This document shows positions 1 to 64,000 of a stretch of 64,000 nt of DNA, piece after piece. The DNA is from Patescibacteria group bacterium (GTDB lineage Bacteria > Patescibacteriota > CPR2 > UBA1875 > CAIMLA01). The stretch is from NCBI GenBank assembly GCA_041738615.1, contig JBGSPL010000004.1:129203-193202 (forward strand). Reading direction: 5' to 3'. Numbering within the stretch: position 1 is the stretch's first letter; the number at the start of each line of letters is the position of its first letter. Under the pieces are notes generated by a model. That model was not told where the DNA came from and searched no databases. It worked only from the letters and a program-made list of their open reading frames with translations. The translations under genes and the position numbers were made by a program.

Positions 1-792
1 AATATTGATAGGGCTGTTTTTAACATTAGGGGAACAATTATTACGGAAAAGGACGCCCCACGACTACCAAAGGGAGTTATTCCAGTAATCTTTGATTTTG
101 AGAAGAAAGAAACATTCCTAAGCGCACTGGATGGTGTTACCAAAGTATTTCTCATGCGACCACCACAGATGGGTGACCCGAAACATATATACCCATTTAT
201 CGATGCCTTCAAAGATGCTGGAGTTAAGCAGATTGTCTTTTTGTCGCTTTTGGGGGTTCAACACAACCCACTTGCACCGCACGGATATTTAGAGAAATAT
301 ATTGTTAAATCGGGTATTCCCTATACGTTACTTCGACCAAGCTTCTTTATGCAAAATCTTTCCACTACCCACTGTAAAGACATCAGGGAGTGCGATGAAA
401 TTGTTGTCCCTGCAGGTAGGGGCAAAACAAGCTTTATTGACGCCCGAGATATTGGAGCGTTTGGTGCCAAGGTGTTTGAGAATGAACAATATCTAAACAA
501 AGCATACGACCTGACGGGTAGTGAAGCACTGGACTACTATCAGGTCGCCGAGATACTGTCCAAAGCGACCGGAAAGAAAATTACTTATACCAACCCTTCC
601 TCTTCAGTATTCGGCAAACGAATGGAAGGCGAGGGGTCTGCCAAAGATTTTGTCACAGTGATGAAGGGTATTTATTTGGTAGCTAAACTTGGGTTAGCGG
701 GCAAAGTGACAAATGAATTTGCAAATGTGATGGGCAGGCAACCGATCACATTTAAACAATTCGCCGAGGATAACAAAGATCTATTTATTTAG
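1..792 (+). CDS. NmrA-like NAD(P)-binding protein (atypical SDR), 5'-truncated at the window edge
   Basis: Frame 1 is open from nt 1, so the true start lies upstream of the first Met at 154. The C-terminal part matches NmrA/PCBER-like proteins (LLRPSFFMQNL motif). The Rossmann N-terminus is outside the window. Confidence 0.6.
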   Translation, partial: NIDRAVFNIRGTIITEKDAPRLPKGVIPVIFDFEKKETFLSALDGVTKVFLMRPPQMGDPKHIYPFIDAFKDAGVKQIVFLSLLGVQHNPLAPHGYLEKYIVKSGIPYTLLRPSFFMQNLSTTHCKDIRECDEIVVPAGRGKTSFIDARDIGAFGAKVFENEQYLNKAYDLTGSEALDYYQVAEILSKATGKKITYTNPSSSVFGKRMEGEGSAKDFVTVMKGIYLVAKLGLAGKVTNEFANVMGRQPITFKQFAEDNKDLFI

Positions 793-1164
793 TAAGCGAC
801 CGATAAAGAATTTGGTAGCGTAATCTATCGGAATGAGAATAACAATTAGATAACTAAACCAAGTTTTGGGGTCCTTAAAGTAGTTTTGGCTTTCTATGGG
901 GCCGATTATTCTTGTCGTGACCAGGACATCAAAGATAATCACAATAACCATCCAAACTATTCCATATCTCAGGGCTTCTAGGACTGTTTTTGGGTTGGCC
1001 ATTTTAGAAATTAAATAGAGTGAGGCGATATTAAAAGTAATGACAAAAACCCATGGGAACCCCTGTGTGGCGTCCTGCTTGAAAAGCATCATTATCGCAA
1101 CGGCAAGGAAAACAATTACGAAAACCAAGAGCGGTAGAGCTAGGTATGTTAAGGACTTTTTCAT
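781..1164 (-). CDS. Hypothetical integral membrane protein (3-4 TM helices)
   Basis: 127 aa ORF made mostly of hydrophobic helices, with no recognisable motif. Confidence 0.45.
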   Translation of the reverse strand: MKKSLTYLALPLLVFVIVFLAVAIMMLFKQDATQGFPWVFVITFNIASLYLISKMANPKTVLEALRYGIVWMVIVIIFDVLVTTRIIGPIESQNYFKDPKTWFSYLIVILIPIDYATKFFIGRLLNK

Positions 1165-1202
1165 AAATTAATTCTAACATAAAACAGGTTCAAGCATTTA
1201 GT

Positions 1203-1238
1203 TAAAATGAAAATAATACCTTTTCCAAGGTATTATTT
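1203..1238 (-). terminator. Intrinsic terminator hairpin immediately 3' of the tmRNA
   Basis: Reverse complement reads aaataatacctt-ggaa-aaggtattattt followed by tcatttt, a hairpin plus T-run directly after the tmRNA CCA end. Confidence 0.6.
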
Positions 1239-1239
1239 T

Positions 1240-1635
1240 GGTGGAGCTGGTGGGTACCGCCCCCACGTCCGAAAGCGAATTCGAAATAATTTGTAACAAT
1301 CATACTCGTGACTGGTAGTTTTGGTGCTGATGGTCAAGTCTCGAGAAAATCCATCGGCCTTATCCTCTAGAGTTTCAGGCTAGCTTAGAGAAGTCACTAG
1401 CCCTACCCCTGACATATATGGCACTCAGTAGCGAACGATTCAGGTCTCACTCACAAGAGCGGTTACTGCGTATTAGGCAGCAACTGGTGCAAAGCTGTTT
1501 ACGCTGAAAGCGCTAGCAACCTTACTAACAAAGTTTTTTGCAACTATGTTTGATCTGCTGAATAACGCGGACAGACCACCGCGGATTGCATCATTTCGAT
1601 TTCAAGATACCTTCGTCGAAGCTAGTTCAGCCCCC
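1240..1635 (-). ncRNA. ssrA: tmRNA (SsrA), one-piece, about 396 nt
   Basis: On the minus strand the 5' end GGGGCTGAACTAGCTTCGACGAAGG and the 3' end GGACGTGGGGGCGGTACCCACCAGCTCCACCA match the E. coli tmRNA tRNA-like domain (GGGGCUGAUUCUGGAUUCGACGGG ... GGACGCGGGUUCAACUCCCGCCAGCUCCACCA), including an encoded CCA. The internal tag reading frame ends ...AFSVNSFAPVAA-stop (forward coordinates about 1474-1541), with a GCA resume codon. Confidence 0.88.
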
Positions 1636-1689
1636 CGAGCCGTCCACCTACCCTGTAGGAGGATGGCGCGGAGTGCAAAATGCCTCATA

Positions 1690-1718
1690 AATATAACACA
1701 AATGAGTGTAAAAGTCAA
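1690..1718 (-). promoter_or_regulatory. Putative tmRNA promoter (TTGACT-17-TATATT)
   Basis: The minus-strand sequence cTTGACTtttacactcatttgtgtTATATT lies about 45 nt upstream of the mature tmRNA 5' end, consistent with a processed precursor leader. Confidence 0.5.
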
Positions 1719-2119
1719 GATTAACTCAGGCACGAAGAAGGCCCGTATAGATGCGAGCCGGCGCTTTGTGGGCGCGAGCCAACTTCGATAACGGGCCCTT
1801 GTGAGGAAAGCTGATGTGTTAGCTTCCTCGGAGCTGAACGTGCGACACAAACCGGGTGGTGATGATTGGGAAGATCCCGAGCAGGTACCACTTGGTACGA
1901 ATCTGGATTCCCCCGGGGACGTGATCGATGTGACGATACGTTGGTGTGGATACCGGGACCGCTTCCCAGTACTGCGTTTTCGTGGCTGCTGTCACACTCT
2001 TTGTCGTCAAGTTGCTCGACAAAGCCGCAACTTTGCTATCCGAAGTCCTTCGCTTCATGCGAATCATCTCCAAGGTTCGTGCTCATCGAGCAGATGCCGA
2101 ACTATTTCGGCTAATGTGT
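1719..2119 (-). other. GC-rich untranslated segment (island 0) lying between two near-duplicate minus-strand promoters; possible structured RNA or long tmRNA-precursor leader
   Basis: GC is clearly higher than flanking DNA. Only overlapping ORFs without an SD are present. There are several strong hairpins, for example GAGGAAAGCTGA-TGTG-TTAGCTTCCTC. It is bounded by the promoters at 1690-1718 and 2120-2147. Confidence 0.3.
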
Positions 2120-2147
2120 ATTATAGCACAAATATACAAAAAGTCAA
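2120..2147 (-). promoter_or_regulatory. Second consensus promoter (TTGACT-16-TATAAT), a near-duplicate of the tmRNA promoter
   Basis: The minus strand reads aaCTTGACTTTTTgtatATTTGTGcTATAAT. It shares the 10-mer CTTGACTTTT, the 7-mer ATTTGTG and the -10 with the tmRNA promoter 430 nt downstream. Confidence 0.5.
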
Positions 2148-2148
2148 G

Positions 2149-3933
2149 TTATTTCTTGCGTGGTTTGGCGAGAACTTGTTTGCCAATTTCCGATGCGAGA
2201 AAGTAGCCTGTCCGTAGCCAGCCCTTGCGTGGGTTGAATCGGACATTTTGCTTGCCGGGATACCCTGACTTTAGCTGTGACTTTGAACTTAGCACTGACT
2301 CCTGATCAATCTCCGATAAAATTTCGTATTGTAGCTTCTTTTGCCACATATATTTCGGTGCTTCGTTATCTTTCCGCTTGGCCATATTTCTCTTAATATC
2401 CAAAATGGCGGTTATGGTCCAACCCTGTTCATGCTCGGGAGCGAATTGGTCGACAATCTCGCCGTCGCTACCAGTCTTCTTACTTACGTAGTCCAGAATG
2501 GGGTGGCCCTCTTTGTTCACAAAGAAAAATTCGTAGTGTTTACCTGCCATATTGACTCCGTTTAGGAGGCGTGTTTCGAGCTGTTCCGCTAGTCTTGGTA
2601 ACCCTTGGCGACGGAATCCCTTCGCAATCTTGTAGGTGTCGATAGGCCAGCTTACCAGGCTCCCGTGATAGTCTGCCACTGTGAAACCATCGGCATACTT
2701 GAGAGCTCGGGTTCTGATGCCGACGTCGGTAATAAACTCTTTGGAAAACAGCTGTTTGGTGATAGGCGTAATGTATTTTTGTTTTTCCTCTTCGGTGAGG
2801 TCGTCAAACAGCGAGGAGTCCAGTAGTCTGCCGCAGCTAGACTCAAGGGTGGTGACAGGTACCATCTCCCTATTTACGTCTTCTTCGAGACAGCTTATGA
2901 AAAAGTTGTTCTTAGCAGAATACATTTTTTCTCTGGTGTTTATCCTAATTCCCTGGGCTTTATTTCGAAGTTGCTCCGCTTTGTCTTTGTCTGCTTCAAG
3001 CGAAGCAGTAGAATCCAAGGCATCGATACAAAGAGATTGAATCTCGGGGTAAATTATCCGACCAGTGATATTTGCTAGGCTCCCATCGGGTTTCAGAATT
3101 GCGGTTAGAGAGTCCTTCCAGGTTTGTCCAAAATAGTTACCCTTTTTGTTTCGGCGCTCAACCTCTACTAGGCCCTCTGAACCAATATGGGAGGTAATCC
3201 ATCCCGCTGCACCTTCTACGGTATCTCGTATGGTCGCTGTTTCCTGGTCGTTTCTAACGACTTGTTGGTCCAGAATCTCTTCACCGTACAAAGAACAATA
3301 TTTACTAACGAGAAGAAGATAGAGGGGGGTAGAATCGGCAGCAAAGTAGGTAGTTTTCCACTCTGAATCAGAACTTCCTACCCAGGCTCTTTCGACTGCC
3401 TTGCCAATAGTTCTCTGTAGAAATCCACTGCCGTAAGCTTGATTTCTTGACTCGTGATGTATCTTTCCCGGTGACTCCTCTGTCTTTGCATTTTCTTTCG
3501 TGCCTTGTCTTTCTGCGAGTGAAACAATGATTTTAGTCGCTAGTTCCTGGTTGTGCTCTACTACTTCCAGACCAATCTCGGCCGAGTCACGCCCAAAGAC
3601 GGCCTGATCATACTTGCCTTCGGCACTAGCGCTCACACCATTCTCAGTTTCCACCTGTTTTAGTCCCTTGAGGGCGCTTGGCGGCACACACTGAGAAGCA
3701 GGGACTTCTGTCTGGGCAGGCTGCTCTGAAATAGCACCATCATCGCAAATAGTGAGATCTGGCGCCGTCCAGGCAGGTAGGGATTCGCCGGTTTCTACCG
3801 AGGCATGTTCTACTACAGTGGACTCTGGAATAACCTCTCCGTGGGCCTTCATAGCTTCTGCAACTTTCTCTTTGGCGTCAAAATCTGGAGTATTTGCTTC
3901 AGGCAAAGCGGGGTGGTTCTCAGCTAGCATCAC
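2149..3933 (-). CDS. Amylo-alpha-1,6-glucosidase / glycogen-debranching-enzyme-like six-hairpin glycoside hydrolase
   Basis: 594 aa. It contains the VFGRDS motif and overall resembles bacterial and archaeal GDE-family (alpha/alpha)6 barrel proteins. Confidence 0.5.
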   Translation of the reverse strand: MMLAENHPALPEANTPDFDAKEKVAEAMKAHGEVIPESTVVEHASVETGESLPAWTAPDLTICDDGAISEQPAQTEVPASQCVPPSALKGLKQVETENGVSASAEGKYDQAVFGRDSAEIGLEVVEHNQELATKIIVSLAERQGTKENAKTEESPGKIHHESRNQAYGSGFLQRTIGKAVERAWVGSSDSEWKTTYFAADSTPLYLLLVSKYCSLYGEEILDQQVVRNDQETATIRDTVEGAAGWITSHIGSEGLVEVERRNKKGNYFGQTWKDSLTAILKPDGSLANITGRIIYPEIQSLCIDALDSTASLEADKDKAEQLRNKAQGIRINTREKMYSAKNNFFISCLEEDVNREMVPVTTLESSCGRLLDSSLFDDLTEEEKQKYITPITKQLFSKEFITDVGIRTRALKYADGFTVADYHGSLVSWPIDTYKIAKGFRRQGLPRLAEQLETRLLNGVNMAGKHYEFFFVNKEGHPILDYVSKKTGSDGEIVDQFAPEHEQGWTITAILDIKRNMAKRKDNEAPKYMWQKKLQYEILSEIDQESVLSSKSQLKSGYPGKQNVRFNPRKGWLRTGYFLASEIGKQVLAKPRKK

Positions 3934-4969
3934 TCATACCCTCCTTGTCGTTAAATGACTTCAACCTCTGAAGGTAGATGAAACCAAGCCCAAGTGGGGC
4001 CCAGAAATTGAGCCCTCTGTAGGTGATAGAGATGGCAGTAGCACTGATGAGAGGTACACCAAAGGATGTGAATATTAGGACGAGTACGGCTTCTACGGCA
4101 CCTACTCCTTCCGGGTGTGGTGAAACGACACGAACAACCTCTGCAAATACATATCCAGCGATGATAGCACCATAGTGGATATGGATATCGAAAGCTGCGA
4201 AAACCACAAAGAGGGAAGTCACGTTCACGACATGGGCGAGGAGAGCGAAAGCTAGCGTTTCGGCAATCTTTTTGCCATGTCCATAGAGAGCCTCGGACGC
4301 AATAGTGAGCTCACCTACGATATGGGTAGCCCAATCTGCCGGTAGTTTTTTCTGTATTTTTAACTTGTGACAAATGTAGTTGAAAGTTTTTGCTAGAAAA
4401 TTCAAAAAGGAGGTAGTAGCTCGAGTCTTCTTGGTAGCAGTCAGAAGTAGTAAGGGAGGCAGAATAGTGGGAATGACGAAGATAGAGGCGCCAAACACTT
4501 CATAGCTATTTAGTAAACCGGACTTTTGTAGGAAGACGATGGCAAAGATCAGAAGAACAAAAAACGAAGAGTAGCTGGAGACAGTACTCACTAAATATCC
4601 CACCACAGCCTTGGTAGAGGATTCCCTCCTTCTTACAGCATCATCTGCAAAAAGGATAGTACCAGAGTTCCCGGCGGTCGGCGCCAGCGTGTTTACAAAA
4701 AGCGAACCGAGGACGAGAGGGAAGAGATCTTTGATATCCCTCTTTATGTCTACCGTCTCAAACGCCTTTTGGGTCATTAGGGAAAAAATGTAGTAGTAAA
4801 GTACTTGGGTTGCGGCGGCGAGAAGTAGCCAGCGCCAGCTACCCTGAGATAGGGCATTGATTACAGCGAGGAGTTCCTTCCAGTTTATGTAAGCGTAAAC
4901 TAGAAAGGTGAGAAGCAAGGCTCCTAAAAATAATTTTCGTTTAGAAACTTTAAAGTGTAGTATCTTCAA
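3920..4969 (-). CDS. Flippase-like membrane protein (UPF0104 / lysylphosphatidylglycerol synthase TM-region family)
   Basis: 349 aa polytopic membrane protein with a basic N-terminus. It overlaps the downstream glycosidase by 14 nt and the upstream GT2 by 20 nt, consistent with an operon. Confidence 0.5.
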   Translation of the reverse strand: MKILHFKVSKRKLFLGALLLTFLVYAYINWKELLAVINALSQGSWRWLLLAAATQVLYYYIFSLMTQKAFETVDIKRDIKDLFPLVLGSLFVNTLAPTAGNSGTILFADDAVRRRESSTKAVVGYLVSTVSSYSSFFVLLIFAIVFLQKSGLLNSYEVFGASIFVIPTILPPLLLLTATKKTRATTSFLNFLAKTFNYICHKLKIQKKLPADWATHIVGELTIASEALYGHGKKIAETLAFALLAHVVNVTSLFVVFAAFDIHIHYGAIIAGYVFAEVVRVVSPHPEGVGAVEAVLVLIFTSFGVPLISATAISITYRGLNFWAPLGLGFIYLQRLKSFNDKEGMSDAS

Positions 4970-5678
4970 GGCTAAACCTGTTTAGATGTCTCTTGTAGAG
5001 ATAGCTCAGACTCACCATATTTAGGAACTGCAGGCCCACAAGGAATATTGGGAAAGCGCGAAAAATATTGAATACCATAAGGTAATCTGCAGCGACACCC
5101 TCCCAGTACGTCATTTTTTCACTTTTTGGTGTGGCGTAGAGGTTTGGTAGATGGACACTAATGAAGGTCTTGCCGCGCTTTAGAAAAGAGTCGTTCATCA
5201 GTACTTCTAGGCCGTAGCCTATTTCGGGTTTGCACCAAATTTCTCTATCTAGCAGCAGTTCCTTTCGAATAGCACGTTCTCCGCTTACAAAATCCATTCG
5301 GAATAGCTTGTATATGAGTGATGAGTTGCCACGATAGCTTATGGTCCAGTCGACCTTGTTTTCGATGACTGGCGAAGCCAAATCGGTAATATTCTGTTCG
5401 GTCAATCCTTTGAGATCGGCATCTAGAAGCACTACGACATCGTATCGGGCTTGTTTAATGCCGCTACGTATAGCCATCGTCTTGCCCTGAGAAACTTTCT
5501 TTTCGATAACTTTCGTATGAAAAGTCTTCGCAATGTCGATCGTCTTGTCCGTAGAACCATCAGAAACAACTATCACCTCGCCTACGAGCGGATGTTTGCA
5601 AACCGGTTTCAAGACGTTTGCCAATCTCGGTTCTTCATTTTTTGCGGCTATAATTACGCTTACTTTATTGTGATGCAT
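4950..5678 (-). CDS. Family 2 glycosyltransferase (GT2, dolichyl-phosphate glycosyltransferase-like)
   Basis: N-terminus VSVIIAAKNEE...VIVVSDGSTD...LLDADL (DXD). The ORF extends to 5708, but a perfect TATAAT lies inside that extension 10 nt upstream of the ATG at 5678 (MHHNK...), suggesting a near-leaderless start there. Confidence 0.65.
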   Translation of the reverse strand: MHHNKVSVIIAAKNEEPRLANVLKPVCKHPLVGEVIVVSDGSTDKTIDIAKTFHTKVIEKKVSQGKTMAIRSGIKQARYDVVVLLDADLKGLTEQNITDLASPVIENKVDWTISYRGNSSLIYKLFRMDFVSGERAIRKELLLDREIWCKPEIGYGLEVLMNDSFLKRGKTFISVHLPNLYATPKSEKMTYWEGVAADYLMVFNIFRAFPIFLVGLQFLNMVSLSYLYKRHLNRFSLEDTTL

Positions 5679-5772
5679 TATGGGTAGTATTATAGCGGAA
5701 AACGGCAATAATTGTTACTAGTTTGCCAATATACTCAGAATATTGTCAGAATTATTGTATAATGATTATAAG

Positions 5773-7074
5773 ATGAAAATAGCCTACCTGACAGATACAT
5801 ATCAGCCAGAAGTAAATGGAATTGTAACGAGTATTACAAATTTCACTACACGTCTTGCGGAGGCAGGCAATGAAGTACTGATTATAGCCCCCAAGTACAA
5901 TCGCAAAAAGGACCAGCCGATACCGAACATCACTATCAAGCGCTACGCCTCGTTTTCCTTTGCGACCAACAAGAACACCCATATCGCATACCCAGCTCTT
6001 TTGGGCATCATCCGGGATCTCCGTGAATTTAAGGCGGATATTGTCCATGTCCAAACCCCGATGAGTATAGGCGTCTCCGGTGTAATCGCAGCCCGAATAC
6101 TCGGGATCAAGCTGGTCCAGACCTATCATACCTACCTTCCCGACTTTATGGTTTATGTGAACCCCTATAACCTGCTTGGGGTGGGCAAGGCATCGGAGCT
6201 TGTTACAAGCTCTCGAGTGTGGAAGAAGATTATCGAGTCGAATGCAGTGGAGAAATTCGCTACCTTCGGAGGTGATACCCTAAAACGTTCGGAGGTGGTG
6301 CGGGCAATCAATAAGCAACTTCGTAGGACCCAGAAGTACCGTGATGGGAAAACAGTCTCGGACCGATTTGCTTGGGATTTTACTCGCATTCTCTATGGCA
6401 GGTCAGACATCGTATTTTCACCATCGATTGCCCTCGCAAAACTACTTACCAGACACAGGGTGGGCGTTCCTAGTATAGATATGAGCAACGGCATAGAATT
6501 TCACCAATTTGCCAAGAAGAAGGATTATCACATTCGCAATAAGATGATTTACGTGGGGCGACTGGGCTTAGAAAAGGGCGTAGATGTTGTCGTGAAAGCT
6601 TTCGCTATTGCCAGAGAGAAGAATCCTGCACTGCGCCTTGACATCTTTGGCGAAGGACCAGCAAAAAAGGAACTGGAAGTGCTCATCGCGAAGCTAGGGA
6701 TCGGTGAGAGTGTTGGGTTTGTTGGTTTCGTGACCCGGCCTACCATCAAAAGGGCGCTCAAGCAGCACGATTTCTTTGTGACGGCTAGTACTATGGAAAC
6801 CCAGGGGTTAGTAATCTTAGAGGCGATGGCCGCAGGCCTTCCTGTGCTCGGTGTCGATGCCCTCGCGGTGCCTGAGCTCGTGCACGATGAGCAGAATGGC
6901 TATCTGGTGAAGCCTAGGGATCCGAAAGAGATGGCCGAGGCTATGCTGAAGCTTACCGAGAGTGCCGCTAGAAACAAAAAATTCGGCCAAAAATCTCTGG
7001 AGTTTGCCGAAGTTCATGATATTTCGAATTGTGTTACAAAGCTGGAATCTGCCTACAAGAAACTATTGTCTTAG
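5773..7074 (+). CDS. Family 4 glycosyltransferase (GT4, retaining, EX7E motif)
   Basis: Starts MKIAYLTDTYQPEVNGIV. The C-terminus reads ...METQGLVILEAMAAGLPVLGVD...DEQNGYLV. The ORF opens at 5743, but an extended -10 (TGTATAAT, about 5750-5760) argues for the start at 5773. It is divergent from the GT2 operon. Confidence 0.7.
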   Translation: MKIAYLTDTYQPEVNGIVTSITNFTTRLAEAGNEVLIIAPKYNRKKDQPIPNITIKRYASFSFATNKNTHIAYPALLGIIRDLREFKADIVHVQTPMSIGVSGVIAARILGIKLVQTYHTYLPDFMVYVNPYNLLGVGKASELVTSSRVWKKIIESNAVEKFATFGGDTLKRSEVVRAINKQLRRTQKYRDGKTVSDRFAWDFTRILYGRSDIVFSPSIALAKLLTRHRVGVPSIDMSNGIEFHQFAKKKDYHIRNKMIYVGRLGLEKGVDVVVKAFAIAREKNPALRLDIFGEGPAKKELEVLIAKLGIGESVGFVGFVTRPTIKRALKQHDFFVTASTMETQGLVILEAMAAGLPVLGVDALAVPELVHDEQNGYLVKPRDPKEMAEAMLKLTESAARNKKFGQKSLEFAEVHDISNCVTKLESAYKKLLS

Positions 7075-7529
7075 CGGACGCTGTCCTTTAGTTCTCGTCT
7101 TGTTTCTATATCTAGCTCTCTATTTTTGATCACGTTACGTTTGTCGTGCTGTTTCTTGCCTCTAGCGAGAGCAACCTCTACCTTGATGAGGCCGTGTGAG
7201 AAATAGATTTTTACCGGCACGATGGTATAGCCGGCAGTTTGAACTTTACTGATAAGCTCCGTGATTTCGCCCTTTTTTAGGAGCAAGCGACGGGCCCGAG
7301 TCGGCTCCGCGTTATTGGCAGCAGCTGGCTTGTAAGGTGAAACGTGAGCATTGTTTAGCCAGATTTGGTTATCCTTGACGCTAGCAAACGATTCCTTGAG
7401 TGATATGTGGCCATCACGAATACTCTTCACCTCTGGACCGATGAGCTCGATACCCGCTTCGAAGACTTCTAGAATCTCGTAGTCAAAGTGGGCTTTTTTA
7501 TTCGTTGCGATGACTTTTATGTTCTGCAT
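7071..7529 (-). CDS. smpB: SsrA-binding protein SmpB
   Basis: KVIATNKKAHFDYEILEVFEAGIELIGPEVKSIR is the canonical SmpB N-terminal signature. The product is 152 aa. Confidence 0.85.
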   Translation of the reverse strand: MQNIKVIATNKKAHFDYEILEVFEAGIELIGPEVKSIRDGHISLKESFASVKDNQIWLNNAHVSPYKPAAANNAEPTRARRLLLKKGEITELISKVQTAGYTIVPVKIYFSHGLIKVEVALARGKKQHDKRNVIKNRELDIETRRELKDSVR

Positions 7530-7550
7530 GGTAGGGCCATTATACTATGA

Positions 7551-9215
7551 TTGACGCTTAATTTCGAGTATAATGGCCCTATGATAACCGATAAAATAAC
7601 TGAATCAATTTTGTATTCACTTCAGCAAGTCTTTCAGCTTCATCTTAAGAGGGCTGACATCGAGGTCGTACAAACCTCCAGCAGAGAACACGGTGACTAC
7701 GCGAGTAATGTTGCTTTCCGACTGGCAAAGGAGCTTCACAAGAGTCCAAAGGAGATTGCAGAGGAGTTAGCGGTTTCGCTAAACGCTACTGGTGGCTTCA
7801 AAAAGGTTGAGGCCGTGAATGGCTTTGTGAATTTTTACCTAGATCACGAATATTTTCAGGGCATTGCTTCACAGATTTTGAAGGAAAAGGCTCATTATGC
7901 CGACCTGGATATCCTTAAGGGGAAGAAAGTACAAGTAGAGTTTATATCCGCCAATCCTACCGGTCCGCTGACTTTAGCGAACGGAAGAGGTGGTTTTGGT
8001 GGTGATGTACTAGCAAACGTATTTAGCAAAGTGGGCGCCAAAGTCGAACGAGAGTATTATGTCAACGATGGTGGTAATCAGGTAAAACTGCTCGGTGACT
8101 CTATCCTGGCAGCAGCAGGGAAACTAGAACCTTCCGACGATTTTTATAAAGGGCCTTATATCGAGGAATGGGCAAAAGATAACGCGAGAGCGATAGCAGA
8201 GACAAAGGATAGTTTTGCACTTGGTTCTATTGCAGCAGCCGAGCTTCTCGAGAAGAAAATTAAACCATCGGTTTCTCGGATGGGGATCCTCTTTGATCAG
8301 TGGTTCTCTGAAAAGGAGATGATTGACAGAGGCGAGGTAGATGAGGGGATTGAGAATCTCAAAAAATATGGGCACACTTATGAAAAAGACGGCGCTCTAT
8401 GGCTCAAGACCACTGAGAAGGCCGATGATAAAGATCGCGTAATCGTGAAGGCAGATGGCGAAAAGACATATTTCGCAAACGACATTGCTTATCATTTTGA
8501 TAAGTTCTACAAACGCAAATTCGACTTGGTAGTTAATTTCTGGGGTGCCGACCATCACGGTTATGTGGGTAGAATGATGGCTGCGGTGGCGCTTACTGTG
8601 GGTAGTGTGGGTACTTTGAGGATTGCTATCATGCAGATGGTTCGCCTTGTAAAGGATGGCCAGGAATACAAAATGTCGAAACGCAAGGGTACTTATGTCA
8701 CTATGGATGACCTGTTGGAGCTTATCGGGGGTACAGAGTCTGATGCTAGTGACGTTGCCAGATTCTTCTTTCTTTCACGTTCATTCAATACCCATATGGA
8801 CTTCGACCTTGACCTTGCCAAGGAACGGTCCGATAAGAACCCGGTATTCTATGTGAAGTATGCCTATGCCAGACTTTCTGGGATTTTGCGTAACGCAGAA
8901 GCAATGAAATTGCCAAAGCCAGATTTATCACTCCTTGTAGAGCCGCAGGAGACGGAGCTTATCGAGCAGATGGCACAGTTACCTCAGGTAATTGCCAGTA
9001 TCGTTACATTCGATGAGTACCCAGTTCACTTCCTAACCTTTTATGCGATTGATCTTGCGAAGAAGTTTCATGTTTTTTACGATAAATGCCGAGTAATAGA
9101 CGAAGAAAACTTGAGTCTCACGGCCGCACGTATAGAGCTGGTACGAGCAACGCAAATAGTTCTCGGCATCGTAATGCGAGACCTTATTGGGATTGATGCA
9201 CCAGAGAAGATGTAA
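7551..9215 (+). CDS. argS: Arginine--tRNA ligase (class I) with a degenerate HIGH motif
   Basis: Contains SANPTGPL...GRGG, MSKRKG and a C-terminal DALR domain (YVKYAYARLSGILRNA). HIGH is replaced by TLAN. Confidence 0.8.
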   Translation: MTLNFEYNGPMITDKITESILYSLQQVFQLHLKRADIEVVQTSSREHGDYASNVAFRLAKELHKSPKEIAEELAVSLNATGGFKKVEAVNGFVNFYLDHEYFQGIASQILKEKAHYADLDILKGKKVQVEFISANPTGPLTLANGRGGFGGDVLANVFSKVGAKVEREYYVNDGGNQVKLLGDSILAAAGKLEPSDDFYKGPYIEEWAKDNARAIAETKDSFALGSIAAAELLEKKIKPSVSRMGILFDQWFSEKEMIDRGEVDEGIENLKKYGHTYEKDGALWLKTTEKADDKDRVIVKADGEKTYFANDIAYHFDKFYKRKFDLVVNFWGADHHGYVGRMMAAVALTVGSVGTLRIAIMQMVRLVKDGQEYKMSKRKGTYVTMDDLLELIGGTESDASDVARFFFLSRSFNTHMDFDLDLAKERSDKNPVFYVKYAYARLSGILRNAEAMKLPKPDLSLLVEPQETELIEQMAQLPQVIASIVTFDEYPVHFLTFYAIDLAKKFHVFYDKCRVIDEENLSLTAARIELVRATQIVLGIVMRDLIGIDAPEKM

Positions 9216-9330
9216 TTTTTAACCGATGGACTTCTCTGAGCTGAAAGCAATCATCAAAAAACAGTGGCTTTACTTTTTACCACTGTTTATTTTTATTGTC
9301 TTATCCCTAGTCTTTGAGATTGTCAGCTTG

Positions 9331-11604
9331 CTACTGATTAAATTTGTATAGAGCACCGTCGGCAAAGACGTAAACTGTTTTGTTGGCATCATCTACCGAA
9401 ACGCCGCTAATATTCTTTAGTGTGGCGCCATTGTATTGACCGATGTACTTACCATTTGTGTCGGCACGGACTATAGATCCACTATTCGTCAGGTAAATCC
9501 CCGTAGTGTCTTCGTTCGCGAAGTTGCTACTGATGCCACTGAGGGTCAGAGGAAGGTCATTGATGCTGTAACTTTGCTTCTTACCGCCCAGATACTTTAC
9601 GGTATCCCCGTTTTTCTTAGTGGCATAAACGTTGCTATCGATTGCTAGCGCAATGGTATCTTTTGCCGTGCTGCCATCGGTAATGTAGGCAGTGCGTGCC
9701 GAGTATCCTGTAGAAGTTTTGGTTCTTTTGTAAATCTGGCCTGCCGCATCAACAGTATAGATATTTGTTGAGAAAGAGGCCATGGCTGTAGGTACTTCCA
9801 TGTCTCCAGCAATCGCTTGTTTGGTCAGAGTAACGTCTTTAACGTCAAATTCGTATAGGGCGCCTTTGTCGGTAAAGAGGACGATGGTGCTTCGGACCGT
9901 GACGGCTGTGACAGCGGCAACTTTGCCTTCTAGCTTTGGCTTATCGAGCACGTTTGAGGCTTCGCCGGCAAGGCTTACGGCTGCGATGCTCCCATTGTCT
10001 TTACTTATGATGTAGGCATTCTTCCCGATTACAAAAGGTCCAAAGGTATTTTTGCCTGTAATGTTTGTCGTGTCCGCTAGCTTACTAGTAGTCACTCTGG
10101 TGATTGCAAGGACTCCGTCTAGTGCGCTGTTGATATCTTTCTCTAGTGTAGAGACTCTGTCTTTTAGTGAAGGATTAGATTCTAGTCCTTTTGCGATACT
10201 AAGAGCACTATTTAGGGTATTTGCCGACTTGCCTCTATTGCCGCTTGCAGCTTCAGCCTTACCGATCGTGAGCTTGCTTTGAGCCTCTGTATAGCTCGCT
10301 TCTGCTAGTTTTTGGTGCTCTGCGTTTTCGCGCAATCTCCAGACGGCAAAGACACTGATGATAAGCACAAGCGCTAGCGCGGATGCGGCAATCAGTAGGT
10401 TTCTCTTATTCCCTTTGTTCTTTTTCAGTTTGTCGCCGAGTCTGTCCTTTAGTTTACCAGCATAGCTAAAGTCTATCTTCTCGAGCTTCAGCCACTTGGG
10501 TTTATTGTGGGATTCTTTAATGTGGATTACATTCCCGCTAGCCTTGGTAGTCTCTAAAAAGCTATTGGCGTGCTCGTTTACGGTAATATCAGAAAAATCA
10601 GCGGGAGCTTCACTAACCTCAATCACTTCTTTCGGCTTCTCAAGGGCCGCTGGCCTCTCCTTTTTCGATTTAATGTTTTGGCCGCCCTTGGTAATCAAAC
10701 CCGAGAGAGCGTCATAGGCGTCTAGAGTAGTGTCGTGAATCCAGGGCCATGCGCTTGCGACAATAAAGCCAGTCATTGCCTTCCAGCCTCGTCGGGTATA
10801 GTAGATGGCTTTCTGGGCAAAGGGAGCCGAGCGCTCAATCACGGTTTCCATCGGTTTATTTGGTTCAGTAAGCCAGACTTCATCATTAATCTCAGTAACA
10901 GTCTCTTCACTCGCGGCCTCTGGGGTGATGGCCTCAATAATAAGGATCGAGTTTGGCTGCATCTCTGTATTGTTACCTTCAAGTAGGTCGGCCAGGTGGC
11001 TTATCGCAATCTTTGGCTGGAATTCCTCGACATACTTTTGGAGTTCGTCTTTGGAAATATGGAAGAAGACTCCTGGAGTTACGGCAACAATCTTGTCTCC
11101 TTCTAGTAGGTCACCAGAGGCAATATTGGTAAAAGTTCGCAGCGGATTGATGTTATCACCGGCCAGCTCACGAGTGATGTGGCTTGATTTACCCCCTCGG
11201 TAGAGATAGGCTTCGGCTTTTCCTGTCTGGGTAATATGGATAGTATCACCGGTATGAACGGCAAGAATCGCATTCAGATTGTTTAGCCAGTGGATGTTGC
11301 CATTGTGGGTAATGTCAGCAAGCTCCTCGTTGACTCTGGCGAGAGCGGCCTCGAAGCTAGTGAGCGGATCTTTCTCGAGGTCTTGGTAGTATTCACCAAA
11401 AAAAGCGTCAACAATCAGTTCGGCGACCTCTTCGGCGCTAGCCGCAGGTGCGTTTACATTTACTAACGCATATATAGAACCATGATTACGTTCGTCGACA
11501 TCATTGGGATTGTGCTCATAGGCAATAGCTATGCCTTGATGCCGTCGGCTCCTCTTGGATTCACTCAAAAGTTTCGCTGTGCGCGCAATTAATTTTTTAT
11601 GCAT
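9331..11604 (-). CDS. Hypothetical single-pass membrane protein, 757 aa; the N-terminal cytoplasmic domain may be a degenerate PP2C-like fold, and the C-terminal extracytoplasmic part is a repeat-rich beta region
   Basis: A TM segment sits around aa 400. The stretch AILAVHTGDTIHI...AEAYLYRGGKSSHITRE loosely resembles the PP2C GDSRxYLxR region, but the DGMGG metal-binding motif is absent. Confidence 0.35.
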   Translation of the reverse strand: MHKKLIARTAKLLSESKRSRRHQGIAIAYEHNPNDVDERNHGSIYALVNVNAPAASAEEVAELIVDAFFGEYYQDLEKDPLTSFEAALARVNEELADITHNGNIHWLNNLNAILAVHTGDTIHITQTGKAEAYLYRGGKSSHITRELAGDNINPLRTFTNIASGDLLEGDKIVAVTPGVFFHISKDELQKYVEEFQPKIAISHLADLLEGNNTEMQPNSILIIEAITPEAASEETVTEINDEVWLTEPNKPMETVIERSAPFAQKAIYYTRRGWKAMTGFIVASAWPWIHDTTLDAYDALSGLITKGGQNIKSKKERPAALEKPKEVIEVSEAPADFSDITVNEHANSFLETTKASGNVIHIKESHNKPKWLKLEKIDFSYAGKLKDRLGDKLKKNKGNKRNLLIAASALALVLIISVFAVWRLRENAEHQKLAEASYTEAQSKLTIGKAEAASGNRGKSANTLNSALSIAKGLESNPSLKDRVSTLEKDINSALDGVLAITRVTTSKLADTTNITGKNTFGPFVIGKNAYIISKDNGSIAAVSLAGEASNVLDKPKLEGKVAAVTAVTVRSTIVLFTDKGALYEFDVKDVTLTKQAIAGDMEVPTAMASFSTNIYTVDAAGQIYKRTKTSTGYSARTAYITDGSTAKDTIALAIDSNVYATKKNGDTVKYLGGKKQSYSINDLPLTLSGISSNFANEDTTGIYLTNSGSIVRADTNGKYIGQYNGATLKNISGVSVDDANKTVYVFADGALYKFNQ

Positions 11605-11739
11605 TCCTAAGGCCTTAATACGTAAGAAACTATAACACTTTTGTGCGGTTATGACAATTATTTGTAGGTTAAATTATTCTGTTGATTTATGGCCCAAAAA
11701 GAGTAGTATATGCTCATCGCAGCCGGAGAGGGAGGGGCT

Positions 11740-11880
11740 ATGAACCAATGGGGGCCGATTGACTGGGCCAGTTTCTGGCTCATCGTTCTGACCGTCCTCG
11801 GAGTCGGGGGCATGATGCTCGCAGTTTGGCTTGGCGGTGCCGCTCAGAGATCACAGCGGCGCATGGAGAACATCGAGTAA
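11740..11880 (+). CDS. Small single-TM protein (46 aa) in GC-rich island A
   Basis: A GGAGGGG SD lies 5 nt upstream of the ATG. The product is MNQWGPIDWASFWLIVLTVLGVGGMMLAVWLGGAAQRSQRRMENIE. Confidence 0.45.
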   Translation: MNQWGPIDWASFWLIVLTVLGVGGMMLAVWLGGAAQRSQRRMENIE

Positions 11881-11892
11881 GGAGGGGTCCCG

Positions 11893-12033
11893 ATGTACGA
11901 CATTCCAATGTGGGCGGTCTATACCATCGGAGCCGTAGCCGTCTTGGCGGCGAGCGCCTTCTTCAAGACAGTCTTGTGGGAGAAATCGATTGAGGAAGTA
12001 GAGGAGGAACAGGGCGCTGTAGACGCCACCTGA
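11893..12033 (+). CDS. Small single-TM protein (46 aa) in GC-rich island A
   Basis: A GGAGGGG SD lies 5 nt upstream of the ATG. The product is MYDIPMWAVYTIGAVAVLAASAFFKTVLWEKSIEEVEEEQGAVDAT. Confidence 0.45.
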   Translation: MYDIPMWAVYTIGAVAVLAASAFFKTVLWEKSIEEVEEEQGAVDAT

Positions 12034-12077
12034 CAGGTACTCGCTAAGTGCGAATCTCGATTGAAAGGAACTGTCCG

Positions 12078-12326
12078 ATGGATTCCCCAGTGTTCATGCC
12101 CTCATCAGAGTGGCAGCTAGGCTTTGCAGCGGCATGCGGTTTCGGTGTCCTCGTATTCTTCGGAATCAGCAGGATGCTCAGCCGATCACAGATCAAGAGT
12201 GACGATGTCTCGGCAGACATCGACGGACTCTATCCGCGCGAGGTCAACGAGATCGACGACGACCCGGTCGGGAACTACGAGGCGAGCATTGCACGGGCTA
12301 CCGGTCTCGACGGCGCGCCGTCCTAG
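12078..12326 (+). CDS. Small single-TM protein (82 aa) with an acidic C-terminal tail in GC-rich island A
   Basis: An AAAGGA SD precedes the start. The ORF runs 12048-12326, with an internal ATG at 12078 better placed relative to the SD. Confidence 0.4.
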   Translation: MDSPVFMPSSEWQLGFAAACGFGVLVFFGISRMLSRSQIKSDDVSADIDGLYPREVNEIDDDPVGNYEASIARATGLDGAPS

Positions 12327-12371
12327 CCACACAGGCGCCTGGCAGGCGCGAACACCTACCTCGAGTGGAGG

Positions 12372-12410
12372 GACCCGGATTACTGCTTTGGCGGTCTCCG
12401 GGTTTTTGTT
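12372..12410 (+). terminator. Putative intrinsic terminator closing island A
   Basis: A CCCGGA...TCCGGG hairpin is followed by TTTTTGTTTG. Confidence 0.45.
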
Positions 12411-12453
12411 TGTCTACTGGAATCATTATTTTGTATAAAGTAGTATACAGAAG

Positions 12454-12702
12454 ATGTATACAAGAATTGATAAAAAGATAAAAACGATAGCCCTTTTTGA
12501 AAACGGGAAGGTAATTCCGAAGATTTTTCGCTATGCAAACCGTGACTACAAAGTAAGGGGAATCAGCCTAGCTTATCAGGAACGGGAGGGTCGGTCGGTA
12601 AATTACTATTTTGGTATTGAGACCGATGAGGGCGGTGTCTATAAGCTTCATTACAACGACGAGAAACTCACCTGGTGGTTGGACGAAGTATGGCAAGATT
12701 AA
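12454..12702 (+). CDS. Hypothetical small protein (82 aa) immediately upstream of dinB and overlapping it
   Basis: Globular-looking sequence with no TM segment. Its stop overlaps the dinB start by 13 nt, suggesting translational coupling. Confidence 0.45.
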   Translation: MYTRIDKKIKTIALFENGKVIPKIFRYANRDYKVRGISLAYQEREGRSVNYYFGIETDEGGVYKLHYNDEKLTWWLDEVWQD

Positions 12703-13904
12703 TCCTTCATATCGATATGAACTCGTATTTTGCCACTGTGGAGCAGCAGGCGAACCCGAAACTTCGTGGCAAACCGATTGCCGTGATGGGCAGTACGGCA
12801 AAGCGGAGCATTATCGTTGCGGCAAGTATAGAGGCCAAGCGCTACGGGGTAAAGACCGCAACTAGGATAGATGAGGCGTTACGGCTCTGCCCTGAGCTGG
12901 TACTTGTAAACGGCGAACCGCGCAAATATAGCTGGGTGACGAAGAAGTTTATCGACATATTTGAGGGCTACACAGATAAGGTGGAGATCTTTTCTATAGA
13001 CGAGGCGTTTCTAGACGTGACCAAGACGGCAAATATTTATGGTGGGGCAGAGCAAATCGCTCTATCCATCAAGCAGCGGATTCGCGATGAGATTGGTAGC
13101 TACATCTCCTGCTCAGTAGGGATTGCAAAGAACAAATTTCTAGCAAAGACAGGCAGTGACCTCAAGAAGCCTGACGGTCTCACTATTATTACAGATGAGA
13201 ATGTTGATGACATTCTATTGTCGCTGCCCCTTTGTGAATTCTGCGGCATCGGCAAGCGGATCTTAGCGCGGCTAGGGGCCCTGGGAATCGGAACTACGCA
13301 ACAGCTGCGAGATTACCCAAACGTGCTTCTAAACAGGGAATTCGGAATCGCTAGTGGCGAGAAACTAAAAAGAATGGCCTACGGCATGGACAGCTCGCCG
13401 GTAATCAGTCGTCACGACAGGGCTGATGCCAAGTCTTATGGACATTCCAGGACCCTGAACAAGAATGTTACGGACAGAAATGAAATACGAAAGCATATGT
13501 TGCTTCTCTCCGAGAAGGTGGCCACGAGGATGCGCAAAGATGGCTGTATGGCTAAGGAGGTGGGGCTTTGGATTCGTTTTGGTGACTTTACCGGAGTGGG
13601 GCAACGTCATCGTATCGGCAAGTGGACCCACGATGGAGTAGAAGTATACGATGCAGCGGTAAAAATACTGGAGTTACTAGATCTACGGGCGCCGGTACGG
13701 GCCATCGGGGTCTACGCGGCCCAGATTCAGAGGGATTCCCATACGACTGCTAGTTTGCTTCCGGAAGATACGATAAACGACAAGATTCTGGCTGCTATGG
13801 ACGCCGTGAATAACCGTTTTGGTGAGACGGTAGTAACTCGTGCTAGACTGGCTGGAGTAAAAATCAAGGAGGTGGTTTCTGGTATGGGGAGGGATAAGTT
13901 CTAA
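12690..13904 (+). CDS. dinB: DNA polymerase IV (Y-family, DinB)
   Basis: LILHIDMNSYFATVEQ...SIDEAFLDVT... are the UmuC/DinB palm motifs. Start is taken at MARLILH. Confidence 0.85.
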   Translation: MARLILHIDMNSYFATVEQQANPKLRGKPIAVMGSTAKRSIIVAASIEAKRYGVKTATRIDEALRLCPELVLVNGEPRKYSWVTKKFIDIFEGYTDKVEIFSIDEAFLDVTKTANIYGGAEQIALSIKQRIRDEIGSYISCSVGIAKNKFLAKTGSDLKKPDGLTIITDENVDDILLSLPLCEFCGIGKRILARLGALGIGTTQQLRDYPNVLLNREFGIASGEKLKRMAYGMDSSPVISRHDRADAKSYGHSRTLNKNVTDRNEIRKHMLLLSEKVATRMRKDGCMAKEVGLWIRFGDFTGVGQRHRIGKWTHDGVEVYDAAVKILELLDLRAPVRAIGVYAAQIQRDSHTTASLLPEDTINDKILAAMDAVNNRFGETVVTRARLAGVKIKEVVSGMGRDKF

Positions 13905-13909
13905 AAATG

Positions 13910-13938
13910 TTGACGGCACATTCCCCGAGGTTTATATT
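13910..13938 (+). promoter_or_regulatory. Near-consensus promoter TTGACG-17-TATATT
   Basis: It lies directly after the dinB stop and opens GC-rich island B. Confidence 0.5.
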
Positions 13939-13945
13939 AACGATA

Positions 13946-14534
13946 CGCTGAAAGACCTGAATACTCGGAATTAGGGTTATCTAAGCGTGTTCCTAGACCC
14001 CTGCAACCGCAACTGCCTTTTGTTAGTAGCATGTGCCGACGCCGGGAGAACGTGTAGGAAAAACAAGATATTGCTGCGAGATCAACACCTCTCCGAGTGG
14101 GTGGGTTTCTCGCAAAGCGGGACTTTGCATTTTAGGCCGCTGGTAACTCGACTAACGAGTGGCCCACGCCGAAACGAGGGTGCACCCCTAGTCCATTGGG
14201 GCCTCGTGTTGCATTAAAGTCCAAGTCTATAACGTACCAGCATCTGTTCAGGTACCACTTGTAGGCGCATGTCCTGGTCGAAACGCTGCATTACTGCTGT
14301 CCTAGAGGCGGTAGGGGTGCAAGATCACTGATCAGGCAAGATAAGGTGCCATTAAGGCCCATATAGTACAGTCGCGTAATATCGCCACGAAGCAGAGAGC
14401 TCGGGCGCGGAGGCTGTCAGCGGGAACCGATTGGTACAAAGCTAGGCCGGCATGGTTGACCGTTACTGTGGTCACTTTGCCCTCGTTCGCGGATTTTGTA
14501 CCGCGATCACGGGGGCCATGCCGGCCCCTTTCAT
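13946..14534 (+). ncRNA. Candidate structured ncRNA 1 (about 590 nt, class unknown) in island B
   Basis: It is bounded by the promoter at 13910-13938 and the terminator at 14511-14534. GC is about 58%. There is no SD-led ORF. Multiple stable hairpins are present. Confidence 0.4.
14511..14534 (+). terminator. Intrinsic terminator (GGGGCC-AUGCC-GGCCCC followed by UUUCAU)
   Basis: 6 bp GC stem plus a U-run, ending 14 nt before the next -35 box. Confidence 0.55.
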
Positions 14535-14547
14535 GACTACAAACGCC

Positions 14548-14576
14548 TTGACAAAAAGGCTTTACGGGCGTATAAT
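14548..14576 (+). promoter_or_regulatory. Perfect consensus promoter TTGACA-17-TATAAT
   Basis: The sequence ttgacaaaaaggctttacgggcgtataat was read directly. Confidence 0.6.
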
Positions 14577-14583
14577 TCATTTT

Positions 14584-15138
14584 CGTGCATGACATCAAGT
14601 CTGCACATCCAAGGGGGGACGGCGCCAGCAGTAACGAGCAAGCGGTGAAGGGGGCGCCAGGATTGGCCCACGTGACGGACTCGTCCGTTATGAAAGGCTC
14701 TGCCGTCAACCAAGCAAGCGTGACGACAGGGTTCTGCCAATCTTTGAGGCATCGAGGCACGAAGCCCCACTTGGCGGATCTCACCGGTATGATACGGTGA
14801 GAGACGAATATTCTACGCCTATGGCGTATGCACCATATCGCAATTGCGATTGCCCCTCCTTGGAAGGGCTTAGAGGGAGAGAACCTCTAAGTGGGACGGT
14901 TCGAAACCGTAGGGGGCGCCAGAACCTCCGCGTGAGTTAGGCCGCAAGGCTGTTTCTCGCGCTCATAGGCGAGCTGGATATGGATAAGGGTCCACAAGCA
15001 TTCTAGCAAACTAGACCTCATCCCACTGTTCAGCGCCCATCAGTCCCCAGACTGATGGTTCGGGAGTAATCCCAAAGCACGGCTCGGAGTCCTTCGTGGG
15101 TACCAGTACCACAACGAAGGCCTTCGGGCCTTTTCATT
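14584..15138 (+). ncRNA. Candidate structured ncRNA 2 (about 555 nt, class unknown) in island B
   Basis: It runs between the perfect promoter and a strong terminator. It contains a T-arm-like hairpin ACGG-TTCGAAA-CCGT. The only ORFs are GC-driven and have no SD. Confidence 0.4.
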
Positions 15139-15139
15139 T
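15116..15139 (+). terminator. Intrinsic terminator (AAGGCC-TTCG-GGCCTT followed by TTCATTT)
   Basis: GC stem with a UUCG tetraloop and a T-run. It abuts the 3' end of the convergent methyltransferase gene. Confidence 0.65.
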
Positions 15140-15144
15140 ACATT

Positions 15145-15873
15145 CTATTTGTCTGGCTTTATCGCTATGGCAATGAGGTTTGGGTCTTTTTTACCATCAA
15201 CTCTTTTCTCAGCACTAGAGAGGATTTTTATTGCGGTAAAACCGGCCTTCTGTAATTCGTTTATGGTTTCTTTCTTAGTCCAGGCATGAAAATAACGTTT
15301 AGTCATAATATTTTTATGGACGCTCTTCCATGGCATCAGAAAGTCTCCATAATCGAGTCTGGATCTGCCGGCGGTAATTCGAACGCTTTCTTTTACTATT
15401 TCTTTTAGGTATTTTGGTTCGTTCCAAAAATACCAATTAGTAATTATTATTTTGCCACCTGGTTTTGTAATTCTAAACACTTCATTCAGGGCTTCCCTTC
15501 GACTTGCCTTCCCCGGTAGGTGGTGAAGAGTAGCCACTGAAAGAGTAAGATCGAAGGAGTCATTTTTGTAAGGAGTTTTTAAGATATTGCCAACCGCGAA
15601 ATTACCAGTAGGATACTTGGTTTTTGCAATTTCGATTAGCTTGTCACTAAGATCAATCCCAAAGTAGTTTACCTTATTGTCTATGAGCTCGTAGATTCTG
15701 CCACTACCGCACCCCAGATCGGCGATTTTGAAATTATCTGCAGATTTGATTTCGGAGAGCAGTTTCTTAAGGCTTGGCCAGTTGTATTTCCGCGTGCTCG
15801 CAAAGTGATGCGCAATCAGGTTATAATCATCACGGGTTTTGTCTATTAAATTTTGAGCAGTTTGTTTATTCAT
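15145..15873 (-). CDS. Trm9/ALKBH8-type tRNA (carboxymethyluridine34) methyltransferase homolog (class I SAM MTase)
   Basis: Block-wise similarity to yeast Trm9: DYNLIAHHFASTRKYNWP vs VYNEIAPHFSQTRYKPWP; DLGCGSGR vs DVGCGNGK; SVATLHHLPGKASRREAL vs SIAVVHHWSTRERRVEV; KPGGKIIITNW vs RQGGQALIYCW; DFLMPW vs DVFVPW. Confidence 0.7.
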   Translation of the reverse strand: MNKQTAQNLIDKTRDDYNLIAHHFASTRKYNWPSLKKLLSEIKSADNFKIADLGCGSGRIYELIDNKVNYFGIDLSDKLIEIAKTKYPTGNFAVGNILKTPYKNDSFDLTLSVATLHHLPGKASRREALNEVFRITKPGGKIIITNWYFWNEPKYLKEIVKESVRITAGRSRLDYGDFLMPWKSVHKNIMTKRYFHAWTKKETINELQKAGFTAIKILSSAEKRVDGKKDPNLIAIAIKPDK

Positions 15874-17443
15874 GAATGTAAAAAAAGAAATTATTTATAA
15901 TCTTATCGCAGGAAGGGCACGGACTCGGGCTGATTTTCGGCGTGTCGTGGCTTCAGTGTATAGAGATGATAACACGAGCGGGTATCATTCGAACATTGAT
16001 TTGCGCGAAACTTATGACGAAATGATAGTGAGCGACGGGATCGATGTAGACGAGAATATCGAGAAGCTCCTAATGACCAAGAAAATGCGTTCGCTGTCCG
16101 GGGTTTCCGTAATTACCGTCCTTACGAAGCCCTATCCTTGCCCCGGGAAGTGTATTTATTGTCCCAGTATTGTCGATGTGCCAAAAAGTTACTTGCCCGA
16201 TGAGCCAGCGGTAATGCGCGCCATACTAGCGGGTTATGACGCTAAAAAGCAGGTAGAAACCCGGCTAAAGTCACTAGTTCGCCAAGGTCATCCGGTAGAT
16301 AAGGTCGAGCTGATTGTCATTGGCGGAACCTTTAGCCACCTACCCCGCAAATATCAGGAAGAGTTTATAAAGGATTGCCTTGATGCTCTAAATGGGGTAG
16401 TTTCGAAGACTCTAGCCGCGGCCAAAGCTCAGAATGAGACCGCAGATTCACGTTGCGTGGGCCTGACTCTAGAGACGAGACCAGATCATATAACCCCAGA
16501 GGAAGTAGTGTGGTTTCGCTACCTCGGTGCAACCAGGGTTGAGCTAGGAGTCCAGACGGTATTCGATGACATTCTAAAGCTAAATGGTAGGGGGGAAAAC
16601 GTTGAGGCCACGGTTGAGGCAACTCGGCTACTTAAAGACGCTGGTTTCAAGATATGTTATCATCTGATGCCAAACCTCTATGGTTCTGACTTGGCTCGAG
16701 ATAAAGAGATGTTCCAAATAGTCTTCACTGACCAACGTTTCAAACCAGACTACATCAAGATTTATCCCTGTATGGTGATGGAAAGTACACCGCTTTATGA
16801 TCTTTGGAGGAAAGGAAAATACGTAAGCTACACCGACGATGAGCTGATAGAGCTAATCTGCGAGATAAAGAAAACTGTGCCATATTGGGTCCGAATCATG
16901 CGCACCATTCGTGATATCCCGGCACCAAATATCGAATCGGGGTCCAAGATGTCAAACATGCGTCAGATTATCTTACAGAAAGCAGAGCAAGAAGGTTGGG
17001 CATGTAACTGCATTCGTTGTCGGGAGATTGGCGCTAAGGCACAGGAGGAAGCAGCAGGAATCGCTCAATTTGTTGAGGAGTATCAGGCTAGTGAGGGCAA
17101 GGAATATTTTCTCAGCTTCGAGGATAAAGATAGAAGGAATCTCTACTCCTTGCTGCGGCTACGAATCCCCGGCACTAGCGAGATAGGGGAAGCTTTGCCT
17201 GAAATAGCAGGGTGCGCTTTGATTCGAGAAGTCCATACGTACGGACAACAGATTGAGATTGGCGAACAGGGAGATACGCAACACCGCGGCTACGGCAAGA
17301 AGTTGGTTGTCGAAGCTGAAAGAATAGCTAGGGGTAATGGATACGAAAGGGTAGCTGTTATTTCTGGGGTTGGTGTCCGTAGCTATTACCATAAGTTTGG
17401 CTACAAACTTAATGGCGAATACATGGTGAAAACACTCGACTAA
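15872..17443 (+). CDS. Elp3-family tRNA uridine34 carboxymethyl-transferase homolog (radical SAM domain plus C-terminal GNAT)
   Basis: Radical-SAM CPGKCIYC motif. The overall length and domain order match ELP3 (COG1243). The C-terminal acetyltransferase motif is QHRGYGKKLVVEAERIA. It is divergent from the Trm9-like gene with a 2 nt overlap of start codons. Confidence 0.75.
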   Translation: MNVKKEIIYNLIAGRARTRADFRRVVASVYRDDNTSGYHSNIDLRETYDEMIVSDGIDVDENIEKLLMTKKMRSLSGVSVITVLTKPYPCPGKCIYCPSIVDVPKSYLPDEPAVMRAILAGYDAKKQVETRLKSLVRQGHPVDKVELIVIGGTFSHLPRKYQEEFIKDCLDALNGVVSKTLAAAKAQNETADSRCVGLTLETRPDHITPEEVVWFRYLGATRVELGVQTVFDDILKLNGRGENVEATVEATRLLKDAGFKICYHLMPNLYGSDLARDKEMFQIVFTDQRFKPDYIKIYPCMVMESTPLYDLWRKGKYVSYTDDELIELICEIKKTVPYWVRIMRTIRDIPAPNIESGSKMSNMRQIILQKAEQEGWACNCIRCREIGAKAQEEAAGIAQFVEEYQASEGKEYFLSFEDKDRRNLYSLLRLRIPGTSEIGEALPEIAGCALIREVHTYGQQIEIGEQGDTQHRGYGKKLVVEAERIARGNGYERVAVISGVGVRSYYHKFGYKLNGEYMVKTLD

Positions 17444-17551
17444 ACCTGGGAAATATGATATAATTTTGCGGTTACATTGAGTTATTCTTCTAGCCTGGCG
17501 AGAAGTTCTCAGCGAGCATAGAACAATAACTTTTTATTTTGGAGAGAAACT

Positions 17552-19372
17552 ATGAATATTCGTAATATCGCAATTATTGCCCACGTTGACCATGGCAAGA
17601 CTACGCTTGTGGATGGCTTCCTGAAGCAGACTAAGCTTTTCCGTGAAAACGAGGCTCTCATGAGTCAGTCACTGATCATGGACTCTGGAGATCAGGAACA
17701 TGAACGTGGCATCACCATTACCGCCAAGAATACGGCAGTTGTATACAACGAGATCAAAATCAACATCGTCGATACCCCTGGTCATGCTGACTTTGGTGGT
17801 GAGGTAGAACGAACGCTAAACATGGCCGATGGCGCTATCTTAGTTGTTGATGCCCAGGAAGGCCCGATGCCTCAGACGAAGTTTGTTTTGCGTAAGGCAC
17901 TAGAGCTTGGACTCAAGATGATTGTGGTCATAAACAAGATAGATAAACGCGATGCTCGTGTAGGCTACGTTATCGACAAGATTCATGACTTATTCCTAGA
18001 CATGGCCACCGATATGGACCAGCTCGAGTTTCCTATCTACTATGCGATTGCCAAAGAGGGTAAATCCTGGGCCGAAATGCCAAAGGATTTCTCAGAAGAT
18101 GCAGACCTCTCACCGATTTTTGAAGCAATCGTAAAGTACATTCCCGCACCAGACGCAGACAAGAATAAGCCTTTCCAGATGCTCGTGACCACACTAGAGC
18201 GCGACAGCTACCAGGGTAAGTACGCCATCGGGCGTATCACTCGTGGCTTCGCCAAGCCTGGGATGTCGCTAGTACTTATTGATCGTGACGGCAATCCCGA
18301 GACAGTTCGGGCCGAAAAGGTATTTGTAAGCCAGGGACTCAAAAAGGTCGAAGTTGCTACCGCAGAGCCGGGAGATATCGTAGCTCTTACTGGGATCAAG
18401 AACGCTCATATTGGTGACACGCTTGCTGATCCAGCGATGCCAGACGCTCTTCCAACTATCGAGATTGAGGAGCCTACGCTAAAGATGTCACTCGCAGTAA
18501 ATACCTCTCCTTTTGCCGGCAAAGAAGGCAAATTTGTGACTTCACGTCAGATCTTAGATCGCATCAATCGTGAGCTCGAAACCAATGTTTCGCTCAAGAT
18601 GGAGCTAGGACTTGATGCAGACTTTATCCTTTCTGGACGTGGCGAGCTGCACCTCTCGGTATTTATCGAGACACTGCGTCGTGAAGGCTTCGAGATTCAG
18701 GTTGGGAAACCACAGGTTATTATCAAAGAAGTGAACGGCGTCAAGATGGAGCCTGTAGAGGAACTTACCGTTGACGTTGGTACGGAATATGTTGGCGGTG
18801 TTACTGGTGAAGTTGGCCGACGTAAGGGTAACCTGATCCAGCAGATAGAGAATGCCGATGGCACCACTCGTTTGATGTTCGAAATTTCTACACGTGGTAT
18901 TCTCGGCCTCCGCAATCAACTGCTTACACTTTCCCGTGGCACTGCCATTATGAACTCACTATTTAAAGAATTTATTCCATATACTGGCTCGATCCCTCGT
19001 CTGAGGAACGGTGTACTTATCGCCTCCGATACGGGTAAGGCTGTTACTTATGGCCTAAACATCGCCGAGGGTCGCGGTACGATCTTTGTAGCGCCACAAA
19101 CCCAGGTTTACGCTGGTATGATCATCGGGCTTAACACCCGAGCCGAAGACATTGAGATCAATGTTTGCAAGGAAAAGAAGCTTACCAATACTCGTGCCAG
19201 TGGCTCTGATGATACAGTTTCGCTGACCCCAGCTACAATCTTTAGCCTAGAGCAGTCACTCGATTTCCTAGAGGATGATGAACTCCTGGAGGTTACGCCA
19301 GTAAGTCTAAGACTCCGTAAGAAGTTCCTAGATCCAAACGTGCGCAATCGAATGCGAAAACAAAAAGCCTAA
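17552..19372 (+). CDS. typA: Translational GTPase TypA/BipA
   Basis: NIAIIAHVDHGKTTLVD, DTPGHADF and NKID G-motifs. The 606 aa length and C-terminal domain are typical of BipA. Confidence 0.88.
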   Translation: MNIRNIAIIAHVDHGKTTLVDGFLKQTKLFRENEALMSQSLIMDSGDQEHERGITITAKNTAVVYNEIKINIVDTPGHADFGGEVERTLNMADGAILVVDAQEGPMPQTKFVLRKALELGLKMIVVINKIDKRDARVGYVIDKIHDLFLDMATDMDQLEFPIYYAIAKEGKSWAEMPKDFSEDADLSPIFEAIVKYIPAPDADKNKPFQMLVTTLERDSYQGKYAIGRITRGFAKPGMSLVLIDRDGNPETVRAEKVFVSQGLKKVEVATAEPGDIVALTGIKNAHIGDTLADPAMPDALPTIEIEEPTLKMSLAVNTSPFAGKEGKFVTSRQILDRINRELETNVSLKMELGLDADFILSGRGELHLSVFIETLRREGFEIQVGKPQVIIKEVNGVKMEPVEELTVDVGTEYVGGVTGEVGRRKGNLIQQIENADGTTRLMFEISTRGILGLRNQLLTLSRGTAIMNSLFKEFIPYTGSIPRLRNGVLIASDTGKAVTYGLNIAEGRGTIFVAPQTQVYAGMIIGLNTRAEDIEINVCKEKKLTNTRASGSDDTVSLTPATIFSLEQSLDFLEDDELLEVTPVSLRLRKKFLDPNVRNRMRKQKA

Positions 19373-19376
19373 CAAA

Positions 19377-19398
19377 AGCCCCCGCTCGGGGGCTTTTT
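19377..19398 (+). terminator. Intrinsic terminator after typA
   Basis: Hairpin GCCCCC-GCTC-GGGGGC followed by TTTTT. Confidence 0.7.
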
Positions 19399-19420
19399 AC
19401 ATCGCAGAAAATGAAAATGA

Positions 19421-19449
19421 TTGAAAACATTCTCGAACGGCGATATAAT
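19421..19449 (+). promoter_or_regulatory. Consensus promoter TTGAAA-17-TATAAT opening GC-rich island C
   Basis: The sequence ttgaaaacattctcgaacggcgatataat was read directly. Confidence 0.55.
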
Positions 19450-19503
19450 GACCGAGCCAAAAGGAAATCTGCAGCTTATGCTGCCTGACCCGAAGGAGTA
19501 CAA

Positions 19504-19779
19504 ATGGGAGTTCCGGTAGTAATGCCGGAAGGTGAATTGCAGCAGTGGATGATGACAACCGCTTGCATCGATCCTGTCACTGGTGGGATTCACCTTCGTA
19601 GGCTCGACCCGGTCTACGTCGAGGTTGACTTCGACAAGCAGGTCGGGTTCACCCAGTTCGGCGGGGAACTCAAGCTGTTCCCGTTAGACGATGGCGTGCC
19701 CAGGCCTCAGCTCGTTGTTACCGACCAGGTACTGGTCGATGGAGACGGGAATTGGGGTATCTATCCGAAGCATGAGTAA
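19504..19779 (+). CDS. Hypothetical small protein (91 aa, soluble, GC-rich codon usage), island C gene 1
   Basis: An AAGGAG SD lies 8 nt upstream of the ATG. The product is Asp/Val/Gly-rich. Confidence 0.5.
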   Translation: MGVPVVMPEGELQQWMMTTACIDPVTGGIHLRRLDPVYVEVDFDKQVGFTQFGGELKLFPLDDGVPRPQLVVTDQVLVDGDGNWGIYPKHE

Positions 19780-19791
19780 GGAGGTGGTCTC

Positions 19792-20064
19792 TTGGCTACC
19801 TTGATGGGTCGTTACCTCGGTAATGTAGAACTTACCGAGGGTGAGCGGCATAAGGTGGAAGAGGCAACAACGCAGAGTTGCCCTGGTCTTGCCGTCTCGG
19901 AGGCGGGCGCCACTGTGATACTGGAACACGAGGATCGTGTCGAGGTAGTTGCGACACCGGAGTGCTACATGCTCTTTGAGCCTCTCCCTGCGCAGGAGGT
20001 TTGCGTTCTTCCCGGAAACCATGTGCGAGTACTGACCAATGGTTCGTGGTTCTTGGACCACTAG
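19792..20064 (+). CDS. Hypothetical small protein (90 aa), island C gene 2
   Basis: TTG start with an AAGGAGG SD 8 nt upstream. Translationally coupled to gene 1 (12 nt gap). Confidence 0.45.
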   Translation: MATLMGRYLGNVELTEGERHKVEEATTQSCPGLAVSEAGATVILEHEDRVEVVATPECYMLFEPLPAQEVCVLPGNHVRVLTNGSWFLDH

Positions 20065-20098
20065 CCCAACCAAGCCCCCTGTGGCCGACCGAAGCGTC

Positions 20099-20117
20099 GC
20101 CCCGCGCGGGGCTTTTG
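20099..20117 (+). terminator. Intrinsic terminator closing island C
   Basis: GC stem-loop followed by a TTTT run. Confidence 0.55.
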
Positions 20118-20173
20118 TCGTTCTATTAGAGCCCTGCAGGGTGTAAAATATAGCCATAATAAAGGAGAATATT

Positions 20174-20704
20174 ATGTCAGAAACATCACATCCTATTATG
20201 CGCGACCTTATGACTCATGTATTACAAGTCCTATATATGCTCTTTCTTGGGATTGTGATAGCTGCCCTGTTTGGCCTTGGCGTGGATAATTTTTACCCAG
20301 CACCAAAGGCGCCAGAATATCCGACTATTTTGCAGAATCAGCAGTACAAAACAGTGCCGACCACCGCGCAGACAGAGGCAGAGCTCGCAGCACAGAAACA
20401 ATATGACAGTGCCCAAAAACAGTACACGGAGGACATGAAACCCTACACCAGGAATGTTTCGATAATCGTAATGGTATTAGCGGTGCTAGCCCTCGCTGTA
20501 TCTCTTACAGTCCTATCACGGTGGGAGATTCTCGCTAATGGTTTTCTGCTCGGCGGTGTCTTCTCGATGGCATATAGCATCATCCAGGGAATGATATCAG
20601 AGGACACGAAATTCCGATTTCTTGTCATCTGTCTCGCAGCCCTAGTGACGTTGGTCCTTGGGTACGTGAAATTTGTCCGTCCAGGTGAGAAACAAAGTAA
20701 TTAG
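20174..20704 (+). CDS. Hypothetical membrane protein (4 TM)
   Basis: AAAGGAG SD, 176 aa, hydrophobic segments. Confidence 0.5.
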   Translation: MSETSHPIMRDLMTHVLQVLYMLFLGIVIAALFGLGVDNFYPAPKAPEYPTILQNQQYKTVPTTAQTEAELAAQKQYDSAQKQYTEDMKPYTRNVSIIVMVLAVLALAVSLTVLSRWEILANGFLLGGVFSMAYSIIQGMISEDTKFRFLVICLAALVTLVLGYVKFVRPGEKQSN

Positions 20705-20718
20705 TAACAAGGATAGCT

Positions 20719-20976
20719 ATGGATATCGAAGACGAAATCAGCCAAATTCATGTACGAAATGCACGGGTGGAGGCAGAGAAGGCCTGGGAAACCAGTGCCT
20801 TCCGCATAATCCTGGTTTGTTTTATGACTTACTCAGTCACAGCAATTGTTTTCGCGATTATCGGCGTGCGCGATTTTCTTCTGAATGCCCTTATTCCCAC
20901 GTTAGGATTTTTTGTATCGACCCTGAGCCTCCCGTCTCTTCGAAAATGGTGGATAGATAGGAAACTTGGGAAATGA
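20719..20976 (+). CDS. Hypothetical small 2-TM membrane protein
   Basis: 85 aa. It overlaps the next gene by 4 nt. Confidence 0.45.
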   Translation: MDIEDEISQIHVRNARVEAEKAWETSAFRIILVCFMTYSVTAIVFAIIGVRDFLLNALIPTLGFFVSTLSLPSLRKWWIDRKLGK

Positions 20977-21338
20977 ACGCAGAAAAAGTCATTGAAAAGC
21001 TGAAATCAGAATACCCGGGGAAAAACATTGTTCAGAATTCACCAGAGGAACCAACTGAAATCGTTTGTGAGATAGACCCAGAGAGAGGTGTAGCAGTAGC
21101 TGTTATCGACCGGTCCGAGCCGCATCATCATGATAAAATCGCGGAAAGTTATAAAATCCTTTCTGGATCACTTGCTTTATATATTGATGGCAGCGAGAAA
21201 GAACTGGAAGTGGGCGACGAATTTGAGGTTTATCCGGGTGAAGTGCACTTTGCGCTAGGTGATGAAACCTGGGTCGAAGTCACATCGACTCCGCCTTGGT
21301 CAGCTAATGACCATATATTGGAAGGAATTTCAGCATGA
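20973..21338 (+). CDS. Cupin-domain protein
   Basis: 121 aa with a His-cluster before a G-x5-Y/F-x-G-E-x-H-type motif (YPGEVHFALGDETWVEV). Confidence 0.5.
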   Translation: MNAEKVIEKLKSEYPGKNIVQNSPEEPTEIVCEIDPERGVAVAVIDRSEPHHHDKIAESYKILSGSLALYIDGSEKELEVGDEFEVYPGEVHFALGDETWVEVTSTPPWSANDHILEGISA

Positions 21339-21868
21339 AAAAAGCTATCATTATACACGGCTGGGAAAGTAGTCCTGAAGAGCATTGGTATCAAGAAGAG
21401 AAGGCCTTACTGGAAGGTAGGGGATATGAAGTTTGCGTACCCTTGATGCCAGGAGGCTCATATCCTATTGAAGATGAGTGGGTCAGAGTAACAGCTGGCT
21501 ATAATCCAGACAAGGAGACTGTTTTGATCGGCCACTCTTTGGGTGCACCTACGATACTCAGATACCTAGAAAAGGCGGAAAGTCCCGTCGGAAAGGTGTT
21601 TTTAGTGGCTGGTTTTGCCTCTCCATTACAACTAGATTACCCAAACGAGGAGTATCCTCGAAAATTTGTCGAAAGGCCATTCGATTGGGGTAAAATCCGT
21701 AACAATGCAGAAGAATTTTGGGTTATCAATCAGGATCATGACCAGTGGGTTCCGTTTGCGAAAGGCCGTGAAATTTCCGGAAATGTGGCTGGGAACCTTA
21801 CCCAAGTGGAAGGAACCGACCATTTCGATAAGATGAACCTCAATTTGATAAACGAAAGGCTGAGATGA
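21335..21868 (+). CDS. RBBP9/YdeN-like serine hydrolase (alpha/beta hydrolase), copy 1
   Basis: IIIHGWESSPEEHW N-terminus, a GHSLG nucleophile elbow and a C-terminal HF/DH motif. Confidence 0.65.
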   Translation: MKKAIIIHGWESSPEEHWYQEEKALLEGRGYEVCVPLMPGGSYPIEDEWVRVTAGYNPDKETVLIGHSLGAPTILRYLEKAESPVGKVFLVAGFASPLQLDYPNEEYPRKFVERPFDWGKIRNNAEEFWVINQDHDQWVPFAKGREISGNVAGNLTQVEGTDHFDKMNLNLINERLR

Positions 21869-22524
21869 AACTACTACTAGCATCACAGGGTATCACGAAT
21901 AAAAGTCTCGAGAAGGCCTTCTTTGGCCTGGTGGGTAAAAAGTCCGAGGAGTTAATAGTTGCTTATGTACCAACTGCGGTTTATGGTGCTTCGAGTGTCA
22001 ATAAGTCTTGGATGGTGGATAATCTTATCTCTTTACGTACGATGGGCATCGGTAAAATCGACATTGTGGACCCTCTTGCCATGCCGAAGGAAATGTGGAT
22101 GCCCAGATTTGAACGTGCAGACGTTATCTTTGTCGAGGGCGGTTCGCCTGCTTGGGCCTATGAATCGTTCGAACAAACGGGTTTTCTAGATGTTTTGCCA
22201 GATTTGCTAAAGTCGAAGGTTTATGTGGGTTGTAGTACTGGTTCTATGATTCTCGGTGAAAAAGTATTCTCCAGTAAAAAAACGGAATTTCCAAATAGTA
22301 CAACCGGGCTCAACATTTTTTCCGGCCTTGGACTAGTAAACTTTAGCATTCGTCCTCATATATACAGACCTGATAAGGCCGACATTACCCTAGAGATGAT
22401 TGCTGATATCGCGAAAAAGCACCAAACTAAATACTATGGGATAGATGATGATACGGCTATTTTAATCGATGGTGAAAAGTTTGAGATTATCTCAGAGGGT
22501 AAGTGGAAAGAGTTTGAAAAATGA
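21865..22524 (+). CDS. Peptidase S51 (PepE/cyanophycinase-like, class I glutamine amidotransferase-like fold), copy 1
   Basis: MKLLLASQGI...VYVGCSTGSMI. The length and spacing of the Ser and His match the S51 family. Confidence 0.6.
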   Translation: MKLLLASQGITNKSLEKAFFGLVGKKSEELIVAYVPTAVYGASSVNKSWMVDNLISLRTMGIGKIDIVDPLAMPKEMWMPRFERADVIFVEGGSPAWAYESFEQTGFLDVLPDLLKSKVYVGCSTGSMILGEKVFSSKKTEFPNSTTGLNIFSGLGLVNFSIRPHIYRPDKADITLEMIADIAKKHQTKYYGIDDDTAILIDGEKFEIISEGKWKEFEK

Positions 22525-23174
22525 AATTGCTCCTGACATCAGCAGGCATTAGCAATAAATCCATAGAGCAAGCGTTCTATGCCTTACTAGACAAACCCGT
22601 TAGTGAGACGAAGGTGGCCTACATCCCGACGGCGGCAAACGTAGAGATGGACGACAAGAGCTGGTTGATAAATGATTATGCCAATCTAAACGGACGTGGG
22701 TTCGCCCAGATTGATATCGTGGATATCTCCGCGATACCGCAGAAGCTTTGGCAGCCACGCCTGGAAAAGGCTCACGTGCTCTTTTTTGGGGGTGGGAACA
22801 CCTTCCATTTGAAGTATTGGATTGAAAAGTCCGGGCTACAAAAACACCTGCCGGAATTATTGAAGACACGAGTTTGGGCAGGCATAAGCGCTGGGAGTAT
22901 GGTGGCAGGCAGGAGCCTTGCGAGTAAGAACGATCAGATATTTGCCGAAGATATGGGAGAAGTTGCGAATACCAGGGGCTTGGGGTATGTGGATTTCAGC
23001 TTGAAGCCTCATTATCATTCAGCATACTTTCCTGGCGTAAATGATGAAAACTTGGCGAAGGCAGCCACAGACCTAGACACCAAGCTCTATGCCCTGGACG
23101 ATCAGTCGGCAATAGTAGTAAATGGCGACAAGTTTGAAGTAGTGTCTGAAGGTCAGTGGAAGGAGTTTAACTAG
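22521..23174 (+). CDS. Peptidase S51, copy 2 (tandem paralog)
   Basis: MKLLLTSAGISNKSIEQAF...GISAGSMV. It is colinear with copy 1. Confidence 0.6.
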   Translation: MKLLLTSAGISNKSIEQAFYALLDKPVSETKVAYIPTAANVEMDDKSWLINDYANLNGRGFAQIDIVDISAIPQKLWQPRLEKAHVLFFGGGNTFHLKYWIEKSGLQKHLPELLKTRVWAGISAGSMVAGRSLASKNDQIFAEDMGEVANTRGLGYVDFSLKPHYHSAYFPGVNDENLAKAATDLDTKLYALDDQSAIVVNGDKFEVVSEGQWKEFN

Positions 23175-23175
23175 G

Positions 23176-23766
23176 ATGAAACGAGCGCTAATTATTCATG
23201 GTTGGACTGCGAATCCACAGATGCACTGGTTTCCCGATATGATTAACTACTTGGAAACACTGGGTTACCAAGTAGAAGCTCCACTCATGCCGATGCGGTT
23301 TACGCCAACAGAGAAGACCTGGGTAAGTGTCATAGAGGACTTTGCTCCTGATGAGCACTCGATACTTATAGGACATTCGCTAGGTAGTACAACAATTCTT
23401 GAGTATTTAGAGACTAGTGGCCAGAAAGTAAAAAAAGTTTTGCTTACGGGCGCCCCGATAAGGCATAGCGAGCAACTACATCTTACCGAACCCCGCACAT
23501 TCAAACTTTACGCCCAGTCTGTCGGGATAGAGTGTCTTCTTGACGCTTGTGGTTATGACGAAATATATGATTGGGAACAAATAAGACAGAAAGCCGACAG
23601 CTTTTCTCTAATATATAAAAGAGACGATAGGCTCGTGCCGTTAGATGATGGTAAGGTCTTAGCAAAACATTTGAATGCCAACTTGCACGTTCTTTCCGGT
23701 TATGATCACTGTGATTATATTGATCCGGCGACTCTTAAGAGGGCTTTGCTGGAAGGCACAGCATGA
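23176..23766 (+). CDS. RBBP9/YdeN-like serine hydrolase, copy 2
   Basis: LIIHGWTANPQMHW...GHSLG...GYDHCD. It is a paralog of the 21335-21868 gene. Confidence 0.65.
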   Translation: MKRALIIHGWTANPQMHWFPDMINYLETLGYQVEAPLMPMRFTPTEKTWVSVIEDFAPDEHSILIGHSLGSTTILEYLETSGQKVKKVLLTGAPIRHSEQLHLTEPRTFKLYAQSVGIECLLDACGYDEIYDWEQIRQKADSFSLIYKRDDRLVPLDDGKVLAKHLNANLHVLSGYDHCDYIDPATLKRALLEGTA

Positions 23767-24215
23767 TTGTTGATTACTCAGATTTGTCTACTTTAGCTAC
23801 GGGAAAAGTTACTTTTGTAATCGGTACCTTCGACATCCTTCATGTCGGTCATATCCATTTTCTGGAGGAAGCCAAAAAAGCTGGCAACGGAAACAAGCTC
23901 CTCGTGGGTATTGTTCCTGATAAAATAGTTCGCGAGCGCAAGGGTGTCGGGCGGCCGTTAAACTACGCTGTGGAGCGTGCCGAGCTGGTAAACGCGCTTA
24001 GCTTGGTAGATTATGTCTTCGTTGCCCCCGAGTTACCGATTGGAGAAATTGCAACGCAGGTGATCCAAACCGTACATCCCGAGTTTGCGGTGGCGAGCCG
24101 AGAAGACTGGGAACATCGTACCGAGGACTGGAACACAGAGGGGACCAAACTAATTTTGATTGGCAAAATTCCTGAACGTTCGACTACAATAATTGTTCAA
24201 AAGATAAGGGAATAG
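23763..24215 (+). CDS. Cytidylyltransferase-like nucleotidyltransferase (HxGH family; TagD/RibL/NMNAT-like)
   Basis: GTFDILHVGHIHFL is the (T/H)xGH signature. The 150 aa size fits this family. Confidence 0.6.
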   Translation: MIVDYSDLSTLATGKVTFVIGTFDILHVGHIHFLEEAKKAGNGNKLLVGIVPDKIVRERKGVGRPLNYAVERAELVNALSLVDYVFVAPELPIGEIATQVIQTVHPEFAVASREDWEHRTEDWNTEGTKLILIGKIPERSTTIIVQKIRE

Positions 24216-24216
24216 T

Positions 24217-24666
24217 ATGGCATTGATGGATGTATTAGACGAGTCGGGGGCTGTCACAGGGGTCACGAAAACGAAGGCAGAAATACACGAACAAGGGCTA
24301 TGGCATCGCTCGGCTCATGTTTGGGTTTATGACTCTGCCGGGAATATCCTACTGCAGCTTCGCGCAAAGGATAAGGATAGTAGCCCTGGACTATGGGATA
24401 TCTCGGCTGCAGGGCATGTGGATGCAGGTGAGACGCCTGAATTCGCGGCATCAAGAGAGATTGCAGAGGAGATCGGGATTTCTGTCAAAGAGGATAACCT
24501 GACGAAAGTGTGGGAGAGAAGGGAATCGAGCTACGATCCAGCAAATGGCTGGACCAATAATCAAATTAGCTGTGAGTATGTTTTGCGCTACGACGGTGAA
24601 CATTCCTCTTTGGTTTTCAACCAGAAGAAATTGACGAACTTAGATGGCTCAGCGTCGGGGAACTAA
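24217..24666 (+). pseudogene. Nudix hydrolase with an apparent frameshift near 24600; the authentic C-terminus continues in another frame to about 24770
   Basis: Nudix box GHVDAGETPEFAASREIAEEIGI. After about 24600 the frame-0 translation degenerates (LVFNQKKLTNLDGSASGN-stop), while the shifted frame gives a typical Nudix C-terminus PEEIDELRWLSVGELKNELANHE... ending TGA at 24768-24770. Confidence 0.6.
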
Positions 24667-24766
24667 AAAATGAACTTGCCAACCATGAGACTAAAACAAA
24701 ATACGTTGACCATGGGGACGGTTACTACGAGAGAATCATTTCAGAGATAGAGAAGGCACTTTGTTC

Positions 24767-25471
24767 ATGAAGTATGCAGAGGTAATGCAGCAGCTCGAAT
24801 CGCTAGCCAGCCATGATCCAAAGGACTTGGCCGGAATGGCACGGTTTGGAATAAACGTCGATAAAGCCTGGGTGATTAGTATCCCGAAGTTACGAATATT
24901 GGCAAAAGAAGTTGGGAAGGATCATCAACTCGCTCTTAAGGTCTGGGATTCCGGAATTCATGAAGCAAAGATCCTGGCGGGGTTCATTGACGATCCGAAG
25001 CTGGTTACGGCGGAACAGATGGAGAAATGGGCTCTAGATTTCGATTCCTGGGATGTGACGGACATGATTTGCGGTAACCTCTTTGACCGGACAGAGAATG
25101 CAGTGCAGAAGGCGATAGAGTGGTCCACGCGAGAGGAGACGTTTGTAAAGAGGGCAGGTTTTGTAATCATGGCCGGTCTCGCTGTTCATGACAAAAAGAT
25201 GGCAGATAAGCAATTCGTCGAGTTTTTAGAGACTATAAAGTGTGAATCAGGAGATAATCGCAATTTTGTCCGTAAGGCAGTGAACTGGGCTCTTCGCGCC
25301 ATTGGGAAGAGCAGGAATCGGTATCTCTATGAAAAGACCTTATCAACAGCCAGAGAAATACTGCAATCTAGCCAAGGCTGGAGCGATGAAGAAAAGAAGG
25401 CGGCTCGATTTATCGCCGGTGACGCCCTCCGAGAACTAGAAAAAGAATACATTCGTAAGCGTTTTCTCTAG
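24767..25471 (+). CDS. DNA alkylation repair enzyme (AlkD/AlkC-like HEAT-like repeat glycosylase family)
   Basis: 235 aa all-helical protein matching the DNA_alkylation (AlkD-like) family. The ORF opens with TTG at 24761, but ATG 24767 is preferred. Confidence 0.55.
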   Translation: MKYAEVMQQLESLASHDPKDLAGMARFGINVDKAWVISIPKLRILAKEVGKDHQLALKVWDSGIHEAKILAGFIDDPKLVTAEQMEKWALDFDSWDVTDMICGNLFDRTENAVQKAIEWSTREETFVKRAGFVIMAGLAVHDKKMADKQFVEFLETIKCESGDNRNFVRKAVNWALRAIGKSRNRYLYEKTLSTAREILQSSQGWSDEEKKAARFIAGDALRELEKEYIRKRFL

Positions 25472-25493
25472 AAAGAACTCTCTACATAAAAAG

Positions 25494-25524
25494 CAGAAAG
25501 GGAGACGCGCGGTCTCGCTTTCTG
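25494..25524. terminator. Bidirectional terminator hairpin between the AlkD-like gene and the island D gene
   Basis: CAGAAAGGGAGAC-GCGCG-GTCTCGCTTTCTG, a 12-13 bp stem, with an A-run upstream and a T-run on the minus-strand side. Confidence 0.6.
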
Positions 25525-25547
25525 TAAAGCAATGACGCAAGTCTCCC

Positions 25548-25961
25548 TTACCAGGATCGTCTCTGGTGACTATCACGGGACATCCCGCGGGTAGCCTGGT
25601 TTGCGGCAGCGAAAGAGGTGTTAATGCGCCGGGTGTGATCGTGTGCCTCCTGTTCTCTTTCGGCGCGCCAAGTGGCTCGTACTTTAGCGAACCTGTTTTG
25701 GCTGACATAGGTCTGGAGCTCCTCTTGAATTTCCTCACTCATTCTCTTGCGCAGTTCTATATCGACCAAATAGCGGGTGCCGTTACGGCTGAGTGGTGCA
25801 TCGGACCACTTGCTATGGTCACTCAGGGCGCGCAAGACTGGGTCTGGCAGACCAGCATTATTCTTCTGTACCAAGCCATGAGAGCCATGAAACAGAAGGC
25901 AGAGAGCCAGGGCCAAGCGAAGCTCGGGGTCTTCGGTGGAGCGAACAATCTTCGGTACCAT
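25548..25961 (-). CDS. Hypothetical protein (138 aa, basic C-terminus) in GC-rich island D
   Basis: A GAGGAG SD lies 7 nt upstream of the ATG at 25961 (MVPKIVRSTEDPEL...). The ORF extends to 26015 but has no SD there. Confidence 0.5.
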   Translation of the reverse strand: MVPKIVRSTEDPELRLALALCLLFHGSHGLVQKNNAGLPDPVLRALSDHSKWSDAPLSRNGTRYLVDIELRKRMSEEIQEELQTYVSQNRFAKVRATWRAEREQEAHDHTRRINTSFAAANQATRGMSRDSHQRRSW

Positions 25962-26005
25962 CCCTGGGCTCCTCTCGATATTGTCGGGTTTTGGGACGTG
26001 CGAGG

Positions 26006-26034
26006 ATTTTAACACAGAAATGTGTTTTCTTCAA
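26006..26034 (-). promoter_or_regulatory. Consensus promoter TTGAAG-17-TAAAAT for the island D gene
   Basis: The minus strand reads ttgaagaaaacacatttctgtgttaaaat. Confidence 0.55.
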
Positions 26035-26163
26035 TCGAAAGATGGTTTTTGTTGCGATCTTGCAAAAAAGATTTGACGGCAATTTCCAGGGGGGCTAAAA
26101 TAATTGTAGTAAATGAGGTGGTGGTCCCAATATTTGGGACCTTTTAAGAGATAGAAGGGAGTC

Positions 26164-27771
26164 GTGTTGGGTAAAGATACCAAATACATTTTTGTTACTG
26201 GTGGTGTAATCTCGGGTCTCGGCAAGGGGATATTTGGTGCCTCTATCGGCAACATCCTCAAAAGTCGGGGCTTTTCTGTAAACATGCAAAAGTGTGATCC
26301 GTATCTCAACGTCGATGCCGGTACCCTCAATCCTGGAGAACACGGCGAAGTTTTCGTCACTGACGATGGCGCCGAAACAGACCTAGACCTCGGACACTAC
26401 GAGCGCTTCATCGATACACCGATGACCAAGCTCTCTTCCGTGATGACAGGAAAAATTTACACACAAGTTCTCGAAGACGAGCGTAAAGGAAAATATCTTG
26501 GCAAGACGGTACAGGTCATCCCTCATATCACAAACAAGATTCAAGACAACATCATAAACGCGGCAGGTGACTTTGACATCCATATCGTAGAGATCGGAGG
26601 CACGGTTGGCGATTATGAGGGTTTGCACTTTATCGAGGCTATCCGTCAAATGCGTCGTAGGATAGGCCGCGAGAATGTGCTCTACGCGCACCTGGTTTAT
26701 TTGCCATTTATTGAGGCATCCAAGGAGCTCAAGACAAAACCAGCACAGAATAGTGTGCGAGACTTATTGCAGCTTGGGATTCATGCAAATATTGTCGCTT
26801 GTCGTGCTGATCATGCTATCGAACAGGAGCATCTGGCAAAAATTGCTCTCTATGCCGATGTCGACGAAAAAGCGGTGGTTCCACTGCCTACAATAAACAG
26901 TGTCTACAAAGTACCTCACAACCTTGAGAAAGTGGGACTGGGTGATTATATCTGCGAGAAACTGAACCTGCCTATCCGTAAACCAAAGGAGAACGGCTTG
27001 GCCAAGTATCTGGTGGACCTAGAAAAGTCGGACAAAGAGGTGAAGATTGGGCTCATAGCAAAGTATATGTCTAACGAGGATACCTACAAGAGTGTAAATG
27101 AGGCTATCCAGGCAGCAACGGTAAATAACGGTGCTTGCGCGAAGATTGTTTGGATAGATGCAGAGAAGATCGAGAAAGCAGGAACAGATGTTCTGAAGGA
27201 CCTTGATGGGATTGTCGTTCCTGGTGGCTTTGGAAATCGCGGCACACTGGGCAAAGTGATGGCTGCGCAGTATGCTCGCGAGAATAATGTTCCTTATCTT
27301 GGGCTTTGCCTAGGGATGCAAATCGCTACTATCGAGTTTGCACGCAATGTTCTCGGTTGGAAGGATGCTGATAGCGAAGAATTCAGACCAGAGGGCAAGT
27401 GTAATGTAATCCATATCATGCCAGAGCAGAAGGCGATTATGGACAAGGACGAATACGGGGCTACCATGCGTCTCGGGGCTTACCCTTGCGTTTTGGACAA
27501 AAAATCTCGATCTTTCAAGCTCTATGGCGAAGAGAAAATTAGCGAGCGACATCGCCATCGCTTTGAATTCAATAATGATCACCGGGAAGAGTTCACGGCC
27601 GCCGGACTATTATTCGCCGGTCTTTCGCCGAACCACCACTTGGTAGAGATAGTTGAAATTCCAGAACACAAGTTCTATGTAGGAGTACAGTTCCACCCTG
27701 AGTTCAAGAGCCGTCCGGGCAATCCGCACCCCTTGTTTGATGGATTTGTGAAAGCTATACTCGGGAAATAA
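26164..27771 (+). CDS. pyrG: CTP synthase
   Basis: KYIFVTGGVISGLGKGI N-terminus and a C-terminal glutamine amidotransferase domain with GLCLGMQ. GTG/TTG start. Confidence 0.9.
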   Translation: MLGKDTKYIFVTGGVISGLGKGIFGASIGNILKSRGFSVNMQKCDPYLNVDAGTLNPGEHGEVFVTDDGAETDLDLGHYERFIDTPMTKLSSVMTGKIYTQVLEDERKGKYLGKTVQVIPHITNKIQDNIINAAGDFDIHIVEIGGTVGDYEGLHFIEAIRQMRRRIGRENVLYAHLVYLPFIEASKELKTKPAQNSVRDLLQLGIHANIVACRADHAIEQEHLAKIALYADVDEKAVVPLPTINSVYKVPHNLEKVGLGDYICEKLNLPIRKPKENGLAKYLVDLEKSDKEVKIGLIAKYMSNEDTYKSVNEAIQAATVNNGACAKIVWIDAEKIEKAGTDVLKDLDGIVVPGGFGNRGTLGKVMAAQYARENNVPYLGLCLGMQIATIEFARNVLGWKDADSEEFRPEGKCNVIHIMPEQKAIMDKDEYGATMRLGAYPCVLDKKSRSFKLYGEEKISERHRHRFEFNNDHREEFTAAGLLFAGLSPNHHLVEIVEIPEHKFYVGVQFHPEFKSRPGNPHPLFDGFVKAILGK

Positions 27772-27781
27772 TTGTTATAAA

Positions 27782-27806
27782 AAGGCCCCACTAGGGGTCT
27801 TTTTTA
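27782..27806 (+). terminator. Intrinsic terminator after pyrG
   Basis: GGCCCC-ACTA-GGGGTC followed by TTTTTTATT. Confidence 0.7.
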
Positions 27807-27879
27807 TTGACACCATACGCATCCAGCGGGTGTATAATATAGACAGGTCGACAAGTAGTGAAAACTATAGGGGGATGAC

Positions 27880-28059
27880 ATGACAAAGAACTTTTTACTT
27901 GTTCTCGGAGTTGTAATCCTACTCATGGGCGTTTGGGGCCTGCTAGCTGCATATTCTACAGATCTAGCTTTTGGTCTACCTGTTGACCCATGGTGGCACG
28001 CACTCGTAAAGGTCGTTCTGGGTGGCGCTGCAACATATGTAGCCTATACAGAAAAATAA
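27880..28059 (+). CDS. DUF378-like small membrane protein (59 aa)
   Basis: A GGGGGA SD precedes the ATG. Two hydrophobic helices with GVWGLL and VVLGGAATYVAY-type motifs. It is missed by the six-frame track (under 60 aa); the overlapping minus-strand ORF 27956-28177 is considered spurious. Confidence 0.5.
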   Translation: MTKNFLLVLGVVILLMGVWGLLAAYSTDLAFGLPVDPWWHALVKVVLGGAATYVAYTEK

Positions 28060-28191
28060 TCTCTAGTTGATCTGTCTTGATAGGAAGGGCAATATAGCCC
28101 TTCCTTTTGTATAGTATGAATAGTATGTATTGACATACTTTCTTCCCTTTGAGAAAATATATCCAACGATAAAACATAAGTAGGGAGAATC

Positions 28192-29868
28192 ATGACAACA
28201 ATAAATCAGAAATCATGTGAAGAACCGAAAAAAGAAGGCTTCTTTCGCAAGTGGGGCCCAGTATTTGTCCTAAGTCTTGCCTTGGCGATTATTCTTATCG
28301 ATGCAACACTGCTGAATGTTTCACTCGCTACTTTGGTAAAGGACCTAAATACTGATATCCAGAGCCTGCAATGGGTGATTACCGCCTATTCCCTCACGAT
28401 TGCAGCACTTACTATCACGGGTGGCCGTCTCGGTGACCTCTTTGGGCGTAAGAAGATGTTCGTTGTCGGTGCAGTACTTTTTGCCATTGGTTCGTTCATT
28501 GCTAGTATTGCTGGAAACGTAAGCACAATGATTATCGGGGAATCCATCATTGAAGGTGTTGGTGCAGCGCTGATGATGCCTGCTACGGCATCTCTACTGG
28601 TTTCCAAATATAAAGGAAGAGATCGCGGCATAGCCTTTGGTATTTGGGGCGGCGTCGCAGCGGCATCTACAGCCATTGGACCACTACTTGGTGGCTGGCT
28701 CACAACGAACTACAGCTGGAGATACGGTTTCCGCATCAATGTTGCCGTAGCGGCACTGCTTATCCTTGGTTCATACATCATCACCGAGTGTCGTGACACC
28801 GAGGAGAAGCCAACCCTCGACTGGACCGGCGTAATCCTCTCTTCGCTCGGGATGTTTTCTCTTGTATTCGGAATTATCGAGTCTTCTACTTATGGTTGGT
28901 GGGGAGCAAAGAAAGCCTTTGAGTTTGCGAGTAAAACGTATACATTCGCTTGGGACCTCTCGATCGTACCATTTGCCCTCCTTTTTGGCGCCTTGTTACT
29001 TACGTTGTTTCTCATTTGGGAGCGCAGAATTGAGAGAGTGGGCAAGACACCGCTAGTTTCTCTACACATTTTCAGTAATCGCCAGTTTGTTTCTAGCGTG
29101 ATTACGACAGCTATCCTTTCCTTGGGTCAATCTGGACTTATATTCTCCATCCCGGTTTTCTTGCAAGCAGTACGTGGCGAGGACGCTTTCCATACCGGTC
29201 TTGCCATGGTACCAATGTCGATAACGGCGCTAGTAGTGGCACCTATTGGGGGGTTTTTGGCGCATAAGTATTCCCCAAAACTCTTGGTTCAGCTTGGACT
29301 AGTTGCGACCACAGTTGCCTACATTGTGCTTTACAATACGCTCCAAGTAAGTAGTGTAGCATGGGACTTTGCTCCGGCCTTTGTACTTATGGGTCTAGGC
29401 ATGGGGCTCACTATGGCATCCATCAGCAACATGGCGCTTTCCGCAGTCTCTGTGGAGCAATCTGGGGAGGCCTCCGGGGTGAATAATACATTTCGTCAGG
29501 TGGGGGCGACCCTGGGTACTGCCATAATTGGCGCGGTTATGCTTACAGCAATTTCCACCAATCTCTCAGCTGGAATCGCGAATAGTAAGGTTATCCCACA
29601 AAAACTAAAGGCCACAGCCGACGAGATGGTTTCCAAGCAGACATCAGCCGTAGAGTTTGGCGGTGGCGCTAAACTCCCAGGATTCATACCCAAAAACATA
29701 TCAGAAGAAATCACCGTAATTAGTAAAAAGGCGATTACGGATGCGAATAAGGAAGCGCTGAGCTATGCAATTATCTTTGCCTTTGTCGGTCTGCTTTCTT
29801 CTTTCTGGTTGCCAAAGGGTAATAATGTCGAAACAGAACAAAACTTAGCATCGGCTAAGGTAAGCTAA
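28192..29868 (+). CDS. MFS transporter, DHA2 (14-TMS drug:H+ antiporter, EmrB/QacA) family
   Basis: 558 aa. Motif A-like GRLGDLFGRKK. About 14 hydrophobic segments. Confidence 0.75.
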   Translation: MTTINQKSCEEPKKEGFFRKWGPVFVLSLALAIILIDATLLNVSLATLVKDLNTDIQSLQWVITAYSLTIAALTITGGRLGDLFGRKKMFVVGAVLFAIGSFIASIAGNVSTMIIGESIIEGVGAALMMPATASLLVSKYKGRDRGIAFGIWGGVAAASTAIGPLLGGWLTTNYSWRYGFRINVAVAALLILGSYIITECRDTEEKPTLDWTGVILSSLGMFSLVFGIIESSTYGWWGAKKAFEFASKTYTFAWDLSIVPFALLFGALLLTLFLIWERRIERVGKTPLVSLHIFSNRQFVSSVITTAILSLGQSGLIFSIPVFLQAVRGEDAFHTGLAMVPMSITALVVAPIGGFLAHKYSPKLLVQLGLVATTVAYIVLYNTLQVSSVAWDFAPAFVLMGLGMGLTMASISNMALSAVSVEQSGEASGVNNTFRQVGATLGTAIIGAVMLTAISTNLSAGIANSKVIPQKLKATADEMVSKQTSAVEFGGGAKLPGFIPKNISEEITVISKKAITDANKEALSYAIIFAFVGLLSSFWLPKGNNVETEQNLASAKVS

Positions 29869-29879
29869 GGAGAAAGACG

Positions 29880-30101
29880 ATGTTTCACAAAAAACCTAAA
29901 ATGTACGGCGTATCCTCCCTTGGTGAGCGAGGACAGATTGTAATCCCTGCAAAAATGAGGGACGAGATGAACCTTGAGAAAGGCGACAACTTCGTCTTTG
30001 TTTCCAAGGGTAATTTCATCGGCCTGATTCGGGAAGACGATATGACAGGATTCTTGAGGGAAATGCTGGGGCAGATCGAAGATTTCAAGAAGGATAAATA
30101 G
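29880..30101 (+). CDS. AbrB/MazE/SpoVT-family DNA-binding protein (swapped-hairpin)
   Basis: GQIVIPAKMRDEMNLEKGD is the SpoVT_AbrB signature. Confidence 0.6.
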   Translation: MFHKKPKMYGVSSLGERGQIVIPAKMRDEMNLEKGDNFVFVSKGNFIGLIREDDMTGFLREMLGQIEDFKKDK

Positions 30102-30103
30102 CA

Positions 30104-30128
30104 AAAAGCCGGGATTATCCGGCTTTTT
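30104..30128 (+). terminator. Intrinsic terminator
   Basis: GCCGG-GATTAT-CCGGC followed by TTTTT. Confidence 0.7.
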
Positions 30129-30142
30129 GCTATAATAGATCC

Positions 30143-30616
30143 ATGCGAAGAGATGAAAAGTGGCTATTTCAGCAATTGGATGAGGTGTGGGACACCTATT
30201 TTTCCGATGTCGCGCAAGATAATGACGTACAGATAGTTTGGGGCCGCAGAGCTAGGCAGCGTATGGGTAGCATCAAGCAAGGAGAAAAAATCAGGGGGAA
30301 ACATCCGGAAACTATCATCACCATCAATTCTCTTTTTAAAGATACATTTATTCCTGAATTCGTAGTCATTGCCACGATTGCTCACGAGCTGGCTCACTAC
30401 GCGCATGGTTTCCACTCTCCATTGGAGCGGAAATATTCCAAGCCGCATGAGGGAGGTATAGTTCACAGGGAGCTTGCGGTGCGAGGCGTCGATAAACTCG
30501 AGAGGATGCAAAAAAAGTGGCTCAAAGATAATTGGCGTGAATACCTCGAGAAAAACTTGCCCAGAAAAACAGTTCCTAGCAAGGTTAAACGAAAAGTAAT
30601 AATTCGCTGGATCTAG
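30143..30616 (+). CDS. SprT-like / DUF45 (WLM) zinc metallopeptidase-domain protein
   Basis: HExxH in IAHELAHYAHGFHS. 157 aa. Confidence 0.5.
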   Translation: MRRDEKWLFQQLDEVWDTYFSDVAQDNDVQIVWGRRARQRMGSIKQGEKIRGKHPETIITINSLFKDTFIPEFVVIATIAHELAHYAHGFHSPLERKYSKPHEGGIVHRELAVRGVDKLERMQKKWLKDNWREYLEKNLPRKTVPSKVKRKVIIRWI

Positions 30617-30621
30617 AGCCC

Positions 30622-31587
30622 CTAGAAGTGAGGCAGCGTAAAATCTTGCTTTGAGTACTCGATGGAACCTGCTAGGGCCTTTGCAAAAGTTATGTCTATA
30701 TCACTGAGACGCCTGAGTTTGTCGCCCTGTAAAACCAGTGGGTCGACATAGCGTGCTTTTTTCTGAATTGTTCGAGTGTCTCGCAGCTTTGGTTCTACCA
30801 ATGCTAGCTGTTCGAGGCAGAAAACTATCTCGTCGTCGTCGCTCCCTGAAAGTACTTCCAATATCCAGTCTTCATCCTTGTCCCAGAAATCTGTTTTCTT
30901 AAGGATTCCGAGATCCATCCCTCGCTTCAGTGCGTCGCCGAGTAGGGTGAAGCGAACCTTGGAAAGGTCGGATCCCCAGTTCGTACTTTGTAAGTGAAGG
31001 TACATATCGGCAAACATCTTAGCGGTTTTTTTATCATTAAAGACAATCCCCTCCTTCGAGGGTTGCATCGAGTTTACGATAAAGGCAATGTCTTTATCTG
31101 TACCGTCCGTGGCAATTTCCCTGAGGGTGTAGTCTATGCGGTCTGCACAAAGGTCTGGCAGCTCTAGCTCCAACAGGATGTGGCGTGGATTATGATCGAT
31201 GTCCTCTAGGGTTTTGCCATATTTCTTGAGTATGGCGGGAATGGAGCTTTTCTCGAGATACTTCTTTTGGATGTTGTCTTGGTAGTCCTCATTACCCGAT
31301 TTGCCTTCGCCAAAAACCCAGTCCGAGACGTGGGAGAAGGCAGAATGTGCGGCATCGTGAATAAGACCCGCGGCTTGTTCCGCAAGAGTAGCTCCGAGAC
31401 GACGAAGTAGTAGCATCACGCCGATACTATGATCGTAGCGGCTAAAGTTTTTCTTGTGATGATACCTGTCGGGAATACCATACTGTGAGACTCGTTTTAG
31501 GCGCTCTAGTTCTGGTGAGCCGATGATATCGAGTAAGAGCGGCTCGGTAACTTCGAAGGAACCATATACAAGATCATCTATCTTCAT
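30622..31587 (-). CDS. HD-domain metal-dependent phosphohydrolase
   Basis: H...HD...H...D motifs (YDHSIGV...IHDAAHSAFSH). Confidence 0.6.
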   Translation of the reverse strand: MKIDDLVYGSFEVTEPLLLDIIGSPELERLKRVSQYGIPDRYHHKKNFSRYDHSIGVMLLLRRLGATLAEQAAGLIHDAAHSAFSHVSDWVFGEGKSGNEDYQDNIQKKYLEKSSIPAILKKYGKTLEDIDHNPRHILLELELPDLCADRIDYTLREIATDGTDKDIAFIVNSMQPSKEGIVFNDKKTAKMFADMYLHLQSTNWGSDLSKVRFTLLGDALKRGMDLGILKKTDFWDKDEDWILEVLSGSDDDEIVFCLEQLALVEPKLRDTRTIQKKARYVDPLVLQGDKLRRLSDIDITFAKALAGSIEYSKQDFTLPHF

Positions 31588-31714
31588 GCTGATATTATAG
31601 CAGGATATCGGGAAAATATATTATCCACAGTTTTCCACACAACAAAAGTGTTGTGCTTTTATTTGATACCGATTATAATCCGTCGCACCGTTACTTTACT
31701 GGTATAATATCATT

Positions 31715-32293
31715 ATGGTTATATATAATTCATTCAAGAATCCGAAACTCTCCGAGCTCATTAGGGCCGGTGGCATTGGCGTGATTCCAACTGACACGAT
31801 CTATGGCATCGTCTGTTCAGCCTTTGACCAGGAGGCAGTAGATGCGCTTTTCGCGATCAAGGGGCGCAGCAAGGGCAAACCTCCGATAATTCTTATCTCG
31901 CAACTTAGCGACATCGGTAAGTTTGGCGTGAAACTAACGCCTGGAACCAGAGAAACGCTGGGAAACATTTGGCCAGGTAGGGTAAGTGTTGTCTTGCCAT
32001 ATACCGGTAAGAAACTAGGATACCTGTCCCGTGGTCAAGACTCGCTCACCTTTCGTCTACCAGAAGACACCAAGCTTCTTGCGCTACTTCGGCAGACGGG
32101 ACCACTGGTGGCACCTAGTGCCAACCCTCAGGCCCAAGATCCGGCACGGGACATCGACGAGATTATGACTTACTTCGTAGGCCAGATTGATTTTGCGGTG
32201 GACGGTGGCTATATTGAAGGGAATTCTTCTACTCTAGTTCGGCTAACTGATGGCAAGATCGAAGTATTGAGACAGGGTGATGTCCAAGTCTGA
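31715..32293 (+). CDS. tsaC: L-threonylcarbamoyladenylate synthase (YrdC/Sua5 family, t6A)
   Basis: GGIGVIPTDTIYGIVC...KGR...P is YrdC-like. An extended -10 (TGGTATAAT) lies upstream. Confidence 0.75.
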   Translation: MVIYNSFKNPKLSELIRAGGIGVIPTDTIYGIVCSAFDQEAVDALFAIKGRSKGKPPIILISQLSDIGKFGVKLTPGTRETLGNIWPGRVSVVLPYTGKKLGYLSRGQDSLTFRLPEDTKLLALLRQTGPLVAPSANPQAQDPARDIDEIMTYFVGQIDFAVDGGYIEGNSSTLVRLTDGKIEVLRQGDVQV

Positions 32294-32585
32294 CCTTTGC
32301 GACCAGATCTATGAGCTCGTTTGCCAAATTCCTCTGGACCGAGTGGTTACTTATGGCGATTTAGCAAAAATAGTAGGCGTAAATCCTCGATATATCGGGT
32401 ATGTTTTGCATAACAATCCGGCCCCAGGCAAAGTACCCTGCCATCGCGTTGTTAATTCCCAGGGCAGATTGGCTGCGAACTTTGCATTTGGTGGTGGACT
32501 CGCTCAACAGAAATTATTAGAGAGCGAAGGTATTGTCTTTTGTAATTCTAAGTTGGATCTAAATATTTACAGATATACTTTTTGA
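32277..32585 (+). CDS. MGMT-family DNA-binding domain protein (O6-alkylguanine alkyltransferase C-terminal domain, active-site PCHRV present)
   Basis: YGDLAKIVG...PCHRVVNSQGRL. The 102 aa length suggests a stand-alone C-terminal domain. Confidence 0.65.
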   Translation: MMSKSDLCDQIYELVCQIPLDRVVTYGDLAKIVGVNPRYIGYVLHNNPAPGKVPCHRVVNSQGRLAANFAFGGGLAQQKLLESEGIVFCNSKLDLNIYRYTF

Positions 32586-32791
32586 AAACGCAGATTATCC
32601 AAAGAGAGTATAATATAGGTAGGGCTTAGCTAACAGAAAGGGGATAAGATGAAGATTTCTAAAGGTCGGGGGATTCAGTTTTTTAGGCACCCTTTCTTCA
32701 ATAGCCAAAAACTTAATTTTGGCAATATCTATACCGGGAGCAAACAACGGCTCGGAAAAGTTTTTGGTTTTGTGAACAAGAAAATCAACAA

Positions 32792-33259
32792 ATGATAGAA
32801 AAGCATCTGACACTTTCAGTTATCGAACATGAGGGAAGGGTGCTCTTGGGGCTTAAAAAACGCGGCTACGCAGTTGGTGTTTGGAACGGCTATGGAGGCA
32901 AGGTAGAGCCAGGCGAAACCACGGAAGAGGCTATGATTCGTGAACTTCGTGAGGAGTCGTCGCTGGTAGCGGAGAACATGGAGAAGGTCGGGTATCTAGA
33001 ATTTACCTCTGATATCGAGGAGGGCAAGTCGGTTTGCCACCTCTTTAAGATTAATGAATTTCAAGGTAAACCCAGAGAAACCGAAGAGATGCGACCGCAG
33101 TGGTTCGCTATGGACTCTTTGCCATATGATCAAATGTGGCCCGACGACCCATACTGGCTGCCTCTGGTTCTTGCTGGGAAAAAGGTTCGCGGCAGCTTTG
33201 TACTTCGGGATAATAAAACCGTAGTTGAATCTGAACTTGCCGAGGTGGATTCATTTTAG
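32792..33259 (+). CDS. Nudix hydrolase, MutT/MTH1-like (oxidised nucleotide sanitation)
   Basis: Nudix box GGKVEPGETTEEAMIRELREESSL plus the MTH1-like WPDDPYWLP motif. Confidence 0.65.
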   Translation: MIEKHLTLSVIEHEGRVLLGLKKRGYAVGVWNGYGGKVEPGETTEEAMIRELREESSLVAENMEKVGYLEFTSDIEEGKSVCHLFKINEFQGKPRETEEMRPQWFAMDSLPYDQMWPDDPYWLPLVLAGKKVRGSFVLRDNKTVVESELAEVDSF

Positions 33260-33299
33260 GCCCTGAAAATGCTATGATGTTTGGGCACAGGAGGATACT

Positions 33300-33944
33300 T
33301 TGGAATCTTTCAAGAAATTCCGTTTAGAATTACTCGTTACATTGCTGCTGACGGCTGCGCCTATAGTAATGTGGCTATTGATGAAGCCTATATCGGCTAG
33401 AGTTTCTAGTTCATTTATGGTCTGGACTTCGGCCGGTCAACTCACAGCACTTATTGGTATGACCATGGTGTCGCTTTCAATGTTATTTCAAGTTCGCCAC
33501 AGGTGGGTGTGTGGGATTATGTCGCGTCCAACCACTCTTTCTAATTTGCATCATTACCTAGGTCTGTGGGGACTATTTTTCCTAATATCACACCCGCTAC
33601 TTTTAGCGATAAAGTACATCCCGATATCGTTAAAACTATCAGCCGACTTTCTTTTTACCAGAGATATTGTTAATCTAGCGGGTTTGGTTGCCCTAATACT
33701 TATGATGGTGGCAGTCTATGTGACACTATTTGTTGAAAGAACCTTTAGATTCTGGAAACTTTTTCACCAGCTTCTCCTAGTTTCGTATCTTTTTATACTT
33801 TATCACCTACTATTTGTGTCTAGCGACATCACCTTGAACATGCCACTTCGAATTTATGTTCTGGGGTTAGCGGCAATTGGTGGTTTGTCTTTTGCGATTC
33901 AAAAAACAATTTTCTACATTGGAAAGATGCAACCAACGCAATGA
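33300..33944 (+). CDS. Polytopic membrane protein, possibly a ferric-reductase-like / MsrQ-like b-heme TM domain
   Basis: Six hydrophobic segments with conserved His in the TM helices (HHYLGLW...SHPLL). Confidence 0.3.
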   Translation: MESFKKFRLELLVTLLLTAAPIVMWLLMKPISARVSSSFMVWTSAGQLTALIGMTMVSLSMLFQVRHRWVCGIMSRPTTLSNLHHYLGLWGLFFLISHPLLLAIKYIPISLKLSADFLFTRDIVNLAGLVALILMMVAVYVTLFVERTFRFWKLFHQLLLVSYLFILYHLLFVSSDITLNMPLRIYVLGLAAIGGLSFAIQKTIFYIGKMQPTQ

Positions 33945-34273
33945 AAAAAGTGATTATTTTGTCAATAATTATTGCGTTTGGGTCATTGACGGCTATAGCT
34001 GTCAGTTCTTGGCTTTTAGATAGGTATGGGAATACAAAAACGATAAAGGTCCAGACAATTACTGTAAAGAAACCTGTGGCAAAGCCCAAGGAGCCTACAA
34101 GTACCTCTTCCCAGGTCTCAGCAAACGACCAGGACGACACTGTTATTTTGACAGAACCGCCTTATCAGACGACCGTTACCAAAAGTCCCGTTGGACAGAC
34201 GGTTACGCCCACACGTAACACTGGGAATGAAGATGAAGATGAAAAGGGAGAGACAGAAATTGATGATGACTAA
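33941..34273 (+). CDS. Hypothetical membrane-anchored protein with an acidic tail
   Basis: N-terminal TM segment, a Thr/Pro-rich linker and a DEDEKGETEIDDD C-terminus. Confidence 0.4.
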   Translation: MKKVIILSIIIAFGSLTAIAVSSWLLDRYGNTKTIKVQTITVKKPVAKPKEPTSTSSQVSANDQDDTVILTEPPYQTTVTKSPVGQTVTPTRNTGNEDEDEKGETEIDDD

Positions 34274-34778
34274 GAACCTTCACAAGAATCTATATATTAT
34301 ATTTACCTTTGTTTTTGTATTTGGAATGGTTTCCATAGGCATAGCAGGATTTTTTGACAAAAGTATCCTTCAGAAAGTTGTAAAAACTATTGTTATCGAG
34401 GAGCCACATGAACAGATTGAAACAATACCTGCTAGCACTGGCACTTCTTCCGCGGTTTCTAGTACGGTTTCGAATGACTCTAATGGGAATGCGGTATCTG
34501 TCAATACGAGCCCTGGTACAAGCTCCAATGCGACTTCGTCTACACCAACACCAGTTGCTACCCCATCAGGCTACACAGCTGCGCAAGTGGCGGCACATAA
34601 TTCTCAAGGGAACTGTTGGATCATAGTCTCGGGAGTGGTTTATGACCTGTCGAGCTATCGTCATAGTGGACCCCAGAGTCATATATCTTGCGGCGGAGAT
34701 AATACTAGCGCTCTGACATCTGCTCACGGTAGCCTGTCATTTGTCAGCTTTTTTACCAAATTAGGTAATCTTATATAA
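34263..34778 (+). CDS. Membrane-anchored cytochrome b5-like heme-binding domain protein
   Basis: YTAAQVAAHNSQGNCWIIVSGVVYDLSSY...HISCGG...SAHGS resembles the cyt-b5 pattern (HPGG variant). Start is taken at MMTKNL, overlapping the previous stop. Confidence 0.4.
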   Translation: MMTKNLHKNLYIIFTFVFVFGMVSIGIAGFFDKSILQKVVKTIVIEEPHEQIETIPASTGTSSAVSSTVSNDSNGNAVSVNTSPGTSSNATSSTPTPVATPSGYTAAQVAAHNSQGNCWIIVSGVVYDLSSYRHSGPQSHISCGGDNTSALTSAHGSLSFVSFFTKLGNLI

Positions 34779-34791
34779 TAAAGGAGTAAAA

Positions 34792-35091
34792 ATGAGTGAT
34801 CACGGCAATTTTACATCGGACGAGGCAAAGAAAATCGGGGAGGTCCTAGGTGTGGATTGGAGCAAATGGGATGTAGAGCAATTCCGAATGGGTATGGACG
34901 TAGAGCTCGAACACGGTAATGTAGATCCACATACCAATGTCACAGACAATGATCCACTACTAACCGGGAAAATTGCACTAGCACATTTGAACGAGATCCC
35001 AGACTATTACACTCGCCTTGAAGCCATGGAAAAAGAAGGTGAAGCATACTGGGATTCAAAGAACGACGTAAGTGGGGAGGTAACCAAATGA
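34792..35091 (+). CDS. Hypothetical small protein (DVELEHG motif)
   Basis: 99 aa, soluble. A GGAG SD precedes the start. Confidence 0.4.
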   Translation: MSDHGNFTSDEAKKIGEVLGVDWSKWDVEQFRMGMDVELEHGNVDPHTNVTDNDPLLTGKIALAHLNEIPDYYTRLEAMEKEGEAYWDSKNDVSGEVTK

Positions 35092-35600
35092 AAGCATTTG
35101 TCCCAGAATTAGTGGAGTTACCAGACCGAAAAATGGTTACCGTAACTTCTCATGGAAATCCAAATAAAGTAATGGAGCCATACATGAAGGCACTTTATGG
35201 CGGTGTCTATTCGGCAAAAATGGGAGTCTACAAGCCTCAAGGAATAAAGATGGAACTCGGCAAGCTTACAGCAAAGTGGCCCGATGCCCATTTAAAACCC
35301 AAGGAAGAGTGGACGGGTATTTGGGCAGTGCCAGTACCTGAATATGTCACTTTGGGAGATATTACTCAGAAGGACGCAAGTATACCTGTCAATGTAGAGG
35401 TTTGGCCCGGCGGTACATATGCGCAGATACTTCACATAGGTACCTATGCCGAAGAGGCCCCCACTATTGCAACTTTGCATAAATTCATCGAAGAACAAGG
35501 GATAGAGATGAAGGACGTAATCGGTCTTCATGAGGAAGATTATCTGACAAAGCCGGATTCCAAGGTAGTGAAAACCATTATTCGTTACAGAATAAAGTGA
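35088..35600 (+). CDS. GyrI-like small-molecule-binding domain protein
   Basis: 170 aa. Its size and pattern match the AraC-effector-binding/GyrI-like fold. Confidence 0.4.
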   Translation: MKAFVPELVELPDRKMVTVTSHGNPNKVMEPYMKALYGGVYSAKMGVYKPQGIKMELGKLTAKWPDAHLKPKEEWTGIWAVPVPEYVTLGDITQKDASIPVNVEVWPGGTYAQILHIGTYAEEAPTIATLHKFIEEQGIEMKDVIGLHEEDYLTKPDSKVVKTIIRYRIK

Positions 35601-35625
35601 TATAATTAGCTCGCAAGGAGGACCA

Positions 35626-36171
35626 ATGAAAAAAGCATTAATCATTTTAGGGACGACGGGGCTATTAGTTGCAAGCGTTGCGGCAGCAAAGGTTGATACC
35701 TCGGCACTAAAGGTGCAACGAGCGGCAAATGCACAGGTAAAATGTGATTTTATCGAAACAAATGTGGCGCGTAAGGTTACGAAATTTGAAACAAATAGAA
35801 ACAAGCATGTAACTTCGTATATCAAGACCAAGGAGAGGGTGGCAGCGCTGGTTACAAAGCTAGAAGCTAAGGGCTACGATGTTACAAAGCTCAAGGCTGA
35901 TCTTACTGAGTATGACGCAAAGATAAAGAAATTCTCCGACGATCACGTTGCTTATGTAGCAGCGCTTACTAGCACCCAAGAGTTTGCTTGTGGTAAAAGT
36001 GAAGGTGAGTTCAAAAGTCAGTTAGCCGCAGCAAGGGCAGTACTAAAGACGGTGCATGACGATTCTGTAGCGATTCGTACCTATTGGGCAGAGACAGTGA
36101 AGCCAGACATTTTGGCCCTAAAGGCACAGAAAATCACCGAGAAAACCAAGACAGTAGGAGGGACAGAGTAA
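35626..36171 (+). CDS. Hypothetical secreted protein (signal peptide)
   Basis: MKKALIILGTTGLLVASVAAA signal peptide. A GGAGG SD precedes the start. Confidence 0.45.
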   Translation: MKKALIILGTTGLLVASVAAAKVDTSALKVQRAANAQVKCDFIETNVARKVTKFETNRNKHVTSYIKTKERVAALVTKLEAKGYDVTKLKADLTEYDAKIKKFSDDHVAYVAALTSTQEFACGKSEGEFKSQLAAARAVLKTVHDDSVAIRTYWAETVKPDILALKAQKITEKTKTVGGTE

Positions 36172-36503
36172 TGGTAGAAAATACCCCACTTCACAAACAC
36201 GAACACCCACTCTATCAATGGATTGCGCTGTTCGCCTCTGTGGCAATTATTCTAGCTTTGGCTGGATGGTACGCGTTGACATATCAGTCTACAGTCGAAG
36301 ATGATGCTCTGGCTACCGTTGAGTCCGCTTATAGTGCGACTTTGCACAAGGGTACCAAGACCACAACTGCAACAACTACAACAGCCAGTACAACTGGAGC
36401 AGAAATTGATGCGCAGGTGTCGGCGATCAATAATGAGACCAACTCGGTTTCTAGTGATGATTTCTCGGATAATAAACTGGATAACACCGCCCTCGGTTTA
36501 TAG
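36171..36503 (+). CDS. Hypothetical membrane-anchored Thr-rich protein
   Basis: TAATG coupling to the upstream gene. One TM segment and a TTTATTTTASTTG low-complexity stretch. Confidence 0.4.
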   Translation: MVENTPLHKHEHPLYQWIALFASVAIILALAGWYALTYQSTVEDDALATVESAYSATLHKGTKTTTATTTTASTTGAEIDAQVSAINNETNSVSSDDFSDNKLDNTALGL

Positions 36504-36521
36504 TAGAGTGAGTAGAAACAA

Positions 36522-36546
36522 AAAGGCGGCGGCAAGCCGCTTTTTT
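36522..36546 (+). terminator. Intrinsic terminator
   Basis: GCGGC-GGCAA-GCCGC followed by TTTTTT. Confidence 0.7.
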
Positions 36547-36558
36547 GATATATGAGTG

Positions 36559-36587
36559 TTGACAAAAGCGGATAAAGGTGTATAATA
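36559..36587 (+). promoter_or_regulatory. Perfect consensus promoter TTGACA-17-TATAAT opening GC-rich island E
   Basis: The sequence ttgacaaaagcggataaaggtgtataat was read directly. Confidence 0.6.
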
Positions 36588-36676
36588 TTACGATAACTCA
36601 GGAAACATGTTTCCTTTGTGTCGTACCGCGGCCACGTGTCGCATACAATCCACGTACAATAGCCTGGGAGGCTTCC

Positions 36677-36811
36677 ATGGAATCAATCTTGGCTGATTAC
36701 TTTCGTGAGCGCTTGAGGGTTTCCTTGAGGGCACTCTACTTCATAGGCGTGTTCCTTCTCTTTTTGGGGGAAGCGCTCGTGGAGGACGCCTTGCGTCCTT
36801 TCAAGTTGTAG
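36677..36811 (+). CDS. Mini-ORF (44 aa, hydrophobic C-half) in island E
   Basis: A GGGAGG SD lies 6 nt upstream of the ATG. The product is MESILADYFRERLRVSLRALYFIGVFLLFLGEALVEDALRPFKL. Confidence 0.35.
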   Translation: MESILADYFRERLRVSLRALYFIGVFLLFLGEALVEDALRPFKL

Positions 36812-36918
36812 TCCATCGGGGACAATACGCAACTAGGACCCCGTTAGACGACCGCAGCCGGACGGTTTCCGGAAGGTTCCCCTCCCTCGTTGGAGGGGTC
36901 GAGCAAGGAGGTATCTCC

Positions 36919-37035
36919 ATGAAGGTCACTCGCAACGCAGTCGCCGTTCGCGGCACCCCGGTCGTCGGCAGCATCGGTCATACTTCAATTGATTCCGTCG
37001 CCAACGGCGCGCGCGCCGGCACGGGCCTGCTCTAG
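36919..37035 (+). CDS. Mini-ORF (38 aa) in island E
   Basis: An AAGGAGG SD lies 7 nt upstream of the ATG. It is preceded by the hairpin CCCCTCC-ctcgtt-GGAGGGG. Confidence 0.3.
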   Translation: MKVTRNAVAVRGTPVVGSIGHTSIDSVANGARAGTGLL

Positions 37036-37281
37036 GGCCCGGTCGTCTAGCCTCGGATCGTAGCTCCCGTAGGACGGGAGATCTGAGGCGCCAGCACTGT
37101 CCCCAGGTTTCAGACCAGGAACTCTCTTGGGGCGAAGCACTTGTACGTGGGAAAATGGGGTCGGTATGACTCACGTCTCGGTTGCCAACGACGGGCAACA
37201 GGCGTGGGTCGTACCGGCCCTTTCCCTTTTGTTGGCGGATGTATACTTGTTTCTTTCTCTCTGGCGCTCTAGAATAACTGT

Positions 37282-38331
37282 ATGGATACAAATACTTTAA
37301 TTATTTCAGGAATTTTGATCGCTGGTTTTGCAGCCCTATTCTATTATCTCAAAACACAAGTTGTGGAGCGGCCCCAGCCGAAAGAAGATGACAAATCCTT
37401 GCTACTTTTACAGCAGCAGCTAGCGCAGGTTTCAGAGCAGCTGAGCAAGGGGATGGTGGAGTCCAACCGGTCTGTCCAGGAGCAGTTTCGTGCTAGCAGC
37501 AATATCATCAAGGACGTTACGGAGAAGCTTAGTAACCTCGAGAACACTAACAAGCAGGTCCTTGGCATCGCCGATCAGCTTCAGGGCTTGGAGAACGTGC
37601 TCAAGAACCCAAAGCAGCGTGGAATCCTAGGCGAATATTATCTAGAAACCCTACTGAAAAATATGTTTGGTCCCAAGGACTACCAGATGCAATACTCCTT
37701 TAAAAACGGCGACATCGTTGACGCTGTAGTATTTATTAAAGATAAGATTTTGCCCATTGATTCCAAGTTCTCTCTGGAGAACTACAACAAGATTGTTGCC
37801 GAGAAAGATATGACGAAGAAGGAGCAGCTGGAAAAACTTTTCAAACAAGACCTCAAGAATCGTATCGATGAAACTGCCAAGTATATTAAACCGAAGGAAG
37901 GTACCATGGACTTTGCTTTTATGTTTATCCCTTCTGAGGGGATATATTATGACCTACTAGTAAACCAGGTGGGGGCACTAAAGGTAAATACGCGGGACCT
38001 TATCGATTACGCTTTCCGTGAGAAACGAGTAATCATTGTTTCCCCAACATCTTTTGCGGCTTACCTTCAGACCGTGATGCAAGGCCTCCGAGCTCTCAAG
38101 ATTGAAGAATCGATTCACGAGATAGTAGGCAATGTGAATAAGCTCTCCTCACATCTAAATGCGTATCAGACACATATGACAAAGCTGGGGAACTCACTAG
38201 GCACTACTGTGAATGCCTACAACACGGCAAGTAAAGAGTTTACCAAGATCGACAAGGATATTACCAAAATTTCTGGTAGTTCTATCGAGTCTGAACTCAT
38301 TCAGTTGGACAAGCCGAGCACGGGCGAATAG
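37282..38331 (+). CDS. rmuC: DNA recombination protein RmuC
   Basis: N-terminal TM segment and coiled coil, then GILGEYYLETLLKNMF...DAVVFI...ILPIDSKF...FAFMFIPSEGIY, a typical RmuC core. Confidence 0.8.
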   Translation: MDTNTLIISGILIAGFAALFYYLKTQVVERPQPKEDDKSLLLLQQQLAQVSEQLSKGMVESNRSVQEQFRASSNIIKDVTEKLSNLENTNKQVLGIADQLQGLENVLKNPKQRGILGEYYLETLLKNMFGPKDYQMQYSFKNGDIVDAVVFIKDKILPIDSKFSLENYNKIVAEKDMTKKEQLEKLFKQDLKNRIDETAKYIKPKEGTMDFAFMFIPSEGIYYDLLVNQVGALKVNTRDLIDYAFREKRVIIVSPTSFAAYLQTVMQGLRALKIEESIHEIVGNVNKLSSHLNAYQTHMTKLGNSLGTTVNAYNTASKEFTKIDKDITKISGSSIESELIQLDKPSTGE

Positions 38332-38354
38332 TTTTATTTCCTCCTTTGCCGTAG

Positions 38355-38753
38355 ATGTTCTATAATATAGACATGAACAAAGGAACTTTTTCTTACAAGG
38401 CTATTTTGGCCGCGGTACTCTCCGGGGGGATTTTTGTTTACGCGCTGTACAGACTAGATCCAAGGACCAGCGGGATGAACGTTACGTTATTCTTGGTATC
38501 ACTCTTTATCGTGGCAATGAGCGTATTTGCTTTACTAAACTACTTAGTTATTCGTATGAGAAGTAACAACGAAAGTCATTTCTTGGCATCCAGGGGTTCA
38601 CTCCGGAGAGGTTTTCTGGTTGGAATTTACGTGGTCGGAGTGCTTGGTCTCTCGGCACTCGAGCTGCTGACCTGGTGGGATGCCTTGCTTTTGGCTTTGA
38701 GTCTAGTGCTATTTGAGCTATACTTTATTTCAGGTAAGGAGAAAACTTCTTGA
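38355..38753 (+). CDS. Hypothetical membrane protein (4 TM)
   Basis: 132 aa, hydrophobic. Confidence 0.4.
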   Translation: MFYNIDMNKGTFSYKAILAAVLSGGIFVYALYRLDPRTSGMNVTLFLVSLFIVAMSVFALLNYLVIRMRSNNESHFLASRGSLRRGFLVGIYVVGVLGLSALELLTWWDALLLALSLVLFELYFISGKEKTS

Positions 38754-39115
38754 GCCACGTTTTTTATATTATTTTGGGACTCACACTTATAATTGCGATT
38801 AATTATGGCGCAACCGTAGCAGTTGTTTTTTTCTATTTCTATCTCGCCAAGATCAAGGAAACTGTAACTCATCGACTCAAGCTGGCGCTCTGGCTTTCAC
38901 TCTCCAACGTAGTAGCTCAGTTTCTGGGGCTTGTCGTGTTTTCTTCACTTGGTGGCGTGGCGTTTTCGGTAATTACATTCTTGCTCTCACTTGCTGGCTA
39001 CCTCGGGGTCATGAAGTTTGGTTATAAATATCACATCTTCGAAAACTTGATTATAGCCGGGGTACTTTCTATAATCCTAAACCCTGCTTGGTTGCAACTC
39101 TTTGGGCTGATGTAA
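38750..39115 (+). CDS. Hypothetical membrane protein (4 TM)
   Basis: 121 aa. It overlaps its neighbours by 4 nt and 1 nt. Confidence 0.4.
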   Translation: MSHVFYIILGLTLIIAINYGATVAVVFFYFYLAKIKETVTHRLKLALWLSLSNVVAQFLGLVVFSSLGGVAFSVITFLLSLAGYLGVMKFGYKYHIFENLIIAGVLSIILNPAWLQLFGLM

Positions 39116-40104
39116 TGAACAAAGATATTGCACAAATAAAAGTAAATTTCGTGAGTGATCTAGCATCACTCGAGGTTTCAGAAGTTCGTACCAAGTACCT
39201 TGGTAGAAAGAGTGAGCTTTCAGCGTTGCTGAAGGGGATCAAGGACATCGAGGCTTCTCTGCGCAATCAATTCGGTGCAGATGCCAACGCTCTGCGCGTA
39301 TATATAGAGTCCGAAATCGCCCAGAAAGAATCGGCATCGGATACGGCTCAGGAGAAGCCATTTGATGTCACCGCACCGGGGACTCTTTATCCTGTAGGAC
39401 ACATTCATCCCGTGCATCAGACACTAGAGAAACTTACTGATATATTTACCTCCATGGGTTACGAAGTTGCTTCCGGTCCAGAGGTAGACGATGATTGGCA
39501 CAATTTTGAGGCACTCAACATGGGTCCAGAGCACCCAGCTAGGGACATGCAGGATACTTTTTACTTGCTCGACGGTTTTCTCCCGAGAACCCATACTTCT
39601 ACCGTGCAGATTCGCTATATGGAGGAACACAAACCACCGATCAAGATTATTGCCCCTGGTAAGGTACACCGTAACGAAAATGAGGACGCCACTCACAGCT
39701 GGATATTTCACCAATTTGAAGGCCTGGTAATCGATGAGGGCATTACGTTTGCCGACCTCAAGGGAACCCTCGAGCACGTAGCACGAGAAATATTTGGCCC
39801 TGATACCAAGACTCGTTTCAGACCGAATTTCTTCCCCTATACTGAGCCCAGTGCCGAGATGGATGCAAGCTGTCCTCAGTGCGGCGGTAAGGGGTGTCGT
39901 TCCTGTGGGGGCACAGGATGGTTGGAGCTTCTTGGCTCCGGTATGGTACACCCCCAGGTTTTGCGCAATATGGGGATCGATCCGGAGAAATATAGCGGCT
40001 TTGCTTTTGGCCTAGGCGTCGATCGTATCGCCATGATTAAGCATCAAATTCCGGATGCTCGCCTACTTTGGCACCCTGACGTAAGATTTTTGGAGCAATT
40101 CTAA
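39115..40104 (+). CDS. pheS: Phenylalanine--tRNA ligase alpha subunit
   Basis: Class II motifs FRPNFFPYTEPSAEMD and GSGMVHP. TAATG coupling to the upstream gene. The ORF opens at 39088, but the conserved N-terminus begins MNKDIAQIK. Confidence 0.85.
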   Translation: MNKDIAQIKVNFVSDLASLEVSEVRTKYLGRKSELSALLKGIKDIEASLRNQFGADANALRVYIESEIAQKESASDTAQEKPFDVTAPGTLYPVGHIHPVHQTLEKLTDIFTSMGYEVASGPEVDDDWHNFEALNMGPEHPARDMQDTFYLLDGFLPRTHTSTVQIRYMEEHKPPIKIIAPGKVHRNENEDATHSWIFHQFEGLVIDEGITFADLKGTLEHVAREIFGPDTKTRFRPNFFPYTEPSAEMDASCPQCGGKGCRSCGGTGWLELLGSGMVHPQVLRNMGIDPEKYSGFAFGLGVDRIAMIKHQIPDARLLWHPDVRFLEQF

Positions 40105-40382
40105 TGAACGAGCAGACATATTTACTGATAGGAACAGTAGGTTCGATTATTTCGGTAGCTGGAAATGTTCCCATGCTGTTGCATCTTATAAAAACCAAAG
40201 ATTCCACAGGACAGAGTGTGGTCGCTTGGACTATTTGGGAGCTAGCAAATCTGATGCTCCTTCTATACGCGGTTCACATCAATGACGTGGTTTTTACGGT
40301 ACTGCAAATCGCATGGGTTATCTTTTGCGGAATCATCATTGCGCTCGTGTTTAAGTATAAGCAGAAAGACAAAGATAAGTGA
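40104..40382 (+). CDS. Small 3-TM membrane protein, possibly SemiSWEET/PQ-loop-like, inserted between pheS and pheT
   Basis: 92 aa. The stretch VPMLLHLIKTKDSTGQSVVAWTIWELAN resembles the PQ-loop motif (PQ...K.KS..G.S) with PQ changed to PM. Confidence 0.35.
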   Translation: MNEQTYLLIGTVGSIISVAGNVPMLLHLIKTKDSTGQSVVAWTIWELANLMLLLYAVHINDVVFTVLQIAWVIFCGIIIALVFKYKQKDKDK

Positions 40383-42757
40383 AGCTCTCGTACAAGTGGC
40401 TAAAAGAATACGTAAATACCAAATTCCCAGCAGAAGTGATTGCCGAGAAGCTTACCATGTCTGGGCTCGAGGTAGATGAGATTGTTTCCGGTCACAATTT
40501 TAGCGGTGTCGTTGTCGGCAAGGTAGTCTCACTAGAGAAACATCCCAATGCCGACAAACTTCGAGTAGCACAGGTTGATGTCGGTAGCGAGATACTCCAG
40601 ATTGTTTGTGGCGCGGCGAATCTCGAAAAGGAACAAACCGTTGCTGTTGCTATTGTCGGCGCCAAGCTCGGGGACTTCGAGATTGGTAAGGCCAGCCTTC
40701 GTGGCGTAGATTCATTTGGAATGATTTGTAGTGAGCAGGAGCTAGGCCTCGGCGCAGACCATAGCGGAATTATGATTCTCGATAAAGCCACCAAGATTGG
40801 TGAGGTATTTGTTTCCGAAAAAGGTGCGGACCAAGTATTGGACGTGAAAGTACTGGCCAACAGACCAGATTGCATGAGTGTGGTCGGTTTGGCACGAGAA
40901 GTTGCCGCTCTTACCGGAGAGAGACTAGTATTACCAAGGGTATCACTTGTAGAAAGTAAGCCTTCTACGAAGGTAAACATTACCTTAGAGGATGCTGCTC
41001 TTTGCCCTCGCTATATGGCGAGAGTCGTTACAGAAGTGAAGCGAACAGAAACTCCTCAGTGGATGAAGGAACGGCTTTTGGCGTCAGGGGTTCGCTCCAT
41101 CGACCTTTTTGTCGATATTTCCAACTATGTCATGCTCGAATATGGTCAGCCGCTGCACTTCTTCGATTTAGATAAAGTCAGTAGCAAGGGGACAGTAAAG
41201 ATTGGTGTGCGACTTGCAAAAAGCGGTGAACAGCTGACGACACTCGATGGTAATAAGCGTAAATTGACTACCGAGATGCTCGTGATTACCGACGGTAAGG
41301 ACCCGATTGCTTTGGCAGGAGTGATGGGAGGAGCTACTACCGAGATTGATAAAAATACCCAGAACATCTTTATTGAGGCTGCAGTTTTCGACAAAGCCAG
41401 CATACGACGCACTTCGAGAGCTCTGGGTCTCCGATCGGAGGCGGTGGCCAGATACGAGAAGGGTATTGGCATTGCATCCCCCGAGGCTGCAATTGCTAGG
41501 GCAGCACAGCTGCTTGCTGATATTGCGGGTGGGCTTGTAGAGGGCAAGGCCACAGATACGTTAAAGACTACGGTAAAGAACCGGAAGATATCGCTAAATC
41601 CATCTAAGCTGAATGCCTTCCTGGGCTCGAGTTATACCGATAGGCAGATTCAATCGGTACTTACGAAACTCGGGTTCACTGTAACGGTACGTACGAAGTA
41701 TTTGTACGAAATCGTAGTGCCAACCTGGAGAGTGGATATCGACGAGCCAGTAGACCTTTACGAAGAGGTGAGCCGTGTAATAGGCTTTGATAGTATCCCG
41801 AGCACTCTGCCATACAGCGTACGTAGCGTTTCTAAGAAGAATGAAGGATATGAATTTGCCAAGAAGGTTCGCCATGGCCTTGCTGGCATCGGAATTACAG
41901 AGATTATGACCTATTCATTCGCCGGAGAGACCGAGCTTCGGGCTGTGAGCGCAGATACCAAGGACGCCTTTGAGCTTGCGAACCCGCTGGTCAAAGAGCA
42001 GAAGTACATGAGGACAAGCTTGGTACCCAAGATGCTAGAGGCACTAGCTGCGAATCAATACCACAGGGAAAGCATTAGATTCTTCGAGATCGGTAAGTCC
42101 TTTCATCGTAAAGGTAGGGGTCTACCCCAGGAGAGAAACTGGCTTTCTGTCGGCGTAGTGGGTGGGAAGAGCTGGCCAATCACCTATGTTGAGGGAGCTG
42201 AATATTACGATACTAAGGGGATTGTAGAAAACTTCTTCTACACGCTTGGTATCTCGGATTTACTATTCCAAACAGCAGAGAATACGGTTTTTCAGACCGG
42301 TAGGGCCGCCGATGTCTTTGTCGGAAAAGCTAAGGTTGGCGAAATCGGAATTACCCGCTCTGAACTCGCCGCAACATTTGGCCTAAAGAGAGAGTCGGCC
42401 GTCGCAGAACTAGACCTGGATAGCATCATGAAGCTAGTAGCTAGTGACGTAAAAGTCAAAGAAATTAGTCGATACCAGCACTCACTGCGTGATATCTCAT
42501 TTGTTGTTTCTGACAAGGTTCAGGTGTCGCAGGTCATGGCCAGTCTTTCGGCAGTAGACAAACTCGCGCAAAACGTAGAAATTATAGATATCTATCAAGG
42601 CAAAACATTGCCTGCAGATGAGAAAAGCATTACAATTCGACTTACGATTGTGAGTGACGAAAAAACACTCACCGAGGCAGAGGTAGATGAAGTAGTACAG
42701 AAGGCAGTCCAGAAACTCAGTGGACTTGGAGGGAAAGTGCGTGGTAGCAAAGCGTAA
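40379..42757 (+). CDS. pheT: Phenylalanine--tRNA ligase beta subunit
   Basis: GTG start, MKLSYKWLKEYV. N-terminal tRNA-binding (Myf) domain VVGKVVSLEKHPNADKLRVAQVDVG. 792 aa. Confidence 0.85.
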   Translation: MKLSYKWLKEYVNTKFPAEVIAEKLTMSGLEVDEIVSGHNFSGVVVGKVVSLEKHPNADKLRVAQVDVGSEILQIVCGAANLEKEQTVAVAIVGAKLGDFEIGKASLRGVDSFGMICSEQELGLGADHSGIMILDKATKIGEVFVSEKGADQVLDVKVLANRPDCMSVVGLAREVAALTGERLVLPRVSLVESKPSTKVNITLEDAALCPRYMARVVTEVKRTETPQWMKERLLASGVRSIDLFVDISNYVMLEYGQPLHFFDLDKVSSKGTVKIGVRLAKSGEQLTTLDGNKRKLTTEMLVITDGKDPIALAGVMGGATTEIDKNTQNIFIEAAVFDKASIRRTSRALGLRSEAVARYEKGIGIASPEAAIARAAQLLADIAGGLVEGKATDTLKTTVKNRKISLNPSKLNAFLGSSYTDRQIQSVLTKLGFTVTVRTKYLYEIVVPTWRVDIDEPVDLYEEVSRVIGFDSIPSTLPYSVRSVSKKNEGYEFAKKVRHGLAGIGITEIMTYSFAGETELRAVSADTKDAFELANPLVKEQKYMRTSLVPKMLEALAANQYHRESIRFFEIGKSFHRKGRGLPQERNWLSVGVVGGKSWPITYVEGAEYYDTKGIVENFFYTLGISDLLFQTAENTVFQTGRAADVFVGKAKVGEIGITRSELAATFGLKRESAVAELDLDSIMKLVASDVKVKEISRYQHSLRDISFVVSDKVQVSQVMASLSAVDKLAQNVEIIDIYQGKTLPADEKSITIRLTIVSDEKTLTEAEVDEVVQKAVQKLSGLGGKVRGSKA

Positions 42758-44531
42758 AAATGTCGATAGCATCGACTCTAAGCCGAAGAAGGGCGAGAAG
42801 CGATACCTAGAGGAGCTCGCCGCAAAAAGCGAGGAGCCTTTAGAGGATCTACTTCGGCCAAACTTGCCAGCAGATGATGGCAAGAACTTCGTGTTACCTT
42901 CGAAAAAATGGTACATCTGGTCGCGTGCTACAAAGACAGCCGCACCAACCGGAGAAGATTCATCCCCTAAGAAAAAGGGTGCAAAGAATGTTAAGACTAG
43001 GGTAACAGAATCTGATTCGGTACCAGAAATGATTGCAGTAGAGCGCAAGTTCTTTCGAAATCATCGTAGGATAGCGCTTGCCGTCACCTTGGTGACCGCA
43101 GTATCTATTGTACTCGCGGGTCTGATTGGCGGAGCGGCATATGCGCACCAAGCAATTTATCAGAACAAGGTTTTCCCGGGTGTTGTAGTCTGGGGCGAGG
43201 ATGTCGGTGGGAAAAGTGTTACAGACGTACAGAAACTGATAACCGCGAAGGTAAAAGATTACAACATCGTTATCAAGGGACCAGACCAAGACTACAAAGC
43301 AAACGTGCAGGACCTGGGTATCATCTTCAATACGGATAGTATGGCCCTATCGGCTTATTCTAGAGGCAGGTCTGACGTTTGGTACGACGATTACCTGACC
43401 CGTGGACGCTTGCTATCTACTGAGATTAAGTGGGCTCCTTGGCAGCAGTTTATCCGTTCCAACGATCTGGCGATTTCGCCTAGTTACACCGTTAACAAGG
43501 AGAAACTAGACGCTTACCTTACAAAAATCGCGGAGAATATCAAAATTCAGGCCCAAGACTCGCAGGTTACCGTAGAGGGAGGCACCACACAGCTAAAGCC
43601 GGCTATCTTTGGACGCGAAGTAATTCTGGACGAGCTTAAGAGCAGTGTCCTCGGTAGTATAAATGGACTTCGCGCCGAAAAGATCGATGTAAAGACCACG
43701 GTTGTGAAGCCAGCGATTGTCGATAACGCTGCCCAGGAAGTGATGCTTCAGGCTCAGAATGTGATGGCGCGGCCAGTAACACTGACTTATCAGGGGGTCG
43801 AGTATCGACCAAATCAGGACACGGTAGGCTCTTGGATAACATTCACGAAAAACGAAGGCGACGCAAAGTATACCCTAGCGATAGACCAGTCAAAGATGAA
43901 CAGCTACTTTTCCTTCCTAGGGAGTAAGATCAACATCTATTCTACGGAGAGGATAGTGCGGGTAGAAAATGGGGTAAAACAGACCGAAACACAGGCTGGG
44001 GTGAATGGGACACTCGTGAATAATGATGTTTTGGGTACACAGATCGCCTCTACGCTGCCGGTGCAGCCTAGCGTGAGGCTGGAGATACCTACCTATGTTG
44101 ATAATTTCAAAACTCGGTACGAGAATGTAGTGATAGCTGACTGGGACAAGTATATAGACATCAATCTTTCTTCCCAGACGATGACTGCCTGTGAAAAGGG
44201 TGGTGTAAATTGCCATCAGTGGAGTGTGACGACAGGAGACGACAATCACTCGACCCCGGTCGGAACCCATCTTGTCCTTGGACGTAACGCAAGTTTCTAC
44301 ATGACAGGTGGCACGCCAGGTGTCGATTACTACAAGGTATGGGTGGATCACGCAGTTTGGTTCACGAGCGCGGGACATGCAATACATGATGCGCACTGGC
44401 GCAACGGCTCTTTTGGTGGTCAGGATTATCATTGGAATGGTTCTCATGGCTGTGTAAATAGCCCCGATGATGCCGCAATCTACATCTACAATTGGGCAGC
44501 GGTCGGAACTCCAGTAATAGTCCATTATTAG
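42720..44531 (+). CDS. Membrane-anchored L,D-transpeptidase (YkuD catalytic domain, SHGCVN) with a VanW-like / peptidoglycan-binding middle region
   Basis: C-terminus HLVLGRNASFYMTGG...WNGSHGCVNSP. TM segment IALAVTLVTAVSIVLAGLIGGAAYA. The start is uncertain: the ORF opens with GTG inside the pheT 3' end. Confidence 0.65.
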   Translation: MDLEGKCVVAKRKNVDSIDSKPKKGEKRYLEELAAKSEEPLEDLLRPNLPADDGKNFVLPSKKWYIWSRATKTAAPTGEDSSPKKKGAKNVKTRVTESDSVPEMIAVERKFFRNHRRIALAVTLVTAVSIVLAGLIGGAAYAHQAIYQNKVFPGVVVWGEDVGGKSVTDVQKLITAKVKDYNIVIKGPDQDYKANVQDLGIIFNTDSMALSAYSRGRSDVWYDDYLTRGRLLSTEIKWAPWQQFIRSNDLAISPSYTVNKEKLDAYLTKIAENIKIQAQDSQVTVEGGTTQLKPAIFGREVILDELKSSVLGSINGLRAEKIDVKTTVVKPAIVDNAAQEVMLQAQNVMARPVTLTYQGVEYRPNQDTVGSWITFTKNEGDAKYTLAIDQSKMNSYFSFLGSKINIYSTERIVRVENGVKQTETQAGVNGTLVNNDVLGTQIASTLPVQPSVRLEIPTYVDNFKTRYENVVIADWDKYIDINLSSQTMTACEKGGVNCHQWSVTTGDDNHSTPVGTHLVLGRNASFYMTGGTPGVDYYKVWVDHAVWFTSAGHAIHDAHWRNGSFGGQDYHWNGSHGCVNSPDDAAIYIYNWAAVGTPVIVHY

Positions 44532-44546
44532 TCGCTAATATTTACT

Positions 44547-44574
44547 AAAACAAGCACATTATGTGCTTGTTTTA
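44547..44574 (+). terminator. Intrinsic terminator, copy 1 of a thrice-repeated hairpin motif (AAGCAC-N4-GTGCTT followed by GTTTT)
   Basis: ACAAGCAC-attat-GTGCTTGT followed by TTTAG. Confidence 0.65.
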
Positions 44575-44623
44575 GATACAGAAAAAGCCCATAATATATA
44601 CATAAACCTAAGAGGGAGGGACC

Positions 44624-47600
44624 TTGGCACAAAGGCCACGATTCCTGAAAGCTAGAAGCTATTGCAAGAAAGCAGTAAGTGCATGTTCTGCTATATTTGG
44701 ATTGGCTATAGTTCGGGCTCTTACCTTCTTCATCGACAAGGCTCGGGTGTGGCGCTTTGAACTGACGTACAAGCTTCACCTCAAGGTTCGCTCAGTACAT
44801 GACAACTTGGTAGTGAAGAACGTTATTTATCGTAAGGTTACGGAAAATAAGTATGCAGTGCCGGTGCGAAATGCTACAGCTTCTGCCTTTGTTGTATCTC
44901 TAATGCTGTTTACTACTATTCAATATATATTGCCACAGTTCAATCTATTAGCTCCAGGTCAAGTTTATGCCGGGTCAAATAATAAGACGTGGACAACCAA
45001 AGCAGACTTCGAAACCGCAGCAACAAATGCGGGAGTGACAATCGGGGGTGATAATGACGCGAATGATGCAAATAACAACGATAATACTAAGCTTCAGGCT
45101 ACTTCAAACTGGTCCCAACCGTCTAACCCAACGGCTGGCACGGACACCACGTATTCTACTGCCGTGGATGGCGAATTTGTTTATATAGGTGGATTACAAT
45201 ATGTGGGCCAAGCTCCAGATTTAATTAATGGTGATTATCAGTGGAGAATTGAAAAGAGAAATATATCAGACGGTACTTTGGTGTGGGCCCAGACAGAGAA
45301 TAACGGTGGTTACTATGACTATGTAAAGGATATATTCGTTTCAGGGAGTTCGCTCTACTTAGTGGGTATCGGTTCAGGGGCAAGTAATAATGATACAAAA
45401 TGGGTAATAGAAAAAAGGAATATCTCAGATGGTGGATTAGCTTGGACACGGACTTACAATCCTTCAACTGGAAACGATGTCCCAATGTCAGGGGCTACTG
45501 ATGGATCCTGGATATATGTGGGGGGTCTCGATAACTCTATGTCTAATAACCCCGCTTGGCGGCTAGAAAAAATCTCCTCAGTGGATGGTTCTTTATCAAC
45601 AGCTGTTACGGTTGATATCAGTACTGGCGTGACTTCGTACGAGTCCATCACTGGTGTTGCTGTGTCCGGTGGGTACGTTTATATAGGTGGATACGGTGGT
45701 TCTGCGAGTAATTCCTTTGGGAGAATACAGAAAAGAAATTCGAGTAACCTGGCTTTGACAATTGGTACATGGACTGTTGACTCGGACCCAACCACCGGTA
45801 ATGATGGCATACAGGATTTAATTATTGACGGTAGTTTTTTATACGTTGGCGGTTATTCAGGTGCCAATTATAGATACGAAAAACGTAACATGACTACCGG
45901 GGCCCTTGTTTACGGCCAGAATATCACACCAACAGGAACGAATCCTAATGTTAATATGATGACCTCGGACGGAACATATTTTTATACTTCCGCAAGTTCA
46001 ATAGGGACATTCCCTACCTATTACTACATTATTGAGAAGAGGCTTCTCTCGGACGCCTCTCTTGTCTGGACGATTACTGGTAAGCCATGTCGCGGAATAA
46101 CTTTTTCCAACTCAAGCCTTTTTACGGCTGTTACCAACACTGGTGGAGGAGGTGATTGGCTTACGGAGAGAATGTCAGATGCCAATGGCTCGGTAACAGC
46201 CTTTAATACCCCTGGTAACCTAGGTTCGAGTGTTACATCCGCGGTTGGTCTCCGTTATGATTCAGGAATTGGTAATACCGCTAAGGCGTCTACGATTTCG
46301 TTGACAGGCACAACGGCCTCGAACAACCAGAAGGTAAAGCTCAAGGTTCGTTCTGGTGATACTCAAGGAGAACTAGACACCTCTTTCTGCTATGGTCCAA
46401 CCTCCACAGGTTCTGGCTGTAGCGATTGGAGTACGGCGGGATCATTCTTTTATCAACAGCGAGTAGCGGGCGTAGAGACCTCTTCGACGACCGGTATATT
46501 AAATACAATCCCAGCCAAAAGATTTATAGAAGTTCTAGTTCGTCTAGAATCAGACGGATCGAATACACCTGTCTTAGACAGAGTTGATCTGGGGTATAAC
46601 TATCTCGACGCCCCAATTGCCCAGTTAGCGAAGAGACTTAGCGGCACAACCGACATACCTTATGACACTTACACTAATGAATCAGGATTTGTTGAAAAAT
46701 ATTTCGCCCAAGGCTTTAACAGCGGGGAAACACTTTATCCAGAAATTGAAGTAGTGTCTCAAGGTGCGTCATTTACTGGCACTGGCACAGTTGGCCCAGG
46801 AGTTTTGTTAACCCCAGGAAATTATGCTAATCCTGTGGAACTTGCTGTTACTAAGAACGGATTAGCTCCAGGCAATTATAAATTTAAGGTTCGGACCTCC
46901 GACTCCACGGGGCGCATAAGTGCATGGTCTACAAACGAAGTACTTTTCCGTATCGAACAAGAACTGCCTACCGGTTCAGTTACCATTGGCGGGTCAAATG
47001 TCACGGGCGGATATGCGAAGTCGAGAAATGTAGTTCTTAGCTCGACGGTTAACGACACAGGGGGCTCAGGTCTGGGACAGATGCAATTTGCAAATAAACC
47101 CGCAATTGATGGGGACCCCCTAGTTTGGTCAGGGTGGGAACCGTATAGTACTAGCAGGGTTTGGGCACTTTCAGCTGGAAATGGGGCAAAAACTGTCTAC
47201 GCCCAATATCGGGATAATGCAGGAAATGTAACTAATACCTGGGCACAGACTAGCCAGGCTGATTTTCAAGGCGGACAAACCTCAGGGAACGCCAGTGTTA
47301 CTAATACCCCCGGAACTATCAAGCTAGTAGGAGGAGTGCAGACCACTATAATAAGGCCAAACGGTCCTGGAAACTATAGCCAATGGTCGCAGAATCCGGC
47401 AACGGGGCAAAACTGGGACAAGGTTGATGAGGTTGTAAATAACCAGGGGGATTATGTACTTGGAGGCGGTAAGGACCTCTATAATTTGCAGGATCCCGCC
47501 CTAAGCAACGTAACAATTACAGGAGTTAACATCTACGCAGACGCTTTCGGCTCGGATGATTGCGGAGGTTGTTCGTCGTTGATTTCTTTCGGTATCTATG

Positions 47601-50600
47601 ACGGTTCGGGTGAGTGGTTCTCTACAGGAGTGGAGAACTCGGGGAGTCCGCTCGGCAATTTTGGCTCGTTAACGAATCCTCGTACCGGACTGGCTTGGAC
47701 TCTATCCCAAATCAATAGTTTACAGATTGGTTTGCTTAGCAGCGGGTCCTCAGCAATTCTTTATCAGATATATGCCGAAGTCTCATATATTCCTTCGTCT
47801 CTCTCTGGAAATTTCGCATCATTCGTAAAAGACAACGCTAGTGCTCAACATTTTGAAAATATCTCCTGGTCGGCGGATGTTCCAACACAGGCAGGTGCCG
47901 ATGCCTTACGTTTCCAGGTAGCAGCCAACAATGATAACACCACCTGGAACTATGTAGGACCTGATGGGACGAGTGGGACATACTTCACAACCAGCGGTAC
48001 CCAGATACCTACAAGTCTGAATGGTAATCAATATATCAGGTATAAGGCTTATCTCCAGTCGGCAGATTCCGCCTATACCCCCGTTATTTATGACGTATCT
48101 ATAGGAGTAACTACTGGTATTTCGGCTGCTGTCACGCTAGACGCTACCGCTCCAACAGGCACCGCTACTATCAATGCCGGTAATCCGACCTATGCAACAA
48201 ATCGCGCTGTAACGATGATTCTCGATGCCTCGGACGTGGGTACTGGTCTCAAGGACTTCCAGCTCTCGAACGACGGCGTCACCTGGGGCGCAGCTACCGA
48301 CGCGAATGGGGCAATCACAAATAGTGGTTGGCAGACTTGGGACGAGGCATACAAAACTACTGGTTACAGCGGAAGCTGGTCGTTGCTAGCGGGATTGGAT
48401 GGTCCTCGCAAGGTCTACGCGAGATTTAGGGATCTAGCGCTTAACATCGGAGGAGACTACTATCCAAACTGGATAGACGGCACAGGTACTATAAATAACA
48501 TCCAGGTTTACAATGCAAATGAAGCGACTAAAAAACAGTGGGGACCAGTTTCGGCTTGTCCAGGCCCGCAGTGTACGACAGTCACAGACGCTTACTGGGG
48601 TGATGGTAATGGTCTCTCAGCTGATAATAGTCTAGATTATTCTGCTTACCCGGCACGAGCTGCATGTCAGATTGTTGGCGGAAGACTGCCAACATTTGGT
48701 GAACTTGAGGGGATGTATGCCAATCAATCTAGTTACGGGCAAGCCTTTAATCAGGATGATTTTTTCTGGACCTCTATGGAATATGACTTAAATTCTTCGA
48801 ATGCGAGAGGATTTAAATTTTCCAACGAAGCGTCCTCGGCCACACCGAAAAACTACTCTTACTATGTTCGTTGTGTACGAGATTTAACACCTGCCGTTAT
48901 AGCTATTTCGGACAATGTCACTCTCGATATGACACTACCTACTACGGCTCTCATCGCCGATCCCGTAACAAACGATGGCTCAAATGGCTGGTACAAGACA
49001 AATCCGACTATCACTCTGACGGCAACAAAGAACGGCTCGGGCGTAGGTATAGAGAACGTGTTGTATCGTTGGGATAACAGTGACCTAGGATCTGGGACCA
49101 CTACTTATTCGACGCCGTTTGATATGGCCGGTTCCATCGGCCAGGGGACACACACCTTGTACTATAGGTCCAAGGACTTCGCTGGACACGTGGAAGGCAC
49201 GCAACAGCAACTCTTCAAGCTCGACACTACTTTACCTACAACGGGATACTCTATAGGAACCCCAAATGGTGCAAATGGTTGGTTCGTTGATACTGCACCA
49301 CAAATCACGCTTTCGCCTTCTGATGCCGGCGGCGGTAGTGCCTCTGGTATCGCAAGCACCAAGTACCAATGGGACAGCACAAGTGGCAATTGGACCACGG
49401 GTACAAGTGTCACGGCGATAACCGGCGACCATGTGCTCTACTACTATTCCACTGATACCGCCGGAAACGATGAGGTACAGATCGAACATCAACAGATTAA
49501 GTTTGATAATGGTAAGCCCCTAACCCCAACAGATTTTCGTGCACCGCTCAACGAATCGTCTACAAACATCATAGTTCTGCATTGGGATGCGGCGTTAGAT
49601 GGCGGTGGCTCAGGAGCCGTAGATTATCAGATACGTCGAAAGAAAGATTCAATCCTTTCCTGGAATGATGCGAGCGTTTGGACTTCTGGGCAGCTAGGTA
49701 ACGTACAGGTGTACTCCGACAACGCAGGTCTTGATGCTGGTTTCAAGTACAATTATCAGATTCGGGCCACGGACCTTGCAGGTAACTTAGCAGACTGGCC
49801 GGGTGACGGGGTAAAGACGGATGGTTATACTATAGACAACGTTCCACCTTCGACACCTAGTGCTGTGGTGGCAACAGTCTGTGATGGTACGGTGCAGAAA
49901 TGTAGCGATGTTAACAATCGTGGCTCTGAGATCAGACTCACCTGGACGATATCTAACGATACTGGACTCGGTATGGGCCCCGACGCTGAGGGCAAGATAG
50001 GCCACTACAAAATCTGGCGTTCTGTGACCGGGAGCGGTGTTGAAAACGAGTGGGTTTTGGTCGGTGTGGTTGACGGAAGCAGTGGTCAGCAAACAATTTG
50101 GTATGACAACAATGACAATAATGCCGCTACCTACAACATTGGAGTTTATCCTGTAACGGATCAAAGAAGTGGACAGCCGGCTGGTAAGACCTCTATTTCA
50201 ACGGGCCTAAACGACTACACGCAGTACTACTATAGAATTACAGCACTTGATCTTATTAACAATGAGAGTGATCTCTTTCCACCGTTCTTTCCAGACCCAG
50301 ATATCAACAAAAACGGCAATACCGCTATCACTCCAGATATTACTCCGCCGACAAACCCAAGCGCAGTTACAGCGACCGCCCTGGGTCTTGATGGTAGTGA
50401 TCTAAATAATCCAAACATTGGCCATCAACGAATTTCTGTAAACTGGGCAGCATCGGTAGATTGCAAGGCCTTGGTTACTAACTGTACCCAAGCGACGCCA
50501 AACATAGATCGGGGTAGTGGCAATGTGTCCTATAAAGTATATCGTTCCACAACGAATTATCTCGACGAAGCAGATTGGCTCACTAGTGGTACCCTAGTAA

Positions 50601-53380
50601 CGACGACAGCCGCAGAAACCTATGAAGACAATGGCCTCGCCGACACGACGACCTACTATTACCGCGTTATAGCCATGGATGCCAGTACGAATACTTCTGG
50701 ATTTTCAAGCGTCGATCCAAACTCGAGTGCTAGAACCTATAATTCCGATGTTCCATCGGCTCCGATTGAGGTTCAGGTATCCTCCCTAAAGGGAGATACT
50801 ACGGCAGACGCTTCGGTCGGGCATAAAATCACGGTGAACTTCAAGGGAAGCAATAGTAAGGGTGACCAGATTGTTCGATATGAAGTTTATCGTTACAAAA
50901 ATGATACAAACAACCTCACGGCTGCAGAGTGGCTAGATCCAACAAAGACTACTAAGTTGAAGCTGAGCAGTGCTGGAGGCTGCGGCTCTGGTTGTCTGGC
51001 ATTTACGGCTGGTAGTACGGGAAGTGATATTTCCATCACGCCAAATCAGGCCGACAGAGATAATCAGTACCAGATAGTAGATACGGGCCTCGTTGACGGT
51101 GCTACTTACTTCTATCGAGTTCGAGCTCAGGATAATGCGAATGTACCAAATCAACCAGACCAGAGTAACCGCTTTGGGCCACTTTCTAGCATCACCTCAC
51201 TGAATTCCGGTGGCGCAAATAAGTTCGGTTGGGACATCACTCCAGATGCAACAGCGCCTACCTGGAGCCTTACACCGACTGTCCAGTCCGGTCCGGCAAA
51301 ATTGAGAATCAAGGACATCAATGGAGACGGAGTATTCTACCTGCGTAATATTGTTACTTGGGAACGTATCCCGACCTCTTATCGTGGTATCGCGAACGAT
51401 TTCCGAGAATATAAGATATATCGCTCTATGGATGGCGTCGTCTGGGATCAGATAAAGGTCTCGGGGAATAATCCTCTCTATGATGCAGATCAAAACAAGG
51501 CGATGGCAAACAATTTTTATATCGATTACATCTCGGAGGTCGAGGCTCTTGCAACAAAAAATGCAGGCAGAACCTATCGATATGCTGTGACCGCCCTAGA
51601 TGACGCTGCCGAGAATTTCCGATACGCCGACAACACTCCGGTAAACGGTGTAAACGGCACATTCTATTCGAATGAGACAAAAATCGATAAGTTGGCGAGT
51701 TCGGTTGACCTAAACCCAATCGTGGCAACACCTCACATCGAGACGGTTGTTGCTCAGAAGTTACCTCGTTTTGCAGATGTTGGAGTTTCCGAGGCTACGA
51801 TTACTTGGTATACCGATCAGCGGACCGATTCTGTGGTAGAATACCGCAAGGCCACCCCCGACGCAGCAATCTCCGGCGATGATAAGTGGGTGACTGTAGG
51901 GGATAGAGCACAGAAGGATCCAACGGAGATGCACTCGGTCAAGCTGATAGCGCTCAAGCCGACAACGCAATACTATTACCGCATTATTTCCAGAAACTTC
52001 TTGGGGAACGAGGCGATGTTGGCCTCCGACCCAGGTAATGATAATTACTCCACGGTACTTCCAGGACTTACCACTTCTGGCTTTACTATTACACCGGGAA
52101 ATACAGTCTCTACGACATCAACCACCGAAGTCACATGGAGCACTAATCTGGACGCTTCCTCCGCTTTTGTTGAGTATCAGTTGCAGAGACATGGTGGTGA
52201 TGAACCACAGGGCGGAACTGCTGGTGTAGACCCAGAAGCCTTATCTGCAAGTCCTAGAAACCACCGGGTGATCATCAAGGGCCTCAGGTCTGATCGCACA
52301 TATACTTATAAGGTTAAGTCCATCAGTAAAGATGGCTACCTTGCGGAGTACCCTGCCGGTGAATTTGCAAACTTCAAGACCAAAGCCTTCGACTCGGCCC
52401 AGTTTACTCTAGCTCCAGCCAGCTCGAATGTTGCTGAGCGTAACATTACGGCCACTACGGCTCAGATCGTTTGGCAGACCGGCAACGAAACTACGTCGTG
52501 GGTAGACTATAGTACAACCTCTGGCGTTTATGACGTCTCTGCAGGCAACAACAACATGGCCACGACCCATGTAGTCGTTATCGAGGGCCTGATACCTGGC
52601 ACCAAGTACTATTATCGAGTACGTGTGAAAGACGCCAACGAAGTAGAGTATACTTCGCAGGAATACAGCTTCACCGCTGTCCTGAAGCCGAAGATTAGCA
52701 ATATGACGGTAAAGAACATCACTCCATACTCGGTAACTATCGCTTGGGAAACTAATGTTGACACGGAAACCATTGTTAACTGGGGTACTAGCACTGCCTA
52801 TGGCGAAAAGAGGGGCAAGAACGGTGTCTCTAAGGTTCATGAGCTTGTGATAGATAATCTGATCGACAACCAAGAGTATCACTACCAAATCCTTGCCAAG
52901 GATGAGGCTGGGAACGAAGTTGCCGATACCGACAAGCTAGTCCGTACCCCACTCGATACCGAAGGGCCCAAGATTACTAATGCCAAGACCGACATCCTCC
53001 CTATGGGTGAGAATGACACAACCGCATCAGTAATCATCTCCTGGAATACCAATAAACCAGCTAGTACGCTCGTCGAGTACGACGAAGGTATCATCGGCGG
53101 TAACTATGCTAACAGATCTGTAGAGGACACCTCACTAAATACCTCACATACTGTTATCGTAAAGAACCTAAAGCCAGCATCCTCATTCCATTACCGTATG
53201 GTCTCTGCAGATAAACGCAACAACATTACGCAGTCGCAGGACTACACCTTCGTAACTCCTACCAAGGAAAAATCGATCCTTCAGCTCATCCTGAAGTCAC
53301 TCGAGGACACCTTTGCCTGGACCAAGAATCTGAACCAATTCTTCGGAAACGTCGGCAAGAGAATCACCGGTCAGAAGTAA
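44624..53380 (+). CDS. Giant surface protein paralog 1 (2918 aa)
   Basis: TTG start after a GAGGGAGGG SD, then a basic cytoplasmic N-terminus and a TM helix (ASAFVVSLMLFTTIQYILP). Seven blade repeats (WRIEKRNISDGTLVW...YVYIGG) follow. It also has repeated Ig-like modules ending ...KTVYAQYRDNAGN, a DUF1566-like lectin domain (...FFWTSMEY...YYVRCVRD), many FN3 domains (YYYRV.A.D.AGN.S) and a C-terminal tail identical to paralog 2. Confidence 0.75.
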   Translation: MAQRPRFLKARSYCKKAVSACSAIFGLAIVRALTFFIDKARVWRFELTYKLHLKVRSVHDNLVVKNVIYRKVTENKYAVPVRNATASAFVVSLMLFTTIQYILPQFNLLAPGQVYAGSNNKTWTTKADFETAATNAGVTIGGDNDANDANNNDNTKLQATSNWSQPSNPTAGTDTTYSTAVDGEFVYIGGLQYVGQAPDLINGDYQWRIEKRNISDGTLVWAQTENNGGYYDYVKDIFVSGSSLYLVGIGSGASNNDTKWVIEKRNISDGGLAWTRTYNPSTGNDVPMSGATDGSWIYVGGLDNSMSNNPAWRLEKISSVDGSLSTAVTVDISTGVTSYESITGVAVSGGYVYIGGYGGSASNSFGRIQKRNSSNLALTIGTWTVDSDPTTGNDGIQDLIIDGSFLYVGGYSGANYRYEKRNMTTGALVYGQNITPTGTNPNVNMMTSDGTYFYTSASSIGTFPTYYYIIEKRLLSDASLVWTITGKPCRGITFSNSSLFTAVTNTGGGGDWLTERMSDANGSVTAFNTPGNLGSSVTSAVGLRYDSGIGNTAKASTISLTGTTASNNQKVKLKVRSGDTQGELDTSFCYGPTSTGSGCSDWSTAGSFFYQQRVAGVETSSTTGILNTIPAKRFIEVLVRLESDGSNTPVLDRVDLGYNYLDAPIAQLAKRLSGTTDIPYDTYTNESGFVEKYFAQGFNSGETLYPEIEVVSQGASFTGTGTVGPGVLLTPGNYANPVELAVTKNGLAPGNYKFKVRTSDSTGRISAWSTNEVLFRIEQELPTGSVTIGGSNVTGGYAKSRNVVLSSTVNDTGGSGLGQMQFANKPAIDGDPLVWSGWEPYSTSRVWALSAGNGAKTVYAQYRDNAGNVTNTWAQTSQADFQGGQTSGNASVTNTPGTIKLVGGVQTTIIRPNGPGNYSQWSQNPATGQNWDKVDEVVNNQGDYVLGGGKDLYNLQDPALSNVTITGVNIYADAFGSDDCGGCSSLISFGIYDGSGEWFSTGVENSGSPLGNFGSLTNPRTGLAWTLSQINSLQIGLLSSGSSAILYQIYAEVSYIPSSLSGNFASFVKDNASAQHFENISWSADVPTQAGADALRFQVAANNDNTTWNYVGPDGTSGTYFTTSGTQIPTSLNGNQYIRYKAYLQSADSAYTPVIYDVSIGVTTGISAAVTLDATAPTGTATINAGNPTYATNRAVTMILDASDVGTGLKDFQLSNDGVTWGAATDANGAITNSGWQTWDEAYKTTGYSGSWSLLAGLDGPRKVYARFRDLALNIGGDYYPNWIDGTGTINNIQVYNANEATKKQWGPVSACPGPQCTTVTDAYWGDGNGLSADNSLDYSAYPARAACQIVGGRLPTFGELEGMYANQSSYGQAFNQDDFFWTSMEYDLNSSNARGFKFSNEASSATPKNYSYYVRCVRDLTPAVIAISDNVTLDMTLPTTALIADPVTNDGSNGWYKTNPTITLTATKNGSGVGIENVLYRWDNSDLGSGTTTYSTPFDMAGSIGQGTHTLYYRSKDFAGHVEGTQQQLFKLDTTLPTTGYSIGTPNGANGWFVDTAPQITLSPSDAGGGSASGIASTKYQWDSTSGNWTTGTSVTAITGDHVLYYYSTDTAGNDEVQIEHQQIKFDNGKPLTPTDFRAPLNESSTNIIVLHWDAALDGGGSGAVDYQIRRKKDSILSWNDASVWTSGQLGNVQVYSDNAGLDAGFKYNYQIRATDLAGNLADWPGDGVKTDGYTIDNVPPSTPSAVVATVCDGTVQKCSDVNNRGSEIRLTWTISNDTGLGMGPDAEGKIGHYKIWRSVTGSGVENEWVLVGVVDGSSGQQTIWYDNNDNNAATYNIGVYPVTDQRSGQPAGKTSISTGLNDYTQYYYRITALDLINNESDLFPPFFPDPDINKNGNTAITPDITPPTNPSAVTATALGLDGSDLNNPNIGHQRISVNWAASVDCKALVTNCTQATPNIDRGSGNVSYKVYRSTTNYLDEADWLTSGTLVTTTAAETYEDNGLADTTTYYYRVIAMDASTNTSGFSSVDPNSSARTYNSDVPSAPIEVQVSSLKGDTTADASVGHKITVNFKGSNSKGDQIVRYEVYRYKNDTNNLTAAEWLDPTKTTKLKLSSAGGCGSGCLAFTAGSTGSDISITPNQADRDNQYQIVDTGLVDGATYFYRVRAQDNANVPNQPDQSNRFGPLSSITSLNSGGANKFGWDITPDATAPTWSLTPTVQSGPAKLRIKDINGDGVFYLRNIVTWERIPTSYRGIANDFREYKIYRSMDGVVWDQIKVSGNNPLYDADQNKAMANNFYIDYISEVEALATKNAGRTYRYAVTALDDAAENFRYADNTPVNGVNGTFYSNETKIDKLASSVDLNPIVATPHIETVVAQKLPRFADVGVSEATITWYTDQRTDSVVEYRKATPDAAISGDDKWVTVGDRAQKDPTEMHSVKLIALKPTTQYYYRIISRNFLGNEAMLASDPGNDNYSTVLPGLTTSGFTITPGNTVSTTSTTEVTWSTNLDASSAFVEYQLQRHGGDEPQGGTAGVDPEALSASPRNHRVIIKGLRSDRTYTYKVKSISKDGYLAEYPAGEFANFKTKAFDSAQFTLAPASSNVAERNITATTAQIVWQTGNETTSWVDYSTTSGVYDVSAGNNNMATTHVVVIEGLIPGTKYYYRVRVKDANEVEYTSQEYSFTAVLKPKISNMTVKNITPYSVTIAWETNVDTETIVNWGTSTAYGEKRGKNGVSKVHELVIDNLIDNQEYHYQILAKDEAGNEVADTDKLVRTPLDTEGPKITNAKTDILPMGENDTTASVIISWNTNKPASTLVEYDEGIIGGNYANRSVEDTSLNTSHTVIVKNLKPASSFHYRMVSADKRNNITQSQDYTFVTPTKEKSILQLILKSLEDTFAWTKNLNQFFGNVGKRITGQK

Positions 53381-53406
53381 ATCAATAACCTTACTAAAGA
53401 TTCCCT

Positions 53407-53432
53407 AAAACAAGCACTTTTGTGCTTGTTTT
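53407..53432 (+). terminator. Intrinsic terminator, copy 2 of the repeated hairpin motif
   Basis: ACAAGCAC-tttt-GTGCTTGT followed by TTTTAG. Confidence 0.65.
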
Positions 53433-53482
53433 AGGGACGGAATGAGCTTAAAATTAATACATAACCATAAGAGGGAGGGAGC

Positions 53483-56400
53483 TTGGCACAAAGGCCACGA
53501 TTCCTGAAAGCTAGAAACTACTTACGAAAGGCAGTAGGTGTCTGTTCTTCTTTTTTTGGTGTGGCTGCAATTAAAGCTCTCACGTTCATTATCGATAAAT
53601 CTAGAATCTGGAGATATGAACTGACCTATAGGCTCCATTTGAGAGTTCGCAAGTTTCACGACGTTTTGGTTGTGAAGAGCCCAGTATACAAAAAAACCAC
53701 TGAAAGTAAGTATGCCGTACCGGTAAAAAATGCCACTATTTCAGCATTTTTCGTGTCCTTGATGCTATTTACAACTATTCAATTTATTTTACCTTACTTA
53801 AATCCTTTCAAGTCAGGGTTGGTACAGGCTGGGGCAAATAGCGTTACTTGGTCTACTAACGGTGATTTTACATACAATAAGTCGGCGTTATGTGGGGCCA
53901 CTACACAGTCCCAGATAGCGATTTCGGGGACTGCTTACACTGATGCATCCTGTACGGCGGCTGCTGCAGATGCGAGTTTGGAGCTTAATTCTTCATCCAC
54001 ACCGCAGGGAGCTCTCGCTGTTAGTGGAGGTGCTGATTTTGCACTTGCCTTGATGGCGGATGGGACCGTTAGGTCTTGGGGGAAAAATAACGTTGGGCAG
54101 CTCGGGAACGGAACAAATACAGAATCAAATGTACCGGTAACCGTATCCGGTATTACTGGCACCACCGCAGGTACCAGGGCTATAGCAGTTTCGGCTGGCT
54201 CGGATTGGGTTGGTGGAGGTCATGCCCTCGCCTTGATGGCTGACGGAACGATCAAATCTTGGGGCAGGAATGGGTATGGGGAACTAGGAAATGGGGCAAC
54301 GGGTGGCTCATCTAATATTCCTGTAACCGTTATCGGTATTACGGGTGCCAACGCGGTCACCCGAGCAATTGCGATTTCAGCAGGTATAAATTATTCAACC
54401 GCAGTAATGGCGGATGGAACGATTAAGTCATGGGGTTTTAACAGTACTGCTGGTACTTTGGGGAACAATAGTACAACAGATTCAAATGCTCCGGTGAGTG
54501 TATCTAATATAAATGGAACTACAGCGGCAACAAGGGCGACTGCAATATCAGCTGGAAACGGACATACTGCCGCCTTGATGGCGGATGGGACGATTAAAAC
54601 TTGGGGCGCGGGCACGATTGGTCAGTTGGGGAATAATGGAACGTCGAATTCCCTAGTGCCGGTGAATGTATCTAACATTAATGGTTCAACTGCGGCGCTC
54701 AGGGCAATGGCAGTCGCAACTGGTAATACTCAGACACTGGCCCTGATGGCGGACGGAACAGTGAAGTCTTGGGGTTACAACATGGCTGGCGAGCTCGGCA
54801 ATGGGAGTGCATCTGGAACTCAGGCCAATGTGCCAGTAAATGTATCAGTAATTACGGGTGCTTCCGCAGCCCTGCGGGCCACTGCAATCTCAGCAGGTGC
54901 TAGGGTCTCCATGGCTCTAATGGCGGATGGCACGGTTAAGACCTGGGGTTATAATGGTACCTTGGGCAATAACACGAATGATGCCTCTACCATACCAGTT
55001 ACAGTCACAGGCATTGATGGTTTGACGGCTGTTAATCGAGCCACGTACGTGTCTGAAGGGATGAACAACGGCGCTTCATATGTATTAATGGCTGATGGCA
55101 AAATCAAATCATGGGGAACGGGTACAAATGGCAGACTTGGAAATGGTTCATCCTCCACGCAGCTTGTTCCAGTAACTGTCTCTGGTATAGCTGGGGCAGT
55201 GGCTTCGAGTAGGGCAATTTCAGTATCGACAGGCACGTTTAATGGCGCTGCGGTGATGGCAGATGGATCTGCCAGAGTATGGGGTGGCAATACATGGGGT
55301 CAACTTGGCAATAATAGTCAAGGAGGGGCATCTAACATCCCTGTGGTGGTCTCAAATCTGGATGGTAGCTCAGCTGATAAGCGAGCAGTATCCATTTCTC
55401 TAGGTCATTATAACGCTTATGCACTAATGGCAGATGGCACAGTAAAGGCGTGGGGACAACCAGGGTTTCTTGGCAATGGAAGTGTTTATAGCGGTAGTGT
55501 TGTTCAGACAGTTCCTACTAATGTCTCGGGTATTGATGGTACGACACCTGCCAAAAGAGCTGTTTCTGTTTCGTCTTCTTCAAGCACTGTTATTGCCCTG
55601 ATGGCAGATGGGACAGTTAAGACCTGGGGCTCAAATAATTATGGTCAGCTAGGCAACGGAAATACTGGGACGGATGCTCTTGCTCCGGTAGATGTTCAGG
55701 GGATAAATGGAAGCAGCGCCGCAACTAGAGCGGTAGGTATCTCTTCGGGAAGCAGTAACATGTACGCATTGATGTCAGATGGAACAATTAAATCATGGGG
55801 CTACAACCTAAATGGAGAGCTTGGAAACGGAAACACAGGAACGGACTCTAATCTACCAGTAAGTGTTTCAATTATAGATGGGCTGAGTGCTGCTAATAGA
55901 GCCGTCTCAATGGGTAGAGGTACTGGTGAAGTAAGAAATGCCCTAATGGCGGATGGCACAGTAAGTAGTTGGGGTAAAAGTGCTTATTCTGGAGGTTTTG
56001 GTGATGGTACTTATGGGGTAAGTAATACCCCAGTGAAGGCTACCGGAATAGACGGAGCGACTCCCGCTAACAGGGCTACTGCTGTTATAAGTGGAGGGTA
56101 TTTTGGTGCTGGTATCATGGCTGATGGTTCAGTCAAATTCTGGGGATATAATCAGGAAGTGCCATTTTCAGCATCTACTCCGGTGTTGGTTCCTGGTTTT
56201 AGCGGTACTTCATCATTTAACCAGTCGACGGTTATAAGTAGTATCGGTAATACTTTTATCGCGCTGGAAGCAAATGGCTCGATCAAATCATGGGGTGATA
56301 ATACTAATGGCCGACTAGGGAATGGTAATACTGGTACAGACTCTAGCGTACCCGTATCTGTTTTAAATATTGCGGGAGGTATGGTTGTAGCTCTGTATAC

Positions 56401-59400
56401 CTCGCCCGGGACCATCTCTGGACTAAAAGTAGATGCTGGAGTTGGCCAGAAGTATAAATGGAATTCCGTAAACTGGAACACGGCTGCGCTACCCGCCAAT
56501 ACTTCGGTGACCTTTAAATATCGAACCTCTGAGGATGGTTCAACTTGGTCTGATACCACCTGGGCCGGCGCGGGTACAACTCAATCATCAGGAAGTACGG
56601 GCACGGCTGATTTAAGCGTTTTGAACGCCACTAGATATCTCGAAATTCAGCTTACTCTTACTACTTCAGATGGAGTCTCATCCCCAACACTCAATGATTT
56701 TACTGTTACCTACGACTCCCTCGAAGCCCCAGCAAACGGCAACATCACAATGTACAAAGCGGATGGTACCACTCAGCTGAAAAATTCTAGTGGTACTGCT
56801 GTAGCCGCTGGTGTGGGAGCTGGCTGGACCAACGAACAATCACTGGTGATTAAGGCCACAGGGCTGACTTGTGGATCCACTGGAGGAACTAACCGATGTG
56901 GTGGAGTGTCTAACGGTCGCAAACCAGAGGCAGAGATAAAGCCAGTCGGTACACCATTTGCCACTAATCCTGTATCTGGTACAGATACTATAGTAGGTAC
57001 TAGTGACAACTCAGGAGTAGACCAAGAGCTAGAATCTGGCTATGTCACCATTCCAGCCTCGAAACTAACCACCATTGGTTCACCAGGATACCACTTCCGC
57101 GTCAGAACAACAGATGAGGCTGGTCGTGTTTCTGGCTGGACAAACTACGCGAGTGACGGTCTGGCCTTTACCATAGAGCAAACTACCCCGACTGGAACTA
57201 TCTCTATAGGTGGAGCAAATGTCACAGGAAACTATGCCAAGTCTACTAGCGTTACTTTAGATACTAGCTCGGCTGCAGATACCGGCGGCTCTGGCCTGGC
57301 CGAGATGCAGTTTTCCAATAATGGTATCACCTGGTCTGGCTGGGAGGCGTACAGCCCCACCAAGGCTTGGACTCTTTCTTCTGGAGATGGTCCCAAAACG
57401 GTTTATGCCCAATGCCGCGATTGGGCTGGGAATATTTCTGGCGACACTTGGAGTACAAAAGCAGAATTTAGCTCGGGATCACTCGGCCCTAATCTAACTG
57501 TTTCTGGTGCCTCGCCGGCAGATTATTCAACCGTAAGCTTAAAATATGAGCTAGACAATACAGTGAGTATGATTTCGGGTGCATTCAACAACACAACTGC
57601 TCTGAGGAGTGATGGCACAGCGCTTGCAGTCGGTAATAACGCTTATGGGCAGTTAACGTCAATCGCTACATGGAACAACCTTAAGTCAGTTTCAGCCGGT
57701 GAAAATACCCACATTCTAGGGCTTAAAAATGACGGGACTGTATATGGCGCCGGTAATAACTCCTTAGGACAAGTCAACGTTGGCTCATGGTCAAATATTC
57801 GTTCAGTAGGCACGGGTTACGCAAGCTCTTTTGGGATAACCAACAACGGCACGGTGATTGCTATCGGCTATGATGCTTATGGGCAGCTAAATGTCTCAGG
57901 CTGGTCCGATATAAAGCAGGTCTCAGGCTATAATCATACCTTAGGGCTTAAAAATGACGGTACGGTACTTTGCATCGGTGATAATGGTAACGGCCAATGT
58001 AATAATGTAGGGTCCTGGTCAGATACCAAGAAGGTTCTTGCAGGTGCAAGTCATTCAGTGGGACTTAAAAATGATGGCACTCTTGTCGGCGTTGGAGATA
58101 ATAACAATGGTCAACTTAATTTTGGAACTTGGACAGGTGTTAAGGACATCGCGGTGACTGGGAGGGGAACGTTGGGTCTTAAAGAAGACGGGACAGTTCT
58201 AGCAGTTGGCGACAACACCTATGGTCCGCTCGATGTCGGCACCTGGTCAAACATAACTTCTATTGAATGTGGTTACTATCATTGTGTGGGATTAAGAGGA
58301 GATGGTACCTTGGTGGCCACTGGCAGGGATTATGGCCAGTTGGCCGTGGGCTCCTTCACTGATGTTAAACAGCCACCGTTGATCTTTAATTCCCCAGGAG
58401 TTTTATCGGGGTTGGTTTATGATAGTGGCCCCGGAAAAACCCAAAAATGGATGGCGTCTCGGTGGCAGACATCATCACTACCGGCCAATAGCCGGGTTAA
58501 ATTAAGGGCCAGAACTTCCGATAATGGTTCAAGTTGGAGCGGTTATAGCTCGTACATTACTCAATCTAGCGCTGGTACAACTTCAGGCGGTGGGGCCTTT
58601 TCTGGACTGGCAGATTCTAGGTACTTATCAATTGAGTTAACCTTGGAATCGGATGACGGTTTGGGCTCCCCAATACTATCGGACCTAGTGTTAGAGTCTG
58701 CCTTATTTAGTAGTGTCACCCTAGACACCACCCCGCCAGCCAATGTCACTGGCCTCGCTGGGTATGTTTCCGATGGCGGTGCTGCTCTTAGTCAGGCAAG
58801 CTGGTATGACAACAAAACCCCTTACTTTGATTGGGACGACAGCGCAGATGGTGATCTAAATCATTATGAATATTGTTTAGGGGCTAGCAACTGTACACCA
58901 AATTTAACTAGAAATACTATTAGCAATGTTGCTTTGGATCTAAACAACGCCACAAACTACCCAGATGGTACCTACTATATGAGAGTAGTGGCCCATGACA
59001 ATGCGGGGCAACCATCTACCACTCCAGATTCTTGGACGTATAATTTTGACCGTACAACACCGGTGGCCGTAACGGGGTACTCGGCTACTCAGATACATGA
59101 TGCTTATATCGGCATAGATTGGACTCCAGTCTCTGTGCAGAACGGCTCCCCAGTCACTTACACTATTGAGAGAATCAGGAATACAAAATTCCAAGAGGGC
59201 TTTACCGTAAATGACTTCGCGGGACACATCTGGTCGCAGCAAACTGCCCATGGTTACGCGGAATTTACAGGGGTAACGGGCAACTCATATCAAGACAATA
59301 TAGCGCTAAAGGATAGGGGTATCAAATATGCGTATCGCATAAAGGCGGTAGATGAAACTGCTAAGGAAAGCCCTTACCAAAACGATGCATTCTTTGGTCT

Positions 59401-62400
59401 TACCAGAGATGGTATAACCCCCACCTCCCCATCAAACGTTGTGGTGGCACCTTGTAGCTATCAGTCACAGGCGGCCTGTTCGGACTTTGGTAGTCCTACG
59501 CCAGACGACTCCCTAAAAGGTCATGAGGTAAAGGTATCCTGGACCAGGGCTACCGATGATGGCACCGGTGTCCAGAAGTACTATGTAATCCGTGTTGACA
59601 ATATATTTGATGGCTCCTATGTAGCGGAAGATATAGCAGCGACCCTGGTAGTGGATCCAGAAAATCCTGTCCAGGCGATGGTTGTGTATGTCGCTACAGG
59701 TATCAGTGATTATACAATCTATCATTTTAGGGTAGTTGCAGAGGACGGATCTACACCGCCAAACAAGTCACCCTACTTGCCATCTAGTGACGAGAACTAC
59801 AATTTTGCCAGAACTCCAGATGTCACTCCACCATCGGCGCCTGTTGTATCTGCTACCCCGGGTGGCATGGATGATCCAATGGCAAACGAGCCAAAGCAGA
59901 AGATCATTATCTCCTGGTCCCAGTCTGTTGATGCCGGCTCAGGAGTAAATACCTATGTTCTATATAGGGCTGACAGGCCGGGAGAACTAACTGACCAGAG
60001 CGGTTCACTGACCGATAATGAATTTATAGATATTACCAGTTCACCAAACGTCACCTGCAATTTAACGCTCCGAGAATGTACCGAGGTTGGGTTAGAAGAT
60101 GTGTCTCACTATTACTACAGGGTGAGGGCTAAAGACAACGTTGCAGACCCATATACAAATATTTCACCTTTCTCAAACAATGCCTACACAAAGACACTCT
60201 CTAGCGCGGTCCCTTCACCACCAAGAGGCCGGAAGATACCCGACTCTAGTCCACTTGCTTATGAACCATTTCCTTACGTCTATTCGATAAAGGGAGACCC
60301 CACTACTGTTGGTAGTAGGGTAGGCAAGGACATTCAGATACAATTTACCGGTAGTAGACTCAAGGACGACCAGCCATATCTAGTCCTCTATGAAGTGTAC
60401 CGCTCTACGGATAATCTCGCCTGGTCCAAAGTAGGCGGAGATATCAACCCGATTCGAAATGAAAACGACACAGACAATACTTATACAGTCACAGATACTG
60501 GCGTCGCAGATGCCACCAAGTACTACTATAGAGTGAAGGCTATCGGCAACAACCCCAATGTTACAGGCGGTGGTGAATCATACTCCGGAGTTGGTAGTAA
60601 TGTGAATCAAGGCTGGGATATCACGCCCGATGTTACTGCTCCTGCGCTACCTACGGGGCTGAAGGTTAAAGATATCCATGACGACGGGACTAACTACAAA
60701 CGAAATATCATCACTTGGGAGCGTATCGCCGAACCGAAGAGAAACGGTGACAATGACTTCCGAGAATACCGTATATATAGATCCAATGATGGGCTAGTCT
60801 GGGGACAGATTTGTAAAGCTGCTGTCGATTCTGTAAATACAGTTTATTTGCCAGGCGGGTGTGACGATACACGCCCTAATCCGCTGTATGACATCAACAA
60901 GGAGATCGGTCTCGCTACAAACTATTATATGGACCTGATACCAATAGGTGATGCGGATCAAGACTATTATTACTACGTGGCAGCTGTAGATGATGCAAAA
61001 GACGCCTATAGATATGTCAACAATAATGTTATCAATGGTTACTCCAATGAGTCAGCACCAAATCGTACACCCGATAATAAAATAGTTGCGGTGAATATAA
61101 ACCCAGCTATCGCTCAGCCAACTATTACTAGAACAGGAGACAATGCCCCTAAGGTAGTCAATGTAGGTGTCTCTACTGCCACTGTCGAGTGGTATGCAGA
61201 CCAGCTGACGGACTCCGTAGTAGAGTTTCGGGCACAAGGTACTAGTAAGTGGGTTACTATCGGTGATCGGGTACCAAAATATTACAACGAGAAACACACC
61301 GTATCTTTATTTGGATTACTGCCGACCACTACATATGAATACAAACTTATCTCGAGAAATAGTCTAGGGAACGAGGATGTAGTCGGGGATGCCGACAATG
61401 AAAAGCAATATTTACCTATCCTCACCACTTCTGGATTTAGTATCTCTAACATAGATTATACCTCCACCACCACTTCGGCTACTGTCACCTGGAACACAAA
61501 TATCTGGGCAAATGGTAACTATGTAGAATATCAAATGCAAGGAGTCACAAACGGCAGTGGCAGCGGCAATGGACCAGCAGGCCAAAATATGTCGCCAGTT
61601 CTTGACAGCAATCAGGTGCTTAGACAAAATCTAACCCCTGCAGAGATCCAGGAATATCTCCTCGGGCACAAGGTATACATCGGTGGACTCAAATCCAGCC
61701 AGACCTATAGCTTTAAGCTAAAGAGTATCTCTGTTGATGGTTATGTGACCTATTCTGACCTGGGCACCTTCACCACAAGATCCTTTGATACTGCCCAATT
61801 CTCACTAGCCCCAACTAGCTCCAATGTAGCTGATCGTAATATCACCTCTACTACTGCACAAATAGTCTGGCAGACAGCTGTACCTACGACTTCTTGGATA
61901 GAGTACGGTACGACTTCCGGCAGCTATGGAACCTCGGCAGGTGATAATACCCTCACCATGGTTCACGTCGTAACTCTAGAGGGTCTAACTCCTGGCACCA
62001 AATACTATTACAGAGCTCGCGTAAAGGATCTAAATGACGTAGAGTACACTTCACCTGAGTACTCCTTCACTGCCATCTTGAAACCCAAAATATCTAATAT
62101 GACGGTGAAGAATATTACCCCATACTCAGTGACTATTGCTTGGGAGACTAATGTTGACACAGAAACCATAGTGAACTGGGGAACTACGACCGCCTATGGT
62201 GAGAAACGTGGTAAAAACGGAGTCTCCAAAGTGCACGAGCTAGTAATAGATAATCTGCTCGACAACCAAGAGTATCACTATCAAATCCTTGCCAAGGATG
62301 AGGCTGGGAACGAAGTTGCAGACACTGACAAACTAGTCCGTACCCCACTCGATACCGAAGGGCCCAAGATTACTAATGCCAAGACCGACATTCTCCCTAT

Positions 62401-62776
62401 GGGTGAGAATGATACAACCGCATCAGTAATCATCTCCTGGAATACTAACAAGCCTGCCTCTACTCTGGTAGAGTACGACGAAGGTATCATCGGCGGTAAC
62501 TATGCTAACAGATCTGTAGAGGACACCTCACTAAATACCTCACATACCGTTATCGTAAAGAACCTAAAGCCAGCCTCCTCATTCCACTACCGTATGGTCT
62601 CTGCAGATAAACGTAACAACATTACGCAGTCGCAGGACTACACCTTCGTAACTCCTACCAAGGAAAAATCGATCCTCCAGCTAATCCTCAAATCGCTGGA
62701 GGACACCTTTGCCTGGACGAAGAATCTAAACCAATTCTTCGGAAACGTCGGCAAGAGAATCACTGGCCAGAAGTAA
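53483..62776 (+). CDS. Giant surface protein paralog 2 (3097 aa)
   Basis: Its N-terminus and 5'UTR match paralog 1. More than 20 RCC1-type repeats (ALMADGTVKSWG.N..GQLGNG) span aa 180-960. A second array of about 10 shorter RCC1-like repeats spans aa 1370-1620. Ig-like modules end ...KTVYAQCRDWAGN. There are many FN3 domains. The C-terminal 330 aa are almost identical to paralog 1. Confidence 0.75.
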   Translation: MAQRPRFLKARNYLRKAVGVCSSFFGVAAIKALTFIIDKSRIWRYELTYRLHLRVRKFHDVLVVKSPVYKKTTESKYAVPVKNATISAFFVSLMLFTTIQFILPYLNPFKSGLVQAGANSVTWSTNGDFTYNKSALCGATTQSQIAISGTAYTDASCTAAAADASLELNSSSTPQGALAVSGGADFALALMADGTVRSWGKNNVGQLGNGTNTESNVPVTVSGITGTTAGTRAIAVSAGSDWVGGGHALALMADGTIKSWGRNGYGELGNGATGGSSNIPVTVIGITGANAVTRAIAISAGINYSTAVMADGTIKSWGFNSTAGTLGNNSTTDSNAPVSVSNINGTTAATRATAISAGNGHTAALMADGTIKTWGAGTIGQLGNNGTSNSLVPVNVSNINGSTAALRAMAVATGNTQTLALMADGTVKSWGYNMAGELGNGSASGTQANVPVNVSVITGASAALRATAISAGARVSMALMADGTVKTWGYNGTLGNNTNDASTIPVTVTGIDGLTAVNRATYVSEGMNNGASYVLMADGKIKSWGTGTNGRLGNGSSSTQLVPVTVSGIAGAVASSRAISVSTGTFNGAAVMADGSARVWGGNTWGQLGNNSQGGASNIPVVVSNLDGSSADKRAVSISLGHYNAYALMADGTVKAWGQPGFLGNGSVYSGSVVQTVPTNVSGIDGTTPAKRAVSVSSSSSTVIALMADGTVKTWGSNNYGQLGNGNTGTDALAPVDVQGINGSSAATRAVGISSGSSNMYALMSDGTIKSWGYNLNGELGNGNTGTDSNLPVSVSIIDGLSAANRAVSMGRGTGEVRNALMADGTVSSWGKSAYSGGFGDGTYGVSNTPVKATGIDGATPANRATAVISGGYFGAGIMADGSVKFWGYNQEVPFSASTPVLVPGFSGTSSFNQSTVISSIGNTFIALEANGSIKSWGDNTNGRLGNGNTGTDSSVPVSVLNIAGGMVVALYTSPGTISGLKVDAGVGQKYKWNSVNWNTAALPANTSVTFKYRTSEDGSTWSDTTWAGAGTTQSSGSTGTADLSVLNATRYLEIQLTLTTSDGVSSPTLNDFTVTYDSLEAPANGNITMYKADGTTQLKNSSGTAVAAGVGAGWTNEQSLVIKATGLTCGSTGGTNRCGGVSNGRKPEAEIKPVGTPFATNPVSGTDTIVGTSDNSGVDQELESGYVTIPASKLTTIGSPGYHFRVRTTDEAGRVSGWTNYASDGLAFTIEQTTPTGTISIGGANVTGNYAKSTSVTLDTSSAADTGGSGLAEMQFSNNGITWSGWEAYSPTKAWTLSSGDGPKTVYAQCRDWAGNISGDTWSTKAEFSSGSLGPNLTVSGASPADYSTVSLKYELDNTVSMISGAFNNTTALRSDGTALAVGNNAYGQLTSIATWNNLKSVSAGENTHILGLKNDGTVYGAGNNSLGQVNVGSWSNIRSVGTGYASSFGITNNGTVIAIGYDAYGQLNVSGWSDIKQVSGYNHTLGLKNDGTVLCIGDNGNGQCNNVGSWSDTKKVLAGASHSVGLKNDGTLVGVGDNNNGQLNFGTWTGVKDIAVTGRGTLGLKEDGTVLAVGDNTYGPLDVGTWSNITSIECGYYHCVGLRGDGTLVATGRDYGQLAVGSFTDVKQPPLIFNSPGVLSGLVYDSGPGKTQKWMASRWQTSSLPANSRVKLRARTSDNGSSWSGYSSYITQSSAGTTSGGGAFSGLADSRYLSIELTLESDDGLGSPILSDLVLESALFSSVTLDTTPPANVTGLAGYVSDGGAALSQASWYDNKTPYFDWDDSADGDLNHYEYCLGASNCTPNLTRNTISNVALDLNNATNYPDGTYYMRVVAHDNAGQPSTTPDSWTYNFDRTTPVAVTGYSATQIHDAYIGIDWTPVSVQNGSPVTYTIERIRNTKFQEGFTVNDFAGHIWSQQTAHGYAEFTGVTGNSYQDNIALKDRGIKYAYRIKAVDETAKESPYQNDAFFGLTRDGITPTSPSNVVVAPCSYQSQAACSDFGSPTPDDSLKGHEVKVSWTRATDDGTGVQKYYVIRVDNIFDGSYVAEDIAATLVVDPENPVQAMVVYVATGISDYTIYHFRVVAEDGSTPPNKSPYLPSSDENYNFARTPDVTPPSAPVVSATPGGMDDPMANEPKQKIIISWSQSVDAGSGVNTYVLYRADRPGELTDQSGSLTDNEFIDITSSPNVTCNLTLRECTEVGLEDVSHYYYRVRAKDNVADPYTNISPFSNNAYTKTLSSAVPSPPRGRKIPDSSPLAYEPFPYVYSIKGDPTTVGSRVGKDIQIQFTGSRLKDDQPYLVLYEVYRSTDNLAWSKVGGDINPIRNENDTDNTYTVTDTGVADATKYYYRVKAIGNNPNVTGGGESYSGVGSNVNQGWDITPDVTAPALPTGLKVKDIHDDGTNYKRNIITWERIAEPKRNGDNDFREYRIYRSNDGLVWGQICKAAVDSVNTVYLPGGCDDTRPNPLYDINKEIGLATNYYMDLIPIGDADQDYYYYVAAVDDAKDAYRYVNNNVINGYSNESAPNRTPDNKIVAVNINPAIAQPTITRTGDNAPKVVNVGVSTATVEWYADQLTDSVVEFRAQGTSKWVTIGDRVPKYYNEKHTVSLFGLLPTTTYEYKLISRNSLGNEDVVGDADNEKQYLPILTTSGFSISNIDYTSTTTSATVTWNTNIWANGNYVEYQMQGVTNGSGSGNGPAGQNMSPVLDSNQVLRQNLTPAEIQEYLLGHKVYIGGLKSSQTYSFKLKSISVDGYVTYSDLGTFTTRSFDTAQFSLAPTSSNVADRNITSTTAQIVWQTAVPTTSWIEYGTTSGSYGTSAGDNTLTMVHVVTLEGLTPGTKYYYRARVKDLNDVEYTSPEYSFTAILKPKISNMTVKNITPYSVTIAWETNVDTETIVNWGTTTAYGEKRGKNGVSKVHELVIDNLLDNQEYHYQILAKDEAGNEVADTDKLVRTPLDTEGPKITNAKTDILPMGENDTTASVIISWNTNKPASTLVEYDEGIIGGNYANRSVEDTSLNTSHTVIVKNLKPASSFHYRMVSADKRNNITQSQDYTFVTPTKEKSILQLILKSLEDTFAWTKNLNQFFGNVGKRITGQK

Positions 62777-62802
62777 AGCCCACCGATTACTAAATATTCG
62801 CT

Positions 62803-62828
62803 AAAAAAAGCACTTATGTGCTTGTTTT
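62803..62828 (+). terminator. Intrinsic terminator, copy 3 of the repeated hairpin motif
   Basis: AAGCAC-ttat-GTGCTT followed by GTTTTAG. Confidence 0.6.
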
Positions 62829-62872
62829 AGCTGTACAGAAGTACTACAATTTATATATAACTTGCGAGGGTA

Positions 62873-64000
62873 ATGAAACCTAGAAAAGCTCAGCTAAATT
62901 CAGTGTGGAAACGAGCTACAAGGCTACTATCAAAGAGTAGTAATTTTAGGTTACTCAGTTTTTCGTCATTGCGAGGGGCGAAGCAATCTCCTCCCCCCCG
63001 CAACGTCATTCCGGACCCCGCCTCGACCGTATACGATTCGGGCAGGTTGTTCCGGAATCTCTCTGTGTCGCTCTTACGTTTATTGTCATTTGCCTGGTCA
63101 TTATTCAAGGTAGCTCTCTCCTTTTTGGCAAAGAATATCATCCTGGGCATTATAAGAAGCATCGATTATCTAATTAAGCTGCTTCAGATTCTTCGATATG
63201 AACTCACCTACAAGTTCCATCTCAAGGTTCGCTCGGTACATGACACCTTGGTCATACGGGTCCCGGTCTATAAAAAAGCTACCGAACACAAGCTAGCTGT
63301 GCCAGTGAGGAACGCTACCGTGTCCGCATTCTTAGTCTCATTTCTGCTTTTTACATTTGTGCAGTATGTATTGCCGAACCTCAACCTTTTTACTCCGAAT
63401 AAAGCCTACGCAGGGTCCAATAGTAAAACATGGACTACGAATGCAGACTTCAGAAATAATAAAGCCTCTTATTGTGTAGAAGGTAATCCAGGCACCAATA
63501 TTCCGTCGAATGTAGTAGTGTCTGGAACGACCTACAGCTCTGTGAATAATTGTCAAAATCAGGATACAAATAATGCCGCAGATTTGAGCCTAAACACAGG
63601 TCCCTTTCCTGATCCGAATTCAATTACTTCGGCAGGGTCTATCTCGACCGGTAATTATGGGGGCATGACAGCAGATCCTACTTCAAATAAATTGTATGTT
63701 GCAAATTACATAACCAATAAACTAGACATAGTTAACACACTCACTAACACAGTAACAAATTCTATTTCTACGGGCAATCGGACCCGCGAAGTAGCTATCA
63801 ATCAAGTTTCAAGAAAGGCCTATGTAACTGTTGCTGTGGATCCACCGTCATCTAGTAAGATAGTGGTAATAGATTTAAATACAGAGACAGTAATCAAATC
63901 CTTAGTAATTAGTAATATTGGTGGTACATTAGCCGTTAACCTGAGCACAAATAAAATATATGCGACGTCAGGGTCATCGCTTTATGTTATTGATGGTGTT
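62873..64000 (+). CDS. Giant surface protein paralog 3, with a divergent and longer N-terminal leader; truncated at the window end
   Basis: ATG at 62873 opens a frame that runs to the window end. RYELTYKFHLKVRSVHDTLV...AVPVRNATVSAFLVSFLLFTFVQYVLP aligns with the N-terminal anchor region of paralogs 1 and 2. It is followed by NHL/YVTN-like beta-propeller-type repeats (KLYVANYITNKLDIV...KIYATSGSSLYVIDG). Confidence 0.65.
   Translation, partial: MKPRKAQLNSVWKRATRLLSKSSNFRLLSFSSLRGAKQSPPPRNVIPDPASTVYDSGRLFRNLSVSLLRLLSFAWSLFKVALSFLAKNIILGIIRSIDYLIKLLQILRYELTYKFHLKVRSVHDTLVIRVPVYKKATEHKLAVPVRNATVSAFLVSFLLFTFVQYVLPNLNLFTPNKAYAGSNSKTWTTNADFRNNKASYCVEGNPGTNIPSNVVVSGTTYSSVNNCQNQDTNNAADLSLNTGPFPDPNSITSAGSISTGNYGGMTADPTSNKLYVANYITNKLDIVNTLTNTVTNSISTGNRTREVAINQVSRKAYVTVAVDPPSSSKIVVIDLNTETVIKSLVISNIGGTLAVNLSTNKIYATSGSSLYVIDGV

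Follow-up and report, generated by a model that had tools for sequence, protein, structure and literature searches.

Six GC-rich intergenic islands, probably autonomous units of the accessory genome of a Saccharibacteria clade

OLE, GOLLD and ROOL, all of which are in Rfam, are large bacterial non-coding RNAs of unknown or only recently studied function. GOLLD and ROOL often adjoin tRNA genes. Here we describe a 64-kb stretch of DNA, termed the window, from the genome of an uncultured Saccharibacteria (CPR; 46.9% GC), in which a first-pass annotation had recognized six GC-rich intergenic islands at positions 1719-2119, 11690-12410, 13905-15145, 19400-20117, 25494-26034 and 36559-37275 (islands 1 to 6). 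Sliding GC windows and ORF gaps agree that these islands are real: each occupies a gap that separates backbone ORFs and, over the 64 kb, the only 400-nt windows exceeding 54.5% GC fall in the six islands and in one marginal segment at 54534-54950. The contrast with the backbone was correctly perceived, but the initial figure for the islands (58-62%, with a backbone put at about 45% GC) was too high, the islands having 54.0-58.4% GC over the above coordinates and 54-59% over their transcribed parts, with local peaks of 0.58-0.635, against 46.2% for the backbone and 34-44% for ordinary intergenic DNA. GC changes sharply at the island edges, and every codon position shares in the rise, as do the non-coding parts. 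GC3 of the island ORFs ranges from.59 to.77, and the island genes depart from the backbone in codon and amino-acid usage (C3.36 against.25; Lys 2.4% against 7.6%; Arg 6.8% against 4.4%), whereas the dinucleotide signature of the islands is indistinguishable from that of the backbone (delta*.049 vs a null of.040 +/-.014). Structure or strong transcription was rejected as the sole cause of GC-richness, since the tmRNA gene of the window reaches just 47.5% GC.

Promoter-like sites are concentrated in the islands more than expected by chance: within the first 40 kb, the four sites matching the consensus at 11 or 12 of the 12 positions all lie inside islands, whose share of this DNA is about 11%. 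Strong promoters are linked with GC-rich DNA clade-wide, as 16 of the 21 sites of at least 11/12 in 13 related loci point into DNA whose GC exceeds the locus mean by 6 points or more, against a background rate of 11% (Mann-Whitney p = 3e-7). With a scan threshold of 9/12, the promoter of at least 10/12 that had been attributed to each island was recovered in islands 1, 3 (10/12 and 12/12), 4 (11/12) and 6 (12/12) but not in islands 2 (about 8/12) and 5 (9/12). GGAGG-type SD sequences can be read in the DNA ahead of the small ORFs, and at the end of every island stands a stable hairpin rich in GC with a U-rich tail behind it, weak in the case of island 1. Each island would be driven by its own housekeeping-sigma promoter, among which are the best consensus matches of the region, and the coding islands would be translated from a strong GGAGG SD; since each has an intrinsic terminator, the islands would be insulated from the flanking housekeeping operons. 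Judging from promoter and SD strength, their expression may be high. Islands 2, 4 and 5 would produce orphan small proteins, island 6 a 44-aa peptide together with a long non-coding tail, and islands 3 and, probably, 1 non-coding RNAs of 0.4-0.6 kb. This largely agrees with the contents initially proposed (small peptides, small soluble proteins and non-coding RNA, with their own promoter, SD and terminator).

The promoter of island 2 (TTGATT-16-TAGTAT, 11682-11709, plus strand) is weak and, being below the scan threshold, was read by eye. On the same strand follow two 46-aa putative single-pass membrane peptides, gene 1 (11740-11880, SD GGGAGGGG, GC1/2/3 =.60/.45/.72) and gene 2 (11893-12033, SD AAGGAGGGG), then gene 3 (12078-12326, GC1/2/3 =.60/.46/.72), predicted to encode an 82-aa acidic membrane protein with a hydrophobic stretch, and a terminator hairpin (12374-12402) followed by UUUUUGUUUG, with hairpin arms that are altered in the relative L001 yet still pair. 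Peptides of this island are present in L001, L003 and L004, with a GC3 of.81 for the transmembrane peptide of L003. L001 and L003 have 42-aa counterparts of gene 1 in the corresponding position, and the motif LWEKSIEEV of gene 2 resembles FWEENIEEL in a 78-aa protein of L003 (BLASTP, E = 2.5e-5 against a very small database, with 52% identity across 23 aa); a clear orthologue of gene 3 was not found. For one membrane peptide, an actinobacterial holin family and a spanin PHROG came up as borderline matches, both at E = 0.05.

Island 4, also on the plus strand, carries a promoter detected by the scan (TTGAAA-17-TATAAT, 11/12, 19421-19449) and a leader (19450-19503) with the hairpin GCAGC-UUAU-GCUGC and the SD AAGGAG, which shares 94% identity with L001 and was also detected in L003 by nhmmer. 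Two acidic, predicted soluble proteins follow, p91 (91 aa, 19504-19779) and p90 (90 aa, 19792-20064, TTG start, SD AAGGAGGTGG), and the island ends with a terminator (20086-20120) consisting of GCCCCGCGCGGGGC and UUUUG. Orthologues of p91 occupy the same place in L001 (63% aa identity) and L003 (40%, GC3.75), and a word search of 5.8e9 proteins returned p91 itself and the L001 orthologue only. p90 is 50-52% identical to its L001 counterpart; the second position in L003 holds a 99-aa ORF whose likeness to p90 is by eye only, a tblastn match being absent there. Mismatches with L001 are 3-periodic in both genes, with dN/dS ~0.2.

Island 5 is read from the minus strand, from a promoter found by the scan (TTGAAG-17-TAAAAT with TG, 9/12, 26006-26034) through a leader, TAAAATCCTCGCACGTnCC, that is kept in a distant relative, to a terminator hairpin able to act bidirectionally (25494-25524). 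Its gene (25548-25961) would encode p137, a 137-aa basic protein (pI 9.9) with 72% aa identity to its L001 orthologue, coding periodicity and dN/dS ~0.2. A full HMMER search of 1.84e9 representatives gave 10 matches, one of which is the L001 orthologue, and the one distant family member that was checked shows the same synteny in L167, another Saccharibacteria genome. Profile searches of PDB, Pfam and NCBIfam found nothing. The AF2 model (pLDDT 84.4) has the topology H-H-H-strand-strand followed by a 35-residue helix, and Foldseek returned weak matches (best E = 0.2), many of those listed being wHTH regulators. p137 is probably, according to this model, a winged helix with a long C-terminal helix from a rare family, and it may bind DNA. 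Taken together, the substitution patterns of the island protein genes show fast evolution, yet under purifying selection.

Upstream of rmuC, island 6 begins with a perfect promoter in the scan (TTGACA-16-TATAAT, 12/12, 36559-36586, plus strand), whose context GTGTTGACAAAA is common to six genomes, and a leader (36593-36676, plus strand) with the motif ACCGCGG...ACAAyyCACGTwCAA, common to the window, L162, L163, L165 and L170. This unit exists in six genomes with two types of interior between shared ends. It holds two small ORFs. The first, for a 44-aa hydrophobic peptide (ORF44, 36677-36811, plus strand), is retained by L162, and the mismatches between the two fall predominantly on third positions of codons (12, 5, 19), a coding-like pattern; L170 has a small ORF at the same place. 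The second, a 38-aa ORF at 36919-37035, is doubtful as a gene, its substitution pattern relative to L162 not being coding-like. It lies in a putative non-coding tail (36812-37232, plus strand) that displays no periodicity and 20 indel columns, whose other ORFs are all broken in L162, and which ends with a 29-bp hairpin (37157-37225, -52.9 kcal/mol) followed by UUUCCCUUUU.

Downstream of dinB, island 3 is made of two tandem non-coding RNA genes of about 0.6 kb on the plus strand, as far as comparison with L001 indicates: codon periodicity is missing, indels are many and ORFs of at least 35 aa are never intact in that orthologue. No Rfam family matched even at E <= 5. The first RNA (13945-14540, ~600 nt) follows a scanned promoter (TTGACG-17-TATATT, 10/12, 13910-13938) that is conserved in L001 and has equivalents in L082 and L003; it is 78% identical to L001 with 27 indel columns, and its 3' end is a three-way structure (14445-14528, -51.5 kcal/mol). 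A 12-bp hairpin within it (14075-14114), with the conserved loop CUCCGAGU, shows 3 compensatory pairs and 0 broken among the window, L001 and L003, and a search with a model of this hairpin retrieved nothing beyond these three sequences. The second RNA (14583-15140, ~560 nt) has a perfect promoter in the same scan (TTGACA-17-TATAAT, 12/12, 14548-14576) and the terminator GAAGGCC-UUCG-GGCCUUU. Its 3' 330 nt (14812-15140) align with L001 at 79% identity, with many indels and no periodicity, whereas its 5' 230 nt (14583-14811) occur in the window alone, a 107-nt tRNA-like element standing there in L001; such an element opens this RNA in both L001 and L004. The window, L001, L082 and L003 all have the pair of RNA genes after dinB, and in L082 the promoter, leader and terminator are conserved around an unalignable interior.

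The product of island 1 is probably also a non-coding RNA, a predicted minus-strand transcript of about 390 nt (1722-2112, 54.7% GC; folding z = -3.8 on the minus and -2.5 on the plus strand) that terminates at a long hairpin with imperfect pairing (1737-1799), its U tail being weak. Its promoter, retrieved by the scan at 2147-2120 (TTGACT-16-TATAAT with TG, 11/12, minus strand), resembles that of tmRNA (1718-1690). The plus-strand ORF of 138 aa (1801-2217) lacks a coding GC signature (GC1/2/3 =.55/.47/.47), and the promoter is on the minus strand; the basic protein that had been announced is p137 of island 5. The non-coding islands may act at the RNA level.

The nearest relative (L001/L162) has islands 2-6 in matching positions and with equally raised GC, which the first-pass annotation itself had named as evidence against insertion. 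One or another of islands 2, 3, 4, 5 and 6 is also present in more distant relatives, and orthologues were recovered in MAGs of other samples. The indel idea survives in part: islands 4 and 5 are missing from L082, and island 1 is missing from L001 and L004 (no relative carries it), so that these loci are dispensable and turn over. The window and L001 are far apart, DinB having 95% protein identity but only 52% identity at third codon positions (pS 0.71), and island-gene dS ranges from 1.0 to 2.4, against 2.2 for the flanking DinB. The orthologues keep a GC3 of.56-.81, against.36-.56 for the backbone, and polarised third-position changes are 40 GC>AT vs 26. We read the raised GC as a lasting feature of these loci and not as the fading trace of a recent import. 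We consider it probable that the islands are six unrelated, chromosomally inherited autonomous units belonging to the accessory genome of one Saccharibacteria clade.

Other origins were weighed against this one. That the islands result from assembly or binning, GC-rich reads of another organism having been joined to this genome, might be suspected of a metagenome-assembled genome with abrupt composition shifts at island edges, but is next to inconceivable: an independent assembly, from Logan for run SRR28170474, shows 100% identity across 13.5 kb (12706-26209), which excludes chimerism for islands 3-5, and the orthologous islands come from MAGs of other samples. The first-pass annotation had argued for a foreign origin and offered, as one possibility, that the islands form a family of small moron-like cassettes, mobile or derived from phages, in line with compact promoter-ORF-terminator units, a composition unlike that of the backbone and the borderline holin and spanin matches. 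This is very unlikely, given that phage, plasmid and IMG/VR collections yielded zero island matches, that the islands share no detectable similarity with each other, that dinucleotides are backbone-like and that several genomes have the orthologous islands in identical positions; the absence of terminal direct or inverted repeats, and of any integrase or transposase, points the same way.

An old import from high-GC donors (for instance actinobacterial hosts, their phages or GC-richer Saccharibacteria), fixed before the window, L001 and L003 split and followed by partial drift to host composition, with promoters gained or optimised later, is a more serious although still rather unlikely alternative. 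It would account for the high-GC-like codon and amino-acid usage and GC3 of island genes, for the uneven presence of islands among relatives and for the mild GC>AT excess, compatible with slow GC decay, and thyX, tmk and dcd-dut in a related genome are similarly GC-rich (GC3.61-.64). However, island-protein homologues outside this Saccharibacteria group were absent from 5.8e9 proteins by word search and, for p137, from the 1.84e9 representatives; delta* is within its null; and orthologue GC3 stays high despite saturated synonymous divergence, being highest in the most distant genome, L003, when passive drift should have removed it. GC-biased gene conversion, acting through recombination or natural transformation on islands that would be hotspots of allele exchange via their conserved flanks, bears on the cause of GC-richness rather than on island contents and seems improbable to us. 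The conserved ends and divergent interiors at the dinB-downstream locus of L082 and at the rmuC-upstream locus would fit, as would a GC raised at every codon position and in non-coding parts, but island-gene dS does not exceed that of DinB, so the window/L001 pair gives no sign of allele import, and identities suggest that one change on the tree can explain the two rmuC-upstream interiors.

As inherited autonomous units, the islands can be compared with several known systems. They share with phage morons the promoter-small ORF-terminator layout between genes and a distinct composition, but differ by the lack of prophage context or phage homologues and by fixed positions in several genomes. Islands 2 and 6 recall type I toxins, holins and small membrane-protein operons by their 42-46-aa single-pass peptides with charged tails; here, however, an antisense RNA or lysis partner was not identified, the family matches remain borderline, and three peptides would be co-translated in one operon from strong SDs. 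Islands 1 and 3, like the tail of island 6, are of the kind sought by the GC-IGR approach (Breaker laboratory, PMC8632094), as long GC-rich gaps with their own promoter and terminator and no conserved ORF, but half of the islands are protein-coding, tmRNA, the bona fide structured RNA of the window, is not GC-rich, and, for 3a and 3b (the first and second RNAs of island 3) and for the island 6 tail, the single-sequence MFE pairs of the window are no better preserved in the orthologue than in slid controls. The island RNAs differ from OLE, GOLLD and ROOL in their lack of Rfam matches and of a prophage and in being unalignable in L082; they resemble them in size (0.5-0.6 kb), strong conservation blocks and narrow phyletic range, and the tRNA-like element in L001 and L004 recalls the tRNA adjacency of GOLLD and ROOL. 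Finally, p137, while differing from MarR/NadR, the IclR N-domain and Sso10a in having no significant sequence or fold match, is like them in its predicted topology of a winged helix with a long helix.

The six GC-rich intergenic stretches (islands 1 to 6, at 1719-2119, 11690-12410, 13905-15145, 19400-20117, 25494-26034 and 36559-37275) represent a real architecture. The first-pass annotation had put their composition at 58-62% GC; the enrichment stands and the figure is overstated, the same intervals measuring 54.0-58.4% in a window of 46.9% GC. Windows of 400 nt exceeding 54.5% GC were found only in the islands and, marginally, at 54534-54950 inside the second of two giant ORFs. These ORFs are adjacent paralogues of 2918 and 3097 aa (44624-53380 and 53483-62776) with the common N-terminus MAQRPRFLKAR. 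The transcribed parts of the islands reach 54-59% GC, against 46% for the backbone and 34-44% for ordinary intergenic spacers, whereas the tmRNA gene (1239-1634, minus strand; Rfam 96.6 bits) is unlike them in displaying the genome average, 47.5%. Promoters matching the E. coli sigma70 consensus at 10 or more of 12 positions had been attributed to every island, which holds for islands 1, 3, 4 and 6 and fails for islands 2 (about 8/12) and 5 (minus strand, 9/12 plus a TG extension). The sole 12/12 matches in the first 40 kb (14548 and 36559) and the sole 11/12 matches (2147 on the minus strand and 19421) all lie in islands, and the promoter of island 3a, the first half of island 3, matches at 10/12. 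At the end of each island a stable GC-rich hairpin precedes a U-rich tail, in agreement with the terminators previously proposed.

The nearest relatives of DinB, BipA, RmuC and other backbone proteins are encoded by metagenome-assembled Saccharibacteria (CPR/Patescibacteria) genomes. The best relative, locus L001 (CAZCRI010000001.1), shares 95% identity in DinB, 99% in BipA and 96% in RmuC and is colinear with the window from the tmRNA gene through pyrG. When the related loci are ranked by how closely their DinB, BipA and other backbone proteins match those of the window, L001/L162 comes first, followed by L082, then by L163/L164/L167 and L165, and finally by L003, L002 and L004. Despite the 95% protein identity, only 52% of the third codon positions of DinB agree between the window and L001 (pS 0.71), synonymous sites being saturated. 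We also observed in the window an array in which Ser_hydrolase and Peptidase_S51 paralogues alternate (21335-23766; 177, 219, 217 and 196 aa), their stop and start codons overlapping, the Pfam labels being taken from the gene calls of related locus L081. Immediately before dinB, and overlapping its start, is an 82-aa ORF of backbone composition (12454-12702) that has a conserved 81-aa counterpart in L004 and falls into no family.

The interpretation of the islands as foreign mobile or phage-derived, moron-like cassettes proved to be wrong, every tested feature of mobility or phage origin being absent. The annotation had itself seen no shared terminal repeats and no integrase, and rightly so: no direct or inverted terminal repeats of at least 14 nt and no recombinase among the ORFs could be detected, the sole repeat recovered in the search being a promoter resemblance between 1690-1718 and 2120-2147. 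No match to phages or plasmids was obtained by blastn and tblastn, nor by IMG/VR scans with DNA and protein. A PHROGs search of the island proteins returned nothing better than E = 0.012; these proteins have no significant Pfam, PHROGs or NCBIfam family, and when seven of them were screened together with two relatives, PADLOC gave no defence-system match at E <= 0.1. The islands share no similarity with one another, each matching only itself within the window, and those of the relatives match only the syntenic island. Synteny likewise contradicts insertion, since islands 2, 3, 4, 5 and 6 all have GC-rich counterparts at the corresponding positions of L001/L162, the very observation that the annotation had named as telling against it; DNA identity to the window is 73-79% for islands 3-6. 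Islands 4 and 5 are missing from locus L082, most plausibly through loss, given that L003 and L167, which are more distant, carry those genes. Chimeric assembly, suggested as a possible artefact, is contradicted for islands 3, 4 and 5 by the Logan assembly of run SRR28170474, which is 100% identical to window 12706-26209, the segment that spans them. Atypical base composition is a hallmark of recently acquired genomic islands that the present islands do share. Their composition-corrected dinucleotide signature, a weak test over 4.3 kb, gave a delta* of.049 as compared to a null of.040 ±.014, which is within the backbone's internal scatter; 22% of random backbone sets were as distant. We conclude from the sequence that the islands consist of small genes and RNA genes that are native and dispensable, and predict that their expression is probably strong.

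Island 4 encodes two proteins, p91 (19504-19779) and p90 (19792-20064), and island 5 encodes p137 (25548-25961, minus strand), with respectively 63, 50 and 72% protein identity to L001. Mismatches between the window and L001 are three-periodic in all three, with a dN/dS of about 0.2; they are genuine genes under purifying selection, evolving about 10 times faster than DinB. A 20-nt inverted repeat, 85% complementary with its arms 30 nt apart, is located inside the p91 coding sequence (19528-19597). For p137, a word search of 5.8 billion proteins retrieved the L001 orthologue only, and among 1.84 billion representatives a full HMMER profile search retrieved ten proteins: this orthologue and nine more distant relatives of 121-158 aa, except one of 1106 aa. 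One of the distant relatives, from the Saccharibacteria genome L167, is syntenic, its gene lying between pyrG and a DNA-alkylation-repair gene and sharing the leader TAAAATCCTCGCACGT with that of p137. A confident AlphaFold model from the ten-sequence alignment (pLDDT 84.4, pTM 0.74), used in place of a poor two-sequence AF2 model (pLDDT 56), predicts a helix-helix-helix-hairpin topology followed by a long helix. Its Foldseek matches are statistically weak (E >= 0.2) and many are winged-helix regulators (MarR/NadR, IclR, PadR, BrxR, LysR) or Sso10a. We infer from the model and these matches that p137 is a putative small DNA-binding protein, which may be autoregulated.

The small membrane peptides of island 2 are supported by codon-position composition (GC1>GC2<GC3), synteny and weak protein similarity, their divergence being too large for codon-periodicity or dN/dS tests. 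Small single-pass membrane proteins occupy the same place in L001, L003 and L004, and one motif is common to the window (LWEKSIEEV) and L003 (FWEENIEEL). In island 6, the 44-aa ORF is coding-like, as are p91, p90 and p137, and the 38-aa ORF is not. Six genomes have in common at this place, upstream of rmuC, the promoter context GTGTTGACAAAA...TATAAT, the leader motif ACCGCGG...ACAAyyCACGTwCAA and a terminal hairpin, located immediately before the rmuC promoter. Within this frame we found two types of interior, a small ORF (window, L162, L170) or a non-coding sequence (L163 ~9300-10000, L165 ~9135-10000, L169 ~2516-3000), the latter sharing the block CACGTAGTGTT; promoter, leader and terminator are common to both types. 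The 138-aa ORF at island 1 carries no coding signature, and this island is now read on the opposite strand. Its promoter (2120-2147, minus strand) is a near-copy of the tmRNA promoter (1690-1718, minus strand): CTTGACTTTT...ATTTGTGyTATAwT. Island 1 and the adjacent gene for a 594-aa MGH1-like glycoside hydrolase (2149-3933, minus strand) are missing next to tmRNA in L001 and L004.

Island 3, downstream of dinB, consists of two successive units: promoter 13910 precedes an RNA of ~600 nt (RNA #1, 13945-14540, plus strand) with a three-way terminal structure, and promoter 14548 precedes an RNA of ~560 nt (RNA #2, 14583-15140, plus strand) with a terminator. This double promoter-terminator layout was also observed downstream of dinB in L001, L082 and L003. 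Identity to L001 is 78-79% in islands 3a and 3b, well in excess of the 52% seen at the neutral DinB third positions, and the alignments display no periodicity and many indels. Hidden ORFs were considered and rejected, all ORFs of at least 35 aa being broken in L001, and by these comparisons island 3 is non-coding. Its sequence similarity reaches L001 only, plus the 5' 220 nt of RNA #1 in L003; with blastn, nhmmer and a hairpin covariance model, RNA #1 was found in L001 and L003 only, and not in L082 or any other locus. A hairpin at 14075-14114 keeps all 12 pairs in the three genomes, with three compensatory changes and none broken, and RNAalifold, run on two-sequence alignments, detected 9 and 6 compensatory pairs. 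In a stricter test, pairs of the window's single-sequence MFE structure transferred to the orthologue performed no better than slid controls, and a global structure of the island 3 RNAs is therefore putative. RNA #2 begins in L001 (11923-12029) and L004 (9868-9972) with a tRNA-like element of 105-107 nt carrying a ~30-nt insert, which is called a tRNA by Rfam (43.6 and 46 bits) but not by ARAGORN; at this place the window carries 230 unrelated nt (14583-14811) that fold well (z = -3.5). There is no tRNA gene within the 64-kb window, and neither Rfam 15, at the gathering threshold and at E <= 5, nor ARAGORN finds anything in any island, the only Rfam hit being tmRNA at 1239-1634. An RNase P identity for island 3a, considered by eye from the motifs AAAGUCC, GGUAxGGGUG and ACAGAGAG, was dropped because motif order and pairing do not fit. 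In L082, which is without islands 4 and 5, a GC-rich unit of 1.05 kb with two promoters and two terminators follows dinB (1265-2313); its terminator regions alone resemble those of the window, the interior having no detectable similarity.

Third-position GC (GC3) is.59-.77 in island genes as compared to.37-.56 in backbone genes, and island genes prefer C-ending codons and are Lys-poor and Arg-rich. The excess persists in orthologues across saturated divergence: GC3 of p91 is.67 in the window,.58 in L001 and about.76 in L003; that of the island 2 membrane peptide (42 aa in L001 and L003) is.72,.62 and.81 in the same order; and that of p137 is.59 in the window,.65 in L001 and.57 in L167. Changes at third positions polarised with an outgroup numbered 40 GC>AT against 26 AT>GC, a difference short of significance and, given the saturation, unreliable. 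Because tmRNA is not GC-rich, neither structure nor strong transcription can by itself account for the GC-richness of the islands. In L167 (1052-3102 and 7919-8956), the genes thyX, thymidylate kinase (tmk) and dUTPase/dCMP-deaminase (dcd-dut) have a GC3 of.61-.64 as compared to.36-.45 for their neighbours, suggesting that GC-richness marks accessory genes in this group. Furthermore, of the 21 promoter-like sites that match at 11/12 or better in 13 related loci, 16 point into DNA whose GC exceeds that of the locus by 6 points or more, against a background rate of 11% (Mann-Whitney p = 3e-7, the sites being not fully independent owing to orthology). Possible causes of the island composition are an old import from a high-GC donor, GC-biased gene conversion where loci are prone to exchange, and selection favouring short, GC-rich transcripts.

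The gene and RNA families of the islands are new and their kinds familiar, and the island pattern is real and reproducible across the clade; our literature search found no description of such a pattern in Saccharibacteria. We tentatively propose, while leaning somewhat against it ourselves, that this clade keeps dispersed, strongly promoted loci at a second, GC-rich equilibrium, produced by a locus-specific force (transcript-stability selection or biased gene conversion) and not by foreign origin. These loci would include at least three undescribed functional large ncRNAs of 0.4-0.65 kb, a tandem pair downstream of dinB and a third upstream of rmuC, constituting new classes in ultra-small episymbionts; the loci would hold fixed positions and evolve rapidly within a conserved frame of promoter, leader and terminator. 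In the tiny genomes of CPR bacteria, each retained non-housekeeping locus is a candidate for episymbiotic biology. In place of a vague signal of foreign cassettes there is now a concrete list of loci whose promoters, terminators and orthologues are defined: a conserved family of orphan proteins that probably bind DNA (p137), a pair of operons for small orphan proteins, a locus combining a peptide with an RNA, and large candidate ncRNAs, two or three in number. Consensus promoters facing GC-rich DNA offer a clade-wide rule for finding further such loci. The puzzle lies in fast-evolving accessory genes that stand 10-20 GC points above their surroundings while the tmRNA gene of the same genome does not.

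Compared with known systems, the islands are laid out like phage morons and differ from them in showing none of the tested features of mobility or phage origin. Their predicted hydrophobic peptides fit the toxins of type I toxin-antitoxin systems in size and hydrophobicity. The island RNAs are similar in size to OLE, GOLLD and ROOL and, having no Rfam match, are not members of those families. Long GC-rich intergenic regions are a signal for finding bacterial ncRNAs (PMC8632094), and the islands fit that pattern.

Follow-up and report, generated by a model that had tools for sequence, protein, structure and literature searches.

Two adjacent, predicted structured RNA genes next to dinB in a Patescibacteria genome, one of them with an embedded tRNA-like element

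To our knowledge, large and intricate bacterial RNAs are few, comprising the ribosomal RNAs, RNase P, tmRNA, group I/II introns, OLE, GOLLD, ROOL and raiA, and nearly all of those we know of have proved to be ribozymes, ribonucleoprotein cores or RNA-only assemblies. Both tmRNA and YrlA carry a mimic of the tRNA acceptor and T arm, embedded in or attached to a longer RNA. In the account given by PMC8457004, the tRNA mimic of MALAT1 is a processing signal for RNase P/Z, while allo-tRNAs are described in PMC5389517 as carrying many non-Ser anticodons. GOLLD and ROOL are accompanied by tRNAs that lie next to or inside the RNA (PMC12286853), and OLE, as presented in PMC9723947, is confined to Gram-positive extremophiles and anaerobes and shares an operon with oap genes. 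A literature search for comparable RNAs in Saccharibacteria/Patescibacteria found nothing relevant, and a non-coding RNA survey of 50 genomes does not mention these groups.

This study focused on positions 13905-15145 of the window, that is, of the whole 64,000-nt stretch of DNA that was analysed. The locus consists of two tandem units inserted between dinB and a convergent class I methyltransferase gene; an Elp3-like gene and BipA are also neighbours. In each unit a sigma-70 promoter is followed by some 560-590 nt that carry no coding signal, then by a G+C hairpin and a short U tract. The first unit (RNA A) begins 6 nt past the dinB stop codon, and the terminal hairpin of the second (RNA B) ends about 6 nt before the stop codon (15145-15147) of the methyltransferase gene. 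A promoter scan of 12500-16500 gave 11 sites (shuffled sequences, 4.5 +/- 2.1), and the two best were those that a sequence-only reading of this DNA had proposed at 13910-13938 (10/12) and 14548-14576 (12/12); sites scoring 12/12 occur only twice in the entire 64 kb, once at 14548. The same reading called both segments GC-rich, which holds clearly against the methyltransferase flank but only slightly against the dinB flank (G+C 0.51-0.58 in the region, 0.38-0.41 in the methyltransferase gene, 0.47-0.52 in dinB). Its two terminator hairpins are where it placed them, but their U tracts are only 3-4 U long, below the rule of the terminator scan, and neither was listed; what marks them as candidate terminators is where they lie and that related hairpins are conserved. 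Its stable hairpins were, in comparison with shuffled sequences, strongly upheld for B (z -7.2) but only modestly for A (z -2.1).

The absence of coding potential, also part of that reading, was borne out. The longest ORFs in the region are 76 aa on the + strand and 150 aa on the - strand, and a Pfam search of the region's ORFs gave no match at E<=1. Relative to the closest relative, L002, substitutions have no codon periodicity (46/41/44 and 23/22/25), and the indels, of 1, 2, 5, 6 and 8 nt, break the frame. A 14-codon GTG frame was observed within 14892-14936. No co-oriented gene follows the units, and neither integrase, repeats nor phage genes, nor IscB, TnpB, reverse transcriptase or OLE-associated genes, were found near the locus. 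A blastn search of the locus against 50,697 phage records returned no match, and plasmid collections gave none either. For both RNAs the + strand is favoured, with many G-U pairs and a lower free energy than the minus strand. From these sequence data, the region is judged to be two separate + strand genes for non-coding structured RNAs with predicted ends.

RNA A is 77% identical to its counterpart in L002, and the 3' 330 nt of RNA B 79%, with blocks of at least 90%, while in the same comparison four-fold sites in the flanking genes are nearly saturated (dinB 49%, the ELP3-like gene 36% and the methyltransferase gene 33% identical), which indicates that A and B are under strong purifying selection. 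At least 13 distinct Saccharibacteria/Patescibacteria contigs repeat this layout downstream of dinB, six of them with A and B and seven with B only; A, when present, is always immediately upstream of B. A more distant relative, L095, has the same flanking genes and neither RNA, the gap between dinB and the methyltransferase gene being 38 nt. Since blastn and nhmmer, given the window sequence or a window + L002 profile, reached only L002 and, weakly, L004, the farther homologues were found by synteny and confirmed with covariance models. Exact-protein searches gave no match for DinB, from either a GTG or an ATG start, and for the methyltransferase only the identical sequence (L001). In L003/L085 a 627-aa ORF precedes the B unit; it specifies a sulfatase-family protein unrelated to the RNA. 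In L006, dinB is followed by a normal tRNA-Asn and a stray T-arm-like piece.

The features of RNA A are as follows.

13910-13938, + strand: promoter of RNA A, TTGACG-17-TATATT (promoter scan, 10/12)
13945-14534, + strand: RNA A, a structured non-coding RNA of about 590 nt (start predicted 7 nt past the -10 element; end placed at the U tract)
13962-13968, + strand: UACUCGG motif, within the long helix 13947-13970 / 14091-14113
14092-14099, + strand: UCCGAGUG, partner of the 5' motif (consensus fold, complement search)
14444-14535, + strand: 3' three-way junction and U tract (covariance model, conservation)
14445-14455 with 14516-14526, + strand: outer helix of the junction, GGCCGGCAUGG with CCAUGCCGGCC (covariation)
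14457-14474 and 14480-14515, + strand: hairpins inside the junction
ending at 14532, + strand: terminator-like hairpin GGGGCC-AUGCC-GGCCCC-UUUC (sequence, fold)

A -35/-10 pair also directly follows the dinB stop in L002, L004, L082, L088 and L162. The consensus fold of A has 160 pairs. Both bases have changed in 35 of these, whereas shuffles gave 15.4 +/- 2.9 such pairs, none of 500 reaching 35, and slid controls gave 3-10; the contrast is inflated because the folds, from three aligned sequences each, were derived from the same alignments. The UACUCGG motif lies 13-24 nt from the predicted start in all six A RNAs (as UGCUCGG in L082), each of which has a perfect downstream complement to it of 7-11 nt, and the bases flanking this pairing covary (GGAA/UUCC in L002, GGGA/UCCC in L004, GCUCGGG/CCCGAGC in L082). 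The long helix to which the motif belongs, helix 1 of the consensus fold, is 93% paired. At the other end, about 90 nt of the 3' junction are at least 90% identical to L002, and covariance model R2, seeded with L082, L088 and L162 only, found the window's junction as its best non-seed match (28.3 bits, E 5.5e-6). Three pairs of the outer helix show compensatory changes, although the test of this helix on six sequences was weak, 39 of 500 shuffles reaching the score. RNA A is accordingly modelled as a multi-helix fold framed by the 5' UACUCGG/CCGAGU helix and by a 3' three-way junction that would double as terminator.

Two other assignments within A were tried and rejected. The hairpin CCCUCGU-UCGCGG...CCGCGA-ACGGGGG-CCA (14480-14518) could be drawn as a tRNA minihelix, but its CCA belongs to the covarying outer helix, and neither L082 nor L162 retains its T-loop-like loop. 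For the RNase P-like boxes (AAAGUCC, ACAGAA/ACAAAG), the P4 complementarity is absent and there is no Rfam RNase P match.

RNA B is modular, and its features are the following.

14548-14576, + strand: promoter of RNA B, TTGACA-17-TATAAT (promoter scan, 12/12)
14583-15139, + strand: RNA B, a modular non-coding RNA of about 560 nt (start predicted)
14585-14606, + strand: leader hairpin, GUGCA...UGCAC (sequence, fold)
14609-14774, + strand: variable 5' cassette of 166 nt, unalignable with L002
14806-14842, + strand: trailer motif, AAUAUUCU, hairpin ACGCC-UAU-GGCGU, AUGCACC-AUAU (model R1)
14851-14921, + strand: tRNA-like element without D arm (sequence, comparison with L002)
within 14851-14921, + strand: acceptor-like stem UGCCCCU/GGGGGCG, 7 bp
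14869-14891, + strand: single 8-bp arm of the element, loop GAGAGAA, without U33
14895-14911, + strand: T arm GACGG-UUCGAAA-CCGUA, four pairs and a G-A closing position
14919-14921, + strand: CCA of the element, internal to the RNA, core sequence directly after
14921-15118, + strand: conserved 3' core (consensus fold, identity)
15119-15139, + strand: terminal hairpin GGCC-UUCG-GGCC and UUUUC, the letters named spanning 15119-15135 (sequence, fold)

The minimum free energy of B is -244.9 kcal/mol (z -7.2; minus strand -229.4, z -5.1). Equivalent promoters were found by pattern in 10 of 12 other B-bearing relatives, and those of L084 and L174 were read by eye, as was a differing leader hairpin at the same spot in L002, L003, L004, L005, L087, L088 and L162. 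The 5' cassette, only 13-43% identical to L002, is a non-tRNA fold of 166 nt; at its place L002 carries a 107-nt Rfam tRNA-model match (43.6 bits). The cassette is possibly closed by a CCAAGGGGGG/CCCCACUUGG helix, although the MFE fold pairs 14609-14618 with 14855-14865 rather than forming this helix. The trailer motif was recovered by covariance model R1, seeded with L004, L082, L084, L162 and L167 only, as its best match in the window (22.8 bits, E 0.005, 435 kb searched), with no match in about 20 unrelated loci; a 15-base trailer pattern run against viral contigs gave, among the matches listed, scattered single ones that were judged chance given the shortness of the pattern. The 3' core is the best-conserved part. 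Its fold (window + L002 + L162, 14921-15140) has 62 pairs, 11 of them changed on both sides, and 15010-15130 is 87-93% identical to L002; the MAFFT alignments of more distant B units were untrustworthy and were left out of the covariation. The B units of L003, L004, L084, L167 and L174 end in related G+C stems followed by CCUUCGC-UUUUAU. RNAduplex runs of A against B gave full-length, uninformative duplexes only, so no pairing between them is claimed.

The T-arm-like ACGG-TTCGAAA-CCGT noted in the sequence-only reading is present at 14896-14910, and lies within a larger tRNA-like element. Its loop conforms to the 7-nt UUCRANN of tRNA T arms, and both the acceptor-like stem (C-G to G-C) and the T stem (A-U to G-C) differ from L002 in a compensatory way. 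The CCA directly follows the acceptor-like stem without a discriminator base. The letters between 14858 and 14868 allow no D arm, and an anticodon stem of 5 bp bearing a 7-nt loop with U33 is absent. The tRNA model gave no match to 13700-15350 even at E<=10, ARAGORN found no tRNA in the window, and the element is absent at the equivalent place in L162. As neither B module of the window reaches a tRNA score, the term 'tRNA-like' rests here on the T arm, the acceptor-like stem and CCA. The T-arm-like hairpin is taken to be part of an embedded tRNA-like element, and no stand-alone curiosity, because the 5' part of the B family consists, in sister genomes, of tRNA-model matches, a connection that the sequence-only reading had missed.

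The 5' cassettes of relatives contain one to four such matches with non-canonical anticodon arms, those of L002, L005, L084, L087, L088 (three) and L167 (two) being above the Rfam gathering score; the modules score 41-59 bits. ARAGORN rejects most of them or labels them '???'. Two modules of L088 it labels Gly-GCC and Glu-CUC, and these could be working tRNAs. L005, L087 and L167 have Ser-like modules with a common anticodon stem, CACGA/UCGUG, but with the loops CUGGCAG, UUAAAAA and CUGACAA, respectively; U33, A37, the long variable arm and a D arm of tRNA-Ser type are retained. In L174, L084, L088 and L002 the anticodon loop of a module measures 5, 6 or 8 nt or is extended by a 36-nt hairpin. 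In the L084 module, G3-U70 and A73, the established alanine identity set, can be read from the sequence.

Membership of the known families was addressed with covariance models. A search of the whole window with Rfam 15 at the gathering score returned only tmRNA (1239-1634), and relaxing the threshold to E<=10 over the region added two chance-level matches, M23 and whalefall-1. In seven homologous loci at E<=1, tRNA was the only hit apart from a chance mir-205 outside the locus, and no Rfam family matched RNA A in any homologue. The failure by eye to fit RNase P, SRP, 6S or tmRNA was thereby confirmed at E<=10 in the region. OLE, GOLLD, ROOL, HEARO and raiA, most of which the sequence-only reading had put forward as possible types, were excluded along with RNase P, 6S and SRP, no covariance model matching in the region or the seven loci, so a novel class is the only one of its proposals to survive. 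Its central claim was of two neighbouring non-coding RNAs, 550-600 nt long, structured and each with a promoter of its own. This is backed by conservation, selection and covariation, with pairs changed on both sides in A (35/160) and in the B core (11/62).

The explanation preferred here, which we rate at even chances, is that the locus is a clade-specific insert encoding a trans-acting RNA pair, with B a scaffold or precursor of non-decoding tRNA mimics and A its co-worker. B would be made in large amounts from its consensus promoter, and the conserved 3' core together with the variable 5' cassette, which is followed by the trailer hairpin and GCACC box, would make it a scaffold. In sister genomes the cassettes would supply tRNA-shaped modules with acceptor stem, T arm and CCA, whose anticodon arms are lengthened, shortened or given unrelated triplets. 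RNase P and the enzymes of 3' end and CCA maturation, which would read the acceptor/T-arm 'elbow', may recognise these modules, and B is proposed to be a precursor or carrier of non-decoding tRNA mimics on account of that recognition. A would work with B much as GOLLD and ROOL accompany tRNA islands. We infer the processing by tRNA enzymes, the tRNA mimicry and the cooperation of A and B.

Alternatively, B might be a plain tRNA operon whose modules are working tRNAs. These would either decode, with loops of an unusual kind, or be dedicated to supplying aminoacyl groups outside the ribosome, for instance to build cell-wall cross-bridges; the remainder of B would be spacer and processing scaffold, and A an unrelated neighbour. 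The tRNA-model scores of 41-59 bits in relatives fit such an operon, as do the Gly-GCC and Glu-CUC labels in L088, the U33, A37, long variable arm and D arm of the Ser-like modules, G3-U70 and A73 in L084, and the encoded CCA. We still regard it as unlikely, because the window's B is conserved yet has no tRNA-model match at E<=10, the loops of 5, 6 or 8 nt or the 36-nt extension recur in L174, L084, L088 and L002, tRNA-Ser bodies with Ala, Phe or Val triplets would mistranslate, and the best-conserved part is the non-tRNA 3' core. Much less probable is that the region has lost any function and is either a tRNA gene cluster in decay or what elements left behind after integrating into a tRNA gene. 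The strong purifying selection against a background of saturated four-fold sites, the consensus promoters retained in every relative, the compensatory changes, and the lack of integrase, repeats or phage genes nearby and of matches in phage and plasmid collections all oppose decay, even if it might leave such tRNA fragments (T arm, acceptor 3' strand, CCA) that make up no complete cloverleaf, content that is highly variable between relatives, and the tRNA-Asn and stray T-arm-like piece of L006.

That A or B is a very divergent GOLLD, ROOL, OLE, HEARO/omega RNA, RNase P or group I/II intron would account for the size of about 600 nt, the many helices, the tRNA-model matches that in relatives flank the RNA or lie within it, a trait shared with GOLLD and ROOL (PMC12286853), and the GOLLD-like conserved 3' and variable 5' parts of B. 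It appears very improbable given the lack of any Rfam match (window, E<=10; seven homologous loci, E<=1) and of IscB, TnpB, reverse transcriptase and OLE-associated genes, and a setting among chromosomal housekeeping genes rather than in a prophage. Hardly tenable, finally, is a stretch acting in cis, as a long dinB 3' UTR, an insulator between convergent genes or the carrier of a small-peptide gene: the position between convergent genes, a start 6 nt past the dinB stop and the 14-codon GTG frame would suit it, but both units are headed by consensus promoters of their own that relatives conserve, no co-oriented gene lies downstream, codon periodicity is absent, indels break the frame, and L095 manages with just 38 nt between the same genes.

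Returning to the trans-acting pair, there is a more specific version, which we think rather improbable, in which A and B each represent a new class of large bacterial RNA and work together on a factor that reads the tRNA elbow. B would then be a chromosomal scaffold displaying exchangeable tRNA-shaped cassettes, the counterpart in a free-living genome of GOLLD with its linked tRNAs, and A its assembly or catalytic partner, the two capturing, presenting or decoying the factor. That factor might be the Elp3-like/Trm9-like pair for wobble modification encoded next door, a toxin that targets tRNA, or an enzyme of aminoacyl transfer. A side-by-side pair of unclassified RNAs, each about 600 nt long and under selection that appears as strong as that on the neighbouring proteins, would matter in a lineage of the candidate phyla radiation whose genome is very small, where retention of non-coding DNA is costly. 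B would also offer a natural series of tRNA-shaped modules with anticodon arms freed from decoding, making it testable which parts of the tRNA shape serve uses outside translation.

Among described RNAs, OLE (RF01071) resembles A and B in being about 600 nt long and highly structured, with strong expression signals of its own and no assigned biochemical function, but the locus has no OLE model match and no oap-type operon. The B element shares with tRNA (RF00005) a UUCGAAA T loop, a 7-bp acceptor-like stem and an encoded CCA, but lacks the D arm, U33 and discriminator base, and is set inside a longer RNA. In L005, L087 and L167, modules that join a Ser-type body to an unrelated anticodon triplet are reminiscent of allo-tRNAs. 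An acceptor/T-arm mimic within or appended to a longer non-coding RNA is also found in the tRNA-like domain of tmRNA, bacterial YrlA and the mascRNA of MALAT1; in contrast to all three, the module content of B differs between close relatives. The window's element has no G3-U70, no Rsr/Ro gene lies near its locus, and a normal tmRNA is encoded elsewhere in the window (1239-1634). GOLLD and ROOL (RF01998, RF03087) differ in that their models match neither the window nor its homologues, and in their phage or prophage setting, whereas the predicted RNAs A and B are chromosomal, among housekeeping genes of a Saccharibacteria-like clade, and match no phage record. They are alike in their large size (about 600-800 nt), elaborate folds, lack of an annotated protein and unassigned function; moreover, A adjoins B, whose relatives carry tRNA-model matches, and B has the conserved 3' part and variable 5' part described for GOLLD. 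If the pair is real, it would carry the association of large RNAs with tRNA arrays, until now seen in the phage-borne GOLLD and ROOL, into a chromosomal, non-phage setting.

In the 1.24 kb that separate the stop codons of dinB and a convergent methyltransferase gene, no ORF exceeds 76 aa on the plus strand or 150 aa on the minus strand. A promoter scan of 12500-16500 gave 11 sites (4.5 ± 2.1 in shuffles), and the promoters claimed for two tandem units, RNA A (13945-14534) and RNA B (14583-15139), were located as described, at ranks 1 and 2. Downstream of each come about 560-590 nt, closed by a G+C hairpin whose U tract is short.

Features of the RNA A and RNA B locus (window coordinates)
12690-13904, plus strand: dinB, upstream flank
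13910-13938, plus strand: promoter of RNA A, TTGACG-17-TATATT, 10/12, rank 2 of 11 sites
13962-13968 with 14092-14099, plus strand: UACUCGG pairing of RNA A, inside helix 13947-13970/14091-14113
ending near 14532, plus strand: end hairpin of RNA A, GGGGCC-AUGCC-GGCCCC-UUUC
14548-14576, plus strand: promoter of RNA B, TTGACA-17-TATAAT, 12/12, rank 1 of 11 sites
14585-14606, plus strand: leader hairpin of RNA B, 5' of the cassette
14609-14774, plus strand: variable 5' cassette of RNA B, unalignable with the closest relative (13-43% identity)
14837-14850, plus strand: small palindromic hairpin before the tRNA-like element, in the window and closest relative
14851-14921, plus strand: embedded tRNA-like element, with stem UGCCCCU/GGGGGCG, 8-bp arm, T arm GACGG-UUCGAAA-CCGUA and CCA
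14921-15118, plus strand: conserved 3' core of RNA B, kept in L002 and L162
15119-15135, plus strand: end hairpin of RNA B, GGCC-UUCG-GGCC-UUUUC
15145-15873, minus strand: class I methyltransferase gene, convergent flank

The end hairpins stand where terminators had been proposed, but their U tracts are short and the terminator scan reported neither, because it demands five U in eight bases; they are best described as putative terminators, weak by the usual rule. The supposed richness in G+C holds for the interval (0.51-0.58) against the methyltransferase gene (0.38-0.41), and less so against the dinB flank (about 0.50). Together, promoters, end hairpins, G+C content and the ORF-free interval confirm the original observation, with a caveat attached to the terminators.

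The region is noncoding and no catalogued RNA. The seven ORFs of 44-150 aa inside it had no Pfam match at E<=1, leaving no protein-coding homologue of the kind that the sequence-only reading had named as evidence against itself. Substitutions relative to the closest relative were even across codon phases (46/41/44 in RNA A, 23/22/25 in alignable RNA B) and indels were 1, 2, 5, 6 and 8 nt long, in agreement with the claimed lack of coding potential. The Rfam comparison it had proposed was run, and no named class matched at either unit: Rfam 15 at gathering score gave nothing in the whole window except tmRNA at 1239-1634, a permissive search of 13700-15350 (E<=10) returned two chance-level matches to small motifs only, and RNA A homologues matched no family at E<=1. 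Membership in the named known classes is excluded, there being no Rfam match. ARAGORN found no tRNA, and blastn against phage and plasmid collections gave no match. The tmRNA gene (minus strand, 96.6 bits) is of the standard one-piece type, and was missed by ARAGORN.

Relatives were collected by a DinB-based scan with one genome per species, supplemented by a metagenome scan and exact-protein look-ups. The closest, L002 (L-numbers denote relatives' loci or contigs), is annotated as an uncultured Candidatus Saccharibacteria bacterium, with a DinB 95% identical; the DinB scan also gave more distant Saccharibacteria/Patescibacteria contigs. The recurring order was dinB, an ORF-free stretch, the methyltransferase gene (minus strand) and an Elp3-like radical SAM gene (plus strand). 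Along the lines of the proposed homology search, the locus was found again with both RNAs or with RNA B alone: A then B in tandem in the window (identical to L001), L002, L004, L082, L088 and L162, and a single B-type unit in L005, L084, L087, L167, L171 and L174. In L003 a B unit follows an inserted sulfatase-family gene, as it does, in part, in L085. Nearly all units are headed by consensus-like promoters. Two relatives had no unit: L095 (DinB 55%), with 38 nt between the dinB and methyltransferase genes, and L173, whose dinB is found in a different context. This distribution makes the RNAs a sub-clade-specific insert, retained at one chromosomal place. In L084 (5063-5330), L086 (1545-1790) and L167 (4710-4960) a common repeat-like sequence of about 250 nt (e.g., GUCAUUGCGAGGAACGAAGCAAUC, CCAGGUUCAAGAAAAUUCAGACU) stands immediately 3' of dinB, ahead of the B promoter, in the place taken elsewhere by RNA A.

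The flanking genes are themselves of interest. The methyltransferase (15145-15873, minus strand) is of the Methyltransf_11 type, as Trm9, and the protein encoded at 15872-17443 (plus strand) combines radical SAM, Radical_SAM_C and GNAT domains, the Elp3 architecture. The two genes are divergent with overlapping start codons, and the pair is kept beside the RNA locus in all relatives. Elp3/Trm9-like pairs that modify wobble uridines are unusual in bacteria; guilt by association suggests that it may be linked to the adjoining tRNA-like RNAs. In L095, which lacks both RNAs, a tRNA-model match (4216-4284, 46.7 bits) lies just 3' of the Elp3-like gene, and ARAGORN called it 'tRNA-???' with a two-base anticodon. 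Upstream, an 82-aa ORF without a Pfam match (12454-12702, plus strand) overlaps the dinB start; most relatives carry an 81-83 aa gene immediately upstream of dinB, with a weak DUF6504 match in some. The plus strand also has two giant ORFs side by side, one of 2918 aa (44624-53380) and one of 3097 aa (53483-62776).

At neutral sites the window and L002 are widely diverged: identity at four-fold positions is 49% for dinB, 36% for the Elp3-like gene and 33% for the methyltransferase gene, and even the two methyltransferase proteins share only 49% identity. Against this background, RNA A is 77% identical over its full-length alignment and the last 330 nt of RNA B 79%, with 30-nt windows at 87-97% over 14422-14540 and 15010-15130. 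Both units are therefore constrained about as dinB DNA is (81%), which rules out a decaying relic.

The consensus fold of RNA A (window, L002, L004) has 160 pairs in 21 helices, with 89% of cells paired. Changes on both sides affected 35 pairs, against 15.4 ± 2.9 in column shuffles (0/500 reached 35) and 3-10 when partners were slid by 1-3 columns, contrasts that are somewhat flattering because this alignment also supplied the structure. The motif UACUCGG near the 5' end (UGCUCGG in L082) has a perfect downstream complement of 7-11 nt in 6/6 A RNAs; per sequence, 15% of shuffles contain a matching 6-mer. The bases flanking this pairing covary. All six end in a three-way junction with closing helix GGCCGGCAUGG/CCAUGCCGGCC, in which G-C becomes A-U in L082 and L088, and C-G becomes U-A in L162. 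A covariance model of this junction, seeded with L082, L088 and L162 only and searched against 435 kb, gave as its best non-seed matches window 14444-14535 (28.3 bits, E 5.5e-6), L002 (20 bits) and L004 (15.8 bits). RNA A is about 14 kcal/mol more stable on the plus than on the minus strand.

Other G+C-rich stretches occur in the window. The only other 12/12 promoter (TTGACA-16-TATAAT at 36559), there being only two in the whole window, heads one of about 650 nt (36559-37235, plus strand). It includes two short SD-preceded ORFs, estimated by eye at about 44 and 38 codons, and is closed by a stem, GUCGGUAUGAC...GUCGUACCGGCC-UUUCCC, like the RNA A 3' junction; the junction model scored 13.3 bits on 37158-37227 (E 0.4, not significant). 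Further intergenic islands at 11700-12400 and 19421-20130 (plus strand), of up to 0.62 G+C, contain small ORFs behind SD sequences, hydrophobic in some cases, and finish in G+C hairpins; an 11/12 promoter at 19421 precedes the second.

RNA B folds at -244.9 kcal/mol on the plus strand (z -7.2 against shuffles) and -229.4 (z -5.1) on the minus strand, and the consensus folds are rich in G-U pairs, in agreement with plus-strand transcripts. It is modular. At the cassette position L002 has a 107-nt match to the Rfam tRNA model (43.6 bits), in which D arm, T arm, acceptor stem and CCA are normal but a 36-nt hairpin replaces the anticodon loop. Matches of 41-59 bits occupy this position in L005, L084, L087, L088 (three) and L167 (two), mostly rejected by ARAGORN or labelled '???'. 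By sequence reading, L003, L004, L088 and L162 have an acceptor stem, T-arm-like hairpin and NCCA around 100-150 nt of unrelated sequence. The L174 module has a 5-nt loop, and the Ser-type modules of L005, L087 and L167 share a stem CACGA/UCGUG with loops CUGGCAG, UUAAAAA and CUGACAA. What is kept in the modules is the tRNA elbow and acceptor end, not decoding.

The Ser-shaped modules (L005 7288-7392, L087 6536-6636, L167 5070-5175) have a Ser-type D arm, a very long variable arm and CCA, with triplets GGC, AAA and GAC, respectively, and intact U33 and A37. They resemble allo-tRNAs in joining a Ser body to non-Ser triplets; they would place Ser at Ala, Phe and Val codons if SerRS charged them and ribosomes used them.

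Nearly every RNA B carries, 3' of the cassette, a trailer that opens with about eight pyrimidine-rich bases and continues with a hairpin of 4-7 bp and (U)UGCACC, the hairpin varying with compensation (ACGCC/GGCGU, ACCGC/GCGGU, CGCAAUG/CAUUGCG, others). A model from five genomes, window and L002 left out, had as best non-seed matches L002 (28.7 bits) and window 14806-14842 (22.8 bits, E 0.005), and matched none of about 20 unrelated Patescibacteria loci, some with ordinary tRNA genes. The 'T-arm-like' hairpin noticed earlier proved to be the T arm of the embedded element at 14851-14921, whose acceptor-like stem and T stem differ between window and L002 by compensatory changes. The element has no D arm, U33 or discriminator base and falls below the tRNA model at E<=10; it is absent at the corresponding place in L162, and so behaves as a cassette too. 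The 3' core (window, L002, L162) folds with 62 pairs, of which 11 changed on both sides (e.g., GCUGGAUA/UGUUCAGC versus GUCGAAUA/UAUUCGAC).

These comparisons show two conserved, selected, structured and noncoding units, headed by putative promoters of their own, and tRNA-shaped modules, as judged by model matches and sequence reading, in the B family. Both RNAs would be expected to act in trans, because no co-oriented gene follows. The acceptor and elbow parts of tRNA are what RNase P, the enzymes that act on the 3' end and CCA, and further binders of the elbow read; since the modules keep these and lose the decoding parts, we take RNA B to be the precursor of tRNA mimics that do not decode, or their carrier. 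The trailer hairpin and GCACC box would then be a common site for processing or binding, with the 3' core as the constant body. RNA A, found only with RNA B, always directly upstream and with a weak putative terminator between, probably works together with it. The main rival, which we keep alive, sees the modules as functional tRNAs, such as dedicated aminoacyl donors: ARAGORN called Gly-GCC and Glu-CUC in L088, and by sequence reading the L084 module has G3-U70/A73, the alanine identity pair. Being well conserved although it lacks any tRNA-model match, the window's own RNA B speaks against this as the general function.

The reading of the interval as two tandem noncoding structured RNAs is thus supported by conservation, selection and covariation. 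They are two unclassified large RNA families, restricted to a Saccharibacteria sub-clade as far as sampled, and for the B family we put forward, as a hypothesis including its mechanism, a tRNA-mimic scaffold. GOLLD and ROOL were tested for membership without a covariance-model match. They are the nearest described situation: both are large RNAs 'often near tRNA islands', and GOLLD sometimes has tRNAs inside a linker, with a conserved 3' and a variable 5' region (PMC12286853). They differ in context, which is that of phages there and chromosomal here.

Follow-up and report, generated by a model that had tools for sequence, protein, structure and literature searches.

In eukaryotes, the Elongator complex (Elp3) acts ahead of Trm9-Trm112 (ALKBH8 in animals) to give mcm5U34 and mcm5s2U34, and the two genes described here belong to the same two catalytic families. 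In the literature searched, the mcm5U pathway is described just for eukaryotes and some archaea. In Sulfolobus solfataricus, the genes for Elp3 and Trm9 form a cluster; Haloferax volcanii has Trm9-Trm112 and documented mcm5U; and archaeal Trm9 orthologues were reported solely for Sulfolobales and Halobacteriales (2017 review). As for bacteria, no homologue of the methyltransferases that partner with Trm112 was detectable (2017 review), and biochemical evidence of xcm5U derivatives was lacking for all bacteria (2020 review). According to reviews, one of them from 2020, Elp3 is rare in bacteria or limited to Dehalococcoides; a first, sequence-only reading of this DNA was accurate in calling orphan bacterial Elp3 genes known. 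Searches for Trm9 or Elp3 together with Patescibacteria or CPR, and for MnmG together with CPR, returned nothing relevant in the portion of the literature searched. Here, we analyzed a 64,000-nt stretch of a Patescibacteria group bacterium (hereafter, the window) containing a divergent pair of genes. We propose, with a probability of roughly 0.7, that the pair is a two-gene bacterial module in which Elp3 would make cm5U34 and a Trm9-like methyltransferase would esterify it to mcm5U34.

Layout of the locus and the Elp3 gene

Both ORFs have the coordinates and lengths given in the sequence-only reading, and the 2-nt overlap of start codons that it described was confirmed as a tetranucleotide common to both genes. 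The pair and the features of Elp3 are as follows.

15145..15873, minus strand: Trm9-like class I SAM methyltransferase, predicted cm5U34 carboxyl O-methyltransferase (242 aa; PDB, signature residues, AF2, linkage)
15871..15874, no strand: CATG, divergent start codons sharing 2 nt (sequence; same layout in the closest relative, L105)
15872..17443, plus strand: Elp3, radical-SAM and GNAT, predicted to carboxymethylate tRNA U34 (523 aa; TIGR01211, PDB, Pfam)
15872..16075, plus strand: N-terminal extension of Elp3, aa 1-68 (kept from Met1 in CPR homologues)
16139..16162, plus strand: radical-SAM [4Fe-4S] motif CPGKCIYC (CxxxCxxC), aa 90-97 (motif check)
17003..17020, plus strand: three-cysteine Zn motif CNCIRC of bacterial/archaeal type, aa 378-383 (motif check)
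17279..17296, plus strand: GNAT acetyl-CoA binding motif QHRGYG, aa 470-475 (Pfam, PDB, motif check)

Some gene callers place the Elp3 start later, giving 495 or 498 aa. Because the N-terminus is kept from Met1 across homologues and the TIGR01211 model was matched from residue 7, the 523-aa reading and the start overlap stand. The N-terminus of the methyltransferase is likewise conserved from Met1, and the two genes also abut start to start in another locus, L110. Beside the methyltransferase, an ORF-free stretch of 1.24 kb had no Rfam match at E ≤ 1, a Pfam scan of ORFs from it gave no match, and its similarity between subgroups was almost nil.

Elp3 matched NCBIfam TIGR01211 with 579.3 bits against a cutoff of 350, residues 7-522 aligning to model positions 2-522, and its Pfam domains were Radical_SAM, Radical_SAM_C, and GNAT. 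The score for Pfam Acetyltransf_1 was 20.5 bits, slightly below the cutoff of 20.7; in the PDB search, the GNAT domain aligned in full to the KAT domains of DmcElp3 and MinElp3. The best PDB match of the whole protein was Dehalococcoides mccartyi Elp3 (DmcElp3, 5l7j; E 2.3e-128), and archaeal MinElp3 (E 1.6e-125) and eukaryotic Elp3 (about 1e-100 to 1e-108) were also matched. The SAM-binding GGTF was located at aa 151. All of the Fe-S, SAM, Zn, and acetyl-CoA motifs were intact and were found in 120 of 120 homologues; bacterial and archaeal Elp3 proteins keep the three-cysteine Zn motif, which is not conserved among their eukaryotic counterparts (PMC6367351). The full ELP3 architecture claimed at first reading, a radical-SAM CxxxCxxC motif plus a C-terminal GNAT domain, is thus present, and the loss of catalytic residues that would have spoken against that reading is not seen; Elp3 is a complete member of its family. 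The first 31 residues carry eight K/R versus two D/E. The extension is the counterpart of the basic N-terminus with which archaeal and eukaryotic Elp3 bind tRNA and which is missing from DmcElp3 (PMC6367351).

These features bear on a reading in which bacterial Elp3 yields no free cm5U intermediate, or serves another process, and the pair forms some other modification, neither cm5U nor mcm5U. The 2020 review has no direct evidence of xcm5U34 from bacteria and gives the in vitro activity of DmcElp3 as weak, and the NCBI product name for the Elp3 family refers to the cmnm5 modification. [quoted passage not shown] We consider this reading improbable.

The methyltransferase and its Trm9-type residues

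Searching the PDB with the single methyltransferase sequence gave Yarrowia Trm9 (5cm2_Z) as the top match, with an E of 1.2e-16 against 5.6e-10 for the next. With the family profile, 5cm2_Z again ranked first (1.2e-28, 103 bits; runner-up, 83 bits). The AF2 model (pLDDT 92.6) showed a Rossmann-type strand order, and Foldseek with this model placed 5cm2_Z first as well (E 2.9e-17, TM 0.82), the identity to YlTrm9 being approximately 24% over the structural alignment. In the model and the alignment, an extra helix at aa 153-167 lies between beta5 and the beta-hairpin; fungal Trm9 has no such helix. A fungal Trm9 HMM scored the window methyltransferase at 94.9 bits and the family at 50-126, versus at most 34 for generic methyltransferases; reciprocally, the family HMM gave 111-148 bits for fungal Trm9 and 44-88 for generic methyltransferases. 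The protein is a member of a bacterial family comprising 1,402 clusters at 50% identity (E ≤ 1e-30). P0044-type matches were excluded from this family, being weak (E about 1e-11, 39% coverage) and lying in polysaccharide clusters without Elp3.

Alignment with fungal Trm9 located the following features in the methyltransferase.

15778..15825, minus strand: Trm9-type N-terminal helix motif Y17..IA.HF.STR28...W32, aligning with VY..IA.HFS.TRYKPW of fungal Trm9
15706..15720, minus strand: SAM-binding motif I, DLGCG, aa 52-56 (alignment)
15652-15654, minus strand: D74, motif II acidic residue, ScTrm9 D72 (alignment)
15520..15525, minus strand: H117-H118, ScTrm9 H115/H116, of which H116 is essential (alignment)
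15433-15435, minus strand: W147, ScTrm9 W145 (alignment)
15328-15330, minus strand: W182, ScTrm9 W168 (alignment)
15289..15297, minus strand: R193-Y194-F195, ScTrm9 R241-Y242-Y243, with R kept and Y243 changed to F (alignment)
15178-15180, minus strand: N232, ScTrm9 N271 (alignment)

In the N-terminal motif, R28 and Y17 are identical to R29 (essential) and Y18 of ScTrm9, respectively. Collinearity with named fungal Trm9 sequences extends over Y..IA.HF.STR...W, motif I, HH, W, PW, RY.H, and the C-terminal N. The likeness to Trm9 suggested at first reading therefore held far beyond what chance would give, with collinear motifs and PDB E-values of 1.2e-16 and 1.2e-28. On these alignments and searches, the methyltransferase is Trm9-like, with Trm9 as its best solved relative.

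Eight residues of ScTrm9 are essential by experiment, namely, R29, D72, H116, W145, W168, R241, Y243, and N271 (PMC4678810). A role in binding the carboxylate of cm5U and the uracil ring was proposed for R29, H115/H116, R241, N271, and W145, H116 positioning the carboxylate (PMC4678810). The window methyltransferase has seven of the eight in identical form (R29, D72, H116, W145, W168, R241, and N271), and thus possesses Trm9-type active-site residues. The eighth, Y243, is replaced by F195; this is a conservative change that keeps the aromatic ring, and the yeast Y243A variant retains about 10% activity (PMC4678810). Among 190 family members, the essential positions were 87-100% conserved, except for that of Y243, which was Y in 48%, F in 27%, and another residue in 25%. 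H117 (ScTrm9 H115) was 85% conserved, and DLGCG and D74 were invariant. A signature score over 10 positions, with F allowed at that of Y243, was 9.1-9.9 for the family, 9.0 for fungal Trm9, and 1.9-3.1 for generic methyltransferases, which share with Trm9 just the SAM-binding residues among the essential ones.

Other family assignments were also considered. Many family members are named as UbiE/COQ5/MenG-type by JGI. The window protein scored 47 bits with TIGR01934 (cutoff 158) and 20-46 with PRK00216 models (cutoffs 216-351), and its match to Pfam Ubie_methyltran was limited to the shared Rossmann half; this assignment was rejected. The BioC/ArsM-type was likewise rejected with scores far under the NCBIfam cutoffs, and so was CmoM, being absent from the best 25 of 34 NCBIfam matches and from the PDB matches. 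Pfam and NCBIfam gave generic methyltransferase matches alone, below equivalog cutoffs. In a neighbour-joining tree (201 columns), nearly all family members grouped with fungal Trm9 and were separated from 12 of the 13 generic methyltransferases, with a bootstrap value of 4%. As the deep nodes are unsupported, we do not claim a clade of Trm9 and the family. The tree is too weak to decide the grouping alone; HMM scores and signature residues set the protein apart from unrelated small-molecule methyltransferases, with which the first reading had said it would group if the Trm9 assignment were wrong.

The same data raise the question of whether the Elp3-linked methyltransferase acts on another target, such as a different tRNA or rRNA nucleotide, another Elp3-derived side chain, Elp3 itself, or a small molecule, its likeness to Trm9 reflecting ancestry rather than substrate. 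Consistent with this are the purely generic database matches, the F at a position that varies within the family, the additional helix, the unsupported deep phylogeny, and the failure to find Trm112 nearby. However, the conserved residues are those proposed to contact the cm5U carboxylate and uracil ring, which generic methyltransferases do not have, and the 90% linkage to Elp3, from which Trm9 receives its substrate, also argues against another target. We regard it as unlikely, yet as the most serious alternative to the Elp3-Trm9 module.

Linkage with Elp3 and other candidate partners

The linkage was examined in 42 non-redundant family members from metagenomes, which form 38 clusters at 70% identity. 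A divergent Elp3 gene lies immediately upstream in 38 of these loci, or 34 of the 38 clusters; at the other four loci, Elp3 is absent within 5 kb. Control loci, taken from the contig search with the single methyltransferase and holding generic methyltransferases of 26-40% identity, had no divergent Elp3 in that position (0/18). Conversely, when Elp3 was taken first, the methyltransferase was present in two of three cases. The pair is retained where the neighbouring genes differ (locus L023), and it also occurs in high-GC, non-CPR-like bacteria, so that the linkage is independent of lineage. With 38 of 42 relatives against none of 18 controls, the functional linkage between Elp3 and the Trm9-like protein proved stronger than the sequence-only reading had stated, and the adjacency is not due to chance. 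The same gene pair was found in dozens of uncultured bacterial lineages, a recurrence that points to a bacterial version of the mcm5U pathway.

The closest relative, L105, keeps the CATG start overlap. Between L105 and the window, the body of the methyltransferase gene differs while the flanks are about 79% identical; in the genome of the window, a different member of the family has apparently taken the place of the methyltransferase. Such replacement in situ, with the flanks kept, indicates selection to keep the function beside Elp3. Substitutions in Elp3 relative to L105 numbered 47, 40, and 266 at the first, second, and third codon positions, respectively, and this concentration at third positions indicates purifying selection. 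It could be argued that the two genes are neighbours by chance, or that they are nonfunctional remains, either in decay or newly acquired by transfer, since the pair does not fit textbook accounts of tRNA modification in bacteria and the L105 methyltransferase was missed by NCBI's pipeline. Neither ORF of the pair is disrupted in the window and the catalytic residues are invariant, the missed L105 gene is an intact ORF of 234 aa, Elp3 is under purifying selection, and the linkage persists in 34 of 38 clusters in several gene contexts. This explanation is effectively refuted by conservation.

A crude motif scan covering the window and about 0.93 Mb of related loci found no Trm112-like Zn-knuckle, Pfam Trm112p had no match among the window ORFs scanned, and clustering of neighbours revealed no recurrent small Trm112-like gene beside the pair. 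Outside the two giant ORFs at 44624-62776, nearly every ORF of 400 aa or more in the 64-kb window was compared with Pfam, and none matched MnmE or MnmG.

In some relatives, Elp3 is paired with or fused to an Asn-synthetase-like PP-loop enzyme. This partner is a candidate ncm5U synthase, which would amidate cm5U to ncm5U. The enzyme for the ncm5U-forming step is called 'yet unknown' in the literature, and a search for ncm5U with asparagine synthetase and Elp3 gave nothing relevant within the part of the literature covered.

Proposed pathway and comparison with known systems

In the proposed module, Elp3 would work alone, as in archaea, its radical-SAM and acetyl-CoA/GNAT domains putting a carboxymethyl group on C5 of tRNA U34 to give cm5U34. 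The Trm9-like methyltransferase would then use SAM to form a methyl ester on the cm5U34 carboxylate, yielding mcm5U34, and 2-thiolation encoded elsewhere in the genome might follow. We infer these products and tRNA substrates, as well as activity free of Trm112 and a replacement of MnmE/MnmG rather than coexistence with them. Against the module stand the change of Y243 to F, the neighbour-joining clade without bootstrap support, the generic Pfam and NCBIfam matches, the lack of Trm112 nearby, and the four unlinked loci of 42. More tentatively, Patescibacteria and at least one high-GC lineage may decode with xcm5U34 instead of or beside MnmEG, a stand-alone Elp3 being served by interchangeable linked finishers: usually a Trm112-independent Trm9-like methyltransferase giving mcm5U and, in some lineages, an adjacent or fused Asn-synthetase-like PP-loop enzyme giving ncm5U.

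The data presented here reveal, in the candidate phyla radiation and in bacteria outside it, a large Trm9-like family with tight linkage to Elp3, where the 2017 review found no bacterial homologue detectable. If the module is active, mcm5U-type wobble chemistry would be no hallmark of eukaryotes and archaea, and a minimal two-protein, probably Trm112-free pathway would be open to expression and study in E. coli. An active module would also bear on decoding accuracy in ultra-small genomes and help to trace, by phylogeny, where the Elongator pathway came from. The fusion of Elp3 with the Asn-synthetase-like enzyme in relatives provides a concrete candidate for the unidentified enzyme converting cm5U to ncm5U.

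Among bacterial proteins, DmcElp3 resembles the window Elp3 in its bacterial host, its stand-alone nature, and its place as the best solved-structure match. It has no N-terminal extension and binds tRNA weakly, whereas the Elp3 in the window is extended by 68 aa, basic at their start; the literature searched makes no mention of a Trm9 partner for DmcElp3. MnmE/MnmG (with MnmC) are a functional analogue modifying C5 of the wobble U34 in the same tRNA class, but are unrelated enzymes that use GTPase, FAD, and folate chemistry with glycine or ammonium to form cmnm5, nm5, and mnm5. CmoM, a gamma-proteobacterial class I SAM methyltransferase, esterifies a U34 side-chain carboxylate, converting cmo5U to mcmo5U; its partners are CmoA and CmoB, not Elp3.

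The archaeal Elp3 and Trm9 are alike in the stand-alone Elp3, its basic N-terminal extension and Zn motif, and the clustering of the genes; the module described here differs in occurring in bacteria, where its methyltransferases make up a large separate family (1,402 clusters at 50% identity). With the eukaryotic pathway, it shares the architecture and motifs of Elp3 and the Trm9 residues R29, D72, H115/H116, W145, W168, R241, and N271. The eukaryotic Trm9 needs Trm112, whereas no Trm112 was found near the window methyltransferase, which also differs by its approximately 24% identity to YlTrm9, F at the position of Y243, and the extra helix. Further differences from the eukaryotic pathway are the bacterial host, an Elp3 without Elp1/2/4-6 that keeps the Zn-cysteine motif, and the pairing of the two genes.

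Arrangement of the gene pair and identity of Elp3

The sequence-only reading had placed two divergent open reading frames (ORFs) at this locus, and its coordinates for both matched the window exactly. A tmRNA is encoded in the same window.

15145–15873, minus strand: Trm9-like methyltransferase (MTase), ORF of 242 aa
15872–17443, plus strand: Elp3, ORF of 523 aa
1239–1634: tmRNA

The proposed 2-nt overlap of the start codons was also found, as CATG at 15871–15874, in which two bases are common to the divergent starts. Some gene-calling pipelines gave a shorter Elp3 of 495–498 aa. The long form was supported by conservation of residues 1–25 from Met1 among homologues, by the NCBIfam ELP3 model, whose alignment begins at residue 7, and by the same CATG arrangement in the closest relative of the locus, L105. 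The N-terminus of the MTase was likewise conserved from Met1.

The host is a bacterium, as shown by the tmRNA and by genes near the pair (SmpB, ArgRS, PheST, DinB, BipA, and L,D-transpeptidase). The closest named Elp3 homologues belong to Patescibacteria, and relatives of the locus are carried on contigs of 0.64–0.96 Mb, a usual size for genomes of the candidate phyla radiation (CPR). Two ORFs of 757 aa (9331–11604, minus strand) and 82 aa (12454–12702, plus strand) had no Pfam match and were syntenic in L019, L022, and L105, between ArgRS and DinB. Further along, two giant consecutive ORFs (44624–53380 and 53483–62776, plus strand) encode 2,918 and 3,097 aa.

The 523-aa protein is a member of the Elp3 family and, as had been claimed, a full Elp3: it scored 579 bits against TIGR01211 (cutoff 350), and the motifs CPGKCIYC, GGTF, CNCIRC, and QHRGYG were intact. 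All 120 listed homologues had the Fe-S, Zn, and acetyl-CoA motifs. The best solved structures were Dehalococcoides mccartyi Elp3 (DmcElp3; E = 2.3e-128) and archaeal MinElp3 (1.6e-125), followed by eukaryotic Elp3. Unlike DmcElp3, the window Elp3 has an N-terminal extension of 68 residues, the first 31 of which form a basic stretch, similar to the extension through which archaeal and eukaryotic Elp3 bind tRNA (PMC6367351).

Similarity of the methyltransferase to Trm9

In Pfam and NCBIfam, the MTase matched only generic class I methyltransferase models and reached no equivalog cutoff. Four independent lines of sequence and model comparison, namely structure matches, catalytic residues, a signature score, and HMM cross-scores, tied it to Trm9 and bore out its proposed assignment as a Trm9 homologue. 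First, the Yarrowia Trm9 structure 5cm2_Z was its top solved relative in a single-sequence query (1.2e-16; next 5.6e-10), in a 28-sequence family profile spanning almost the whole protein (1.2e-28, 103 bits; next 83 bits), and in Foldseek with the AlphaFold model of the MTase (E = 2.9e-17, TM 0.82; pLDDT 92.6).

Second, alanine substitution of R29, D72, H116, W145, W168, R241, Y243, or N271 abolishes or strongly reduces the activity of yeast Trm9 (PMC4678810). When the MTase was aligned collinearly with named Trm9 proteins from fungi, its equivalent residues were R28, D74, H118, W147, W182, R193, F195, and N232; thus, seven of the eight were identical and Y243 was conservatively replaced by F. 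H115 and Y18 of yeast Trm9 were conserved too. Among 190 family members, the key positions were 87–100% conserved, except that of Y243 (Y 48%, F 27%).

Third, a signature of ten positions, in which F was allowed in place of Y243, separated the groups cleanly: it gave 9.1–9.9 for the family, 9.0 for fungal Trm9, and 1.9–3.1 for generic methyltransferases, whose score came from SAM-binding residues only. Fourth, the fungal Trm9 HMM gave 50–126 bits for the family and at most 34 for generic methyltransferases, and the family HMM gave 111–148 bits for fungal Trm9 and 44–88 for the generic enzymes. The topology of a neighbour-joining tree was consistent with this similarity, but its deep nodes had no bootstrap support, so the assignment is based on the four lines above.

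The MTases of seven further metagenome loci (L072, L076, L077, L082, L085, L096, and L070) scored 102–135 bits with the fungal Trm9 HMM, above the CPR family, and showed the full signature apart from the aligned N271; no Elp3 was found within their contigs. They are possibly orthologues of Trm9, of archaeal or eukaryotic origin, that bridge both groups.

The source annotation of the homologues P0002–P0033 was inconsistent across databases. JGI gives the name 'ubiquinone/menaquinone biosynthesis C-methylase UbiE' to most members and 'tRNA (uracil-5-)-methyltransferase TRM9' to a few, and NCBI labels family members 'class I SAM-dependent methyltransferase'. The L105 MTase gene is intact yet uncalled by NCBI. 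Patescibacteria Elp3s are named as such by NCBI.

Linkage to Elp3 and probable replacement of the methyltransferase in place

An exhaustive profile search (E ≤ 1e-30) gave 1,402 clusters at 50% identity, which makes the MTase family a large one. When metagenomes were scanned with an alignment of 63 sequences, 80 loci were obtained; linkage was counted over family members that scored at least 180 bits and had 400 nt or more of sequence upstream. A divergent Elp3 lay immediately upstream of the MTase in 38 of 42 such loci, compared with 0 of 18 generic-methyltransferase loci, in agreement with the physical pairing proposed earlier. The 42 loci were non-redundant (42 clusters at 90% identity), and the ratio was 34/38 by cluster at 70% identity and 17/20 at 50%. 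Four good family members (L038, L043, L063, and L075; 201–279 bits) had no Elp3 within 5 kb upstream; hence, the linkage is strong, not universal. In L023, the pair was kept amid different neighbouring genes. At least 18 MTases and Elp3s from two homology searches had a contig-length fingerprint in common, some on contigs of only 3.8–6.3 kb. In the converse test, started from three Patescibacteria Elp3 genes, one had the MTase adjacent, another had it beyond a single inserted gene, and the third had no MTase within 4 kb. Just downstream of the MTase, a protein of about 90 aa weakly similar to EF-Tu domain 2 (PF03144, E = 0.002) was encoded in 12 of the 80 loci (for example, L055, 5958–6230, plus strand); the window has no counterpart.

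A divergent MTase subgroup (L074, L078, L084, L087, L088, L095, L098, and L103; family HMM 118–158 bits, 99% bootstrap clade) is likewise found next to a divergent Elp3. The GC content of its contigs was 57–68% in five of six inspected (L088, 36%), and its neighbours were bacterial (peptide deformylase Def, TrmB, RNase PH, FabH, and solute-binding proteins), indicating that the module extends beyond CPR. In L078 and L087, the MTase is adjoined by TrmB, of the tRNA m7G46 MTase family.

Between the window and L105, Elp3 was 86% identical, and the DNA of both flanks was about 79% identical. The MTase gene body (window 15145–15775, L105 7352–7904) had no nucleotide match, and its protein was 49% identical. 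Over 18 same-contig pairs, the identities of Elp3 and MTase to those of the window were uncorrelated (r = −0.08), and the three closest MTases (63–68%) were paired with Elp3s of merely 63–66% identity. These comparisons are most simply read as an exchange, beside Elp3, of one family member for another, which speaks for selection of the function at this site.

An ORF-free stretch adjoins the MTase.

13905–15144: ORF-free stretch of 1.24 kb between DinB and MTase
14548–14576, plus strand: perfect sigma-70 consensus promoter (TTGACA-17-TATAAT, 12/12)
15119–15130: GGCC-TTCG-GGCC hairpin just past the MTase 3′ end

The stretch was 77–79% conserved with L105, and its substitutions showed no period-3 pattern (101/105/99 by phase; Elp3, 47/40/266). 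It had no Rfam match at E ≤ 1, no tRNA, no Pfam match, and no ORF support. In L105, a 107-nt tRNA (6829–6935, plus strand; Rfam 43.6 bits) comes after the same promoter; ARAGORN, with the intron option and not by default, identified it as tRNA-Asp(GUC) interrupted at position 37/38 by an insertion of 36 nt. The window lacks this tRNA, and about 200 nt at that place cannot be aligned; one possibility for the stretch is an unknown ncRNA, another a decayed tRNA locus.

Predicted pathway and comparison with known systems

In the best-supported model, Elp3 would form cm5U34 on tRNA and the Trm9-like MTase would methyl-esterify it to mcm5U34 as the predicted product. In Trm9, R29, H116, and R241 are proposed to hold the carboxylate of cm5U, H115 and N271 to read the uracil ring, and W145 to stack (PMC4678810), and these are the residues conserved in the MTase family. 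A search of the window and of 0.93 Mb of related loci revealed no Trm112, and the MTase is possibly independent of it. MnmE and MnmG were not found within the window and may be absent from the rest of the genome as well.

In some Patescibacteria, the partner of Elp3 is an Asn-synthetase-type PP-loop protein, not the Trm9-like MTase. The L111 gene (263 aa; 3226–4017, plus strand; PF00733, 128 bits; SGGVDSS motif) is co-directional with Elp3 (4001–5710) and overlaps its start by 17 nt. In P0150 (816 aa), a complete Elp3 carries the same domain as an N-terminal fusion, and the L111 and P0150 versions share 46% identity. The enzyme converting cm5U to ncm5U is 'yet unknown' (PMC6367351). As carboxylate adenylation and amidation are the chemistry needed, the PP-loop protein is a candidate for it; a literature search gave no link between an Asn-synthetase-type protein, Elp3, and ncm5U.

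According to reviews, direct evidence for xcm5U in bacteria is lacking. A 2017 paper found bacterial homologues of the Trm112-partner methyltransferases undetectable. A 2019 paper called DmcElp3 'a rare example' of bacterial Elp3 (PMC6367351), and a 2026 paper placed Elp3 in 'numerous bacteria'. Our full-text literature search gave nothing relevant on Trm9 or Elp3 in Patescibacteria or CPR. The mcm5U pathway is well known from eukaryotes, for archaea it has been predicted or demonstrated in part, and in Sulfolobus the Elp3 and Trm9 genes cluster as the pair does here. Considering this literature and the partial database labelling, what is new relative to the eukaryotic and archaeal pathway is the bacterial host, the gene linkage, and the possible independence of Trm112.
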